From an uncultured Bacteroidota bacterium (GTDB lineage Bacteria > Bacteroidota > Bacteroidia > 2-12-FULL-35-15), in assembly GCA_903881065.1 (NCBI GenBank), contig CAIRRW010000071.1, forward strand, positions 1 through 34,729: a stretch of 34,729 nt of DNA. Direction: 5' to 3'. The notes under the pieces were generated by a model. The model saw nothing but the letters and a program-made list of their open reading frames with translations, made no database searches and had not been told where the DNA came from. Shown piece after piece: positions 1-34,729 of the stretch. A program made the translations under genes and the position numbers. How positions within the stretch are numbered: position 1 is the stretch's first letter; each line of letters begins with the position of its first letter.

Positions 1-1384
1 CCGCCACTTCCTGTAAGTGTTACAGGTATTCCATTACAAACAGTGGTTGCTGTTGTGTTCGCAATTATTGTCGGCAGATTATTTACAGTTACAGTTACTG
101 ATGAAGTGTTAGTACAACTATTAATATCAGTACCTGTAACAGTATATGTTGCTGTTGAAACCGGCGTAAATGAAACATCATTTGTTACACCTCCGCTCCA
201 AATATAACTTGTTGCTCCTCCTCCATGCAATGTATCTATAAAACCAGCGCATATACTTGTTGAACTTGCACTTGCTGTTATTACAGGCAAACTGTTAACA
301 GTAATAGATATTGTTGATGTATTACTGCAATTAGTACCAACAGTTCCTGTAACAGTATATGTTTGAGATGATGAAGGAACAAAAGCAACATTATCTGTTA
401 CTCCTCCACTCCAACTATAACTTATTGCTCCTCCACCAATCAATGTTATTGATGTGCCCGAACATACTGTAGTTGCTGAAGCATTTGCGGTAATTGTAGG
501 TAATGAATTTACAGTAACTGTAACTAAATTTGTATTTACACATCCATGGCTATCAGTGCCAGTAACAGTATAACTTCCAGTTGCAGCAGGAATAAATGAA
601 ACCCCATCTGTTACACCGCCAGTCCAGCTATAAGTCGTTCCGCCGCTTCCTGTAAGCGTTACAGGAATACCATTACATATACTGGTTGCAGTTGCGTTTG
701 CAATTATTGTTGGCAATGGATTTACTGTAACTGTTACTGATGCAGTATTGTTACATCCATTATTATCAGTACCTGTAACAGTATATGTTGATGTAGATGA
801 AGGGCTGAATGATACACCATTTGTTACACCTCCGCTCCAAACATAACTGGTTGCTCCTCCTCCATGCAATGTATCTGTAAAGCCATCGCATATACTTGTT
901 AAACTTGCACTTGCTGTAACTAAAGGCAATGGATTAGCTGTAACTGATATTGATGCTGTTGCCTGACATCCATTTCCATCAGTTCCTGTTACAGAATAAC
1001 TACCCGAACAAAGACTTGTAAGTGTTGAGGAAGTAAATCCGCCAGTCCACAAATATGTATATCCAGGTGTACCGCCCGACAAGGACACAGAAGCAGCACC
1101 ATTGCATGTTCCTGCACAGGTACCGGTAACTGTATTTGATAATACCGGCAATGGATTCACTACTATAGAAACTGAAGATGTATTCGTGCAACTATTATTA
1201 TCCGTACCTGTAACCGTATAAGTTCCTGACAATACTGGAACAAAAGCAACAGCATTAGTTACACCGCTAGTCCAACTATAAGTTGTTGCGCCACTTCCTA
1301 AAAGAGTTGCAGAAGAACCGCTACAAACAGACGGAGCTGAACTACCCGCTGTCACAGTTGGTAAAGCATGGATAATAAATTTCA
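1..1384 (-). repeat. Tandem ~213-nt (~71 aa) Cys-bracketed Ig-like repeats, 6 full copies plus 1 partial, including one SprB-type unit; continues off window
   Basis: Units translate as LP.I.A.AS...(V/I)C.G....L.G.GA.SY.WSGGVT..V.F.P.....YTVTGTD.N.C.N. The YTVTGT anchor (plus-strand cctgtaacagtata) lies near 140, 352, 565, 778, 988 and 1212. The unit near 1000-1150 reads GTCAGTCNGAASVSLSGGTPGYTYLWTGG...LCSGSYSVTGTDGNGC, which is SprB-repeat-like. Confidence 0.7.
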
Positions 1385-4300
1385 AACTGTCAGGAAGACT
1401 TGCACAACCAGTTGACAGATTATTTTGAGTTACATAGTATATATAAGAACCTGCAGCTGTTTGTGTGGATGAATATGAATTACCACTTTGAACAAGTGTA
1501 GTTAAATTTTGATTACTATACCATTCAATATTTGTTCCTGTAGCAGTAAATGTTGGGTTTGTCTGTCCAAAACAAATGGATGCATTACCTGAAGTAATAG
1601 GCATAGCAGGATTAGAATTAATAGTAAGTGTAACTGTATTAGCCGGCCCTGAACATCCTCCAACAGTTTGAGTAATATAATAAGTATACGTTCCGACAGC
1701 AGTCATTCCAGTGTTATAAGTGTTGCCATTAAATAATGAAGTACCTAAAACAGCACTGCTATACCAGTTAACATTGCTACCTGAGGAAGTAAGTGAAGGA
1801 ACAGTACCTCCAAAACAAACACTTGCATCAGTTCCTGATGGTGCACCAGGAGCACTATTAATAGATAGTGTAACTGTATCCGCTTTCGACTGACAACCTG
1901 TAACAGAATTTGTTTGTGTTACATAATACGAATAAACACCAACAGAAGTATCGCCAGTTGCAAAGCTATTTCCACTGAATAAAAGTGTAGATGCATCATA
2001 CCATTGAATGTTTGTACCTGTTGCTGTAAGCGGAGGAACTGTTGTTCCTCTACAGATAGAAACATTTGCGGCTACCGGAGGTGCAGTATAATTTATTTTT
2101 AAAGTTGTAGTATCCGGATGACTCTGACAACCTGTTAATGTATTTAAGTCATAAACATAGTATGTATGAGTTCCAGGTGATGTTATTCCAGTTGTAAAAG
2201 GACTGCCGTTGTGTACAACAGCTCCTGTTGTATCGTGCCAAATTATGTTTGTTCCCGATGCAGTTAAATCAGGAACTGGATTTCCAAAACAAACTGTAAC
2301 AGGAGTTGCAACCGGAGTAACAGGAATACTGTTAATGGTTAATGTATCAGGTGCAGCAGGGCTTTCACATCCATTAACAGTTTGTGTTACCGAATAAGCA
2401 TAAACCCCTGCTACGGTATTTCCAGTGGTAAATGTATTACCGGAATGAACTACTGTAGAAACAGAGTACCATTGAATTGTTGTTCCTGCTGCACTTAAAT
2501 CAGGTATTGTTCCACCAAAACATGCGCCCTTATTTACAACAACAGGTGTAGTTGGAATTGCATTAATAGTAAGTGTAACCTTAGTATATAGACTTTGAAC
2601 ATTGTTAACGGTCTGCGTTACAAAATAATTATAAACTCCAACTGTAGTGTTTCCTGTAGCAAATGGATTTCCTGAATAAACTAAATGAGTTAACAACGAA
2701 TCGCTGTACCATCTGATATTATTACCTGTTGCAGATAAATCAGGAGTAGCGGTTCCAAAACAATTACTTTGATTAGAAGATACCGGATTACTTGGATAAA
2801 TAGTAAGTACAACTGTATCTCGTGCACTCTCGCAATTATTTAACGTTTGTGTTACATAATAGATATAAGCGCCTATTGCTGTAACACCTGTAGAGAATGT
2901 ATTATTAGTAGATACATTAACCATAGCTGAATCGTACCAGATAATATTTGTTCCAATTGCTACCAAATCAGGCGTTGCAGTACCAAATGGAATAGAAATA
3001 TTATTAACATGTACAGAAGGAGTAAAGTGAATTGTAAATGTAATTGTGGATGCAGGACTTACACATCCATTTGTAGTTTGAGTAACATAATAGGTATAAG
3101 TGCCCGCAGCTGTTTGTGTAGGAGTAAATGTACTTCCAGTTCCTGCAAGGGTTGTTAAAGTAACATCACTGTACCAATTAATATTACTTCCTGTAGCACT
3201 TAAAGTTGGATTCGCTTGTCCAAAACAAATCGCAACATTGCCTGAAGTAACAGGAGCAGCAGGCGTTGGATTAATTGTTAAGGTTACAGAATCAGCAGGA
3301 CTTTGACAACCACTAACAGTTTGAGTTAAATAATATGTATATACTCCTGCTGCTGTATTACCAGTATTGTATGTATTTCCATTAAATAATACTGTGGATA
3401 AATTTTGATTGTTATACCAGTTAACATTTGTTCCTGTGGCTACTAAAACAGGTGTTGACTGACCAAAACAAACGTTTGCATTTGATGAAACTGGTGCTGA
3501 AGGCAAAGCATTAATTGCAAGGGTAACAGTATCCTTTAAACTTTCACATCCCGTTGTTGAATTGGTTTGAGTTACATAATAAGTATGAATACCAATCACT
3601 GTTTGTCCTGTATTGAAAGGGCTTCCCGAATGAACTGCTGCAAACGCTGAGTCATACCATTGAATATTTGTACCCGTCGCAGTTAGCGCTGGAATTGTAG
3701 TTCCTGCACAAACACTAACATTTGAAGCAACAGGGCGCGCCGTAAAGTTTATTGTAACAGATACAGTATCATAAGGGCTTTGGCAACCAGTTAATGTACT
3801 TGTTTGAGTTACCAGATAAGTATATACTCCTGGTAATGTTTTACCAGATGCGAACGGACTTCCTGAGCCTATTAATGAAGGAGCTGTAAAATACCATTTA
3901 ATATTAGTACCTGTTGCCGTTAAATCAGGAGTTGATGAACCAAAACAAGAAGAAACATTTGAAGCAACAGGTTTCGATGGAAGACTATTAATTGTTAATG
4001 TATCTGCTTTTGAAGGGCTTTCACATCCATTAAGTGTTTGTGTTACAGTATATGGATAAACTCCAACCGCAGTGTTTCCTGTTGCAAATGAACTGCCGGA
4101 AGAAATAACGGAAGTACCAGAATACCATTGGATAGATGAACCTGTTGCTGTAAGATTAGGAATTACTCCTCCAAAACAAGCAGATTGATTATTTGCATTT
4201 GGCGCAGCAGGAATTGAATTTATTGTCAAGGTTACTGTTGTTGGAGAACTTTGAATACCATTAACAGTTTGGGTTACATAATAGGTATATGTTCCAACTA

Positions 4301-7300
4301 TACTTTGTCCTGTGGCAAAAGTACTACCCGAATGAACAAGATTAGTAAGACCCGAATTACTGTACCAATTAATGTTCATACCTGTGCTGGTTGTCAAATC
4401 AGGAATAGTGTTGCCAAAACAAATTGCAACATTCGATGAAACAGGAGCAAGTGGTCGTATGGTTAATTTAACGGTATCTTTAACACTTTCACATCCATTT
4501 AAAGTTTGAGTAACATAATATGTATATTGTCCAATAGCAGTTTGACCTGTAGCAAAAGTATTTCCTGTTGCCGTTGAGGTTCCTGTTGAATCATACCAAA
4601 TAATGTTGCTGCCAACAACAGTAAAATCAGGAACTGTTGTACCAGCAACTACATTAATATTACTAGCAGAAACAGGAGGTGTCAAATGAATTGTAAACAC
4701 CAAGTTTGAAGCAGTACTCGAACATCCATTAACTGTTTGTGTTACATAAAAATTATAAATTCCGGCAGCAGTTTGAGCTGGAGTAAAAGGACTGCCTGTA
4801 TGAACCAGAGTTGTTAATGCAGCATCACTATACCAGTTTACATTCGTTCCGGTAGCTGTTAACGAAGGATTAGCTTGACCAAAACAAATTGAAACATTAC
4901 CGGAAGTAGTTGGTGAAGCAGGATTTGGATTAATAGTTAGAGTAACTGTATCTGGAGGACTTACCGGGCAACCAATTGTACTGTCAGTTAAATAATAAAT
5001 ATAAGTGCCAACAGCAGTATTTCCTGTATTGTATGGGTTACCAGTATAAACAAGTGTAGTTAAAGAAGAGTTGCTATACCAATGTATTATTGTTCCTGTT
5101 GATGATAGCGAAGCTACTGACTGACCAAAACAAGAAACAACATCATTCGCTGTTGGTTTCACAGGAGCACTGTTAATTACCAAAGCAGCGGTATCAGGTT
5201 TGCTGATACAACCACTTGCTGAATCAGTTTGGGTTATATAATAAGTGTATGTTCCTACAGCAGTATTTCCTGTGTTGTATGGATTACCTGTAAACAAAAG
5301 ATTAGTCAACGCAGGGTTGCTATACCATTTAACTGTATCGGCACCTGTTGAGGATGCTACTAAATGCGGCGTGGGATTTCCAAAACATGAGTTTGCATCG
5401 TTTGTAATTGGTCGGGAAGGCAAAGCTCCAATATTCAAATGTACTGTATCAGCAGGACTAGTGCATCCTAAAGCAGACTGAGTTAAATAGTAAGTATAAT
5501 TACCAACAGCTGTTAATCCTGTATTGTATGTATTACCGCTATGAACTAATGTTGTTAAACCAGGATTACTATACCATGAAACATTTGTACCTGTTACAGT
5601 TAATGCTGGTGTAGATTGACCAAAACATATTTTGACATTAGCTGAAGTCGGTGCTGAAGGTAAAGGATTGATAGTAAGGATTACTCTCTTTGCAGAACTT
5701 TCACAATTATTTAGTGTCTGTGTCACATAAAAAGTGTCAACACCTACCGCTGTAAGCCCTGTATTATATGGATTCCCTGCATATAAGAATGTCATATTCG
5801 AACTATACCATTTCAAGTTTGTCCCTGTTGCAGTAAGAGTAGATGATGAACTTCCAAAGCATGAAGTTTGACTGTTTGCTGTTGGTTGCGATGTGAAATG
5901 TATTGTAAGAGTTGCGGTATCTTTTGCACTTGCACAACCCAACAAAGAATCAGTTTGTGTTACATAATAAGTATATGTACCAGGTGAAGTTAAACCAGTA
6001 GAATAATTATTACCAATATGAAGTTGTGACAAGGAAGGACTATACCATTTAATAGTATCGCTACCTGTTCCTGTTGCACTGAAGGAAGGTATTGTACCTC
6101 CAAAACATGCGGATATGTTATTTACAATTGGTTTAGAAGGTATAGAATGTATAATAAGCGAAACTGTATCTGAAATGCTTTTAGGACATCCTGCAGTACT
6201 ATCAGCAACATAAAAAGTATAGGTTCCTGCAGCTGTCATTCCAGTGTTATAAGGGTTACCAACATAAAGCAAATTAGTTAAACTTGAATTAGAATACCAT
6301 TTTTGAATTGTTCCAGTAGAAGTTAATGTTGGTATTGCACTTCCAAAACAAGCTGACTTATCAGCAGCAACAGGTTTAGTAGGAGCAACATTTATATGGA
6401 GTTGAACACTATCCTTTCTGCTTTGGCACCCATTTATTGAATCAGTAGCTGTTACGTAATAGGTATAAACTCCAACGGCAGTTTGTCCTGTATTGTAGGC
6501 TGCTCCTATATGCTGTAAAACCATTGAAGAATTATACCATTTTATTGTATCACCTGAATTTCCTGTAGCAGTAAATGACGGAACAGTATAACCATAACAA
6601 ACATTTATACTACTTGCCACAGGAGGTGCTGGAGCAATAGAATCAACAGTCAGAGTTACGGGGATGGTATCAACTGTATTTAATGGGTCGTTTGAATTCA
6701 AAAATATAGAATAGTTATGTACTCCTGGTGCTTGTCCATTTTTATAAAACACAACCGAACCCGTATAAGAGTTTCCTGCAGATGTTGTTCCTAAACGTGG
6801 ACTAATATTTACCCATGTTGGAGTTATATAAGCACCTCCTCTTAGTACACCGTTATTGCCAGATGGACTTAAATCATTTGCTGTTCCATTCTCAAAATTC
6901 CAATATCCTTTTAACCCAACCTCATTACCAGTTAAAGTATTAGTCATTGAAGTTACTATTTCGGCCTGTGATAATGCAAGATTGTATATTCTTACTTCAT
7001 CAATTTTACCATTAAAATATCTACCAGGATAATCCGTAGAACCGATAGCAAAATTATTAGATTGGACATTAGGTAACGAGGAAAGGGTTCCATTTATTGG
7101 AACTCCATTCATATACAATGTAACAGAAGTACCATTAAGTACACAAGCTATATGATTCCATTGGTTTAATACTGCCGTAGGACCTGAATTCGGGACGAAA
7201 TCATTACACCATGTTGCCATACTAGGTCGCCCATTGTTTTGAATAGAAAGCAACATTGCTGTTCCATTACAGTACCTGCCACCCCAACTCACTATTCCGT

Positions 7301-10300
7301 TGTAAGTTCCATCAGGATAAGAAACAGGATATATCCATGCTTCAGCCGTCATTACACTTCCCGTTGGCAAGTTAACAGTTCCATTATTTATATAAGCGCT
7401 GTTCCCATTAAATACCGCGCTTCCACTATTTGAGTTAGTTAAACTCCATAATAAGTTACTGCCTCCATTTGTATTGCATACCGTTATAGGCTTAGCAATA
7501 GAATCCTGGCAAATTGTAAAGTGAATATTATAAGAATTTGGACTATGACATTGCTCAGGTCGTGGATAACCTATACCTGATAAACAAATTTTCTTTGTTA
7601 CATTATTATCAATTATTGTTAATGTATCCTTAAATGTTCCAACAGTAGTTGGTGAAAACACTACTCTTACTTTAGCAGAATCTCCAGGTAGTAAATTAAA
7701 CGATGTTGGACTAACTGAATAAACACTGAGCTGATGAGTAATATCAGTTATCTTCAAAGTGTCACACCCAGTATTCTTTACATAAAGAGAAGAATCGATG
7801 GAGGCAGTATTAATCATTATCGAATCAAGATTCAAACAGTTTCTATTTGTCGAAATTAAGCCAGTACCTGTTACATGAAGTGTGCAATGAACGGAATCGA
7901 TCGGTTTTAATGGGTCGTTAGAACTAATCACCACATCTGTATTATAAGTTCCTACCAATAATCCACAACTCTTAAATTTCATATTAACAATACTTGATCC
8001 TCCAGCAGTTGTTGTGTCTTTATTAGGTGTATAACTTAACCAAGTTGAATTGTTGTTAAGATAATAAAGAGCATTAGCGAACATCATGTCTGTTGAAGCA
8101 TTTGCCGAATTGAGATATTCAGGAAATATTACCATTCCTATTACTTTTCCATTATGGTTTTCAGCCACTACCTTGTTGCCTGATAAGTCAGAAGCAAGTA
8201 ATGTCGCTCCTGGATTAAGTGATGGATTGTAATAATTGCAATTTGTCCAATAGGATGGATTAACACTAATATTTTTAAATATAGGGTGATTATGATTTGG
8301 GAGTGTTGCTAAATTTATAGTACCTGAAACACATTGAGTACTGCCAGATTGTATAAATGGAGAATAATTTGCCCCCATTATCCCTCCTGACATTCCCCAA
8401 TTAGAATTAAAGGCATACGTTCCAATTATTACACCTCCACCATTATCAACATATTTTTTAAGAGTATCACCTACCATGGAAGAACCGAATGAATTATCAG
8501 TCCAAACAAGTACAGCATTATAAGGAGCTAACATGGTCATTTTTAAAGATGATGGATTTACCATAATATCTATATCTGAAGCAATAAATTTACCAGTTGA
8601 AACAAGGGCATTCTTAGCATTAACTCCAGCATCACCTGCGGTCAGAATAAGTACTTTTGGTTTTGTTGTACCTCCTCCACCTTTAATGCTACAAATCAAA
8701 TTTGAACCACCTGTATTGTTAATTGTTAATGGAAGAATGGTGGAATCACAACATGACAAACTTACATTGAATGACGTTGGAGTTGTAGAAAGAATTGGTC
8801 TTTGAAAACATTTTCCTAACAAACATACTTTTTTGGTAATATTATTATTTAATATAGTAAGCGTATCAAGGAAAGTACCAACAGCAACAGGAGAAAAAGT
8901 GGTATATAATTTTGTTGAATCACCTGGCAAAATTTTAAATGATGTAGCATTAACCGTAAATATATTTAGTTGGTTAGTGATATTAGTAATCTTCAATGTG
9001 TCACACCCTGTATTTTTAATATAAAGGGAATCTTTATGCGAGGTATATTGCATTATTGAATCAAGATTCATACAATTCTTTGACAAGGCTATTCTACCAG
9101 CTCCAACTACAGTTAAAGAACAAGGCACAATTAATGGACTATTAATCGGATCGTTACTTGTTATTGAAACAGTTGCTGTATTTGTTCCTACATTTAAATT
9201 GGAAGAATTAAAATTCACATTAACTATATTCGAATTACCTGAAGCTACACTTCCTGTTAAACTTGACAATGCAACCCAAGAAGCAATCTTAACTGTGTAA
9301 TCTTCAAATTGACCATACGTAACATTCGTGCATGGTTGTGGTGCAGAATAATAATAATATTCTGATCCAACCCTCATCCTTACCGCTTTATTCTTAACAG
9401 CAGTTGTTGGAATTGTAACAGTACCTGTATGAAGAGTATTTGGCAGTGAATTAAGATTATTCAATACCATTTCACTAGCATCGAAAACACCATCATTATT
9501 GAAGTCAATCCATACTCTCACATTCTCAGGATAACTAGTTCCTGTTTGTACTGATATGGAGTAAGTTTGTCCTGGAATTACCACTGTACTTTGCGATGAT
9601 GTATAATTCTGGTAACCCTGCACAGCATTGCCAGTAGTATTATTAATGGAACCAAAAGTAACATTATAAATACCCATATTGCAACACGTTCCTGTAGTGG
9701 CAGGTGCGCATAAAGCTGCTGAAGGCAAATTGGAATTCATTGATGGATTCAACAAATTAATATTGTAATTCAATACGGAACCTCCAGTATTATTTATTGT
9801 TAAGACACTAGAAGTCGAATCAACACAGGAAAGTGTCGCATTTATTGACGTTGGACTTGTAGTAATAGTTGGCATTGCGAAAGCTTTTCCTGATAAACAA
9901 ACTTTTTTTGTTGCATCATTATTTATGATTGTAAGTGTATCTTGGAAAGATCCAACTGCTATAGGCGAAAACGTCGAGTATATCTTTGTTGAATCCCCTG
10001 GCAGAATATTAAAAGTTGTAGGATTAACTGTAAAAATAGAGGTTTGCGTTGTGATATTTGAAATCTTTAATGTATCACATCCTGTATTCTTCACAAACAT
10101 GGAATCCTTATGTGTTCGATGTTGCATAATAGAATCCAGATATATGCAGTTTTTTGACAAAGCAATTTTACCCGCTCCGGATACATGAAGAGTACAATGA
10201 ACTGTGTCATTTGAATTAAGAGGGTCATTAGAATTTACAATTATGTTAGTAGTATAGGTTCCCACTGGCAATCCGCAACTTTTTAATTTTACATAAACGG

Positions 10301-13300
10301 TATCCGTGCCACCGGCAGAAATATTACCTGAGAATAAACTAGCTGAAAAGCCTTCAGGAAAAGAAACCGGATTGCTTGTATTTAACCAAGAAGTATTAAT
10401 GCTAGTTCCATTATTACTATTCAAAGTTTTATCAAACAAGGTTGTACCACTTCCTTCAGAAAGTGGATAATAGGCAACCAATCCTGATAGCGCGGGATTA
10501 ATTTGACCATACAAGTTAGCAGCTATCTGTGCTTGTGTTCTTGCATAATTCCAAATCCTTACTTCAGTAATATCACCATTATAATAATAAGAATGACTTC
10601 CTGTGCCTCCATAAGCTCCAATTATTTCTCCCAGTTGTCCTTTTACTAATGGACAAGTAAATGAACTTGTTCCTCTTAATACCCCGTCTACATATACTTT
10701 CTTATTTGATCCATCATAGGTGGCTGCTATATGATGCCAAGCTCCATTTGTGATCCCGATAGAAGCAGAATTCAAATAATAATCCGTTCCGCATCCTCCA
10801 GATTGAGGATAGGTTCTGAAACACAAACTTGTCCCTTCAAAAAATAACGAATACTGCGTATTTACTGGACCCTTTTCAAAAATAAATCCATTCTGATTAT
10901 AATTAGAAGAATAAACCCAAGCTTCAATCGTCAACTGATTTAAATCAAATGCAGTAGAGTTATTAATTTGGACATAGCTATTGGCACCATTATAATTTAA
11001 AGTATGACTATTATTTTTATTCAAACTCCAATTTAGATTTGAGCCTCCTGCATTATTAACTGCCAATGGCAATGTAATTGAATCACAACATGCCAATGTT
11101 TCATTAAAATAAGTTGGGGAAGTTGAAAGAATTGGTCTTGCAAATGCTTTACCTGACAAACACAATTTTTGCGTTATGTTATTGTTTAAAATAGTTAATG
11201 TGTCATTGAAAGTTCCAATGGTAGTTGGGGCAAAGGTTACTTTAAGTTTCGCCGAATCACCGGGTAAAATGTTAAATGATGTTGAATTAACAGAATAAGC
11301 AGCTAATTGATGAGTAATATTTGTAATCTTCAATGTATCGCATCCAATGTTTTTCACGTATAATGAATCCATTTTACTTCTGTATTGCATTATTGAATCC
11401 AAATTCATACAGTTTTTTGTTAGTGCAATTGTTCCTGAACCTGAAACATGAATTGTATATGGTACTACAATAGGATTGTGAATAGGATCGTTATTATTGA
11501 TGGTTATATTACCTGAATATGTTCCAACATTTAATCCCATCGAACTAAATTGTACATTCACAGTACTTAATGATCCCGAGCCTATGGTCCCAGAATAGGA
11601 AGAAACAGATTCCCCAATTGATGAACTTGTTTTTAAAGTATAATCTTCGAATTGTCCATAAGTAACACTATTACATGGTTGAGGAACTCCATAATAATAA
11701 TATTCCGAGCCTACTCTCATCCTCATTGCACCATTTGCCCCAGCATTAAGGGGTATGGTAACACTTACAGTATGTACATTATAGCTAGAATTCCCATTCA
11801 TAATTTGCTCATTGGCTTCAAATATTCCATTGTTGTTATAATCAATCCACGCACTTACATATTCAGTATAGGAAGGTCCAGTTTGGACAGATAATGTATA
11901 GGTATGTCCTGGAATTATCAATGTGCTTTGGCTTGATGTATAATCCTGATAACCTTGTGTTGCATTTCCAGTTGTATTATTGATAGTATTAAATGTTACA
12001 TTATATATTCCCATATTACAGCAGGTTCCAGTAGTGATTGGTCTACAGGAAGGATTTACTGGTAAATTAGGATTGATAATAGAATAATTTAAAGCTCCTC
12101 CTCCTGTGTTATTAATTACAAGAGAAGTATTGAGTGAGTCGGAACAGCCAAGAGTAACATTAAACGAGGTAGGATTTGTAGAAATTGTTGGATTAGGGAA
12201 TGCTTTTCCTGTTAAACAAATTGCTGTATCTATTGCATTAGTATATAGTGAGAGTGTTCCTGAGAACGTTCCTGCATTGGTTGGGGAAAACTTCACTACT
12301 AAGTTTTTACTTAAGCCAGGTGCAATCATTGTTGGATAAGAGACAACAGAGTAAACGGATGGCGAAATGGAATAACTGTTTATTCTTAAAGTATCACAAC
12401 CTGTATTTGTTATTTTTAATGAATCTGTACTGGTAGTATTTGCCATTATTGAATCCAAATCAAGACAAGGTTTGGTTGTATTATACATAGAAGCTGTTAA
12501 GTGAGGGCTTCCATTAACAGTCAACGTCCAAGGTATTTGTAATGTTGGAGTAACCGGATCATTACTTGAAAGTGCAATACTTCCTGAATAAGTACCGGAG
12601 CTATAACCTATTGAATTAAAATTGACATTCAAATTTGTTGAACTATTTGCAGGAATAGTGCCTGAAGTTGGAGACATTGTTATTAATGTTGGCACCTTTA
12701 CTACATAGTCTTCTGTTTCTCCATAATAACCGCTTAAAGACCCACATGGTGAAGGGGCTGATCCATTAGTCCAATCAATAATTCTCATTCGAGTTGCTCC
12801 TGCTGCTGCATTCTGAGGAACAGTAATAGTAAAGGTTCTCAAACTATTTCCAGTTGAAACATTTGTTACTACTTCTTCATTTGCATCAAAAACCCCATTT
12901 TGATTCCAATCTATCCATACCGAGAAGTAAGCAATATTACAACTCCCTTGGGCTTGAAGGTTTAACATAAAAGTGCCTCCTCTGTTTTGCGAAACAAATG
13001 GAGCAGTATAATATGAATAATCTCCATATGGGTAACTTCCATCTACAGGAGACGTAATATTTGTAATTCCTCCGGAAGTTGTTACACTATTAATATAGGA
13101 ACACCCGTTATAAGGATACATGGTTGGATTACAATATCCAGTTGGTGGATTAGAATTATTTCCAGAACTTATTCCAGTTGCATTCCAATTCAAAACACTT
13201 CCTCCTGAATTAATTAACAATACAGATGAAGCTGTTGAATCAGAACAACCCAAAGCAACAGAAAGTGAAGTTGGCAAGACTCCAATAATCGGGTTGGCAA

Positions 13301-15959
13301 ATGCTTTTGAGTTTAAACAAACTGTTGTATCGGCTAGATTTGAATAAATAGTAAGTATGCCAGAAAAGATCCCTGCCGTTGTCGGAGAAAATTTAATTAA
13401 TACATTTTTACTTACTCCAGGAGCAATCATACCTGAAGTAGATGAAAGAATGGAATAAGCAGAATTAGAAATATTCATGCTGCTAATCATTAATGTATCA
13501 CAACCAGTATTTGTTATAGAAAGTGAATCCATTCGCGTGGTGTTTGCCATTATGGAATCATGATCTATACAAGAATTTGGATTATTGAATAAGGTAATAT
13601 TGTATTGAGCAGTACCAACAACATTTAATGTACAAGGAATTGATACAGTAGGAGTACTTGGGTCATTAGTAGCGATAATAATGGAATTAGTATATGTACC
13701 TGCAACAAGCCCGTTCGAACTAAAATGAATAGAATCGTAAAGAGTACTGCCTGCTGAAACATTACCGGAACTTTGGGAAACAGTAAACCAACCACTTCTA
13801 TTTGCAGTATAACTTAATGCATTCGCCATTAACATGGCACCATCTGTACTAGTTATCCAATTATCACCAGGCCACATATTCAAATCAACACGATTAGTTC
13901 CGTTTATTTGCCGTGTGGCAATAAGCGGTGTTCCATCCGACCAATCTGCAATTCTTGTCGCAAGCGGATCAACGGAAGAAGCATTGGCACGATACGAATT
14001 CCCTCCTCCATCAAAACTAGAAACATTCTGTAAAATAGGACTGTTCGGACTATAGATGGTTCCTAATGTTGCCTCACTTGAGAAATAACCGCCAGGATGG
14101 TCAATGCACCAGTAATTACTCGAATTAAATCGTCCTCCAATATTGGCATTTTCTAGAGACCACATTGCAGTTACTACTCCTCCTCCTCCATCAATATAAT
14201 CTGCCAGATTATTTCCAAGTGTAGTATAGTCAGCGTAACCCCAATCGCTCCATACCATAACAGCATCATATTGTTTTAGCTGCGTTAAAGTAGGAGTTAC
14301 AGTTGCAGTATTATAAATATCAATAATTGAAAATTTGCCAGTAGCCATTAGAGTTGACTGAAGCCCTGGCAATGCATTGTATTCAGCACCCATTAATGCT
14401 GCTTTTATTTTTTGCTTTGAAGCTTGAAAAGATAAATTACTGGCACCTGTATTGCTTATTGCGAGTGTACTTAAAGACGAGCTACTACAACCAAGTGTTA
14501 CATTAAAAGAAGGAGGAGTAACTGAAACAGTTGGTATTGCCGAACAATAACCAATAAGACAAATGGTAGTATCGTGTGCATTGTTATGAATTGTTAATGT
14601 ACTGGTATTGTTTCCAAGTATCGTTGGAGCAAATGTAATAGTTATTTTTACTGAATCATAAGCAGCTATCGTATCAATTGCAGGGGACACTATAAAAGCG
14701 GAATTAGAACTAATGATGCTGCTGACAATAAGCGAACCGCAAGCAGTATTATATAACTTAATTGTTTTTGAGGAATAACTTGTTTGCACTGTTGTATCCA
14801 ATTTGACACAACTTGTGGGAATGCCAATTGCAGGAAGATTTGAGCAGCAATCATGTATTTGAATTGCTGTATGTTCGTCATCAGAGACGCCATTGCCTAA
14901 TTGCCCATAACTATTATATCCCCATGCCCAATAAGTTCCATCATTTTTTATAGCCAAGGTGTGATTCATTCCTGCTGCAATTGCAGTGATGCCGGATAAT
15001 GAACTAACTAGGGCTGGATAATTTCTTGAATTGGTTGTTCCATTGCCTAATTGTCCATTATTATTGTAACCCCATGCCCAGATAGTACCATTATTTCCTA
15101 AAGCAAGTGAATGGTAAGTACCTGCTGAAATTGCAGTTATCCCTGACACATAGCTCACTTGAACAGGTGAATATTGCGTACTATTTGTTAAGTTCCCAAT
15201 TCCTCCATAATAATTGTATCCACATGCCCAAACAGTTCCATTATTTTTCAAAAAGAGCGAATGATAAGCTCCTGCACTTATAGTTGTGATACCTGATATT
15301 GATGTCTGAACAGGGATTAATTTGTCATTACTAGTAGCATCCCCTAACTCTCCGTAATAATTATAGCCCCACGCCCAAACAGTACCATCATTTTTTAATG
15401 CCATTGCATGATAATTTCCTGCCGATATTTTTGTGATACCTGAAAGAGAGGTAATTTGAATAGGATAAGAGCTATTGTAATAAGTACCATTGCCTAATTG
15501 CCCATACCCATTATAACCCCAAGACAATACAGTACCATCACTTTTTACAGCATAAGAGGAATAATAACCTGCTGCAACAGAAACAATTCCAGTTAATGCT
15601 CTAACCTGAATTGGATAAGGGTAAGAATTGTAAGTACTGTCTCCTAATTGTCCATATCCATTATATCCCCAAGTCCATACTGTACCATCGCTTTTTAGAG
15701 CAATAGTATGGTATTCACTACCAGTAATAGCTATAACTCCTGAAAGCCCATTAATAATTTGAGGTTGTGTAATACTATTAAATGTGCTATCCCCTAATTG
15801 GCCATTTCCATTATTCCCGAAGGCTTTTAATTTCCCGTCATTGCATACAAGAAAGCTATGGTAAGCTCCAGCTCCAATAATTTGGGAGTTCACTGTTTCA
15901 CTTAAGAAAGAGAAAGATAACAGGAGTAATAACGGTGGAAAAAGTAATTTTCTTTTCAT
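1..15959 (-). CDS. Giant secreted multidomain cell-surface adhesin-like protein. The 5' end is complete and the 3' end runs off the window start (at least 5319 codons in window). A T9SS C-terminal sorting domain is expected beyond the window.
   Basis: ATG at 15959-15957 is followed by MKRKLLFPPLLLLLSFSFLSETVNSQ. Hand translation of the minus strand near 15950, 15239, 7418, 2579 and 524 gave five sensible domain sequences, all in the same frame (distance from 15959 divisible by 3). The track lists no long minus-strand ORF here, which fits an ORF with no in-window stop being omitted; the same happens for the + ORF at the 3' edge. Confidence 0.85.
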   Translation of the reverse strand, partial: MKRKLLFPPLLLLLSFSFLSETVNSQIIGAGAYHSFLVCNDGKLKAFGNNGNGQLGDSTFNSITQPQIINGLSGVIAITGSEYHTIALKSDGTVWTWGYNGYGQLGDSTYNSYPYPIQVRALTGIVSVAAGYYSSYAVKSDGTVLSWGYNGYGQLGNGTYYNSSYPIQITSLSGITKISAGNYHAMALKNDGTVWAWGYNYYGELGDATSNDKLIPVQTSISGITTISAGAYHSLFLKNNGTVWACGYNYYGGIGNLTNSTQYSPVQVSYVSGITAISAGTYHSLALGNNGTIWAWGYNNNGQLGNGTTNSRNYPALVSSLSGITAIAAGMNHTLAIKNDGTYWAWGYNSYGQLGNGVSDDEHTAIQIHDCCSNLPAIGIPTSCVKLDTTVQTSYSSKTIKLYNTACGSLIVSSIISSNSAFIVSPAIDTIAAYDSVKITITFAPTILGNNTSTLTIHNNAHDTTICLIGYCSAIPTVSVTPPSFNVTLGCSSSSLSTLAISNTGASNLSFQASKQKIKAALMGAEYNALPGLQSTLMATGKFSIIDIYNTATVTPTLTQLKQYDAVMVWSDWGYADYTTLGNNLADYIDGGGGVVTAMWSLENANIGGRFNSSNYWCIDHPGGYFSSEATLGTIYSPNSPILQNVSSFDGGGNSYRANASSVDPLATRIADWSDGTPLIATRQINGTNRVDLNMWPGDNWITSTDGAMLMANALSYTANRSGWFTVSQSSGNVSAGSTLYDSIHFSSNGLVAGTYTNSIIIATNDPSTPTVSIPCTLNVVGTAQYNITLFNNPNSCIDHDSIMANTTRMDSLSITNTGCDTLMISSMNISNSAYSILSSTSGMIAPGVSKNVLIKFSPTTAGIFSGILTIYSNLADTTVCLNSKAFANPIIGVLPTSLSVALGCSDSTASSVLLINSGGSVLNWNATGISSGNNSNPPTGYCNPTMYPYNGCSYINSVTTSGGITNITSPVDGSYPYGDYSYYTAPFVSQNRGGTFMLNLQAQGSCNIAYFSVWIDWNQNGVFDANEEVVTNVSTGNSLRTFTITVPQNAAAGATRMRIIDWTNGSAPSPCGSLSGYYGETEDYVVKVPTLITMSPTSGTIPANSSTNLNVNFNSIGYSSGTYSGSIALSSNDPVTPTLQIPWTLTVNGSPHLTASMYNTTKPCLDLDSIMANTTSTDSLKITNTGCDTLRINSYSISPSVYSVVSYPTMIAPGLSKNLVVKFSPTNAGTFSGTLSLYTNAIDTAICLTGKAFPNPTISTNPTSFNVTLGCSDSLNTSLVINNTGGGALNYSIINPNLPVNPSCRPITTGTCCNMGIYNVTFNTINNTTGNATQGYQDYTSSQSTLIIPGHTYTLSVQTGPSYTEYVSAWIDYNNNGIFEANEQIMNGNSSYNVHTVSVTIPLNAGANGAMRMRVGSEYYYYGVPQPCNSVTYGQFEDYTLKTSSSIGESVSSYSGTIGSGSLSTVNVQFSSMGLNVGTYSGNITINNNDPIHNPIVVPYTIHVSGSGTIALTKNCMNLDSIMQYRSKMDSLYVKNIGCDTLKITNITHQLAAYSVNSTSFNILPGDSAKLKVTFAPTTIGTFNDTLTILNNNITQKLCLSGKAFARPILSTSPTYFNETLACCDSITLPLAVNNAGGSNLNWSLNKNNSHTLNYNGANSYVQINNSTAFDLNQLTIEAWVYSSNYNQNGFIFEKGPVNTQYSLFFEGTSLCFRTYPQSGGCGTDYYLNSASIGITNGAWHHIAATYDGSNKKVYVDGVLRGTSSFTCPLVKGQLGEIIGAYGGTGSHSYYYNGDITEVRIWNYARTQAQIAANLYGQINPALSGLVAYYPLSEGSGTTLFDKTLNSNNGTSINTSWLNTSNPVSFPEGFSASLFSGNISAGGTDTVYVKLKSCGLPVGTYTTNIIVNSNDPLNSNDTVHCTLHVSGAGKIALSKNCIYLDSIMQHRTHKDSMFVKNTGCDTLKISNITTQTSIFTVNPTTFNILPGDSTKIYSTFSPIAVGSFQDTLTIINNDATKKVCLSGKAFAMPTITTSPTSINATLSCVDSTSSVLTINNTGGSVLNYNINLLNPSMNSNLPSAALCAPATTGTCCNMGIYNVTFGSINNTTGNAVQGYQNYTSSQSTVVIPGQTYSISVQTGTSYPENVRVWIDFNNDGVFDASEMVLNNLNSLPNTLHTGTVTIPTTAVKNKAVRMRVGSEYYYYSAPQPCTNVTYGQFEDYTVKIASWVALSSLTGSVASGNSNIVNVNFNSSNLNVGTNTATVSITSNDPINSPLIVPCSLTVVGAGRIALSKNCMNLDSIMQYTSHKDSLYIKNTGCDTLKITNITNQLNIFTVNATSFKILPGDSTKLYTTFSPVAVGTFLDTLTILNNNITKKVCLLGKCFQRPILSTTPTSFNVSLSCCDSTILPLTINNTGGSNLICSIKGGGGTTKPKVLILTAGDAGVNAKNALVSTGKFIASDIDIMVNPSSLKMTMLAPYNAVLVWTDNSFGSSMVGDTLKKYVDNGGGVIIGTYAFNSNWGMSGGIMGANYSPFIQSGSTQCVSGTINLATLPNHNHPIFKNISVNPSYWTNCNYYNPSLNPGATLLASDLSGNKVVAENHNGKVIGMVIFPEYLNSANASTDMMFANALYYLNNNSTWLSYTPNKDTTTAGGSSIVNMKFKSCGLLVGTYNTDVVISSNDPLKPIDSVHCTLHVTGTGLISTNRNCLNLDSIMINTASIDSSLYVKNTGCDTLKITDITHQLSVYSVSPTSFNLLPGDSAKVRVVFSPTTVGTFKDTLTIIDNNVTKKICLSGIGYPRPEQCHSPNSYNIHFTICQDSIAKPITVCNTNGGSNLLWSLTNSNSGSAVFNGNSAYINNGTVNLPTGSVMTAEAWIYPVSYPDGTYNGIVSWGGRYCNGTAMLLSIQNNGRPSMATWCNDFVPNSGPTAVLNQWNHIACVLNGTSVTLYMNGVPINGTLSSLPNVQSNNFAIGSTDYPGRYFNGKIDEVRIYNLALSQAEIVTSMTNTLTGNEVGLKGYWNFENGTANDLSPSGNNGVLRGGAYITPTWVNISPRLGTTSAGNSYTGSVVFYKNGQAPGVHNYSIFLNSNDPLNTVDTIPVTLTVDSIAPAPPVASSINVCYGYTVPSFTATGNSGDTIKWYNSSMVLQHIGAAYNTGQTAVGVYTYYVTATDSINGCQSRKDSVQLHINVAPTKPVAADKSACFGSAIPTLTSTGTIQKWYSNSSLTNLLYVGNPYNTGMTAAGTYTFYVADSTAGCPKSISDTVSLIIHSIPSKPIVNNISACFGGTIPSFSATGTGSDTIKWYSPSLSQLHIGNNYSTGLTSPGTYTYYVTQTDSLLGCASAKDTATLTIHFTSQPTANSQTSCFGSSSSTLTATGTNLKWYSSNMTFLYAGNPYNTGLTAVGVDTFYVTQTLNNCESSAKRVILTINPLPSAPTSANVKICFGQSTPALTVTGTNVSWYSNPGLTTLVHSGNTYNTGLTAVGNYTYYLTQSALGCTSPADTVHLNIGALPSRPITNDANSCFGNPTPHLVASSTGADTVKWYSNPALTNLLFTGNPYNTGNTAVGTYTYYITQTDSASGCISKPDTAALVINSAPVKPTANDVVSCFGQSVASLSSTGTIIHWYSNSSLTTLVYTGNPYNTGNTAVGTYIYYLTDSTIGCPVSPPDTVTLTINPNPASPTTSGNVSICFGQANPSLTATGTNVNWYSDAALTTLVHTGSPFTPAQTAAGIYNFYVTQTVNGCSSTASNLVFTIHLTPPVSASNINVVAGTTVPDFTVVGSNIIWYDSTGTSTATGNTFATGQTAIGQYTYYVTQTLNGCESVKDTVKLTIRPLAPVSSNVAICFGNTIPDLTTSTGMNINWYSNSGLTNLVHSGSTFATGQSIVGTYTYYVTQTVNGIQSSPTTVTLTINSIPAAPNANNQSACFGGVIPNLTATGSSIQWYSGTSVISSGSSFATGNTAVGVYPYTVTQTLNGCESPSKADTLTINSLPSKPVASNVSSCFGSSTPDLTATGTNIKWYFTAPSLIGSGSPFASGKTLPGVYTYLVTQTSTLTGCQSPYDTVSVTINFTARPVASNVSVCAGTTIPALTATGTNIQWYDSAFAAVHSGSPFNTGQTVIGIHTYYVTQTNSTTGCESLKDTVTLAINALPSAPVSSNANVCFGQSTPVLVATGTNVNWYNNQNLSTVLFNGNTYNTGNTAAGVYTYYLTQTVSGCQSPADSVTLTINPTPAAPVTSGNVAICFGQANPTLSATGSNINWYSDVTLTTLAGTGSTFTPTQTAAGTYTYYVTQTTNGCVSPASTITFTIHFTPSVHVNNISIPFGTATPDLVAIGTNIIWYDSAMVNVSTNNTFSTGVTAIGAYIYYVTQTLNNCESARDTVVLTIYPSNPVSSNQSNCFGTATPDLSATGNNIRWYSDSLLTHLVYSGNPFATGNTTVGVYNYFVTQTVNNVQSLYTKVTLTINAIPTTPVVVNKGACFGGTIPDLSAAGTTIQWYSVSTVVHSGNTFTTGNTVAGVYAYSVTQTVNGCESPAAPDTLTINSIPVTPVATPVTVCFGNPVPDLTASGTNIIWHDTTGAVVHNGSPFTTGITSPGTHTYYVYDLNTLTGCQSHPDTTTLKINYTAPPVAANVSICRGTTVPPLTATGTNIQWYDASTLLFSGNSFATGDTSVGVYSYYVTQTNSVTGCQSKADTVTLSINSAPGAPSGTDASVCFGGTVPSLTSSGSNVNWYSSAVLGTSLFNGNTYNTGMTAVGTYTYYITQTVGGCSGPANTVTLTINSNPAMPITSGNASICFGQTNPTFTATGTNIEWYSNQNLTTLVQSGNSYSSTQTAAGSYIYYVTQNNLSTGCASLPDSLKFIIHALPTVTAGSSAPSVCSGSSATLLGSGATTYSWTSGVTNAVAFVPVLSGTYTVTGTDNNSCTNTSSVSIVVNPLPVLSNTVTGTCAGTCNGAASVSLSGGTPGYTYLWTGGFTSSTLTSLCSGSYSVTGTDGNGCQATASISVTANPLPLVTASASLTSICDGFTDTLHGGGATSYVWSGGVTNGVSFSPSSTSTYTVTGTDNNGCNNTASVTVTVNPLPTIIANATATSICNGIPVTLTGSGGTTYSWTGGVTDGVSFIPAATGSYTVTGTDSHGCVNTNLVTVTVNSLPTITANASATTVCSGTSITLIGGGAISYSWSGGVTDNVAFVPSSSQTYTVTGTVGTNCSNTSTISITVNSLPVITASASSTSICAGFIDTLHGGGATSYIWSGGVTNDVSFTPVSTATYTVTGTDINSCTNTSSVTVTVNNLPTIIANTTATTVCNGIPVTLTGSG
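1385..6650 (-). repeat. 22 tandem ~240-nt (~77-80 aa) Ig-like repeats of the type associated with CHU_C/T9SS giant proteins
   Basis: One unit translates as P..P.V...V.CFGG.IPDLSA.GT.I.WY.......H.GN.FTTG....G.Y.Y.VTQT.NGCES....L.I. The CFG anchor (plus-strand ccaaaaca or variants) recurs 22 times, near 1568, 1810, 2045, 2285, 2515, 2755, 2990, 3220, 3465, 3705, 3940, 4170, 4415, 4640, 4880, 5120, 5385, 5625, 5865, 6105, 6345 and 6595. Confidence 0.8.
6930..7420 (-). other. Guest domain 7: LamG (Laminin_G_3 / concanavalin A-like lectin) domain
   Basis: Translation is AVFNGNSAYINNGTVNLPTGSVMTAEAWIYPVSYPDGTYNGIVSWGG...LNQWNHIACVLNGTSVTLYMNGVPINGT...FAIGSTDYPGRYFNGKIDEVRIYNLALSQAEI. Confidence 0.8.
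8055..8656 (-). other. Guest domain 6: second copy of the uncharacterised alpha/beta (GATase1/ThuA-like?) domain
   Basis: Translation is KVLILTAGDAGVNAKNALVSTGKFIASDIDIIMVNPSSLKMTMLAPYNAVLVWTDNSFGSSMVGDTLKKYVDNGGGVIIGTYAF...TDMMFANALYYL. It is a paralog of 13805-14410. Confidence 0.35.
9285..9710 (-). other. Guest domain 5: GEVED-type domain
   Basis: Translation is CAPATTGTCCNMGIYNVTFGSINNTTGNAVQGYQNYTSSQSTVVIPGQTYSISVQTG...VRVWIDFNNDGVFDASEMV...KAVRMRVGSEYYYYSAPQPCTNVTYGQFEDYTVKI. It is a close paralog of 11628-12050. Confidence 0.65.
10497..11000 (-). other. Guest domain 4: LamG (Laminin_G_3 / concanavalin A-like lectin) domain
   Basis: Translation is LNYNGANSYVQINNSTAFDLNQLTIEAWVYSSNYNQNGFIFEK...GAWHHIAATYDGSNKKVYVDGVLRG...YNGDITEVRIWNYARTQAQIAANL. 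This is the classic F.G.dyv ... T.EaWv ... W.Hva.tyDG..l.lYvDG ... f.G.idEvRiwn.aRt..eI pattern. Confidence 0.75.
11628..12050 (-). other. Guest domain 3: GEVED-type domain
   Basis: Translation is SCRPITTGTCCNMGIYNVTFNTINNTTGNATQGYQDYTSSQSTLIIPGHTYTLSVQTG...VSAWIDYNNNGIFEANEQI...GANGAMRMRVGSEYYYYGVPQPCNSVTYGQFEDYTLKT. Confidence 0.65.
12693..13139 (-). other. Guest domain 2: GEVED-type domain
   Basis: Translation is GYCNPTMYPYNGCSYINSVTTSGGITNITSP...YFSVWIDWNQNGVFDANEEV...AAAGATRMRIIDW...PCGSLSGYYGETEDYVVKV. It carries the WIDWNQdG.F core, the trMR motif and a C-terminal GE(T)EDY signature. Confidence 0.65.
13805..14410 (-). other. Guest domain 1: uncharacterised alpha/beta domain, possibly class-I glutamine-amidotransferase-like/ThuA-like fold
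   Basis: Translation is KAALMGAEYNALPGLQSTLMATGKFSIIDIYNTATVTPTLTQLKQYDAVMVWSDWGYADYTTLGNNLADYIDGGGGVVTAMW.... The alternating beta-alpha pattern with a (Y)D/NAV(L/M)VW.D and V/IDxGGGV signature is paralogous to 8055-8656. The fold assignment rests on pattern memory only. Confidence 0.35.
14860..15880 (-). repeat. Seven RCC1-like repeats (predicted 7-bladed beta-propeller), period ~150 nt
   Basis: Translated motifs GNNGNGQLGDST, GYNGYGQLGDST, GYNGYGQLGNGT, GYNYYGELGDAT, GYNYYGGIGNLT, GYNNNGQLGNGT and GYNSYGQLGNGV lie near 15795, 15645, 15495, 15345, 15195, 15045 and 14895. They are interleaved with HS/HT..ALK.DGTVW strands typical of RCC1/ATS1 repeats. Confidence 0.8.
15885..15959 (-). other. 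N-terminal signal peptide of the giant protein
   Basis: MKRK n-region, LLFPPLLLLLSFSFL hydrophobic core, then a polar SETVNSQ stretch. The cleavage position is approximate. Confidence 0.6.
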
Positions 15960-16151
15960 TTGAATGAATTATAAATTAGATGTATATATTTAATATTTAG
16001 ACAGAACCATATGCTATGCGGCTAAAGTAATAAAATGTTTTATCAGAAAAAAGGACTTATGTTAGAAATATTCATTTTTAAGTTAAATACCTACTAAACA
16101 TTGATTTTTAACCTTAAAGAAAAACATTGGAACGCGAAATGTCAAGTTTTC

Positions 16152-16268
16152 CCGACCAATTGTAACCCTCTGGCAAACATTTGTAACCTATTACCGACCA
16201 TTAGTAACCTCCCGACAACAATTAGTAACCAATTCCCGACAAAAAGTAACTATTTATAAATAGTTACT
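16152..16268. repeat. Phased 21-bp repeat array: five direct units with a GTAAC core, ending in a perfect 24-bp palindrome. Candidate operator array and/or operon terminator.
   Basis: GTAAC occurs at 16162, 16183, 16204, 16225 and 16246, spaced exactly 21 bp. The units are CCGACCAATTGTAACC, GCAAACATTTGTAACC, CCGACCATTAGTAACC, ACAACAATTAGTAACC and CCGACAAAAAGTAAC. The palindrome AGTAACTATTTA|TAAATAGTTACT spans 16245-16268. The array lies 193-309 bp upstream of the giant-gene ATG and 77-193 bp downstream of the operon stop. Confidence 0.7.
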
Positions 16269-16344
16269 CTTTCATGAAACTTTAATATTATTATATTCTT
16301 TGGCTAGAATGCCTAGTACTCAACTAATTTTCGTGGATTCTAAA

Positions 16345-16974
16345 TTACCTTTTCAGTAAATTAAGTTCAATCTTTAGTTTAATATCACAATGCTTTATTA
16401 CCACATTAGTTGGGAATTCATCTTTATAATCATTTAAACTGAGCACCACTTTCTTCACCTTCTTTTTCGAATGTTCAATTTTTACAATATGATTGGTTAC
16501 CTTTTCAGTAAAATAATAATTATACATATTATCGAACTGAATTCGTTTTATGGCAAATAAATTATTTCTGTCAGTAAAATCATTAGCGGGTTTCCCCACA
16601 AGATTATTCATCAGCAATATTGCAATATCATGCTGAATAGTTTTTAATAAAGCAGGCCGGTTAAATTGAGGAACGCAGTAATGAAGAGTAAAAGAAGTGT
16701 CTTTAAATTCGAAATCAAAAAGTTTCATCCCCAGTTCGGTAGTAAAAATAATACGGTAATCCTGTGCCGACATTTGTTTTGTAACAAGCAGTCCGCTCAC
16801 ATCTTTATTGTAAATACTAATATTAGTTTTAAATAAAAATGAATTAAAATTATCGCCGAATATAGGCTTGGGAATGGATGAGGTAGTTGCCTCTTCCTTC
16901 AATCGCCCATAATGACCAAGAGTGCAGCCTGCAAGTAGAAATAATAAAATACTACTTAACAATAAATTTCTCAT
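16345..16974 (-). CDS. Lipoprotein of unknown function, last gene of the KS/ACP operon (possibly the DUF3261-type lipoprotein seen in aryl-polyene clusters)
   Basis: The track ORF is 16345..17031. The internal ATG at 16974 gives MRNLLLSSILLFLLAGC, a signal peptide plus lipobox Cys. It overlaps the LolA-like gene end by 23 nt. The family assignment is a guess from context. Confidence 0.6.
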   Translation of the reverse strand: MRNLLLSSILLFLLAGCTLGHYGRLKEEATTSSIPKPIFGDNFNSFLFKTNISIYNKDVSGLLVTKQMSAQDYRIIFTTELGMKLFDFEFKDTSFTLHYCVPQFNRPALLKTIQHDIAILLMNNLVGKPANDFTDRNNLFAIKRIQFDNMYNYYFTEKVTNHIVKIEHSKKKVKKVVLSLNDYKDEFPTNVVIKHCDIKLKIELNLLKR

Positions 16975-17587
16975 CGTCAATCGGCTGATTATTTTTTCTG
17001 TTAGTGAAATCAATACTTGTATAATCATCACCGGGCTCTATCATTTTCACTTTCACCACGGAGTAATCGGCCTTATCAATATAAAGTTGTATCACCTTTA
17101 GAAAATCTTTTGCACCTTTTTGCACCGGTGCAAGTTCCAGTAGGTATTGTTTATCACTTTCATACTCCTTAGCTTTGTAGTCCTTATTACTAAGCAGGTT
17201 TCCCTGTACTGTATTCATCATCATTTCATTAATGCTTTTAAACATTTTGTTCGAGTTGATATCATATTTACTCACCTTGCCGTTATCTTTAATAAACATT
17301 TTATCCTTATTAATAGCTATGATATATTTGTAAGGATCGTTGTATTCCCACCGCAGCATATTTATTTTCTTGAAACAAAAATGTCCTTTACTTATAATCT
17401 TTTCCGACATCACCGATAAATATTTTTCCTGTGTAAAATCACTTTCAATAGTATTTACCAGCTTCGATTGACTTTCCATTTTTTGTTTAAATGCAACAGT
17501 ATCTTTCACAGCAGTAAAGCCTTTTGGCACCTGTGCAAATAAAACAACCGGCAAACTAGACAAAACAATCAGCAATAATCTTTTCAT
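16952..17587 (-). CDS. LolA-like outer-membrane lipoprotein carrier family protein
   Basis: 211-aa ORF with an ATG start and the signal peptide MKRLLLIVLSSLPVVLFAQ. Size and beta-rich sequence (F.Q.K....S......G.F.....N..RWEY..P) are typical of LolA-like proteins found in aryl-polyene/flexirubin-type clusters. Confidence 0.65.
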   Translation of the reverse strand: MKRLLLIVLSSLPVVLFAQVPKGFTAVKDTVAFKQKMESQSKLVNTIESDFTQEKYLSVMSEKIISKGHFCFKKINMLRWEYNDPYKYIIAINKDKMFIKDNGKVSKYDINSNKMFKSINEMMMNTVQGNLLSNKDYKAKEYESDKQYLLELAPVQKGAKDFLKVIQLYIDKADYSVVKVKMIEPGDDYTSIDFTNRKNNQPIDDEKFIVK

Positions 17588-17606
17588 ACGTATCTATCTT
17601 TTATTT

Positions 17607-18371
17607 TCAAACTGTTAACTTTAATAATTCTTCCACACTTACAATTTTGTAACCATTTTCTTCAGCGAAATTAAGTGTTTGTTTTAATACCTCTATTGTT
17701 TTTTCAGAAGTATCGTGAAACAATACAACAGCACCCGGTTTCAATTGTTCCTTTACTCTTTTAAATATAGTTTCGATTGAATCGCCTGTTGTATCCATGC
17801 TTCTAACATTCCATCCAATAATTTTATAATTTAATTCCCTGGCTGCACTCGCCAAATTTGGAGTAGTAACACCATAAGGCGGACGAAATAGAACAATTCT
17901 TTTTTCTGTTATTTTAAATACTTCTTCAGCAGTATGATCAATCTCGTTCATAAACCCATTTTTACTTTTAAAATCAATAAAAAAGGAATGACTATAGGTA
18001 TGATTTCCTATCGAATGTCCGCCATCATCAATTTGTTTAATGATAGGTTCATTGCCTCTAATCTTTTTACCTATTACAAAAAAAGTTGCCTTTGCATTGT
18101 ATTCAGCAAGTATATCAAGCACTTTCGGAGTATATATATTATGCGGTCCGTCATCAAAAGTAATTGCAAATACTTTTTCTGTAGTGTTTGAATTACAAAA
18201 TGCCCTTATAAAAAAGTTGGATTGTATAGTTGCCGAACCATACACAATGAGAATATTATAAACAAGAAAAGGAAGAATTAACCAGAGTAAATTTACTTCA
18301 CAAAAGTAATTCAACAACCCTATAAAGCATAAAGATAAAAGGAATACAATGCTTGTTGATTTAAAAGTCAT
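17607..18371 (-). CDS. Membrane-anchored polysaccharide deacetylase (NodB homology domain, CE4 family)
   Basis: 254 aa with two N-terminal hydrophobic helices. NodB motifs present: TFDDGP, HSIGNHTYSH and RPPYG. Confidence 0.8.
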   Translation of the reverse strand: MTFKSTSIVFLLSLCFIGLLNYFCEVNLLWLILPFLVYNILIVYGSATIQSNFFIRAFCNSNTTEKVFAITFDDGPHNIYTPKVLDILAEYNAKATFFVIGKKIRGNEPIIKQIDDGGHSIGNHTYSHSFFIDFKSKNGFMNEIDHTAEEVFKITEKRIVLFRPPYGVTTPNLASAARELNYKIIGWNVRSMDTTGDSIETIFKRVKEQLKPGAVVLFHDTSEKTIEVLKQTLNFAEENGYKIVSVEELLKLTV

Positions 18372-18388
18372 TGGTTAATATAATTTCT

Positions 18389-19453
18389 CTAACACTGAGA
18401 AAGCAGGAAAACAGTATGATAGGTATTCATATAGTTATTATAAATAAGAACATTTTTTATATGTTTCTTTTTATTTTCACCAATTAAAATACTTTTAGGA
18501 ATAGTTTGTGTTTTTAAAATCATTGCTGCTTCCCATAAAGCAAAGCAACTCGAAGTTTGATATTCGCCACTCAAATGTTTAAAATAGGCAGCAGTATTGG
18601 TATTGAAAAGAGTTTTTTGTATATCGTAATATGAATTATCAAACCTTACATCGCCGCTGATGCCATATATTACACAGTCAATATCATCAGTTGTTAATCC
18701 CTTTTCGTAAAGTAAATCGGTAATTCCATTTTCAATTTCATCTTCACTTCCGGGATTGAAAATCATTTTCACTGCACGAAGTTTAGCGTAGTTCTTATCA
18801 CTTTCTTCATTGCTCAGCATAAAAAATGCAGCCCCTTCGCCGGAAACACTTCCAGGAGTTTTACTGTTGACAATATCCATCGTTGCAACATTTTCCTGTT
18901 TCCAGAATCCTGCCCGTTGTGTAATGGTAAAATGCCTGTCAGTCATTTCATCATGTCCTCCAACAAGCACATTCTTTGCATCGCTGTCTTCAAGCGTCAT
19001 CAATCCATCAAGCACCGCAGATTCAAATGAAAACCCTTTATGAACATAAGTAAAATTGTAATTCATGCATTTTAATTGCAGCGCAATTTGCGAACTCACC
19101 GTATTGTGAGTCGATTGCATAAATGAAGTAGGAGTTAAAAATTGTTCGTCATTATCAATTATTGCAAGAAGGAATTTCTCAGTATCCTCATGACAACCCA
19201 GAGCAGTTCCTGTTATAATAGCATCAGGCATTTCAACTCCCGAATCTTTAAGACAAACAGATGAAGCAGCAATTCCCATTTTTACTGTCCTTCCCATTCT
19301 TCTTGCCAAAACAGGGTTTAAAAACTCAGTATAAACAGGCTCCACACAACGTAACGAGTTTGTATTGTATTCTTTTAATTCTGTTAAAAATTCATGGGTA
19401 TTAAAAGTTTTTTGCGGGGAAACTATTCCTATTCCTTTTATAAATGCTTCCAT
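18389..19453 (-). CDS. Beta-ketoacyl synthase-like protein lacking the catalytic Cys and His residues (chain-length-factor-like partner subunit)
   Basis: 354 aa with thiolase-fold-like sequence. STHNTVSSQIA sits where KS enzymes have TACSSS. There is no HGTGT motif, and SGEYQTSS replaces GH.LGA.G. Its ATG lies 3 nt after the upstream KS stop. Confidence 0.65.
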   Translation of the reverse strand: MEAFIKGIGIVSPQKTFNTHEFLTELKEYNTNSLRCVEPVYTEFLNPVLARRMGRTVKMGIAASSVCLKDSGVEMPDAIITGTALGCHEDTEKFLLAIIDNDEQFLTPTSFMQSTHNTVSSQIALQLKCMNYNFTYVHKGFSFESAVLDGLMTLEDSDAKNVLVGGHDEMTDRHFTITQRAGFWKQENVATMDIVNSKTPGSVSGEGAAFFMLSNEESDKNYAKLRAVKMIFNPGSEDEIENGITDLLYEKGLTTDDIDCVIYGISGDVRFDNSYYDIQKTLFNTNTAAYFKHLSGEYQTSSCFALWEAAMILKTQTIPKSILIGENKKKHIKNVLIYNNYMNTYHTVFLLSQC

Positions 19454-19456
19454 AAA

Positions 19457-20659
19457 TTAATGACGTGAAAAAATTAAAGCAGATGAGTTTCCTCCAAAAC
19501 CAAATGAATTGGATAATACATTGTTTATTGGCTTATCTGTTGTCAATGTTTTTGTAGGAGTAAAATTAAGTTCACTCATTTGGTTTATATGATTTAAACT
19601 AGGGTACACCATATTATATTTAATTGCAAGCACTGATAACACTGCTTCAATACCCCCGCAAGCGCCAAGAGTATGCCCTGTAAATGCTTTTGTTGAACTT
19701 ATACGAGGTACTTTATTTCCAAAAATCCGTTCAATTGCAGTTCCCTCCGACATGTCATTTACTTCCGTTCCAGTGCCGTGTGCATTTATATAATCAATAT
19801 CTTCTGGCTTTAATCCGCTAATCTTAAATGCCTTTTGCATGGCAAGATAAGCGCCTTCTCCTGTAGGCGACGAAGCTGTTTGATGATAGGCATCATTCGA
19901 GTTTCCATACCCCGATAATTCACATAATATTTCTTTTCCCTCTGCTGCTCTTTCCGATTCAAGAACTATAAAACCTGCGCCTTCACCAAGGTTTAAGCCT
20001 TTTCTTTCTGCATCAAATGGTTTGCATTGTTCTTTATCCAGAATCATTAGAGTCATAAAACCATTAATTGTAAACTTTGAAAGCGAATCAGTTCCGCCAA
20101 CCACTACACGGTCAACAATATTGTTCTTTATCAATCTGGCACCCAGCATTATTGAATTTGCAGATGAGGAACAAGCTGTACTTATTGTTGAAATGTGATC
20201 TTTAATTCCCAAATACTTCGCAATTACTTCGGTACTATCACCACAATCATGCGTTTCAATATATTTCAACCATCCGCCACTTTTCTCAACATCTAAAAAG
20301 TCCTTGAAATAGTTTTCTGTCATTGACATGCCACCAACACTTGTTGCAGAAATAATTCCGGTTCGGTACTCATTCACATCCTTTATACCTGCCCAAACCA
20401 TTGCTTCTTTTGCAGCCAGCATACCTAGGAGTGTGGTACGCGTAATAATTGTGTCAACATGAAGACCAATCATTTTTATCAATTCTTCATTGGTATGTTT
20501 TACTTCCCCAATAGGTATTTCATTTCTATGACGGGTAATAATATTATCCAACTCCCCAATCCCTGACTTACCTTTCGCAACTGCTAAAAGTGTTTGTTCT
20601 ACATTGTCGCCAATCGCGGAAATCATACCAATTCCTGTGATATATATTTTTTTATTCAT
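19457..20659 (-). CDS. Beta-ketoacyl-ACP synthase II-like (FabF-type) condensing enzyme
   Basis: 400 aa. Active-site Cys is in STACSSSANSI, with His motifs NAHGTGTEVND and FTGHTLGACGGIE and a C-terminal SNSFGFGGNSSALIF. Confidence 0.85.
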   Translation of the reverse strand: MNKKIYITGIGMISAIGDNVEQTLLAVAKGKSGIGELDNIITRHRNEIPIGEVKHTNEELIKMIGLHVDTIITRTTLLGMLAAKEAMVWAGIKDVNEYRTGIISATSVGGMSMTENYFKDFLDVEKSGGWLKYIETHDCGDSTEVIAKYLGIKDHISTISTACSSSANSIMLGARLIKNNIVDRVVVGGTDSLSKFTINGFMTLMILDKEQCKPFDAERKGLNLGEGAGFIVLESERAAEGKEILCELSGYGNSNDAYHQTASSPTGEGAYLAMQKAFKISGLKPEDIDYINAHGTGTEVNDMSEGTAIERIFGNKVPRISSTKAFTGHTLGACGGIEAVLSVLAIKYNMVYPSLNHINQMSELNFTPTKTLTTDKPINNVLSNSFGFGGNSSALIFSRH

Positions 20660-20698
20660 TGGTTAATTGTCAATATTAAATTGTCAATTATTAAAGAA

Positions 20699-20953
20699 TT
20701 ATTTTTTGTTCTCATTAATAAATTCAGCCATTGTTCTGATGGACTGGAAAATCTTTTTCCCATCGGCAGGGTTGGATATTTTTATTCCATAATTTTTTTC
20801 CAACAATACTATCAGCTCAAGAGCATCAATAGAATCCAATCCTAAACCTTCTCCAAATAAAGTTGCATCACTATCAATATCTTCATTTTTTAAACCTTCA
20901 AGATTTAATTGCAAAATGATCTCCCCTTTTAATTTGTCCATTAATTCTTCCAT
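20699..20953 (-). CDS. Acyl carrier protein
   Basis: 84 aa, acidic, with the phosphopantetheine attachment motif LGLDSIDALELIVLLE. Confidence 0.85.
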   Translation of the reverse strand: MEELMDKLKGEIILQLNLEGLKNEDIDSDATLFGEGLGLDSIDALELIVLLEKNYGIKISNPADGKKIFQSIRTMAEFINENKK

Positions 20954-20997
20954 AACTTTTGTTTTTTGCTTTATCTTTTTCCTTTACGGATAATTGA

Positions 20998-21636
20998 TTA
21001 AGCGTTGTTTGTATATAATTTATTTAATTGTTCATTTGTATGCTCTATTCCAAATCCCTCATGCTGTGACTCAACTGTATACAAAAATGCCTCGTAATTA
21101 TTTTCATAAAAATCAACCCAACCTGCAATGCAACTAGTTGCTTTATTTCTATTCAAAAGCGAATTTATATATGTACTCATAAAATCTGCATCAAATTTAT
21201 CAAAAATAAAGAATGTGTTTTCTCCTTTTATTTTGTTTCTGATAGCAATTTCTCCAATCAATATATTCGGCAAGGTATAAACAAATACCGCAGGACTGGG
21301 AAAATAATTCTCTTTATTTGAAATTGCTTTTTGATGTTCGGTATCAATTTCCAATGATGATGCACTGTTGGCAATAATTATAGCAATATCTTCCTGATTG
21401 TATTTTTCAGTAATTCTATTTGTTTTAAGTAATATTTCTGAAGTAATGAAAGCCAGTTTACACAAGCTATCCATTTTATAAAACTTAGGGTAATTTAATT
21501 GGTAATGCGAATAAGCCGATTTAAGAAAATCGACAGCTGAACTATTCTCTGTATTGGTAAAATCAATCTTATTATTGATTGATATATTACCATTCTTAAC
21601 TGAACAAACTGAAGTTATATAATTGCTGTTACTCAT
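20998..21636 (-). CDS. Small KS-like / 3-oxoacyl-ACP synthase-like protein with no recognisable catalytic Cys (partner subunit)
   Basis: The track ORF is 20998..21690. The ATG at 21636 (MSNSNYITSV...) sits 1 nt after the TAA stop (21640-21638) of the upstream KS, so the 18-codon extension is probably spurious. No AC.S, HGT or GH.LGA.G motifs were seen. Confidence 0.55.
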   Translation of the reverse strand: MSNSNYITSVCSVKNGNISINNKIDFTNTENSSAVDFLKSAYSHYQLNYPKFYKMDSLCKLAFITSEILLKTNRITEKYNQEDIAIIIANSASSLEIDTEHQKAISNKENYFPSPAVFVYTLPNILIGEIAIRNKIKGENTFFIFDKFDADFMSTYINSLLNRNKATSCIAGWVDFYENNYEAFLYTVESQHEGFGIEHTNEQLNKLYTNNA

Positions 21637-21637
21637 A

Positions 21638-22822
21638 TTAATTTGCTGCTTCCATTTTCTGAAATAAAACTGCAGCATTACATCCGCCAAATCCTGCTGC
21701 TGTTTTCAAACAATTATTTACTCCTGATATTTTAGTTTCCTTAATAATATTTATTGGAGCTGTTACTCCCAATGTATCAAAATTATAAGTGCCGATTAAT
21801 ACATTTTCTTTCATAGAATGAATTCCAACAATAGATTCGATAACACCTGCAGCACCGAGTGTATGCCCAAAATAACTTTTAAGGCTATTCATAGGCACCT
21901 TGTCAAGTTTTGCATTAGTTATAGCAAGCGATTCCATATCATCATTAAAAAGAGTAGCTGTGCCATGACCGGAAATAAAATCTACTTCTGAAGGTTTTAA
22001 ATTTGATTCCTTCAATGTTTTTTCAATAGCAAGCAATAATCCATCACCTGTTCGGGATGGTCCAGAAATATGGTTTGCATCATTAGAGCTTGCTCCTCCT
22101 TTTACTGAAATTTTAGTTTTAGTTTTAATAACCTTTGCTTCATTATTAGTGAGTATTATTGTTCCGCAACCTTCACCCAACGAAATTCCGTTTCTGCTTG
22201 CATCATAAGGTTTGGCAATCTCATTGCTTACCGCTTTAAAGGATTGAAATCCTGAAACAACAAAATGTGTCATGCTGTCGGCACCAATTACAAGTATAGT
22301 ATCGTATCTTTTTTCCTCCAGCAATCGTTTGCCAAGTATAATTGCAAGCACACCCGAAATACAAGCATTTGAAACAACTATAGGTTGATTACTATTTTTG
22401 AAATAACGGGCAATTACATTTGCTGTTTCCCAAAGATAAACTCTCTTTTTATCGAATTTTTTTCCTTCTTCTTCATTCAGCAAATCAATATTTCCTTTTG
22501 TTGAAGAAAATACTAATAGAGCTTTATCACTTGTAATATCAATATTTTTATTCTGATTTAACGCATCCGTAACAGAAAGTATTATCATCTTTTCAAGGCG
22601 GGTATATGCTTCACTTATATTCAGCTTTGAAAATGCAGTATTTAATTTATCATTGTCTATAACTGATGCATACACTGGTTCAGAAGATATATTAGAATGT
22701 TCGAGTAATCGCACACCTGTCTGCATCTTTTTCAGACATTCAAAGTTATCTGCACTTGTAAAACCAAGTGGAGAAACAATATTATCAGCGGCAACATACA
22801 CCTTCGTCAAATTCTCAGTCAT
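21638..22822 (-). CDS. Beta-ketoacyl-ACP synthase (catalytic KS)
   Basis: 394 aa with motifs SNACISGVLAI (Cys), SGHGTATLFND (His), FGHTLGAAGVIE (His) and a C-terminal AAGFGGCNAAVLF. Confidence 0.85.
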   Translation of the reverse strand: MTENLTKVYVAADNIVSPLGFTSADNFECLKKMQTGVRLLEHSNISSEPVYASVIDNDKLNTAFSKLNISEAYTRLEKMIILSVTDALNQNKNIDITSDKALLVFSSTKGNIDLLNEEEGKKFDKKRVYLWETANVIARYFKNSNQPIVVSNACISGVLAIILGKRLLEEKRYDTILVIGADSMTHFVVSGFQSFKAVSNEIAKPYDASRNGISLGEGCGTIILTNNEAKVIKTKTKISVKGGASSNDANHISGPSRTGDGLLLAIEKTLKESNLKPSEVDFISGHGTATLFNDDMESLAITNAKLDKVPMNSLKSYFGHTLGAAGVIESIVGIHSMKENVLIGTYNFDTLGVTAPINIIKETKISGVNNCLKTAAGFGGCNAAVLFQKMEAAN

Positions 22823-22835
22823 TTATTTCCTCTTT

Positions 22836-23288
22836 TTACATCAATGAATATTTCCTTTTCCATTCTTCAAAAAATGGTGGATTGGTAATAAATAACTCAT
22901 GTTCTAAATTAATAAATACCTGTGTGGATTCCCCTGTTGTAACTAGTTCGCCATCCGAAACACGAAATATTTTATATAGAAAAATAATCTTTGCAGCTGC
23001 CGAATTAATAAAAGTGGTTTCTATAATAACACTGTCACCATACCTTACGGTCTTCTTAAAATCAACATTTAAGTTAACCAGCGGAGTCGCAAATTTGTGT
23101 TTGTAAACATCCAGATATCCCAACCCATATTGTTTTCCAAAAGCTTCCCTACCGTCTTCAAAAAACTTAACATAGTGTCCATGCCAAATAATACCAAGTG
23201 CATCTACCTCACTAAAACGAACCGGAACTTCTGTACGACAAATTAGTTGTTCCACCAAAATTTTATCTTCTTTTATAAATGCTTGCAT
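22836..23288 (-). CDS. Hotdog-fold acyl-CoA/acyl-ACP thioesterase (4HBT/YbgC-like)
   Basis: The track ORF 22836..23315 starts at a TTG (plus-strand caa at 23313-23315). The first ATG is at 23288 (MQAFIKEDK...). The motif VRFSEVDALGIIWHGHYVKFFEDGREAF is typical of 4HBT thioesterases. Confidence 0.75.
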   Translation of the reverse strand: MQAFIKEDKILVEQLICRTEVPVRFSEVDALGIIWHGHYVKFFEDGREAFGKQYGLGYLDVYKHKFATPLVNLNVDFKKTVRYGDSVIIETTFINSAAAKIIFLYKIFRVSDGELVTTGESTQVFINLEHELFITNPPFFEEWKRKYSLM

Positions 23289-23329
23289 TTTCTTTAAGGG
23301 ATGTAAATTTATCAAAAAAAAGCAAACAT

Positions 23330-23337
23330 CAAATTTA
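23330..23337 (-). promoter_or_regulatory. Candidate Bacteroidota -7 promoter box (TAnnTTTG) for the thioesterase-KS-ACP operon
   Basis: The minus strand reads TAAATTTG at 23337-23330, with an ATTG (-33-like TTG) 18 nt upstream. It lies about 42 nt upstream of the ATG at 23288. Confidence 0.35.
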
Positions 23338-23415
23338 TTATTTAGGATAGAAAGGCAATTTTGAAATATGAATATAAAAACACATTAGGAAAGAACGCGA
23401 TTTATAATATACCCC

Positions 23416-24015
23416 CTACTTCCATATTTTAAAATTCAACTTAAATTTTTTCTCCTGAAGACAAGCACGCCAATCAATAAAAAGAAGTCCGGCAACTAGC
23501 AAAAACCCAACAACTATACCTGTAATGGATTTCCACGAGATGGCGCCTTCGAAGAAACTTACAGTATTCTCTGCGGCATATTCCCCCATGAGTACAGCAA
23601 TTGTATCACTAATTAATTTTCCAACAAAAAAGGCAGGTATAATTAAGAATGGTTTCATTTTAGCCATCCCTCCTGCAATAAATAAAGGAGTTGTAGGCAA
23701 TGGCAAAAGAGAATAAGTAAGTATTGCTACCTGACTTTTCCACCCTTTCTCTTTCAGTTTCTTCCCAAGAAACTGTACATCTGCATTTTTCGAAGGTTTA
23801 AAGATTCGCCCAGCAATCCTAGGAATATATAATGTAAGAATATAACGCCCTAATATGGATCCTGCCACACCAGAAACAATAACTACCCAAACATTTAAAT
23901 TAAACTCAATTTGCAGAAAAATCATTATTACAAATGCAGGAGGAAGTGGCAATGGAACGATGTCAACCATCATCGCTGAAATAAATACCAGAAAATATTT
24001 TAACCACAAATCCAT
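23416..24015 (-). CDS. DedA/VTT-domain family integral membrane protein
   Basis: The track ORF 23416..24027 starts at TTG; the first ATG is at 24015 (MDLWLKYF...). It has multiple hydrophobic helices and a G.LGRYI-type motif (GSILGRYILT) plus LLPLPTTPLFIAGG, as in the DedA/SNARE-associated family. Confidence 0.55.
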   Translation of the reverse strand: MDLWLKYFLVFISAMMVDIVPLPLPPAFVIMIFLQIEFNLNVWVVIVSGVAGSILGRYILTLYIPRIAGRIFKPSKNADVQFLGKKLKEKGWKSQVAILTYSLLPLPTTPLFIAGGMAKMKPFLIIPAFFVGKLISDTIAVLMGEYAAENTVSFFEGAISWKSITGIVVGFLLVAGLLFIDWRACLQEKKFKLNFKIWK

Positions 24016-24065
24016 TCCTTTACGCAACGCTAAATATTACTTTTAATAATCCTCCATCTAATTTA

Positions 24066-24110
24066 AAATCTAAAAGCCTCATCTTTTCAAAGAATGAGGC
24101 TTTTAGATTT
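24066..24110 (-). terminator. Hairpin terminator downstream of the DPP III gene
   Basis: A perfect 17-bp stem pairs AAATCTAAAAGCCTCAT (24066-24082) with ATGAGGCTTTTAGATTT (24094-24110) around an 11-nt loop. It lies 23 nt after the stop at 24133, with a T/A-rich flank. Confidence 0.6.
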
Positions 24111-24132
24111 TAGATTTTAAACCTTCTTTAAC

Positions 24133-26220
24133 TTAATTTTTCACAGGAAGATATCCATAATCTTTTCCGTAACGAAGCATCTGATCCATGAAGCTTTCAT
24201 TGTTTTCTATTTTTACATTGGAAATTTTATCCCCTTCCATCACAGGAACCAATTTAGGTTGAATAAAGCCCATATAAGGTGCTACATTTAGTTTATCCAT
24301 ACGTTGATGAACTTCCTTTAACAATGCCTGATCAACTTTCACACCATAATTTTCAACAAGATTTTTACCAGCATTGAAATCTCCTTCCGATTTAATTCGT
24401 TGTATTTCTTTTAATAACTGACCGAATAGATCACGAAGTTTATTGTAGTCATTTATCTTAAAATAAGTTTTTCCATCCTTAGACACACGTTCAATCACAT
24501 TATCTTTTTTACCTTTTTCAAATACCCAACCGGCATTCATCTGCCGATTACGCATGTGAGCTTCTTCTAAATTATCACCCTCCTTGATACGTACCAATTG
24601 AGTCATTAATCCATTCATAATATAATAATCATATTGTGCCTTACCGACTTCAATGGAAGGACTAACACCAATATCTACCAGTTTTTGATCCATTATATAG
24701 TACAACCCTACTAAATCTGCACGTGCTTCTTCCAAAGTACCTGCATAGTTTTTAAGAGTAACATCAGGGGTACTCACTCCTTTATTAATTTGTCCAGAAG
24801 CATGACCGATAACTTCATGCATATCAGTTTCTAAGTCTCCGCTAAGAGGCCCATATTTTGCAACCCTGTCTTTCACTTCCTGAGATGCACCAAACTCACC
24901 AATTGTAGGGCTTTTAGCGCGTGCGAAATTATAAGAGTAAACAATATTACTTAACGAAACTGATTTGGAACCATGTTTTTCCCTTATCCATTCAGAATTT
25001 GGAAGGTTTATTCCTATTGGTGTTGATGGCGCATTATCACCACATTCGCCAATTACAGTTATTACTTTTGCTGAAATACCTTTTACAGTTTTCTTTTTAT
25101 GATTATCAGAAATAGGTGAATGATTTTCGAACCATTGTGCTTCTTTTGCAATAGCAGCAATACGTTTTGTTGCTTCCAAATCTTTCATCGAAACAACTGA
25201 TTCATATCCCCCCTTTTTCTGAAGTGCATCATGATATACCTCAATGTAACCATTTACAACATCTACACGTGAAGCTGTATCACCAACCCAAGAAATAGAA
25301 TAGTCGTCAAAGTCTTTTAAATCGCCACTCTTATAAAATTTTATTAACGCTTCCAATGTTGTTTTCTGAACATCATTCTCTGCAACTGTACTTGCTTTCT
25401 CCAACCAGAAAATTATTTTATCGATTGCTGCACCATACATCCCACCACTCTTCCAAGCCTTTTCTACCATCTTTCCATTCTCCTTCATCAACTTCGTATT
25501 TAACCCCCAAGATGGTTGTTCCTTTTCTCCTTTTTTGATTAAGCCTGCATAATAACTTTCTACTTCCTTTTGAGTTACACCTTCGTAAAAATTACCTGCC
25601 GATGCTTTTACATTATCAACATTAGCACTCAAATCAACAGCCTTTGGATCAACCTTAGGATCAAACAATATTGGTTGAAGCATTTTTGTAAATTCGTCAA
25701 TCTTCATTCCTTCCAATGGAAGTTTTGCATTATCACTCTTGCTTACTAACTCTTTGAAATAATCGAAAGAAAAATCAGGAAGCATTTTTGCATTACTATA
25801 ATGATGGTGAATACCATTAGCAAAGAATACTCGTTTACTATACTCCAAAAACTTCTTGTAATCCTCACTATTCTTATCACCGGAGTATGTAGTAAGAATT
25901 GTTTCCAATGTCTTACGAATAGTTAAACTGTATTTATATTTTTGATCCCAGAATATATCTCTACCACATAATCCTGCTTCATATAAATAGTACGCAAGTT
26001 GTTTTTGCTTCAATGATAAATCAGCAAATCCTGGAACATCATAGCGAAGTACTTGAATATCTGCAAAGCAGTCCGCCATTATTTCTGTTTGAGTTGCCAC
26101 CACTGAATCCTTTTTTTGTTGAGTAGCTTCGTTTTTCTTTGCTCCATTAGTACACGACATAATCATTGCTGACAACAATAAAGATGCTATGGATAGTTTC
26201 TTAATTTTCATTTTATTCAT
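24133..26220 (-). CDS. Dipeptidyl-peptidase III-like zinc metallopeptidase (M49 family), lipoprotein-type signal
   Basis: 695 aa with the HEXXGH motif (MHEVIGHASG) and the second M49 motif EEARADLVGLY. The N-terminus is MNKMKIKKLSIASLLLSAMIMSC, a signal peptide plus Cys. Confidence 0.8.
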   Translation of the reverse strand: MNKMKIKKLSIASLLLSAMIMSCTNGAKKNEATQQKKDSVVATQTEIMADCFADIQVLRYDVPGFADLSLKQKQLAYYLYEAGLCGRDIFWDQKYKYSLTIRKTLETILTTYSGDKNSEDYKKFLEYSKRVFFANGIHHHYSNAKMLPDFSFDYFKELVSKSDNAKLPLEGMKIDEFTKMLQPILFDPKVDPKAVDLSANVDNVKASAGNFYEGVTQKEVESYYAGLIKKGEKEQPSWGLNTKLMKENGKMVEKAWKSGGMYGAAIDKIIFWLEKASTVAENDVQKTTLEALIKFYKSGDLKDFDDYSISWVGDTASRVDVVNGYIEVYHDALQKKGGYESVVSMKDLEATKRIAAIAKEAQWFENHSPISDNHKKKTVKGISAKVITVIGECGDNAPSTPIGINLPNSEWIREKHGSKSVSLSNIVYSYNFARAKSPTIGEFGASQEVKDRVAKYGPLSGDLETDMHEVIGHASGQINKGVSTPDVTLKNYAGTLEEARADLVGLYYIMDQKLVDIGVSPSIEVGKAQYDYYIMNGLMTQLVRIKEGDNLEEAHMRNRQMNAGWVFEKGKKDNVIERVSKDGKTYFKINDYNKLRDLFGQLLKEIQRIKSEGDFNAGKNLVENYGVKVDQALLKEVHQRMDKLNVAPYMGFIQPKLVPVMEGDKISNVKIENNESFMDQMLRYGKDYGYLPVKN

Positions 26221-26292
26221 TTTAAATTAGTATTTTTTTAAGGAAGTGTAAAAGTAGAAAAAAAATGGTTGGTGAACTATAGTTAAATTAAA

Positions 26293-26340
26293 ATGCCATA
26301 GAAACATTGATTTTTATATTAATCAGTGTTTTTATGGCAT
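26293..26340 (-). terminator. Hairpin terminator downstream of the Rieske gene
   Basis: A 20-bp stem pairs ATGCCATAGAAACATTGATT (26293-26312) with AATCAGTGTTTTTATGGCAT (26321-26340). It includes two G-U wobble pairs in RNA and an 8-nt loop. It lies 20 nt after the stop at 26360, followed on the minus strand by TTTAATTT. Confidence 0.6.
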
Positions 26341-26359
26341 TAATATTATTTGACCTCTT

Positions 26360-26782
26360 TTACCCTGCTATGGTAAGTATGTTGCCGCTTTTGGTTACTG
26401 TATATTTTTTCAATGCTACCGTAGCAGGGCCTGTTGTTACATTACCACTATTATCGAAAGAAGCTCCGTGACAAGGGCAGACAAAACTATGTGAACTTGC
26501 ACTGAAACCTACACTGCATCCATTATGAGTACATGCTTGTGCTACTGCAACATAAGTACCTGCATCGTTTGCTACTATTACGCCATTTGATGCTACTGCA
26601 CCGCCTGCTGTATTTAATGCTGCATTAGTCGACTGAGATAAATTGAGTGTAAAATTAACCGTAGGCCCTTGTGGTGAAGAAGAGTTACTGCTTTTCTTGC
26701 AACCTTCAACCATTACTGTCGATCCTACTAAACCCAAGCCACATAAGGCTCCTGATGTTCTTAAAAACTTTCTTCTGTCCAT
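26360..26782 (-). CDS. Tat-exported small Rieske [2Fe-2S] domain protein
   Basis: 140 aa. The twin-arginine signal is MDRRKFLRTSGALCGLGLVG. The Rieske motifs are CTH-(15 residues)-CPCH, within ACTHNGCSVGFSASSHSFVCPCHGASF. Confidence 0.85.
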   Translation of the reverse strand: MDRRKFLRTSGALCGLGLVGSTVMVEGCKKSSNSSSPQGPTVNFTLNLSQSTNAALNTAGGAVASNGVIVANDAGTYVAVAQACTHNGCSVGFSASSHSFVCPCHGASFDNSGNVTTGPATVALKKYTVTKSGNILTIAG

Positions 26783-27170
26783 GATTTCTTTTTTATATTA
26801 ACGATTGCTTTAATTGATTACTGCTCTACACATATAAAACTTTGTAATAATACTGATTCTTTTGTTGCTTAATGACTGGTAAGCAAGTTTCGAAGCATAA
26901 TCTCAGAGTAGTTTTGTAGCAAATTGTATGATATAATTAAAAGTATGTATTGTTTTTTAAAGACAATCAAAATTAATAAAAGTTTAAAACCAAAAATAAT
27001 TAAGTAGCCCAATAGCCCTATTAAATCGATATTTCAAAGGTTCAGAAAGAATATAAGGAGATTAAAGAATAATTGCAAAGTCGCTATAAAAGATTCTTAC
27101 CTATAAGAAAATGACACATTCATTGCTTCTTTTGAAATTCATTAATCACATTAATTTGTACTTTTAGCCA

Positions 27171-28232
27171 ATGAAGTTTTTTAGATTTCTATTATTCCCC
27201 TTTTCCATTTTGTACGGAATCATTGTGTTTATTCGTAATAAATTTTACGACTTGCATTTAATTTCTTCTGCCCGATTCGAGTTACCTACAATAGTGGTTG
27301 GTAACATTTCGATGGGAGGTACAGGTAAAAGCCCTCATATTGAATACTTGATTCGGTTATTAAAAATAGATTTCAAAATAGCTACATTGAGCAGAGGCTA
27401 CGGCAGACGGACAAATGGTTTTATTTTATCAGACAAACAATCTACAGCAAAAGATATAGGTGACGAGCCAAAACAATTCAAGAATAAATATGATGATGTA
27501 GCGGTGGCTGTTGATGCCAAAAGAGTAAATGGAATAAATAAATTAATAGAGCAAGTTGCCGGATTGCAGGTTGTTTTACTAGATGATGCATTTCAGCACC
27601 GAGCTGTAAAAGCTGGCTTATCTATCCTTCTCACAGATTATAATAAAATGTTTTTTGATGATTATATACTACCAATGGGTACCTTACGCGAAAGCAGAAG
27701 CGGCGCAAAGCGTGCTGATATTATCATTGTTACTAAATGCCCTGCACCGCTTTCTGATAAAGAACGGAACAGATTAACAGAAAAGATAAATGCTTCTCCG
27801 TTTCAGAAAGTTTATTTTTCACAAATCAAATACGGGGAAGTAACTAAGTTGTTTGGTAACAAGGAAACGGAACAAATCAATTATTTAGATGGACAATATG
27901 ATGTTGCATTGCTTACCGGCATTGCAAATACTCAACCACTGGAAGATTATTTACAAAGCAAAACCAAAGCGCTCATAAATATTAAGTTTCCCGACCATCA
28001 TCAATTTACTTCAAAGGATTTACACCATGTAATTGAAAAATTTAATACTATTGCATCCGCAAAAAAAATAATATTGACTACCGAAAAAGATGCAATGCGT
28101 TTAATTGATTCTGAATTTAAAGAACTATTAAAAGATTTGCCAGTGTTTTATCTGCCAATAGAAATTCAATTTAATAACTACGACCAGACTGCATACAATC
28201 AACAAATAATAAATTATGTTAGACAAAATTAA
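27171..28232 (+). CDS. lpxK: Tetraacyldisaccharide 4'-kinase (lipid A biosynthesis)
   Basis: 353 aa with an N-terminal membrane helix, the P-loop VVGNISMGGTGKSP and a DDAFQH motif, which together characterise LpxK. Confidence 0.85.
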   Translation: MKFFRFLLFPFSILYGIIVFIRNKFYDLHLISSARFELPTIVVGNISMGGTGKSPHIEYLIRLLKIDFKIATLSRGYGRRTNGFILSDKQSTAKDIGDEPKQFKNKYDDVAVAVDAKRVNGINKLIEQVAGLQVVLLDDAFQHRAVKAGLSILLTDYNKMFFDDYILPMGTLRESRSGAKRADIIIVTKCPAPLSDKERNRLTEKINASPFQKVYFSQIKYGEVTKLFGNKETEQINYLDGQYDVALLTGIANTQPLEDYLQSKTKALINIKFPDHHQFTSKDLHHVIEKFNTIASAKKIILTTEKDAMRLIDSEFKELLKDLPVFYLPIEIQFNNYDQTAYNQQIINYVRQN

Positions 28233-29031
28233 ATCAACAGCAACGTATATTCAAAGTAAAATATCAACTGCTCCACAAGTAGGAATCATATTGGGTACAG
28301 GGCTTGGAGGCTTGGTAAACGAAATAGATATCAAACACACTATTCCTTATTCCGAAATCCCGAACTTCCCTGTATCAACAGTAGAAGGCCATTCGGGCAA
28401 ATTAATATTCGGCGAACTAGGTGGAAAGAATGTTGTTGCTATGCAAGGTCGTTTTCATTTTTATGAAGGATATACAATGCAGCAAGTTACATTCCCAGTG
28501 CGTGTGATGCAGGCGTTAGGCATCAAAACTTTATTGGTAAGTAATGCTTCTGGTGGTGTTAATTCTGCTTTTTCAATAGGTGATTTAATGATTATCAACG
28601 ACCATATTAATTTCTTTCCACAACATCCGTTGAATGGTAAAAATAATCCGTTGCTTGGTCCTCGTTTCCCTGATATGAGTGAGGCATACAGCAAAGATTT
28701 AATTGCGAAAGGAAAGAAAATTGCCGCAGCAAATAATATTAAAGTTCAGGAAGGCGTGTATCTTGGCTTGTCAGGACCTACATTTGAAACACCTGCTGAA
28801 TACCGAATGGTGAAAGTACTTGGTGCTGATGCTGTAGGTATGAGTACCGTTCCAGAAATTATTGTGGCGCGACACATGAATATTCCTTGCTTTGCTATGT
28901 CCATCATTACCGACTTAGGTGTAGAAGGTAAAATAGTAGAAGTTACTCATGAAGATGTACAGCAAGTAGCTGCTCAATCAGAAAAGAAAATGACTATTAT
29001 AATGAAGGAATTAATTAACCAAATGGATTAA
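28216..29031 (+). CDS. punA: Purine nucleoside phosphorylase (trimeric, inosine/guanosine type)
   Basis: 271 aa with GIILGTGLGG, VSTVEGHSGKLIFG, MQGRFHFYEGY, RFPDMSEAY and GMSTVPE. It is very close to the remembered Bacillus PunA pattern. It overlaps the lpxK end by 17 nt. Confidence 0.85.
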   Translation: MLDKIKSTATYIQSKISTAPQVGIILGTGLGGLVNEIDIKHTIPYSEIPNFPVSTVEGHSGKLIFGELGGKNVVAMQGRFHFYEGYTMQQVTFPVRVMQALGIKTLLVSNASGGVNSAFSIGDLMIINDHINFFPQHPLNGKNNPLLGPRFPDMSEAYSKDLIAKGKKIAAANNIKVQEGVYLGLSGPTFETPAEYRMVKVLGADAVGMSTVPEIIVARHMNIPCFAMSIITDLGVEGKIVEVTHEDVQQVAAQSEKKMTIIMKELINQMD

Positions 29032-29060
29032 TTAAGTTTTGTATTTTATTGGTAAAAAAC

Positions 29061-29453
29061 TTATTGCATATACCCGTTTTTTATCCATGCCTCCATTACT
29101 CTTTTCAACAGCGCATCCAATTCCTTTTCATCCACCTGCTCGGGTTTTGTAAAAACAATACACGTTTTCCCTATCAGGTACTTCATTAAATTAGGAGCTA
29201 GCGGAGCGTACGTTTTCTCGTTATAATACATCGGGAAGAAATGAAAACTTACCATGTTTTTATTTGATACCACACTTACAAAGAACATACCTGGCACTAA
29301 TTGCTTTTTGCTGCCATACAGCATTTCTTTGTTTCCTATCAATTGTATTTCATCATCATTTTTTGATGTCATTACCATAGGAGGGCAATATTTTACAAGT
29401 ACTTTGGATATGCGGGCTACTATTTCCTTTTTTGTTTCTACTGTTATTGGCAT
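29061..29453 (-). CDS. Hypothetical protein (possibly DUF1801/YdhG-like)
   Basis: 130-aa ORF with an ATG start, convergent with punA. No diagnostic motif was recognised; the family suggestion rests only on size and general pattern. Confidence 0.5.
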   Translation of the reverse strand: MPITVETKKEIVARISKVLVKYCPPMVMTSKNDDEIQLIGNKEMLYGSKKQLVPGMFFVSVVSNKNMVSFHFFPMYYNEKTYAPLAPNLMKYLIGKTCIVFTKPEQVDEKELDALLKRVMEAWIKNGYMQ

Positions 29454-29518
29454 TTATTTACACGTTTAGATTGATAAAAACATTGTTCATCAGGGAAATC
29501 TGAATTTAGATTTCAACC

Positions 29519-31192
29519 TTAATTTTTTCGCTCGTAAATATTAATGTATTCCGCTGATTGAGGTGAGTAATTAATTAGTTGATCACCTGTTTTGAGTGAA
29601 GAAAAACTAGTCGGCGTTACTTCCATAACACCTACTGTTGTATAATATTTACCTACATAATCGGTGGCCCAGGTGAATATATATTTCTCGGAAGTTGGTT
29701 CCTGCAACCACGAATAATTTACGTTAACATAAAGAATATACTTTGGCTTGCTGGCTTCTATTTCCTTTGCCATTTCTTTTTGCATTGATAAAGTGTAGGA
29801 ATGTGTCTCAACAAGATTGTAGGTATAAATATATCCGGAGGCGGAATACCTATCAGCATAAAAAAATATTTCCGGCTCGGAGCCAAGTATCGCTATTTTA
29901 TCTGTTTTACTGGTATGCTGTTTTAAATAATTAGCTATCTCAATTGCTTCAACAAAAGGGTTGGAACCATACGCCATTTTAGAAGATATTTTATTATCCA
30001 TCTTAAATAAATATTCTTTGTTTGCTTTTATTCCGCTGCCAAATAAAAATGCAATCAATATAAAACTAACATAAATAAATTTGGGCATCTTAAATTTATG
30101 TACAAATAAATCCGTTAAGTAATCGAAGAGAATAGCAATTAAAATACCTATTACAGGCAATAATGATATGAAATAATGATTGCGGAAATGAAAGCCAGGA
30201 ACAATGGTTAGGAATGAAAAGAATAAAAAAGAAAACAATATTATTTTGTTTTTTAACGTGGCTTTATTAATAAATATAAATGGAATGGCAACTACCGAAA
30301 CCGCCCATAAAGCAATATATCCAAGGGAAGAATAAACTACCGTAACTAAATCAATGGCACTTTTGAACCTCGGGAATGCATCGGAAAAAGGTACTTGTGT
30401 ACCGTATTTCGAAAGATATTTTACTGTCCAGAACCAGAAGGTAGTGAAATCAGCAAACATATAAAAGTAGAACAACATTATAAGCACCGGTATTGCGAAA
30501 CCGCTTAATAAAACAAGGATATTTTTTGTGATTATTAATAATGTATTCGTTTTAAATTCGTTTATAAATACAATGGCAATTCCGAAGAAAAGGAAAAAGA
30601 TACCTGACTGTTTGCATATAAAAGAAAAGGAAAAGGCAATGCCTGCACTAAAACAGAGCAGTAATTTCCGTTTGTCATTTTTATATGCAAGCAGAAGAAT
30701 GTAAATACCTATTAATGCAAAGAAGGTTACAAAGTGTGTAGCATGGCCGGCTTGAGCATACAACGACCAATTGCTGCCAAGAATACCATAGGTGGCAGCC
30801 GCGATAACAGCACCAACTTTCGATACAAAATTGCCTGCAACCAGAAACACCAAAACCATGGAAGCGATAACAATTAAAGCTACACCCAAATGAATACCGA
30901 TAGTTGATTGCCCGAAAACTGTCATTATAATAGCATACATATAATATACTCCGGGCAGTTTCATATTATAAGCAAGTGTGTAGGGCGGATGACCATAAAG
31001 AATTAATTTGCCCATATAGGCATACTCACCTTCATCGCGCTCTAGCGGAAAGGATAACAGATGGATGCGAGCCAGCAAAACAAAGAGCACGGATACGCCA
31101 AGTAACAGATATATAAATTTATTATTATCAAAGATAGTCTGCGATTGGCTGGCAGAAGGGCTTGTTAGCGGCTTGTTACTTTTCTTCTTCAT
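29519..31192 (-). CDS. Polytopic membrane glycosyltransferase, ArnT/PMT (GT39/GT83)-like
   Basis: 557 aa with at least 10 hydrophobic helices, an acidic first-loop motif ERDEGEYAYMGKL (DE..Y as in ArnT/PMT-type enzymes) and a soluble C-terminal domain. Confidence 0.5.
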   Translation of the reverse strand: MKKKSNKPLTSPSASQSQTIFDNNKFIYLLLGVSVLFVLLARIHLLSFPLERDEGEYAYMGKLILYGHPPYTLAYNMKLPGVYYMYAIIMTVFGQSTIGIHLGVALIVIASMVLVFLVAGNFVSKVGAVIAAATYGILGSNWSLYAQAGHATHFVTFFALIGIYILLLAYKNDKRKLLLCFSAGIAFSFSFICKQSGIFFLFFGIAIVFINEFKTNTLLIITKNILVLLSGFAIPVLIMLFYFYMFADFTTFWFWTVKYLSKYGTQVPFSDAFPRFKSAIDLVTVVYSSLGYIALWAVSVVAIPFIFINKATLKNKIILFSFLFFSFLTIVPGFHFRNHYFISLLPVIGILIAILFDYLTDLFVHKFKMPKFIYVSFILIAFLFGSGIKANKEYLFKMDNKISSKMAYGSNPFVEAIEIANYLKQHTSKTDKIAILGSEPEIFFYADRYSASGYIYTYNLVETHSYTLSMQKEMAKEIEASKPKYILYVNVNYSWLQEPTSEKYIFTWATDYVGKYYTTVGVMEVTPTSFSSLKTGDQLINYSPQSAEYINIYERKN

Positions 31193-31417
31193 TTAATTAT
31201 ATAAACTTTTTTTTACAACGTTTATTTAAAATCACACACCTATCTTGGTTATAAATATTATCAAAGGTATCATTTTAGATTATCAAGAATTAATGTATGT
31301 ACAACTTACTTATTATAAATGCCACGAAGCCCCAACGCATATTTCAACGCTTCAGCTTCGCGCCTACCATTACTTTATGGACGTAGCTTTGGGCGTACGG
31401 GGGTTGTGGAAATTTTA

Positions 31418-32812
31418 TTATTGCTTAATTAATTTTCCGGTTGAAATAAATTCGGTATTATAAAATTTCCAAAAATAAATTCCAGGGCTACAATTCTCAA
31501 ATGATAATTTCATTCCGTCTAAATTGACACTTTGTTGTTTTATATATTCTTTTCCAGAATTGTCGTAAATAATAAGATCACCTTTTTGTTTGACACCTTT
31601 TAAAATTAAATTTGTAGTCTGACTAAAAGGGTTAGGAGAAAAGCTAACTTGATTGTTGTCTTTTAAACTAACTGTTGGGACAGAAACAAATGTACCGAAT
31701 AAACCAGAAAAAAGATTTGGAAGACTATATGAAGAAGTTAAATGAGAAGTTACAATTCCATTGGAATTAAAATTACAAGTAGTTCCAATATTATTAGGAT
31801 TATTGATGATGCCAAGACGCAAACCATTTGATGAAGCATAATAACTTAGCGCATATATTTTACCGTTTGGACCTAATGCAATATTTGTAAACCAGTCAGT
31901 TGAGCTATATGAACTCACAGCATTCTTTGATGCAAGAATGCTAGAAATATTATATGAAGTAAGATCAAATTGCAATAAGTCAATTGCGGCTACATATAAT
32001 TTTGAATTATCTGGTGAAAACTCCACACCATATGGCTGACCAACCCCTGAAGAAAGATTCATTTCATTGAATAAAGTTCCATTTAATTTATCAAATTGAA
32101 ATAACTCTAATTTATTTGAATCCATTGCTGCTATGGCAATATAATTACCATTTGGGGAAAATCTCATGTAACCTAAGGCGTTGTTATTCGCAAAACCGCC
32201 ATTATGAATAATTCCAATAGATGAAACAACTGGAGTTGTTGATACTCCTGAGGAAGTTACTAAATATGAAGAGAACTCATTTGTATTTAACCCATGACAT
32301 AAAACCCATATATCCGTTCCATTACTGTGATAAGATGCGGTAATTTTTTCGCATACAAGAGTTTGAAGAAATATATTTTTATTAATAACATCACCGTTGC
32401 CACCGTCTAAAGTCATGTCAACTTCCGATACTTCCAATCCATTTGAACCACCTTGCGCATCTGAAGTAAAAATAAAATACCGATCTGAAAAGCTAGGTCT
32501 TGGCACAATTAAGCAGCTTTGTGTACTTGATATACCACCAAGAAGTCCACTTCCTGATGGCATAATAACGTTGTTTTTGTTCCATACTTGTAATCCATTT
32601 GTATAAAATAAAAGATTTCCAAGTGTATCACAGATCGATGAACACCCTTCCTCAGCCGACATGCTATTTAAATAATTTAATGATGGAGGAGAAGTGTTGA
32701 AATCCAGGTTGACCTGATATCCAAAACGCCATTTGTTCGACCGTTGTCCATAGGAATAATAAATAGTTATATTTAGTAAAATTAAATAAGAAAAAAGGAC
32801 TTTTTTGATCAT
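31418..32812 (-). CDS. Secreted beta-propeller-like protein with a T9SS type-A C-terminal sorting domain
   Basis: The track ORF 31418..32860 starts at TTG. The ATG at 32812 gives a proper signal peptide, MIKKVLFSYLILLNITIYYSYGQ. The C-terminus FSPNPFSQTTNLILKG...GDLIIYDNSGKEYIKQ...GIYFWKFYN...TGKLIKQ matches the Por secretion tail pattern. The body has repeated FSPNG/FSPDN propeller-like motifs. Confidence 0.75.
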   Translation of the reverse strand: MIKKVLFSYLILLNITIYYSYGQRSNKWRFGYQVNLDFNTSPPSLNYLNSMSAEEGCSSICDTLGNLLFYTNGLQVWNKNNVIMPSGSGLLGGISSTQSCLIVPRPSFSDRYFIFTSDAQGGSNGLEVSEVDMTLDGGNGDVINKNIFLQTLVCEKITASYHSNGTDIWVLCHGLNTNEFSSYLVTSSGVSTTPVVSSIGIIHNGGFANNNALGYMRFSPNGNYIAIAAMDSNKLELFQFDKLNGTLFNEMNLSSGVGQPYGVEFSPDNSKLYVAAIDLLQFDLTSYNISSILASKNAVSSYSSTDWFTNIALGPNGKIYALSYYASSNGLRLGIINNPNNIGTTCNFNSNGIVTSHLTSSYSLPNLFSGLFGTFVSVPTVSLKDNNQVSFSPNPFSQTTNLILKGVKQKGDLIIYDNSGKEYIKQQSVNLDGMKLSFENCSPGIYFWKFYNTEFISTGKLIKQ

Positions 32813-33159
32813 TTGTTTTATAAATTCATAATTATTTGCTGTTGGTGGTGCATTCATCAATTACCTTTATCAATTTAATATACTCCAAAAGTACTAAATC
32901 CTTCTATGGTATTTTCAATTAATAACTAATTTCACATAAAACATAATAACATTCATATAGATAAATCCTCATACTGGTAAATATCTTTCCAACTTCACCC
33001 TCAACTGATCTTCATTAAAAAAACACAGTTTGAAAAAAGTAATATATTACGTCACTGTTAACTCTTCTTTCTGTTTTTTTCATTTTTAGTTAATTTAATG
33101 TATATTGAATATCAGCATTTTAATGTAAAATAAGTTTCATTTTTCCATTCCGACGAACT

Positions 33160-33459
33160 ATTGTTCCATTTCCATTTTTTATTGTTGGTAGAGACCAAAA
33201 TATTGTTGGTAGTGCTCAAACTATTTCCGGTAAAGGCCAAAACATTGTTGGTAGAGTCCGAAATATTGTTGGCAGAGCTCGTTCCCTGTAATAAAAAGTC
33301 CAAAATATTGTTGGTAAAGTAAAAACTATTGTTGGTAAAGTAAAACTATTGTTGGTAAAGGAGAAAATATTGTTGGTAACGTACAATATATTGTTGGAAG
33401 AACACTTGACCAACAATATAAAATGCTCAACCAACAATAAAAAACACTTTACCAACAAT
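33160..33459. repeat. Phased 21-bp repeat array: 12 direct slots (8 exact ATTGTTGGTA cores, 2 with one mismatch, 2 more degenerate) followed by 3 inverted copies; non-coding
   Basis: Direct cores start at 33181, 33202, 33244, 33265 (GGCA), 33307, 33328, 33348, 33369 and 33390 (GGAA), with degenerate in-phase copies at 33160 and 33223. Spacing is 21 bp except one 20-bp step. Inverted cores (..CCAACAAT) start at 33408, 33429 and 33450. The dyad ATATTGTTGG-N12-CCAACAATAT spans 33388-33419. Spacers carry in-phase A-tracts (CAAAAT, CAAAAC, TAAAAACT). Confidence 0.85.
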
Positions 33460-33942
33460 AAAAAATGAAAATGCCTCTTTTTAACCTTTTCAACTTTTTG
33501 TTTTAAGTGTATTTTGAATAACTTGCTATAAAAAAGAAAAGGATTCTGGCACAAAAAGTAGTTCGGGAAATTCAGCAGGTAATTCGAGAGATTCTTGAAT
33601 CAAAACCAAGGCTTCAGTTTTTTATCTCAGTAATTGTGTAGTTTTCAAAATCTTCTATCACATCATAGTATCTTATTTTTAGACAAGATTTTAGGAAATG
33701 AAACTGATAAGGTTTTATGCTTTATTAATTACAGGGATTTACTTCTATTGAGTTGGTAATTGTAAGAATCTATTTTTGCCTTAGCAGGTTTAAAACTTAA
33801 AACAATCTGAACAAAAGAGTAGAAATTATGTTTCAGTATGAAATGTAAGGTTGGTTAAAAATGCAATTCGTCGAAAAAATAAATAGCGAATTAATTTTAA
33901 ATTTATCTTTACATAAATAATCATTAAAAAAATAAAAAAAGT

Positions 33943-34182
33943 ATGGAAAAACCAATTATTGCCGGAAAAACACCATTACCAGTTCAGCTGGAAGCAGGAA
34001 AAACATACGCATGGTGCGCATGTGGAAAATCAGCCAACCAACCATTTTGCGATGGTTCACATAAAGGTTCTTCTTTTGTACCTAAAGTGTTTGTGGCTGA
34101 AGAAACAAAAACAGCTTATTTATGTAACTGCAAACAAACAGCAAACCCAGGATTTTGTGATGGGGCACATAAAAAATTGTAA
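33943..34182 (+). CDS. CDGSH iron-sulfur domain protein (two CDGSH motifs, mitoNEET-like)
   Basis: 79 aa containing CACGKSANQPFCDGSH and CNCKQTANPGFCDGAH. Confidence 0.85.
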   Translation: MEKPIIAGKTPLPVQLEAGKTYAWCACGKSANQPFCDGSHKGSSFVPKVFVAEETKTAYLCNCKQTANPGFCDGAHKKL

Positions 34183-34270
34183 TCTATTACCATCGGTATA
34201 AGAAACATGCAATTACGCGCATTTCTTATAGATACAATTAGTTAGTGGTATACAGCCACTATACAAACTT

Positions 34271-34310
34271 AAAAAACTCTTTACAGCATATGTAAAGAGT
34301 TTTTTAGTTT
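34271..34310 (+). terminator. Rho-independent terminator after the CDGSH gene
   Basis: A perfect 15-bp stem pairs AAAAAACTCTTTACA (34271-34285) with TGTAAAGAGTTTTTT (34291-34305) around a 5-nt loop. It runs directly into a T-rich tract. Confidence 0.75.
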
Positions 34311-34391
34311 TAAATAAATAGAAATAAACTTTATGTAAATACATTTACTTTTAATTCTATTTTTGTCTGCTGAGAAACGAGATTAAAAAAA

Positions 34392-34729
34392 ATGCAGCCA
34401 ATGCCGCAAACAATGACCGATAAAAAACGAAAAATAAATTCCTCTGTAGCTGAAGAAACCCTGCTGAAAGCATACGAATTGATGTGTACAGCCAAAGCAA
34501 TGACGGAACTTTATGAAGCAAATAAAGAAGTAACGGCAAAATATGTGCATGCTACTTCGCGCGGTCACGAAGCAATACAACTGGCAATGAGCCTGCAATT
34601 GCTTCCACAGGATTTTTTATCGGCTTACTATAGAGATGACAGTATGCTGTTGGGCATTGGCATACAGCCATATGAACTGATGCTGCAATTGATGGCAAAG
34701 CGTGATGACCCTTTTAGTGGTGGGCGTAC
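34392..34729 (+). CDS. 2-oxoacid (alpha-ketoacid) dehydrogenase E1 component, TPP-dependent; 5' part only, runs off the window end
   Basis: Hand translation from the ATG at 34392 gives MQPMPQTMTDKKRKINSSVAEETLLKAYELMCTAKAMTELYEANKEVTAKYVHATSRGHEAIQLAMSLQLLPQDFLSAYYRDDSMLLGIGIQPYELMLQLMAKRDDPFSGGR. This matches the N-terminus pattern of Bacteroidota fused E1 alpha/beta dehydrogenases. It is not in the ORF track because it has no in-window stop. Confidence 0.7.
   Translation, partial: MQPMPQTMTDKKRKINSSVAEETLLKAYELMCTAKAMTELYEANKEVTAKYVHATSRGHEAIQLAMSLQLLPQDFLSAYYRDDSMLLGIGIQPYELMLQLMAKRDDPFSGGR

Follow-up and report, generated by a model that had tools for sequence, protein, structure and literature searches.

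The first 15,959 nt of the window (the whole stretch of DNA analysed, 34,729 nt) hold a real, contig-truncated minus-strand gene that encodes a surface protein of ~5,700 residues in an uncultured Bacteroidota bacterium. The protein is best explained, with reasonable rather than high confidence, as a T9SS cargo that serves on the cell surface as a very long fibrillar adhesin or in ligand capture. It probably carries seven swappable binding domains, each held in the loop of a split Ig domain, and an RCC1 propeller at its tip. The features are listed below by position in the window, strand and, where applicable, residues of the protein.

3..15959, minus strand: giant ORF, 5319 codons, 3'-truncated by the contig end (open frame; orthologue comparison)
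16158..16230, minus strand: four GGTTAC(W)AAT copies at an exact spacing of 21 bp, 200–270 nt upstream of the ATG
15885..15959, minus strand: Sec-type signal peptide, aa 1–25, no lipobox Cys (inspection by eye)
14844..15884, minus strand: seven-bladed RCC1-like beta-propeller, aa 26–372, the N-terminal "head" (PF25390, PF00415)
14526..14843, minus strand: first complete Ig-like domain, aa 373–478, CFAP65/ASH type (profile matches)
7563..13592, minus strand: six complete spacer Ig domains of ~99 aa, alternating with the split units (HMMs, NCBIfam choice-of-anchor D)
13611..14534, minus strand: split-Ig unit 1, aa 476–783, with ThuA/GATase1-like insert aa 515–724 (DNA 13788–14417)
12507..13295, minus strand: split-Ig unit 2, aa 889–1151, with GEVED insert aa 936–1090
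11436..12194, minus strand: split-Ig unit 3, aa 1256–1508, with GEVED insert aa 1298–1445
10173..11138, minus strand: split-Ig unit 4, aa 1608–1929, with LamG insert aa 1649–1862
9099..9875, minus strand: split-Ig unit 5, aa 2029–2287, with GEVED insert aa 2076–2226
7863..8801, minus strand: split-Ig unit 6, aa 2387–2699, with a second, divergent ThuA-like insert aa 2431–2640
6645..7562, minus strand: split-Ig unit 7, aa 2800–3105, with LamG insert aa 2844–3053
1329..6608, minus strand: stalk array A, 22 tandem Ig_7-type repeats of ~82 aa, aa 3118–4877 (self-built HMM)
3..1364, minus strand: stalk array B, 6 complete and 1 partial Ig_7-type repeats of 72 aa, aa 4866–5319 (self-built HMM)

Reading frame, truncation and flanking DNA

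The reverse complement of positions 1..15959 was translated, and the minus-strand frame running from 15959 to 3 contained no stop in 5319 codons, in agreement with a preliminary description of this DNA that had claimed an unlisted minus-strand ORF of at least 5319 codons and had proposed this stop count as a check. Each of the five remaining frames contained 272–474 stops and none stayed open for more than 139 codons, and the chance of meeting no stop in 5319 codons was estimated from base composition at ~1e-164. The protein begins MKRKLLFPPLLLLLSFSFLSETVNSQ, and in-frame stops lie directly upstream. The frame was absent from the program-made ORF list because ORFs running off an end are left out of it; the apparently empty 16-kb region is a product of this listing rule, which is a lesson for annotation, and truncation at contig ends is routine for giant genes of this kind.

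The window spans the complete 34,729-bp contig; the C-terminus is missing because the contig end cuts the gene, and ~390 residues are estimated to be lacking since the full-length orthologue (P0202, below) is longer by further repeats and a sorting domain. For contig extension, an exact 60-mer of positions 1–60 was searched against genome contigs and a wobble-masked 62-mer against metagenome contigs, and neither was matched. GC content was 36.3% in the giant gene versus 33.2% in the rest of the contig, and GC3 was 0.195 versus 0.21–0.36 in neighbouring genes; both values resemble the rest of the contig, and horizontal acquisition of the gene is not indicated.

It is extremely improbable that the gene is an assembly artefact or a decaying, functionless pseudogene. 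The contig ends within a repeat array and derives from an uncultured-organism assembly, but the frame is free of stops where every other frame is crowded with them, the GC content is similar to that of its surroundings, and the protein is collinear with an independently assembled orthologue of 5671 aa with the same 22 + 6 repeat counts. The stalk repeats are only 64–81% identical to each other at the DNA level and their counts are common to the orthologues, so that a collapse of repeats during assembly is unlikely.

The four GGTTAC(W)AAT copies upstream of the ATG are possibly a regulator-binding array, and whether this array belongs to the giant gene is uncertain; it was not conserved upstream of the orthologues. 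In the region upstream of the gene, Rfam was not matched, promoter-like sites were not in excess, and neither a terminator nor the Bacteroidetes TAnnTTTG motif was found. The genes lying upstream here encode LolA, a deacetylase, ketosynthases and a thioesterase; none of them adjoins the relatives, and no upstream synteny is shared.

Domain order and split Ig units

The protein start, judged by eye, has the basic n-region and hydrophobic core of an N-terminal Sec signal peptide. The head matched PF25390 (WD40_RLD) at 334 bits (cut-off 150) and PF00415 in seven stretches. The six spacer Ig domains (aa 790–888, 1157–1255, 1509–1607, 1930–2028, 2288–2386 and 2700–2799) carry the motifs C..LDSIM and NTGCDTL, and the NCBIfam choice-of-anchor D model (NF012200) matched six stretches of the protein at 129.3 bits (cut-off 45). 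Pfam searches returned three GEVED and two Laminin_G_3 domains, numerous Ig domains of the HYDIN/VesB/ASH type, and 20 stretches of Ig_7 (PF19081). Repeats and composite modules were counted using HMMs built from the giant protein's own sequence. Within array A, a block of about seven repeats has been duplicated at an offset of 553 aa and has diverged, and the contig end falls within the seventh repeat of array B. Altogether ~42 Ig-like domains stand in series along the protein, of which the C-terminal 28, at least, form a monotonous stalk. The signal peptide, seven RCC1 blades, seven composite modules and 22 + 6 repeats counted in the preliminary description were all recovered, and the RCC1, LamG, GEVED and Ig assignments that it had put forward for profile searching were each matched in Pfam or NCBIfam.

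Each of the seven composite modules consists of a complete Ig domain followed by a split Ig domain that carries a whole foreign domain in one loop; from unit 1 to unit 7 the inserts are ThuA-like, GEVED, GEVED, LamG, GEVED, ThuA-like and LamG. When the insert was removed, the joined halves matched the complete-Ig HMM clearly in five of the seven units (E 1e-7 to 7e-4) and PF22544 in six of the seven, over model positions ~18–96 of 100 (25–96 in unit 4); each match was one stretch spanning the junction. AlphaFold2 models were obtained at pLDDT 89 and pTM 0.81 for unit 1 and at pLDDT 86 and pTM 0.71 for unit 3, and in both units the N-terminal Ig half, which at ~40 residues could not fold alone, was modelled at pLDDT 91–95.

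Natural variants bear on the same point. Nine units in relatives lack an insert. Among these is aa 2405–2505 of orthologue L001, a protein with other inserts and one empty split unit; this stretch matches the sequence to either side of the insertion point in unit 7 and has no LamG domain. Two inserts of P0202 differ from those of the giant protein. In unit 4, P0202 has GEVED in place of LamG, between flanks that are 55–56% identical with 0–1 gaps, and in unit 1 the ThuA-like insert is replaced in P0202 by an unrelated domain of 217 aa. Across 188 split units from the family, Reelin-B, MAM and ConA-like domains and a 7-bladed propeller are further examples of inserts, and at least 15 insert types are used in the family as a whole. 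The predicted split-domain nesting is drawn from model confidence scores, profile collinearity and these variants, not from contact maps.

The preliminary description had noted an alpha/beta domain; this unannotated domain is present as the insert of unit 1, with a predicted ThuA/GATase1-like fold. In Foldseek searches its best PDB match was the ThuA-like protein 4jqs (E 5e-9, target-normalised TM 0.60), and the matches also included 3rht, a GATase1-like protein (E 1.6e-6), and the non-catalytic GATase1-like domain of a GH42-type beta-galactosidase. A PDB sequence search with the insert gave no match, and scores against ThuA (PF06283) were 20.7 and 29.9 bits, below the Pfam cut-off of 33.4. 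The invariant columns of an alignment of 16 insert sequences include neither Cys nor His, and the Cys-His-Glu triad of GATase1 is therefore absent. For the GEVED unit, the fold search returned generic HYDIN/PapD-like Ig matches only, with poor TM-scores, so that nothing was gained on GEVED function. GEVED and RCC1 domains are not known to have a defined ligand.

These results bear on a rather unlikely alternative, in which the protein, secreted or tethered to the surface, is a scaffold for several enzymes or for carbohydrate processing, its ThuA-like and LamG inserts acting on polysaccharides and not merely binding them. An insert with this fold could be catalytic rather than binding, the ThuA-like-plus-Ig unit recurs in choice-of-anchor-D proteins carrying S8, M4 or C25 peptidase domains, and ThuAB has been linked to disaccharide oxidation in rhizobia (PMC8121099). 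However, no catalytic family was matched above threshold by Pfam or NCBIfam in all 5319 residues, and the sub-threshold ThuA scores, the missing triad and the presence of non-catalytic domains among the fold matches also count against this alternative.

The composition of the protein, very rich in Thr, Ser, Asn and Gly and poor in charge (E 0.8%, R 0.9%), together with its 42 Ig-like domains, would suit a structural surface coat or a spacer, such as an S-layer-like fibre, a sheath or a protective brush, made of domains that have no specific ligands. This is judged improbable, as the inserts found in the family (LamG, MAM, Reelin-B, ConA-like, propellers) are typical binding modules and vary among close relatives on a conserved scaffold, a pattern that would be difficult to account for if binding specificity were not under selection.

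Orthologues, secretion route and proposed function

P0202, the full-length orthologue of 5671 aa (Logan run ERR12084902), is collinear with the giant protein and 48–57% identical to it. Five uncharacterised orthologues from MAG loci (L001–L005) are 57–64% identical; the order in the orthologues is as here (RCC1, Ig, seven split units, 22 + 6 stalk repeats), and L003 has 22 repeats of the first kind before its retrieved sequence ends. P0202 and L001–L005 represent lake and groundwater MAG lineages, and L003 and P0202 show a junction relative to each other at aa ~520–740, where head and stalk adjoin. The number of split units, seven here, rises to 10 in relatives. The relatives are all in Bacteroidota MAGs and are named "choice-of-anchor D domain-containing protein" at NCBI and "alpha-tubulin suppressor-like RCC1 family protein" at JGI. 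At E <= 1e-30 the family comprises 2,894 representative clusters and is large but uncharacterised; the preliminary view of the architecture as uncharacterised was a fair one, in that no experimental work was found while many uncharacterised relatives are in the databases. P0201 (5324 aa), similar in length to the giant protein, was rejected as having a different architecture. A homologue search with aa 1–2500 returned mostly unrelated multi-propeller RCC1 giants, with P0005 as the sole informative match.

Beyond the point at which the giant protein is truncated, P0202 has 3 + 1 more repeats and then a T9SS type A sorting domain (TIGR04183, 40.7 bits, cut-off 23). The C-termini of L010, L011, L017 and L025 likewise matched TIGR04183 above the cut-off, and type A domains were found in L010, L011, L012, L016, L017, L019 and L025, these seven being all the other complete relatives whose C-termini scored above the Pfam cut-off. 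No type B sorting domain (TIGR04131 or PF13585 CHU_C) was matched by NCBIfam or Pfam at the C-termini of the orthologue or relatives, and a CHU_C-like search of 143 representatives with a weak single-sequence HMM found none. On the same contig, the ORF at 31418–32860 matched Por_Secre_tail at 27.1 bits (cut-off 27); core T9SS genes were absent from the window. The "T9SS-style" label of the preliminary description is supported indirectly, by P0202 and seven other complete relatives; of the two kinds of sorting domain that it had anticipated, type B/CHU_C or type A, P0202 has type A and not type B. Judged from these C-termini, of orthologues no more than 57% identical, the giant protein would be a T9SS type A cargo. 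Type A cargo is not always anchored, some of it being released.

In the fibrillar adhesin or ligand-capture reading, the protein would be exported by Sec, and the type A sorting domain missing from the contig would then be recognised by the T9SS and a PorV shuttle. The C-terminal end would attach the protein to the outer surface, and the N-terminal half would be kept away from the cell by the Ig_7 stalk, whose length would be at least of the order of 100 nm. There the seven side-projecting domains and the propeller may engage several ligands simultaneously, the probable targets being glycans or the surfaces of particles, algae or other cells, and the binding repertoire may evolve through exchange of inserts at the conserved split-Ig loops.

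More tentatively, the family may be a T9SS "socket-and-cassette" platform, in which conserved split choice-of-anchor-D Ig domains are universal sockets for at least 15 kinds of unrelated binding domain, entire seven-bladed propellers among them, swapped by recombination between closely related strains, the N-terminal head being exchangeable in its entirety too. If so, uncultured freshwater and groundwater Bacteroidota would possess a rapidly re-targetable, multivalent adhesin tip, and the small TPR protein encoded just downstream (215 aa; its gene lies directly downstream of the orthologue) would possibly service the platform. As inserts differ between otherwise collinear orthologues, the family is a natural test bed for the evolution of adhesin specificity, and the split-Ig architecture would offer a ready-made scaffold design for domain display.

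Comparison with known adhesins

SprB and the other T9SS type B (CHU_C) giants of Flavobacterium and Cytophaga are likewise giant T9SS-secreted surface proteins of Bacteroidota, and CHU_C proteins have PF19081 Ig_7 stalk repeats in common with the giant protein. This repeat is typical of proteins with type B sorting domains. The likeness would fit an SprB-like gliding-motility adhesin, that is, a giant surface filament moved along a T9SS-linked gliding track, an option raised in the preliminary description. Gliding is nevertheless very unlikely, because the sorting domain is type A (TIGR04183/PF18962) in the orthologue and in all complete relatives tested; in addition, the SprB repeat (PF13573) is not among the Pfam matches of the giant protein, and the gene downstream of the orthologue is that of the TPR protein and not a PorP/SprF-type shuttle, to which type B cargo is often linked (PMC12618676).

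A T9SS-exported RCC1 propeller protein has a described counterpart in THC0290_2385 of Flavobacterium psychrophilum, an RCC1-repeat and TIGR04183 protein of the cell surface that is missing from the surfomes of gldD and gldG mutants (PMC5682007); the likeness is one of description, and there is no indication of a split-Ig scaffold in that protein. GEVED was defined in CshA adhesins, and Streptococcus gordonii CshA-type proteins are GEVED-containing (PF20009) fibrillar adhesins built by domain shuffling (PMC10952558). CshA, however, is an LPxTG protein of a Gram-positive bacterium, with GEVED placed in series after the NR2 binding domain, whereas in the giant protein GEVED is nested in an Ig loop and there is no NR2 domain.

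By the fibrillar adhesin-like criteria of Monzon et al., the giant protein has 28 Ig_7 repeats, with LamG and GEVED as candidate adhesive domains and an anchor in the orthologues only. In the portion of the fibrillar-adhesin survey available to us, Por_Secre_tail is used as an anchor (PMC8286594), and the surveyed proteins combine stalk repeats, adhesive domains and a T9SS anchor, as here with a predicted anchor; a nested split-domain architecture and RCC1 heads are not mentioned in that portion.

The closest parallel in design is with RTX adhesins, in which ligand-binding domains project from split Ig-like domains (PMC12077191, PMC10865825). AhLap of Aeromonas hydrophila, FrhA of Vibrio cholerae and MpIBP of Marinomonas primoryensis have, as here, a stalk of tandem Ig-like extenders (PMC12077191, PMC10865825, PMC5550230), and the grammar in which split domains are separated by ordinary extender domains is the same. 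RTX adhesins are secreted by the T1SS, whereas the orthologues point to the T9SS for the giant protein, and no HemolysinCabind/RTX or retention-module match was found by Pfam or NCBIfam in its 5319 residues. Polarity is reversed, with the anchor C-terminal and the binding region N-terminal in the giant protein; two Ig-like split domains are described in AhLap as against seven here; and its split domains belong to the choice-of-anchor-D/HYDIN-VesB type, unlike those of the RTX adhesins. The inserts are ThuA-like, GEVED and LamG here, and CBM, vWFA and peptide-binding domains in the RTX adhesins. By analogy, the giant protein would work like the split-domain RTX adhesins but is not a member of that group. 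The rule that a split domain marks a ligand-binding domain, taken from T1SS RTX adhesins, would in this way be extended to the T9SS giants of Bacteroidota, where it may serve as a simple sequence guide to the binding modules of thousands of unannotated giant proteins.

The giant reading frame and its domain order

The reverse complement of window positions 1-15959 was translated and found to contain 5319 codons without a stop, as the preliminary description had claimed for this minus-strand frame. The frame starts at an ATG at 15959 with in-frame stops directly upstream, and its N-terminus (MKRKLLFPPLLLLLSFSFLSETVNSQ) is a typical signal peptide. The other five frames of the same interval carry 272-474 stops each, with a longest open run of 139 codons, and the chance of a 5319-codon open frame was calculated from base composition at ~1e-164. 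The region had seemed empty solely because the ORF listing omits ORFs that run off an end. GC content is 36.3% in the giant gene and 33.2% in the rest of the contig; GC3 is 0.195, against 0.21-0.36 in neighbouring genes. The gene is real: a frame open throughout and a collinear orthologue, P0202, rule out an artefact or pseudogene.

Pfam searches of the giant protein returned RCC1 in seven stretches (RCC1-like domain, 334 bits), three GEVED, two Laminin_G_3 and 20 stretches of Ig_7 (PF19081). Many HYDIN/VesB/ASH-type Ig domains were matched in Pfam and NCBIfam, and choice-of-anchor D scored 129 bits (cut-off 45). Domain order was resolved using HMMs built from the protein's own sequence.

Domain order of the giant protein (window 15959-1, minus strand)
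aa 1-25: signal peptide
aa 26-372: RCC1 propeller
aa 373-478: single complete Ig domain
aa 476-3105: seven composite units interleaved with six complete Ig domains of ~99 aa each
aa 3118-4877: 22 repeats of ~82 aa each
aa 4866-5319: 72-aa repeats, six and a fraction

Every count in the preliminary description proved correct (signal peptide, 7 RCC1 blades, 7 composite modules, 22 + 6 repeats), and the RCC1, GEVED, LamG and Ig matches it had expected were significant along the whole protein (Pfam, NCBIfam).

The stalk repeats are 64-81% identical to one another at the DNA level, which indicates that they are old. Within the 22-repeat stalk, window 1397-3471 and 3056-5133 are two diverged copies of a block of about seven repeats (67% DNA identity, offset 553 aa). 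The gene is cut off where the assembly contig itself stops and not by the window: the proteins of the window are on record for a contig of 34,729 bp, exactly as long as the window. Direct extension searches found no continuation beyond the cut 3' end. The final 359 nt of the contig have an 81% identical copy 639 nt away, which may have caused the assembly to break.

Ig domains split by exchangeable inserts

Each of the seven composite units consists of a 40-residue piece, a globular domain and a 60-residue piece. From five concordant lines of evidence, drawn from sequence and models, we infer that these units are Ig domains split by inserted domains. When the insert was removed, the two pieces aligned across the junction as a single stretch. 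The joined pieces clearly matched a complete-Ig HMM in 5 of 7 units (E 1e-7 to 7e-4) and matched Pfam PF22544 in six, over profile positions ~18-96 of 100 (25-96 in unit 4). AlphaFold2 models of unit 1 (aa 476-790; pLDDT 89.3, pTM 0.81) and unit 3 (aa 1256-1508; pLDDT 86.3, pTM 0.71) were confident, with pLDDT 91-95 in the short N-terminal strands of both; such strands could not fold by themselves, which indirectly supports nesting. Among 188 split units surveyed in relatives, nine lack an insert. One of the nine lies in L001, an orthologue from a metagenome-assembled genome (MAG): aa 2405-2505 form a contiguous 101-residue Ig domain without LamG, which matches both flanks of the insertion point in window unit 7.

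Comparison with P0202 showed inserts exchanged on a kept scaffold. The flanks of unit 4 are 55-56% identical with 0-1 gaps, around LamG in the window protein and GEVED in P0202; the alpha/beta (AB) insert of unit 1 is replaced in P0202 by an unrelated 217-residue domain, and the ends of BLAST segments between the two proteins coincide with insert boundaries. The sockets of the family (the insertion loops) accept at least 15 kinds of insert in the 188 units, LamG (38), GEVED (37) and AB (21) among them, together with Reelin subrepeat-B, MAM, a seven-bladed YncE/lactonase-like propeller, other ConA-like domains and several unknowns. Such swapping of binding-type inserts on a retained scaffold would go unexplained if the protein were a purely structural coat. 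Insert sets vary even among close relatives.

Insert order in the window protein and three close relatives
Window protein, units 1-7: AB, GEVED, GEVED, LamG, GEVED, AB, LamG
L003: AB, GEVED x4, AB, LamG
P0202: unknown 217-aa domain, GEVED x4, AB, LamG
L001: AB, GEVED, 159-aa MAM-like, GEVED, unknown 210-aa, empty socket

AB inserts scored 20.7 and 29.9 bits against Pfam ThuA, under the cut-off of 33.4, and a PDB sequence search gave no match. The AB model was closest to 4jqs, a ThuA-like protein of Bacteroides uniformis (E 5e-9), and also resembled GATase1-like proteins. An enzymatic scaffold is possible, through these ThuA-like inserts only; against it, an alignment of 16 homologues contains no invariant Cys or His, so the amidotransferase triad is absent, and no catalytic model passed.

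A ThuA-like domain with a C-terminal Ig half after it also occurs in choice-of-anchor-D proteins with peptidase domains, namely subtilisin (S8), thermolysin (M4) or gingipain-like (C25). The unit is widespread in large secreted proteins (P0129-P0140, P0148, P0167 and others), in several cases preceded by a helical segment of ~60-80 residues.

Relatives, sorting domain and neighbouring genes

A scan of species-representative genomes gave 55 loci. Almost all belong to uncultured Bacteroidota MAGs of lake or groundwater origin, and many encode giants extending beyond the fetched sequence. With the scaffold-module profile, 2,894 representative proteins were matched at E <= 1e-30, a number that rose to 12,008 at E <= 1e-10. 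Loci L023 and L042 (Bacteroidota-type scaffold with GEVED) lie on contigs binned as Candidatus Saccharibacteria, which is probably a binning error and not true distribution.

The best comparator, P0202, is complete at 5671 residues on an independently assembled 26-kb contig. It starts with RCC1, Ig and seven split units, goes on with 22 + 6 stalk repeats, and then has a further three 82-aa repeats and a further 72-aa repeat before its C-terminal domain. Window aa 1868-5319 are collinear with P0202 aa 1813-5281 (57% identity); therefore ~390 residues are missing from the window protein, for a full length of ~5,700. The P0202 C-terminus scores 40.7 bits (cut-off 23) with TIGR04183, the model of T9SS type A sorting domains, and those of the complete relatives L010, L011, L017 and L025 match it as well; L012, L016 and L019 match PF18962, its Pfam counterpart. 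No type B (CHU_C) model matched the orthologue and relative C-termini scanned. Gliding, one of the functions listed as plausible in the preliminary description, is unlikely in the form of an SprB-like adhesin: the sorting domain seen in orthologues is type A, the window protein has no SprB repeats, and P0202 has no PorP/SprF neighbour.

L003, a MAG orthologue, is 84% identical to P0202 over aa 740-4984 (~4,250 residues), but identity drops to only 55% in the N-terminal 520 residues, and their first inserts differ. The head region is therefore mosaic, and the RCC1 head appears to have been swapped as one block. Of the 143 best representatives, only one carries an RCC1 head; the RCC1-headed group is a small subfamily (window protein, L001-L005, L007, L011, L018, P0005, P0124 and P0202).

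Features beside the giant genes
Window 16158, 16179, 16200 and 16221, minus: GGTTAC(W)AAT at exact 21-bp spacing, 200-270 nt upstream of the ATG
Window 16345-17031, minus: ORF of 228 aa with a GTG start, lying between LolA and the giant gene
Window 16952-23315, minus: LolA-like, polysaccharide deacetylase, three ketosynthase-like genes and 4HBT thioesterase, directly upstream
Window 31418-32860, minus: 480-aa ORF
L056 (the P0202 locus) 20001-20648: 215-aa TPR-repeat protein whose N-terminus is signal-like

The GGTTAC(W)AAT copies are each preceded by GTCGGGA-like bases, with a weaker fifth copy at 16104; the three exact matches in the window all fall within 16104-16230. Their same-face phasing suggests a putative regulator-binding array. 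The 228-aa ORF has no Pfam match, overlaps the LolA 3' end by 80 nt and is likely spurious or mis-started. The 16952-23315 genes resemble a lipid/pigment-type cluster (flexirubin- or aryl-polyene-like) and show no synteny with the giant gene in relatives. The 480-aa ORF has a C-terminal Por_Secre_tail match that barely reaches Pfam's cut-off (27.1 bits, cut-off 27) and is a second predicted T9SS cargo. The TPR protein begins 7 nt past the stop of the P0202 gene, and homologues 48-64% identical adjoin three other family members (L010 and L019, same strand, after the giant gene; L017, opposite strand); it could serve the giant protein as a dedicated partner or as a chaperone.

Proposed function and known systems

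The analysis shows the Sec signal, the domain order, the nested inserts and, in orthologues, a type A sorting domain; the mechanism proposed below is inferred from T9SS biology as established. The PorV shuttle recognises type A sorting domains, and their cargo is released or surface-anchored (PMC12618676, PMC10202324). The window protein would accordingly be exported via its Sec signal and the T9SS and be tethered to the surface at its C-terminus. A stalk would be built of the 28-32 Ig_7 repeats, and the N-terminal half would display seven lateral domains and a terminal RCC1 propeller; at ~4 nm for each of ~46 Ig-like domains, we estimate an extended length of ~150-200 nm. The most plausible targets are glycans, or the surfaces offered by particles, algae or other cells.

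A giant T9SS adhesin-like surface protein is of an already known kind. GEVED originates in CshA adhesins (PMC10952558), and a type A domain also accompanies RCC1 in a protein that was detected on the Flavobacterium psychrophilum surface and was missing from the gldD and gldG mutant surfome (PMC5682007). The literature search found no paper on this split-Ig giant family and none connecting split domains with T9SS. The layout proposed here is that of fibrillar adhesins (PMC8286594). The split-domain principle is already known from RTX adhesins, whose ligand-binding domains protrude from split Ig-like domains with extenders between them (PMC12077191, PMC10865825); the window protein follows the same rule, but with another secretion system, another polarity and more sockets.

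Follow-up and report, generated by a model that had tools for sequence, protein, structure and literature searches.

The second Ig-like domain in each of seven tandem modules of a giant protein is split by a guest domain, and profile, model and covariation data support a true domain insertion in which the two flanking segments, the N-half and the C-half, would form one host domain. The gene lies on contig CAIRRW010000071.1 of an uncultured Bacteroidota bacterium, which was analysed as one stretch of 34,729 nucleotides (the window). We consider it highly probable that the seven modules, with their nested guests, serve for ligand display in a giant fibrillar surface protein that is secreted.

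Layout of the giant reading frame

The ORF starts with an ATG at 15959 and remains open on the minus strand to window position 1; besides the seven display modules it encodes a signal peptide, an RCC1-like propeller, PKD-like repeats and Ig_7 repeats, the latter at least 20 in number (Table 1). The modules (M1 to M7) follow one plan: a complete HYDIN/VesB-like Ig, an N-half of 41-43 aa, a guest of 152-223 aa (measured, in place of the 140-200 residues first estimated) and a C-half of 58-60 aa. The initial annotation had proposed the split-Ig pattern for all seven modules, and it was found in seven of seven. The interval given there was 6930-14880; the true span of the modules is 6639-14828 on the minus strand, and a start at 6930 cuts off the M7 C-half and part of the M7 LamG guest. 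An assembly artefact or pseudogene was rejected on the grounds of an intact ORF and of identical boundaries in a second MAG.

Table 1. Features of the giant ORF in window coordinates; residue numbers of half and guest boundaries refer to the translation beginning at 15968
Feature	Position	Strand	Residues and basis
Giant ORF	1-15959	-	>5,319 aa; C-terminus beyond window start
Sec-type signal peptide, MKRKLLFPPLLLLLSFSFLS...	15882-15959	-	upstream of RCC1-like propeller
RCC1-like seven-repeat beta-propeller	14844-15881	-	Pfam WD40_RLD 5e-99; RCC1 x7
M1 complete HYDIN/VesB-like Ig (putative spacer)	14544-14828	-	Pfam
M1 host N-half, strands A, A', B, C	14418-14543	-	aa 476-517
M1 guest, ThuA-like alpha/beta, 208 aa	13794-14417	-	aa 518-725; ThuA E=5e-4 (below cut-off), alignment with M6 guest
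M1 host C-half, strands C' to G, TNDP motif	13614-13793	-	aa 726-785
M2 complete Ig	13299-13613	-	Pfam
M2 host N-half	13176-13298	-	aa 891-931
M2 guest, GEVED, 163 aa	12687-13175	-	aa 932-1094; Pfam GEVED best stretch 1011-1087
M2 host C-half	12510-12686	-	aa 1095-1153
M3 complete Ig	12198-12509	-	Pfam
M3 host N-half	12075-12197	-	aa 1258-1298
M3 guest, GEVED, 152 aa	11619-12074	-	aa 1299-1450; Pfam
M3 host C-half	11439-11618	-	aa 1451-1510
M4 complete Ig	11142-11438	-	Pfam
M4 host N-half	11019-11141	-	aa 1610-1650
M4 guest, Laminin_G_3 (LamG/concanavalin-like), 223 aa	10350-11018	-	aa 1651-1873; Pfam
M4 host C-half	10176-10349	-	aa 1874-1931
M5 complete Ig	9879-10175	-	Pfam, AF2
M5 host N-half, 4 strands, pLDDT 91-96	9756-9878	-	aa 2031-2071; AF2
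M5 guest, GEVED, 159 aa	9279-9755	-	aa 2072-2230; Pfam, AF2; free-standing unit in P0001-P0013
M5 host C-half, 5 strands, pLDDT 83-96	9102-9278	-	aa 2231-2289; AF2
M6 complete Ig	8805-9101	-	Pfam
M6 host N-half, pLDDT 90-96	8682-8804	-	aa 2389-2429; AF2
M6 guest, ThuA-like / class-I glutamine-amidotransferase-like alpha/beta, 213 aa	8043-8681	-	aa 2430-2642; Pfam, AF2, Foldseek
M6 host C-half	7866-8042	-	aa 2643-2701; AF2
M7 complete Ig	7566-7865	-	Pfam
M7 host N-half	7437-7565	-	aa 2802-2844
M7 guest, Laminin_G_3, 207 aa	6816-7436	-	aa 2845-3051; Pfam best stretch 2851-3001, profile positions 1-150 of 151
M7 host C-half, outside the interval first annotated	6639-6815	-	aa 3052-3110
Ig_7 (CHU_C-associated) stalk, after the display modules	1329-6638	-	Pfam Ig_7, 20 stretches, E=1e-140

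One host domain from two halves

The N-half and C-half add up to about 100 aa, the length of one Ig domain, and the flanks of a guest are not complete domains because 41 and 59 aa are too short; no complete domain was found by profile on either side. Deleting the guests left scaffolds that single Pfam models matched continuously through the junction (HYDIN_VesB_CFA65-like_Ig, profile positions 19-96 of 100; BACON_2, 2-91 of 94), and hhalign aligned these scaffolds, again through the junction, with the protein's own seven intact Igs (E=3.8e-5). Scores against the HYDIN_VesB Ig model (PF22544; cut-off 25.5 bits) were 27.3 bits for M1 and 15-23 bits for M2-M6, the M7 scaffold had no Pfam match, and the intact Ig domains matched the same model in 7 stretches (E=1.6e-67, 224 bits total). 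Weak matches were returned by a PDB sequence search with the scaffold profile, in which the solved HYDIN domain 2ys4 aligned through the junction with a 3-residue loop there, and an NCBIfam scan of split modules and scaffolds gave nothing useful (choice_anch_D at just 13 bits). Searched against a database of 5.8 billion proteins, the guest-deleted scaffold profile found P0014 at E=1.4e-23 with 96% query coverage; the split pattern is not a product of chance.

Moreover, the host domain exists in an unsplit form. In P0014-P0017 and in residues 636-739 of P0027, profile positions 2-100 are contiguous, and ~5-8 residues stand where the guest sits in the split copies, which agrees with the continuation within about 10 residues that the initial annotation gave as usual. 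Consensus sequences of 429 guest-deleted split copies and of 365 unsplit copies were nearly identical.

Structure prediction with AF2 was confident for the M5 module (pLDDT 90.3), for the M6 split domain with its guest (pLDDT 86.9, pTM 0.71) and for the N-half blocks (pLDDT 90-96), and the four strands of the N-half and five of the C-half are the same nine elements as in the adjacent intact Ig, a count that fits one Ig domain; the packing of N-half on C-half in these models is read from pLDDT, pTM and strand counts. Foldseek searches against the PDB matched the whole M5-module model to tandem-Ig ciliary proteins at very high rmsd and the M6 split-only model to its guest fold, and neither search proved or disproved the nested topology.

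Covariation between the halves was analysed by DCA. Half of the top cross-half pairs in split copies (15 of 30) lay within +/-1 of the top 30 pairs in unsplit copies, where about 3 are estimated by chance, and the covarying pairs (B-E, C-C', C-E, A-G, A'-G) are those that an Ig sandwich predicts. The mean coupling at shared cross-half pairs was 0.99 in split copies and fell to 0.18 +/- 0.05 (max 0.28, 15 shuffles) when C-halves were swapped between modules within a protein, a comparison in which shared ancestry of a module's halves can inflate the signal and the shuffles lessen this effect and do not abolish it.

If the segments flanking a guest were independent mini-domains or structured linkers, strung like beads, the lack of a direct nested topology from Foldseek and the weakness of several Pfam matches of the guest-deleted scaffolds would be accounted for. 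We regard this arrangement as very improbable and largely refuted, since complete Igs do not fit into 41 or 59 aa, single-domain profiles and natural unsplit homologues cross the junction, the halves covary at Ig-contact pairs, and an unsupported beta-meander of four strands and 41 aa would not be expected to reach a pLDDT above 90. A shifted register, in which C-half(i) pairs with N-half(i+1) around the intact Ig as the real insert, is formally allowed for six of the seven pairs by the order C(i), full Ig(i+1), N(i+1), but it was rejected as scarcely credible because it requires a circularly permuted strand order, the covariation of N(i+1)+C(i) is at background (0.12 vs 0.84 for N(i)+C(i) on the same 302 pairs of halves), unsplit homologues run N then C, and N- and C-halves are equal in number in a block that opens with an N-half and closes with a C-half. 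The initial proposal of one Ig host per module split by a guest is thus supported by four independent lines, namely the junction-spanning profiles, the unsplit homologues, AF2 and covariation.

Guest domains, their distribution and their turnover

From M1 to M7 the guests are ThuA-like, GEVED, GEVED, LamG, GEVED, ThuA-like and LamG, an order that had been proposed from the letters (with the ThuA-like guests as alpha/beta) and was confirmed by Pfam and, for M6, by Foldseek. Pfam found GEVED three times and Laminin_G_3 twice in the giant ORF, and the ThuA model scored 30.0 and 20.7 bits on the M1 and M6 guests, both under the 33.4-bit cut-off. The best PDB matches of the M6 model were the ThuA-like structures 4pxy/4jqs and class-I glutamine-amidotransferase folds (4pxy, E=1e-6, TMt 0.51; amidotransferase subunits, TMt up to 0.69), and the alignment of the M1 and M6 guests shows a nucleophile-elbow position without Cys (GGGV).

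The guests are autonomous domains that are also found outside the split-Ig host: GEVED lies without Ig flanks between PKD domains and T9SS tails in P0001-P0013, a ThuA-like domain without Ig flanks is present in P0025, and LamG and GEVED are standalone Pfam families. A database query with the M5 split domain plus guest gave GEVED-only matches, and the proteins of the same architecture, missed by the word pre-filter, were recovered with an M6-M7 query and an exhaustive profile search.

Among the best 150 of 15,121 profile matches, split copies were present in 120 proteins, up to 10 per protein, and the break always fell in the same loop, with HMM break points that peaked at positions 41-42 of ~100. 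The guests at this loop in these 150 formed 35 clusters with more than 20 kinds of inserted domain, including beta-propellers (YWTD, Kelch, glutamine-cyclase-like), NIDO-like and DUF4350-like domains, and an 'H1-type' family with 48 copies in 28 proteins. By these profile matches, the split-Ig display module appears to be common in giant Bacteroidota-type surface proteins.

A genome scan with an alignment of three closer modules returned one locus. The closest homologue of the window protein is the L001 protein, which is collinear and 50% identical over ~5,300 aa. All seven scaffolds align essentially gap-free between the two (0-2 gap columns per segment), and of the L001 guests those at positions 2, 3 and 7 are conserved (52-71%), those at 5 and 6 belong to other subtypes and those at 1 and 4 are unrelated. 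Upstream of the gene no nucleotide similarity was found between L001 and the window, and therefore strict orthology is not established. The idea in the initial annotation of a conserved scaffold with interchangeable guests is borne out by this comparison, in which the seven scaffolds are kept and the guests differ at four of seven positions, and by the 35 guest clusters at the same loop elsewhere.

The mechanism suggested there, cassette shuffling through nucleotide similarity of the scaffolds, found no support. The scaffolds are 67-75% identical in nucleotides, direct repeats in 6600-14900 are 67-77% identical, and no exact match shared by module flanks exceeds 17 nt. RecA-type recombination needs roughly 20-30 nt, and because the exact matches fall below this, present-day cassette shuffling is not favoured; active shuffling by homologous recombination today was rejected.

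Guest differences between the two proteins might also have arisen by whole-module duplication, loss and divergence among paralogues, with no exchange in a fixed scaffold, a reading that carries real weight and against which we lean. The intact Igs of modules 4-7 are all 54-73% identical to each other across both proteins, which blurs positional orthology; M1 finds its best match in H6 both with its guest (50%) and with its scaffold (46%), which suggests that a whole split module moved; and L001 is non-syntenic upstream. However, the proteins are collinear end to end with seven modules each and scaffolds that differ by 0-2 gap columns, and still carry unrelated folds at positions 1 and 4; the H6 scaffold is closest to M6 (54%), yet its guest is closest to M1 (50% vs 33%); and the nucleotide collinearity from M3 to M4 crosses the intact Ig and stops inside the M4 N-half, ~55 nt before the guest. 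The finding of more than 20 unrelated guest families at the loop, together with guests that differ between collinear homologues, therefore suggests re-assortment of the guest content in a scaffold that was kept.

Secretion, putative role and known split domains

The window protein has a signal peptide at its N-terminus along with Ig_7 repeats of the 'CHU_C-associated' type. The C-terminus lies outside the window, and for this reason the case for T9SS export rests on homologues: P0069, the closest full-length relative among the matches listed, ends in Por_Secre_tail (E=2.7e-12), and a C-terminal sorting tail is present in at least 80 of the 150 best family members. On these sequence features the giant protein is most likely type IX secretion cargo.

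We propose that the intact HYDIN/VesB-like Ig of each module would serve as a spacer. In the second Ig, of the 'SNDP'/BACON_2-like subtype, the chain would exit the sandwich once strand C is complete (position 41/42 of ~100), fold as an autonomous guest, return and lay down strands C' to G, and the N-half and C-half would assemble one beta-sandwich with the guest projecting from the C-C' loop. Putative ligand-binding domains would thereby be held off the stalk axis, with the guest termini tucked together at the host, and the domains displayed would be the LamG lectin-like fold, the adhesin-associated GEVED and a non-catalytic ThuA-like alpha/beta fold. On this reading the C-C' loop is an evolutionary hot spot, at which guests were re-assorted in the course of evolution and the frame of the scaffold stayed.

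The nested build could be real and the guests enzymatic or structural (e.g. polysaccharide-processing or matrix-organising) in a protein that is not an adhesin. ThuA-like and class-I amidotransferase-like folds are mostly enzymes or of unknown function, and beta-propellers (YWTD, Kelch, glutamine-cyclase-like) and NIDO-like guests occur at the same site. We find this unlikely, since the ThuA-like guests have no Cys at the nucleophile elbow (GGGV), LamG and GEVED are typical of lectin and adhesin settings (for GEVED, PMC10952558), a build with a signal peptide and a long stalk of Igs, plus the T9SS tail of relatives, is that of a fibrillar adhesin, and the analogous split domains of RTX adhesins bear experimentally shown ligand-binding domains (PMC12077191, PMC10865825).

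The split domains of RTX (T1SS) fibrillar adhesins such as MpIBP, Vibrio cholerae FrhA and Aeromonas hydrophila AhLap (PMC12077191; PMC10865825) are the closest known analogue of the display modules and differ in secretion route, host and split point. In both systems the chain of a giant repetitive adhesin, or here a putative one, leaves an Ig-like beta-sandwich, forms a ligand-binding domain (putative here) and returns to complete the sandwich, with ordinary extender Igs between the units, and the rationale published for RTX adhesins is to hold the guest away from the stalk axis, its two termini on the same side (PMC12077191; PMC10865825). The RTX system uses T1SS and RTX repeats, whereas T9SS is likely here; its host is a BIg-type extender, whereas ours is of the HYDIN/VesB/BACON_2-like 'SNDP' subtype; and it breaks after the first beta-strand (PMC12077191), whereas the break here is after the fourth, at 41/100. 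AhLap has three ligand-binding domains, two of them budding from Ig-like split domains, compared with seven guests here and up to 10 in relatives. The RTX guests are CBM, PA14, a peptide-binding domain, vWFA and the RTX roll, compared with GEVED, LamG, ThuA-like, DUF4350-like, propellers and others here, and no RTX or haemolysin-type Pfam match was found in the 5,300 aa of the window protein.

RrgA-type tip adhesins of Gram-positive pili carry a vWA domain within a CnaB-type domain, so that an Ig-like host is likewise interrupted by a functional binding domain; unlike the modules described here, these are sortase-assembled pilins with isopeptide bonds, a single nested set in place of a seven-fold series, and another host family. 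The giant T9SS surface proteins of Bacteroidota with Ig_7/CHU_C-associated repeats, which are SprB-like, share with the window protein a signal peptide, thousands of residues and a long Ig_7 stalk, and a T9SS tail with its closest full-length relative among the matches listed; in the literature on them we found no description of serial split-Ig display modules. The joined host halves resemble the HYDIN/CFA65/VesB-like Ig (PF22544), ASH/PapD-like and BACON_2 (PF19190) families in that they match across the junction; the PF22544 and PF19190 models, however, describe contiguous domains, most split hosts score below cut-off, and an insertion hot spot is absent from the family descriptions returned. 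Nothing specific was found in the literature on Ig domains that are split or nested in a T9SS or HYDIN-like setting, and Ig-like or adhesin hosts are unmentioned in the main text of a 2026 survey of domain insertions (PMC13114784).

The broader proposal, which in our judgement stands at even chances, is that the 'SNDP'/BACON_2-like Ig is a natural general-purpose display scaffold and the basis of an undescribed combinatorial multi-ligand adhesin architecture of Bacteroidota/FCB, convergent with the RTX split domains. Its one permissive loop (C-C') would accept over 20 unrelated folds, ranging from jelly rolls of 150 aa to six-bladed propellers of 300 aa, and many giant proteins that are probably T9SS cargo use the unit in series, up to 10 times, with guests apparently re-assorted between collinear homologues. 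Such a convergence would mean that two unrelated secretion systems reached the same architectural solution. Further, a small beta-sandwich in which a single loop takes up inserts of 150-300 aa in many natural settings offers a candidate scaffold for engineered domain insertion, and guest differences between collinear homologues may offer a tractable system for the gain and exchange of domain insertions in evolution. Giant Bacteroidota surface proteins are abundant in genomes and metagenomes and almost entirely uncharacterised. If their working domains bud from split Igs, a sequence rule (an N-half of ...L.I.N.GG..L.W and a C-half of W.s.sP.sG...SNDP; the same criterion is used in RTX adhesins) would locate candidate ligand-binding domains in unannotated megaproteins, and it brings to light several guest families that lack annotation, among them the 'H1-type'.

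The giant reading frame and its modules

The seven modules belong to one minus-strand frame (5,322 codons, six-frame translation), and the ORF listing of 1-16,000 was empty for long ORFs on both strands because this single ORF exits the window. The product opens with a Sec-type signal peptide (MKRKLLFPPLLLLLSFSFLS...) followed by an RCC1-like propeller (Pfam WD40_RLD, 5e-99), and Pfam further matched seven HYDIN/CFA65/VesB-like Ig domains (1.6e-67), three GEVED (1e-59), two Laminin_G_3 (5e-49), one weak ThuA and, in the downstream part, 20 Ig_7 ('CHU_C-associated') domains (1e-140). Module boundaries were parsed from the conserved motifs of the repeat. All seven modules (M1-M7) have an intact Ig domain first (95-105 aa), then an N-half of 41-43 aa terminating in ...L.I.N.GG..L.W, a guest of 152-223 aa and a C-half of 58-60 aa (W..sP.sG...G.Y...I.I.SNDP....P..L.V.G); from M1 to M7 the guests are ThuA-like, GEVED, GEVED, LamG, GEVED, ThuA-like and LamG. 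The initial annotation had described this split motif, and motif parsing and Pfam confirmed it for 7/7 modules; the interval it gave, 6930-14880, is to be read on the minus strand and should begin about 290 nt lower.

Coordinates of the features (in the window unless another locus is named)
Feature	Position	Strand
Giant frame, open	15968 to 1	-
First ATG of giant ORF	15959	-
RCC1-like seven-repeat propeller	14844-15881	-
M3 guest (GEVED)	11619-12074	-
M5 guest (GEVED)	9279-9755	-
End of M7	6639	-
Repeats of about 90 aa	3-1328	-
Beta-ketoacyl-synthase-like and deacetylase genes	17607-22822	-
480-aa ORF	31418-32860	-
Guest H1 of related locus L001	L001:5095-5739	

Invariant Cys occupy columns C10, C33 and C93 in the alignment of intact Ig domains (A2) and C19 (L.C.DS) of the N-half in that of the guest-deleted scaffolds (A1), and the last strand of the C-half frequently has one (IPCTL, 4/7 modules); these cysteines may be disulfide-bonded and hold the scaffold together, and positions 19-95 gave no covariation signal among the top DCA pairs. 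The propeller is N-terminal here, while the homologue P0018 has RCC1 repeats C-terminal to its split-Ig module, so the RCC1 domain is likewise mobile within the family. In the final in-window stretch the repeat type switches to C.G....L.G.GA.[ST]Y.W.GGV......F.P....TYTVTGTD.NGC.N...V.V.VN.LP, whose sole match, a K319L-like PKD (E=8e-4), is so weak that the repeat family is effectively unannotated. Directly upstream of the giant gene, three beta-ketoacyl-synthase-like genes and a polysaccharide deacetylase resemble an aryl-polyene or flexirubin-type lipid/pigment locus. A second T9SS cargo is suggested by the 480-aa ORF, whose Por_Secre_tail match is borderline (27.1 bits, cut-off 27); this would fit a host that has a T9SS.

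The two halves and the host Ig domain

Taken together, sequence comparisons and models make it very probable that N-half and C-half form a single host Ig domain with the guest nested inside, a strong structural claim. The halves measure about 41 and 59 aa (sum about 100 aa), and therefore neither is able to be a complete Ig. The seven guest-deleted scaffolds aligned well (58% mean column identity) and matched HYDIN_VesB_CFA65-like_Ig (19-96 of 100) and BACON_2 (2-91 of 94), each in one stretch over the junction; M1 scored above the Pfam gathering cut-off, M2-M6 below it, and the Pfam search with the M7 scaffold found no match. When A1 was compared with the protein's own seven intact Ig domains, columns 24-87 aligned with 28-94 (hhalign, E=3.8e-5) with a single indel, at the junction, and the solved HYDIN domain 2ys4 aligned over the junction with a 3-residue loop at that point. 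Moreover, the A1 profile search of 5.8 billion proteins returned unsplit homologues (P0014-P0017, 76-96% scaffold coverage) in which both motifs are contiguous (e.g. ...LNITNTGGGTLTYSLSDDATWLSLSPTSG...), and P0027 has one split and one unsplit copy within the same protein.

Structure prediction, which the initial annotation had proposed, was run on the M5 module (intact Ig, split Ig and GEVED, 358 aa; mean pLDDT 90.3) and the M6 split-plus-guest unit (313 aa; pLDDT 86.9, pTM 0.71). Each model gives the N-half four strands (pLDDT 90-96) and the C-half five, the nine elements, in the same order, of the intact Ig beside the split one; in these models the chain exits the host Ig between strands C and C'. 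In Foldseek searches the M5 model matched tandem-Ig ciliary proteins at very high rmsd and the M6 model its guest fold, neither match showing the nested topology itself.

For covariation, copies from the best 150 giant proteins of the exhaustive search, earlier matches and the two query proteins were aligned to one 100-position HMM. The set held 429 split copies, taken without their guests, and 365 unsplit ones, and the two consensus sequences are nearly identical. Among the top 30 cross-half pairs (mean-field DCA), 15 agreed between split and unsplit sets within +/-1 (about 3 by chance) and 10 exactly; the coupled pairs (B-E, C-C', C-E, A-G, A'-G) match Ig-sandwich contacts. Measured at the unsplit set's top 30 cross-half pairs, mean coupling in all 429 split copies was 0.99 with true pairing, -0.04 +/- 0.05 after a global partner shuffle and 0.18 +/- 0.05 when C-halves changed places among the modules of one protein (highest value in 15 shuffles, 0.28). 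A shifted register, in which each C-half pairs with the N-half of the next module, is effectively excluded, as N(i+1) + C(i) gave 0.12 versus 0.84 for true pairing in the 302-pair subset. Half sizes, junction-spanning profiles, unsplit homologues, models and covariation combined also effectively exclude flanks that are separate units like beads on a string. One Ig host split per module, as first proposed, is thus supported by these profiles, homologues, couplings and predicted strand counts.

Guest identities and their re-assortment

GEVED, the guest family of M2, M3 and M5, is a Pfam family first described in the streptococcal adhesin CshA, where it adjoins the ligand-binding NR2 domain (PMC10952558); in P0001-P0013 it is free-standing, between PKD domains and T9SS tails. 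For the guests of M4 and M7 the match is Laminin_G_3, with the best stretch spanning the profile from one end to the other. Both M1 and M6 guests have sub-threshold ThuA matches, and the M6 model resembles the ThuA-like structure 4pxy/4jqs and class-I glutamine-amidotransferase subunits (Foldseek); their elbow is GGGV, without Cys, so amidotransferase chemistry is unlikely. A ThuA-like domain without Ig flanks occurs in P0025.

One related genome locus was found (L001, MAG Kiruna_bin-09093), whose protein is collinear with that of the window and 50% identical to it over about 5,300 aa. It keeps 7/7 scaffolds with the same boundaries, and each intact Ig, N-half and C-half aligned with 0-2 gap columns at 34-81% identity.

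Guests at the seven positions, window protein versus L001 (flank: intact Ig and N-half)
Position	Guests	Guest identity	Flank identity
1	ThuA-like vs unannotated 215-aa domain, unrelated	none (forced)	36-44%
2	GEVED kept	52%	39-45%
3	GEVED kept	70%	59-61%
4	LamG vs GEVED, unrelated	none (forced)	51-71%
5	differing GEVED subtypes	34%	66%
6	differing ThuA-like subtypes	32%	54-62%
7	LamG kept	71%	54-81%

At position 6 of L001 (H6), the scaffold is closest to M6 and the guest to M1. Collinear scaffolds, differing guests and this mismatch indicate that guest content was re-assorted on a conserved frame, by either guest exchange or whole-module turnover, bearing out the suggestion of interchangeable guests; the intact Ig domains have been homogenised among paralogues, which makes orthology by position less clear. 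The further suggestion, nucleotide similarity allowing recombination, finds no support in the present sequence: modules are only 67-75% identical in nucleotides, with exact matches between module flanks of at most 17 nt upstream and 14 nt downstream, and recombination-driven cassette shuffling was rejected as a present-day mechanism on these grounds.

The guests of M3 and M5 share 67% identity with one another and each 70% with guest H3 of L001, against only 49% between their host scaffolds; here conservation is higher in the guest than in the host. The H1-type guest family (about 215 aa; IPNR[YF]DF.DG...DGG.DMYD.GN...PS[IV]NHLI[IV]), without Pfam or NCBIfam match, also occurs in P0021 and P0026 and is the second commonest split-Ig insert (48 copies in 28 proteins among the best 150 of 15,121).

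Distribution and proposed working

An exhaustive profile search gave 15,121 representative proteins at E<=1e-3 (1,166 at E<=1e-30). In the best 150 (800-7,300 aa), 120 had at least one split copy, 85 at least three and 26 at least five, and only P0044 had ten; histograms of HMM starts and ends place the only internal break at positions 41-42. Guests in this set had a median length of 239 aa; the 430 guests formed 35 single-linkage clusters (24 with more than one member), the largest a DUF4350/GIFT-like alpha/beta family (122 copies), the others including LamG, GEVED, NIDO-like, Reelin subrepeat B, ThuA-like and propeller guests (YWTD/LDL-receptor-B, Kelch-like, DUF6923-like), and relatives differ freely in guest order. 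With a crude local HMM, at least 80 of the 150 ended in a T9SS type-A sorting domain, and the closest full-length relative, P0069 (57% identity across 3,495 aa), has a C-terminal Por_Secre_tail (E=2.7e-12). In a few cases (P0035, P0037) the carrier's annotation is that of a Gammaproteobacteria MAG; P0035 (1,146 aa) has three split copies, one with a DUF4394 guest, so the scaffold spans more than one phylum.

The closest analogue is the split domain of RTX adhesins, for which the guest-display rationale is experimentally established (PMC12077191, PMC10865825). The window protein lies outside that group: unlike RTX adhesins it has no RTX or T1SS signature (Pfam), its host family differs, its hosts are interrupted after strand C and theirs after the first strand, and it has seven units in series, with up to ten in relatives, compared with two Ig-like split domains in AhLap. 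In the literature, partially covered, we found no description of a T9SS, HYDIN-like or BACON_2-like split-Ig architecture. Once exported by Sec and secreted by the T9SS, the protein would make up a long Ig-domain stalk with a display region in which split Ig domains alternate with intact Ig spacers; the C-C' loop of each split Ig would grip a guest by both termini and leave its far face free for ligands. With LamG and GEVED among its guests and a build of this kind, a multivalent, multi-specific adhesin is plausible, on the rationale known from RTX-adhesin split domains.

Follow-up and report, generated by a model that had tools for sequence, protein, structure and literature searches.

A phased, hypervariable array of 13-bp motifs between divergent genes of an uncultured Bacteroidota bacterium

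We analysed a 34,729-bp contig from an uncultured Bacteroidota bacterium, referred to below as the window. A 314-bp array, at positions 33160-33473, comprises 12 direct and 3 inverted slots in 21-bp phase. The array is of a phased binding-site or tandem-repeat kind. It is real, statistically solid and non-coding, was found nowhere else in the data searched, and is hypervariable between strains. In one related contig it contains an inversion junction. Judged by its letters, the array looks like a docking platform for a protein. We tentatively favour, at short of an even chance, a redundant same-face array of binding sites that recombination reshapes and that a protein encoded elsewhere would occupy.

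Direct and inverted 13-mers share one phase

A first-pass annotation of the window described a phased array with 12 direct and 3 inverted copies of a 10-bp core, ATTGTTGGTA. Positions and counts were as described, and both a shuffle test and Tandem Repeats Finder (TRF) agree. When one mismatch was allowed, the core matched 24 times in the 34,729-bp window, compared with 5.58 +/- 2.21 times in shuffled sequence. None of 100 shuffles reached 24. Half of the matches (12 of 24), and all seven exact copies, fall within 33181-33459. The window holds no exact copy outside the array, and motif enrichment was not found elsewhere in it. TRF recovered the 21-bp period independently.

The direct slots start at 33160, 33181, 33202, 33223, 33244, 33265, 33286, 33307, 33328, 33348, 33369 and 33390. 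The array of the window has a single 20-bp step, from 33328 to 33348. The core is present in nine of the 12 direct slots with at most one mismatch. Slots 33160 and 33223 match the core at 7 of 10 positions and slot 33286 is unrecognisable. Inverted cores occur at 33408, 33429 and 33450, with a spacing of 21 bp. The elements of the array are listed below.

33160-33169, + strand: slot 0, a decayed direct copy ATTGTTCCAT (7/10), in phase 21 bp before copy 1
33181-33277, + strand: left block of direct 13-mers in 21-bp phase, with ATTGTTGGTAGAG at 33181 and 33244, ATTGTTGGTAGTG at 33202, ATTTCCGGTAAAG (decayed) at 33223 and ATTGTTGGCAGAG at 33265; the variable parts end in CCAAAAY-like runs
33286-33298, no strand assigned: slot 6, unrecognisable core CTGTAATAAAAAG, phase kept
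33307-33402, + strand: right block of direct 13-mers, with ATTGTTGGTAAAG at 33307, 33328 and 33348, ATTGTTGGTAACG at 33369 and ATTGTTGGAAGAA at 33390
33405-33459, - strand: three inverted 13-mers in 21-bp phase, in + strand letters CTTGACCAACAAT (33405-33417), CTCAACCAACAAT (33426-33438) and CTTTACCAACAAT (33447-33459)
33388-33419, no strand assigned: central dyad ATATTGTTGG-N12-CCAACAATAT, the point at which polarity switches
33167-33193, no strand assigned: left arm of the terminal inverted repeat, CATTTCCATTTTTTATTGTTGGTAGAG, 27 nt
33447-33473, no strand assigned: right arm of the terminal inverted repeat, CTTTACCAACAATAAAAAATGAAAATG, 27 nt
33327-33460, no strand assigned: segment between the arms of a perfect 15-nt inverted repeat, TATTGTTGGTAAAGT (33327-33341) and ACTTTACCAACAATA (33446-33460)

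There is weak support for slot 6 as a decayed inverted copy; in repeat family D2 it aligns in phase with the first inverted copy.

When the units were aligned, the conserved unit was a 13-mer, ATTGTTGGTNRAG, present in both orientations. Thirteen copies are intact, ten of them direct and three inverted. About 8 of the 21 unit positions vary; positions 14-16 are truly free, while on the + strand A predominates at positions 17-21. The 10 good direct units depart from the consensus at a rate of about 10% in positions 1-13 and about 39% in positions 14-21. The earlier division into a 10-bp conserved core and 11-bp variable spacers with in-phase A-tracts is therefore partly right. The core is conserved and the A-rich stretches are in phase. 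However, because the conserved element is 13 nt, not 10, the spacers are less free than was supposed. The inverted copies retain the 13-mer but have T-runs, instead of A-runs, upstream. Hence, they are not recently flipped direct units.

The central dyad described in the first-pass annotation is present. The core centres of the last direct and first inverted copies are 20 bp apart. Together with the 21-bp period, this distance places all sites on one face of the helix, as the same annotation had proposed. The 27-nt terminal inverted repeat is an extension of the outermost copies, and its arms are 93% complementary. Both strands have single-strand folds better than those of shuffled sequences (z = -4.5 and -5.2), because of the inverted repeats. 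The 13-nt motif and 8-nt variable parts are shorter than the repeats (at least about 23 nt) and spacers (at least about 26 nt) that define CRISPR arrays.

The array is non-coding and lies among housekeeping genes

The array is mid-way in an intergenic region of about 1.1 kb, shared upstream of two divergent genes. This region is unusually long and AT-rich; the GC content of the window is 34.7%. The neighbouring features are as follows.

31418-32860, - strand: left divergent gene, encoding a 480-aa secreted protein with a T9SS C-terminal sorting domain (Por_Secre_tail, Pfam)
33943-34182, + strand: right divergent gene, encoding a 79-aa CDGSH iron-sulfur protein (Pfam)
34269-34307: hairpin terminator 3' of the CDGSH gene; an E1 dehydrogenase gene is also downstream

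The true start of the left gene is probably a downstream ATG. Further left are genes for a PMT_2 glycosyltransferase, PNP, LpxK, a Rieske protein and an M49 peptidase. Also left of the array are a ketosynthase/ACP/thioesterase/LolA cluster and an ORF of more than 5322 aa (3-15968). The context is one of chromosomal housekeeping genes. Our Pfam scan covered ORFs of at least 60 aa between 16 and 34.7 kb that are not nested in a longer ORF; the ORF of more than 5322 aa was left out. Among the scanned ORFs there are no rep, par, dnaA, dnaN, recombinase, transposase, integrase or regulator genes. This agrees with the earlier remark that rep, par and recombinase genes are missing nearby.

Only one long ORF, of 112 aa, runs across the array. 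In strain L040 this ORF is broken in two; a search of 5.8 billion proteins yielded no homologue of it, and Pfam no match. No ORF of the region is conserved between strains. These results bear out two further claims of the first-pass annotation; that the region is gene-free, and that conservation is at the level of DNA rather than protein. We conclude that the array is non-coding. Rfam gave no family match, either at the gathering threshold for the whole window or in an E-value scan of 32700-34300, and no tRNA genes were detected. Scans for sigma-70 promoters and for terminators found nothing framing the array. The Bacteroidetes promoter pattern, TTG-N19-TAnnTTTG, has no match in the region.

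The array diverges rapidly between closely related strains

Conspecific metagenome contigs were found by exact look-up of the CDGSH protein, and four of them (L038-L041) provided DNA sequence. The first-pass annotation had taken absence or poor conservation of the array, next to identical flanks, as the mark of a neutral minisatellite. This describes our data in part. Every conspecific contig spanning the site has the array, yet it is poorly conserved there. Compared with the window, L040 and L041 have one extra 21-bp unit, a 1-bp indel and 12 substitutions. In both contigs, the 21-bp register runs without any indel across all 16 slots. Since L040 and L041 keep 21 bp at the step between 33328 and 33348, the 20-bp step of the window is a strain-specific 1-bp deletion.

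The flanks of the window are 99.1-99.3% identical to those of L040 and L041. In the non-coding flanks there are 9 substitutions in 977 bp (about 0.9%), and two third-codon changes were seen. Substitutions affect 12 of 314 array positions (3.8%) compared with 8 of 1166 flank positions (Fisher p = 1.7e-4). The rate of divergence between strains is about four times higher in the array than in the non-coding flanks. By our reading of alignment A1, about 7 of the 12 array substitutions fall within 13-mer positions. This equals the expectation for uniform mutation and gives no hint that purifying selection has recently acted on the motif. Breaks within the array occur in several independent assemblies.

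A related contig carries one inversion junction

When the 154 bp of L041 between ATTGTTGGTAAAGT and ACTTTACCAACAAT are inverted in silico, the result matches contig L038 with one mismatch in 881 nt. In L041, this 154-bp segment is the equivalent of positions 33327-33460 in the window. The inversion changes the ratio of direct to inverted slots from 13:3 (L041) to 11:5 (L038). The single mismatch in 881 nt indicates that the inversion is recent and occurred on an almost identical background. The flipped orientation is represented at one junction only, since L038 covers the right junction. For this reason, the junction could be a fold-back library artefact at the inverted repeat. An assembly made with k=141 cannot mis-join across a 15-nt repeat. 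Hence, reads with the L038 junction must exist.

The array was found at one locus in one species

We scanned GTDB representative genomes for two exact cores 21 bp apart. This identified 27 loci, all with two or three copies. Nine loci of Bacteroidota type were read in detail; eight are within long ORFs and one, a two-copy pair (L005), is intergenic. These core pairs are chance matches. A scan of JGI metagenomes for three cores returned at least 120 loci. Among the matches listed, all are unrelated to the array and none has mixed orientation or the array's own unit. They include coding heptads, a eukaryote-type minisatellite ATTGTTGGAAAATGCTTGTAA and one Rep3 plasmid (L059). On the plasmid, the rep gene (Rep3_N/Rep3_C) and the 21-22-bp iterons, ATTGTTGGTCAACTAAGAGAA, are no more than about 120 bp apart.

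Two scans of viral contigs found only coding heptads, such as IVGEDVP and IVGRAVR. BLAST against plasmids and phages found no similarity to the array. The array ORF, used as a protein query for spurious ORFs on sister arrays, gave no matches, and a literature search for the motif string returned primers only. In relatives, homologues of the T9SS protein are at most 61% identical, are not syntenic and likewise lack an array. The closest homologues of the CDGSH protein, at 85-91% identity, are found in other gene contexts with no array adjoining. Absence from these loci again resembles the minisatellite outlined in the first-pass annotation only in part, as their flanks differ; the lack of motif enrichment elsewhere in the window fits it. 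On present data, which for JGI means the matches listed and for the source genome this contig, the array is confined to one species and one locus.

Comparison with known repeat systems

The nearest counterparts of the array in geometry are plasmid iterons that have an inverted-repeat operator, and the sites of cooperative direct-repeat regulators. Iteron origins with an inverted-repeat operator occur in R6K, RK2, pPS10 and Rep3-type plasmids. Like plasmid iterons, whose direct repeats are 17-22 bp, the array has a 21-bp phase, sites on one face, a conserved core (here the 13-mer) with a variable remainder, an inverted cap and a similar copy number. Unlike them, it has no adjacent initiator gene, DnaA box, unwinding element or plasmid similarity. 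In L059, by contrast, the Rep3 gene is directly beside the iterons.

Centromeres of the ParR/parC type are a second point of reference. The parC site of R1 has 10 direct repeats and that of pSK41 has four repeats of 20 bp. As in the array, these are tandem direct repeats with a period of about two helical turns; they wrap a protein filament. In contrast to sites of the ParR/parC type, the array is chromosomal, contains opposed copies and has no parM, parA or parR gene. The parA/parM plus parB/parR operon that adjoins parS, parC and sopC centromeres is missing from the Pfam-scanned ORFs of the contig. The suggestion in the first-pass annotation of an iteron origin or partition centromere was not upheld; there is no initiator or par gene, DnaA box, or plasmid or phage similarity, and the context is housekeeping.

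The omega repressor of pSM19035 binds arrays of heptads in direct and inverted order. The array shares with the sites of BldC, RemA and omega an asymmetric head-to-tail motif, a variable number of sites and same-face periodicity. Omega sites also have a terminal inverted copy. However, the units of these regulators are 7-9 bp, contiguous, and number 2-10, whereas the array has 13 bp every 21 bp and 13-16 sites.

LytTR and AraC/XylS-type operators contain direct repeats of 9-17 bp, 21 bp apart from centre to centre. The likeness to LytTR operators is one of geometry only; a conserved element of about 10 bp and an A/T-rich spacer of about 11 bp make up the 21-bp period. The sequence ATTGTTGGT agrees at 7 of 9 positions with the loose LytTR consensus, which is a weak match. 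Both types of operator have two or three repeats beside a promoter, while the array has 12 + 3 slots and there is no LytTR gene among the Pfam-scanned ORFs of the contig. The AgrA direct repeats are an example (PMC4227749).

In intergenic invertons and shufflons, short inverted repeats bound a segment, as here, and natural populations contain both orientations (PMC5903667, PMC9881135); for the array, the second orientation is seen at one junction of L038. A shufflon also has several sites in both orientations. The array differs in having no adjacent recombinase, internal promoter or coding segment, and in that its repeats belong to a long tandem series. Bacterial VNTRs and minisatellites resemble the array in their head-to-tail units, unit-number polymorphism and elevated mutation between strains. 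They do not share its position-specific conservation, strict register and in-phase inverted block. Judged by the ORFs scanned, the array belongs to none of the families that are defined by a neighbouring gene.

A candidate docking array for a protein encoded elsewhere

Our preferred explanation is the docking array. Molecules of a sequence-specific DNA-binding protein, with its gene elsewhere in the genome, would line up head-to-tail on the direct copies. At the dyad (33388-33419), head-to-tail protomers would meet others in the opposite orientation. The extended nucleoprotein complex formed in this way could act on either flanking promoter or on both. With so many redundant sites, selection on each would be weak, and we propose that this permits rapid turnover through point mutation, through gain or loss of units, and through inversion of the DNA between opposed copies. 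Such an inversion would alter the ratio of direct to inverted sites, as in the change from 13:3 to 11:5 slots in the related strain. Proteins that oligomerise on variable numbers of direct repeats include BldC (PMC5859096) and RemA (PMC8481266). Protein binding, cooperativity and a regulatory role are, in our case, predictions from the arrangement of the sites.

Several observations favour such an array. Clustering and phase are far beyond chance. Conservation depends on position, and the same 13-mer is kept in inverted copies despite their differing flanks. The register is unbroken in L040 and L041, and the inverted set shares both phase and helix face with the direct set. The array is also non-coding and located between divergent genes. 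Position-specific conservation, strict register and the shared motif, phase and face of the inverted block point to constraint of the protein-recognition kind.

Other observations count against the docking array. The Pfam-scanned ORFs of the contig (16-34.7 kb) include no candidate binding protein, and the motif is nowhere else in the window. No comparable array was found in GTDB representatives, viral contigs, plasmids, phages or the JGI matches listed (at least 120). In addition, divergence is faster than in the flanks and substitutions are spread as under uniform mutation. Rapid and even recent change, restriction to one species and a single locus, and lack of a cognate gene nearby point to weak or no current constraint. 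A redundant, recombination-prone docking array, tolerating the loss of single sites, would reconcile these opposed signals.

If a protein does read the sites, the array is an orphan chromosomal multi-site array, with iteron-like geometry but without replicon functions. Natural populations would then remodel its architecture through unit loss and inversion. It would provide a compact model for the evolution of redundant binding-site arrays, and might represent a contingency locus of a new type among environmental Bacteroidota. Should the array be only an unstable minisatellite, it has practical value as a marker of strains and accounts for the assembly breaks at this site. As this case illustrates, strong motif conservation within an array can coexist with fast, apparently unconstrained divergence between strains.

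Alternative explanations

By our own estimates, the docking array is followed, in order, by a minisatellite, an inversion switch, a mobile or plasmid relic, an RNA or coding role, and an origin or centromere.

On balance we doubt, while taking seriously, that the array is a neutral unstable minisatellite (VNTR). Here, replication slippage or unequal exchange would have multiplied a 21-bp unit, and the copies would now be in decay. Short-homology template switching would have produced the inverted tail and the inversion as by-products, and the motif would be read by no protein. Consistent with this, everything searched (for JGI, the matches listed) yielded the array from one species and one locus. 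It changes faster than neutral-looking flanks, with a whole-unit indel as well as a 1-bp indel, and recent substitutions hit motif and non-motif positions alike. The units are head-to-tail and polymorphic in copy number, given the 21-bp unit indel between the window and L040/L041. There is no cognate gene nearby, and metagenomes contain many 21-bp tandem arrays in which ATTGTTGG occurs by chance. However, divergence across the unit is strongly uneven, rising from about 10% in positions 1-13 to about 39% in positions 14-21. The register is perfect even though the units are old and diverged and the A-runs are indel-prone. Furthermore, the inverted copies share motif, phase and face but differ in their flanks, and so are not simply recent flips.

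A programmed invertible switch, of the inverton or shufflon kind, seems improbable to us. The 13-mer would be the site of a recombinase encoded elsewhere. Flips between opposed copies would reshuffle the upstream region and so phase-vary the T9SS protein, the CDGSH operon or both. Intergenic invertons are common in Bacteroidota (PMC5903667, PMC10939037). The multiple sites in both orientations, the identity of L038 to L041 with the 154-bp segment flipped (one mismatch in 881 nt), and the breakage of several independent assemblies within the array all suit a switch. Against this, L038 covers the right junction only and may reflect a fold-back library artefact. Exchange took place at the longest perfect inverted repeat (15 nt), as any homology-driven event would. 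The Pfam-scanned ORFs (16-34.7 kb) include no recombinase gene within 34 kb, and a TTG-N19-TAnnTTTG promoter is not recognisable in the segment. A simple inverton has no use for twelve tandem direct sites. Shufflons, in turn, have a Rci-type recombinase, which is lacking here, and the segments between our sites are 8-11 bp and non-coding.

A recombinase-driven 'polarity shufflon' would combine this switch with the docking array, and we rate it lower than the switch by itself. The array would be a one-face docking tract in which inversion resets the number of sites and the point of filament reversal, so phase-varying the T9SS surface protein, the CDGSH redox operon or both. Neither the recombinase nor the binding protein would have its gene nearby; each would be encoded at another place in the genome.

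We consider it quite unlikely that the array is the relic of a mobile or extrachromosomal element. The relic might be a miniature element with multi-site transposase ends, or an orphaned iteron and operator region from a plasmid or phage. The ends of Tn7, Mu and Tn402 carry multiple transposase-binding sites. The array, similarly, is bounded by a 27-nt terminal inverted repeat (93% complementary), as are MITEs and transposon ends, and has direct sites on the left with opposed sites on the right. The Rep3 plasmid L059 shows what intact iterons of this kind look like. However, there is no target-site duplication; TGTTC flanks one end of the repeat and CCTCT the other. We found no second copy in the window or any collection scanned, and no plasmid or phage similarity. 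Transposase, integrase and rep remnants were not found nearby, where the neighbours are housekeeping genes.

A role at the level of RNA, or a coding origin, is very improbable. A transcript of AUUGUUGGUARAG repeats could sponge a protein or form a long hairpin; alternatively, the array could be decayed heptad-repeat coding sequence. The folds beat shuffles on both strands (z = -4.5, -5.2), the + frame reads as IVGxxxN heptads, and similar codon strings encode real heptad repeats in giant-virus contigs. Yet the fold signal comes from the inverted repeats only, and there is neither an Rfam family nor a framing promoter or terminator. The IVG frame lacks a start codon and is closed by a stop at 33292. 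Its core codons show no synonymous variation, and the ORFs are not conserved between strains and have no homologue or Pfam match.

That the array is the replication origin or the partition centromere of the chromosome, using a box peculiar to this lineage, can be practically set aside; although genes diverge from the long, AT-rich region, the site arrays are opposed and, in our comparison, the reverse complement TTACCAACA agrees with the DnaA box TTATCCACA at 7 of 9 positions, there is no DnaA box (at most one mismatch) in 32861-33942, box counts in the window are at chance, dnaA, dnaN and par genes are absent from the Pfam-scanned ORFs of the contig, the GC skew of the window is uninformative, and hypervariability, unit loss and inversion between 99%-identical strains are unexpected for an essential origin.

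Predicted DNA curvature

The first-pass annotation also predicted that in-phase A-tracts would make the array strongly curved. A wedge model did not bear this out. With approximate parameters, the ratio of end-to-end distance to contour length is 0.84 for the array, compared with 0.853 for the array's own shuffles and a median of 0.914 for the window. The array is outside the most curved 5% of 300-bp windows in this approximate model. With the same parameters, which are indicative, the most curved stretch of the window is 32700-33025, adjoining the array.

Curvature and a hairpin near the phased array

We estimated intrinsic curvature across the window using a simple wedge model. The most curved of all 300-bp stretches lies at 32700-33025 (ratio 0.64-0.65), surrounding the start of the T9SS-cargo gene. 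For the phased 21-bp array at 33160-33473, where the first-pass annotation had predicted strong curvature, the same model gave values that were not exceptional compared with the whole window. One further structural feature was found downstream of the array:

34269-34307: palindromic hairpin with a 17-bp stem and T-runs on both strands, located after the CDGSH gene and before that for the E1 dehydrogenase

This hairpin is likely to be a bidirectional terminator.

Repeats in other contigs

Metagenome contig L059 is a genuine iteron plasmid. It carries a Rep3_N/Rep3_C initiator gene (ORF 160-1317) and, ~120 bp from this gene, five 21-22-bp iterons with the sequence ATTGTTGGTCAACTAAGAGAA (1380-1552). 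The word ATTGTTGG happens to be common to these iterons and the array in the window. Among the matches listed, TGTTGG also occurs in two further bacterial non-coding 21-bp arrays:

L093, 7920-8260: 16 copies of the unit ACTGTTGGTCAACTAGTTAAT; the flanking genes are convergent, and the context is DUF3276/RecQ
L124, 567-899: ~12 units of AATGTTGGGTAACATTRCTCC, with a response-regulator gene ~260 bp away

Both contigs were retrieved by a search that selected for the shared word. Because this word was the selection criterion, a relation between either array and that of the window is unproven.

The matches listed also include a dispersed family of minisatellites. Its unit, ATTGTTGGAAAATGCTTGTAA, is repeated up to 29 times. 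The carriers of this family are L044, L049, L050, L060, L066, L086 and L092, all from sample Ga0208946, together with L125. The ORFs of these contigs are fragmented and eukaryote-looking, with acidic low-complexity, WD40-like and helicase-like fragments. The family is probably a microeukaryote satellite. Contig L148, with a repeat unit that differs from ATTGTTGGAAAATGCTTGTAA, has a TBC-like ORF fragment.

Paired tRNA-end-like copies near a CDGSH homologue

Contig L176, which encodes a CDGSH homologue, contains a sequence that resembles the 3' end of a tRNA (…TCGAATCTCTCCGGATCCAC…), present as two direct copies (~3330-3900). Such copies are also found in L177 and L179. In L176 they are located upstream of the CDGSH homologue, adjoining AbiE genes, and each is followed by a hairpin terminator. 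The arrangement suggests attachment sites belonging to an integrated element.

Other features of the window

Two large coding features occupy the first part of the window:

3-15968, minus: giant ORF of more than 5,322 aa, extending past the contig start
16345-24027, minus: gene cluster encoding three ketoacyl synthases, an ACP, a thioesterase, a polysaccharide deacetylase and a LolA-like protein

The giant ORF contains 213-bp (71-aa) tandem repeats at 81-998, and its product is probably a giant surface adhesin. In Bacteroidota, a gene set like that of the cluster typically serves the biosynthesis of pigments of the flexirubin or aryl-polyene type. Another array of ~21-bp phase (16140-16270), unrelated to that at 33160-33473, lies on the upstream side of the giant ORF. 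It comprises four units of CCCGAC(C/A)-N3-6-TT(A/G)GTAACC and is closed by a perfect palindrome, AGTAACTATTTATAAATAGTTACT (16243-16266). This arrangement resembles the target of a regulator with multiple sites.
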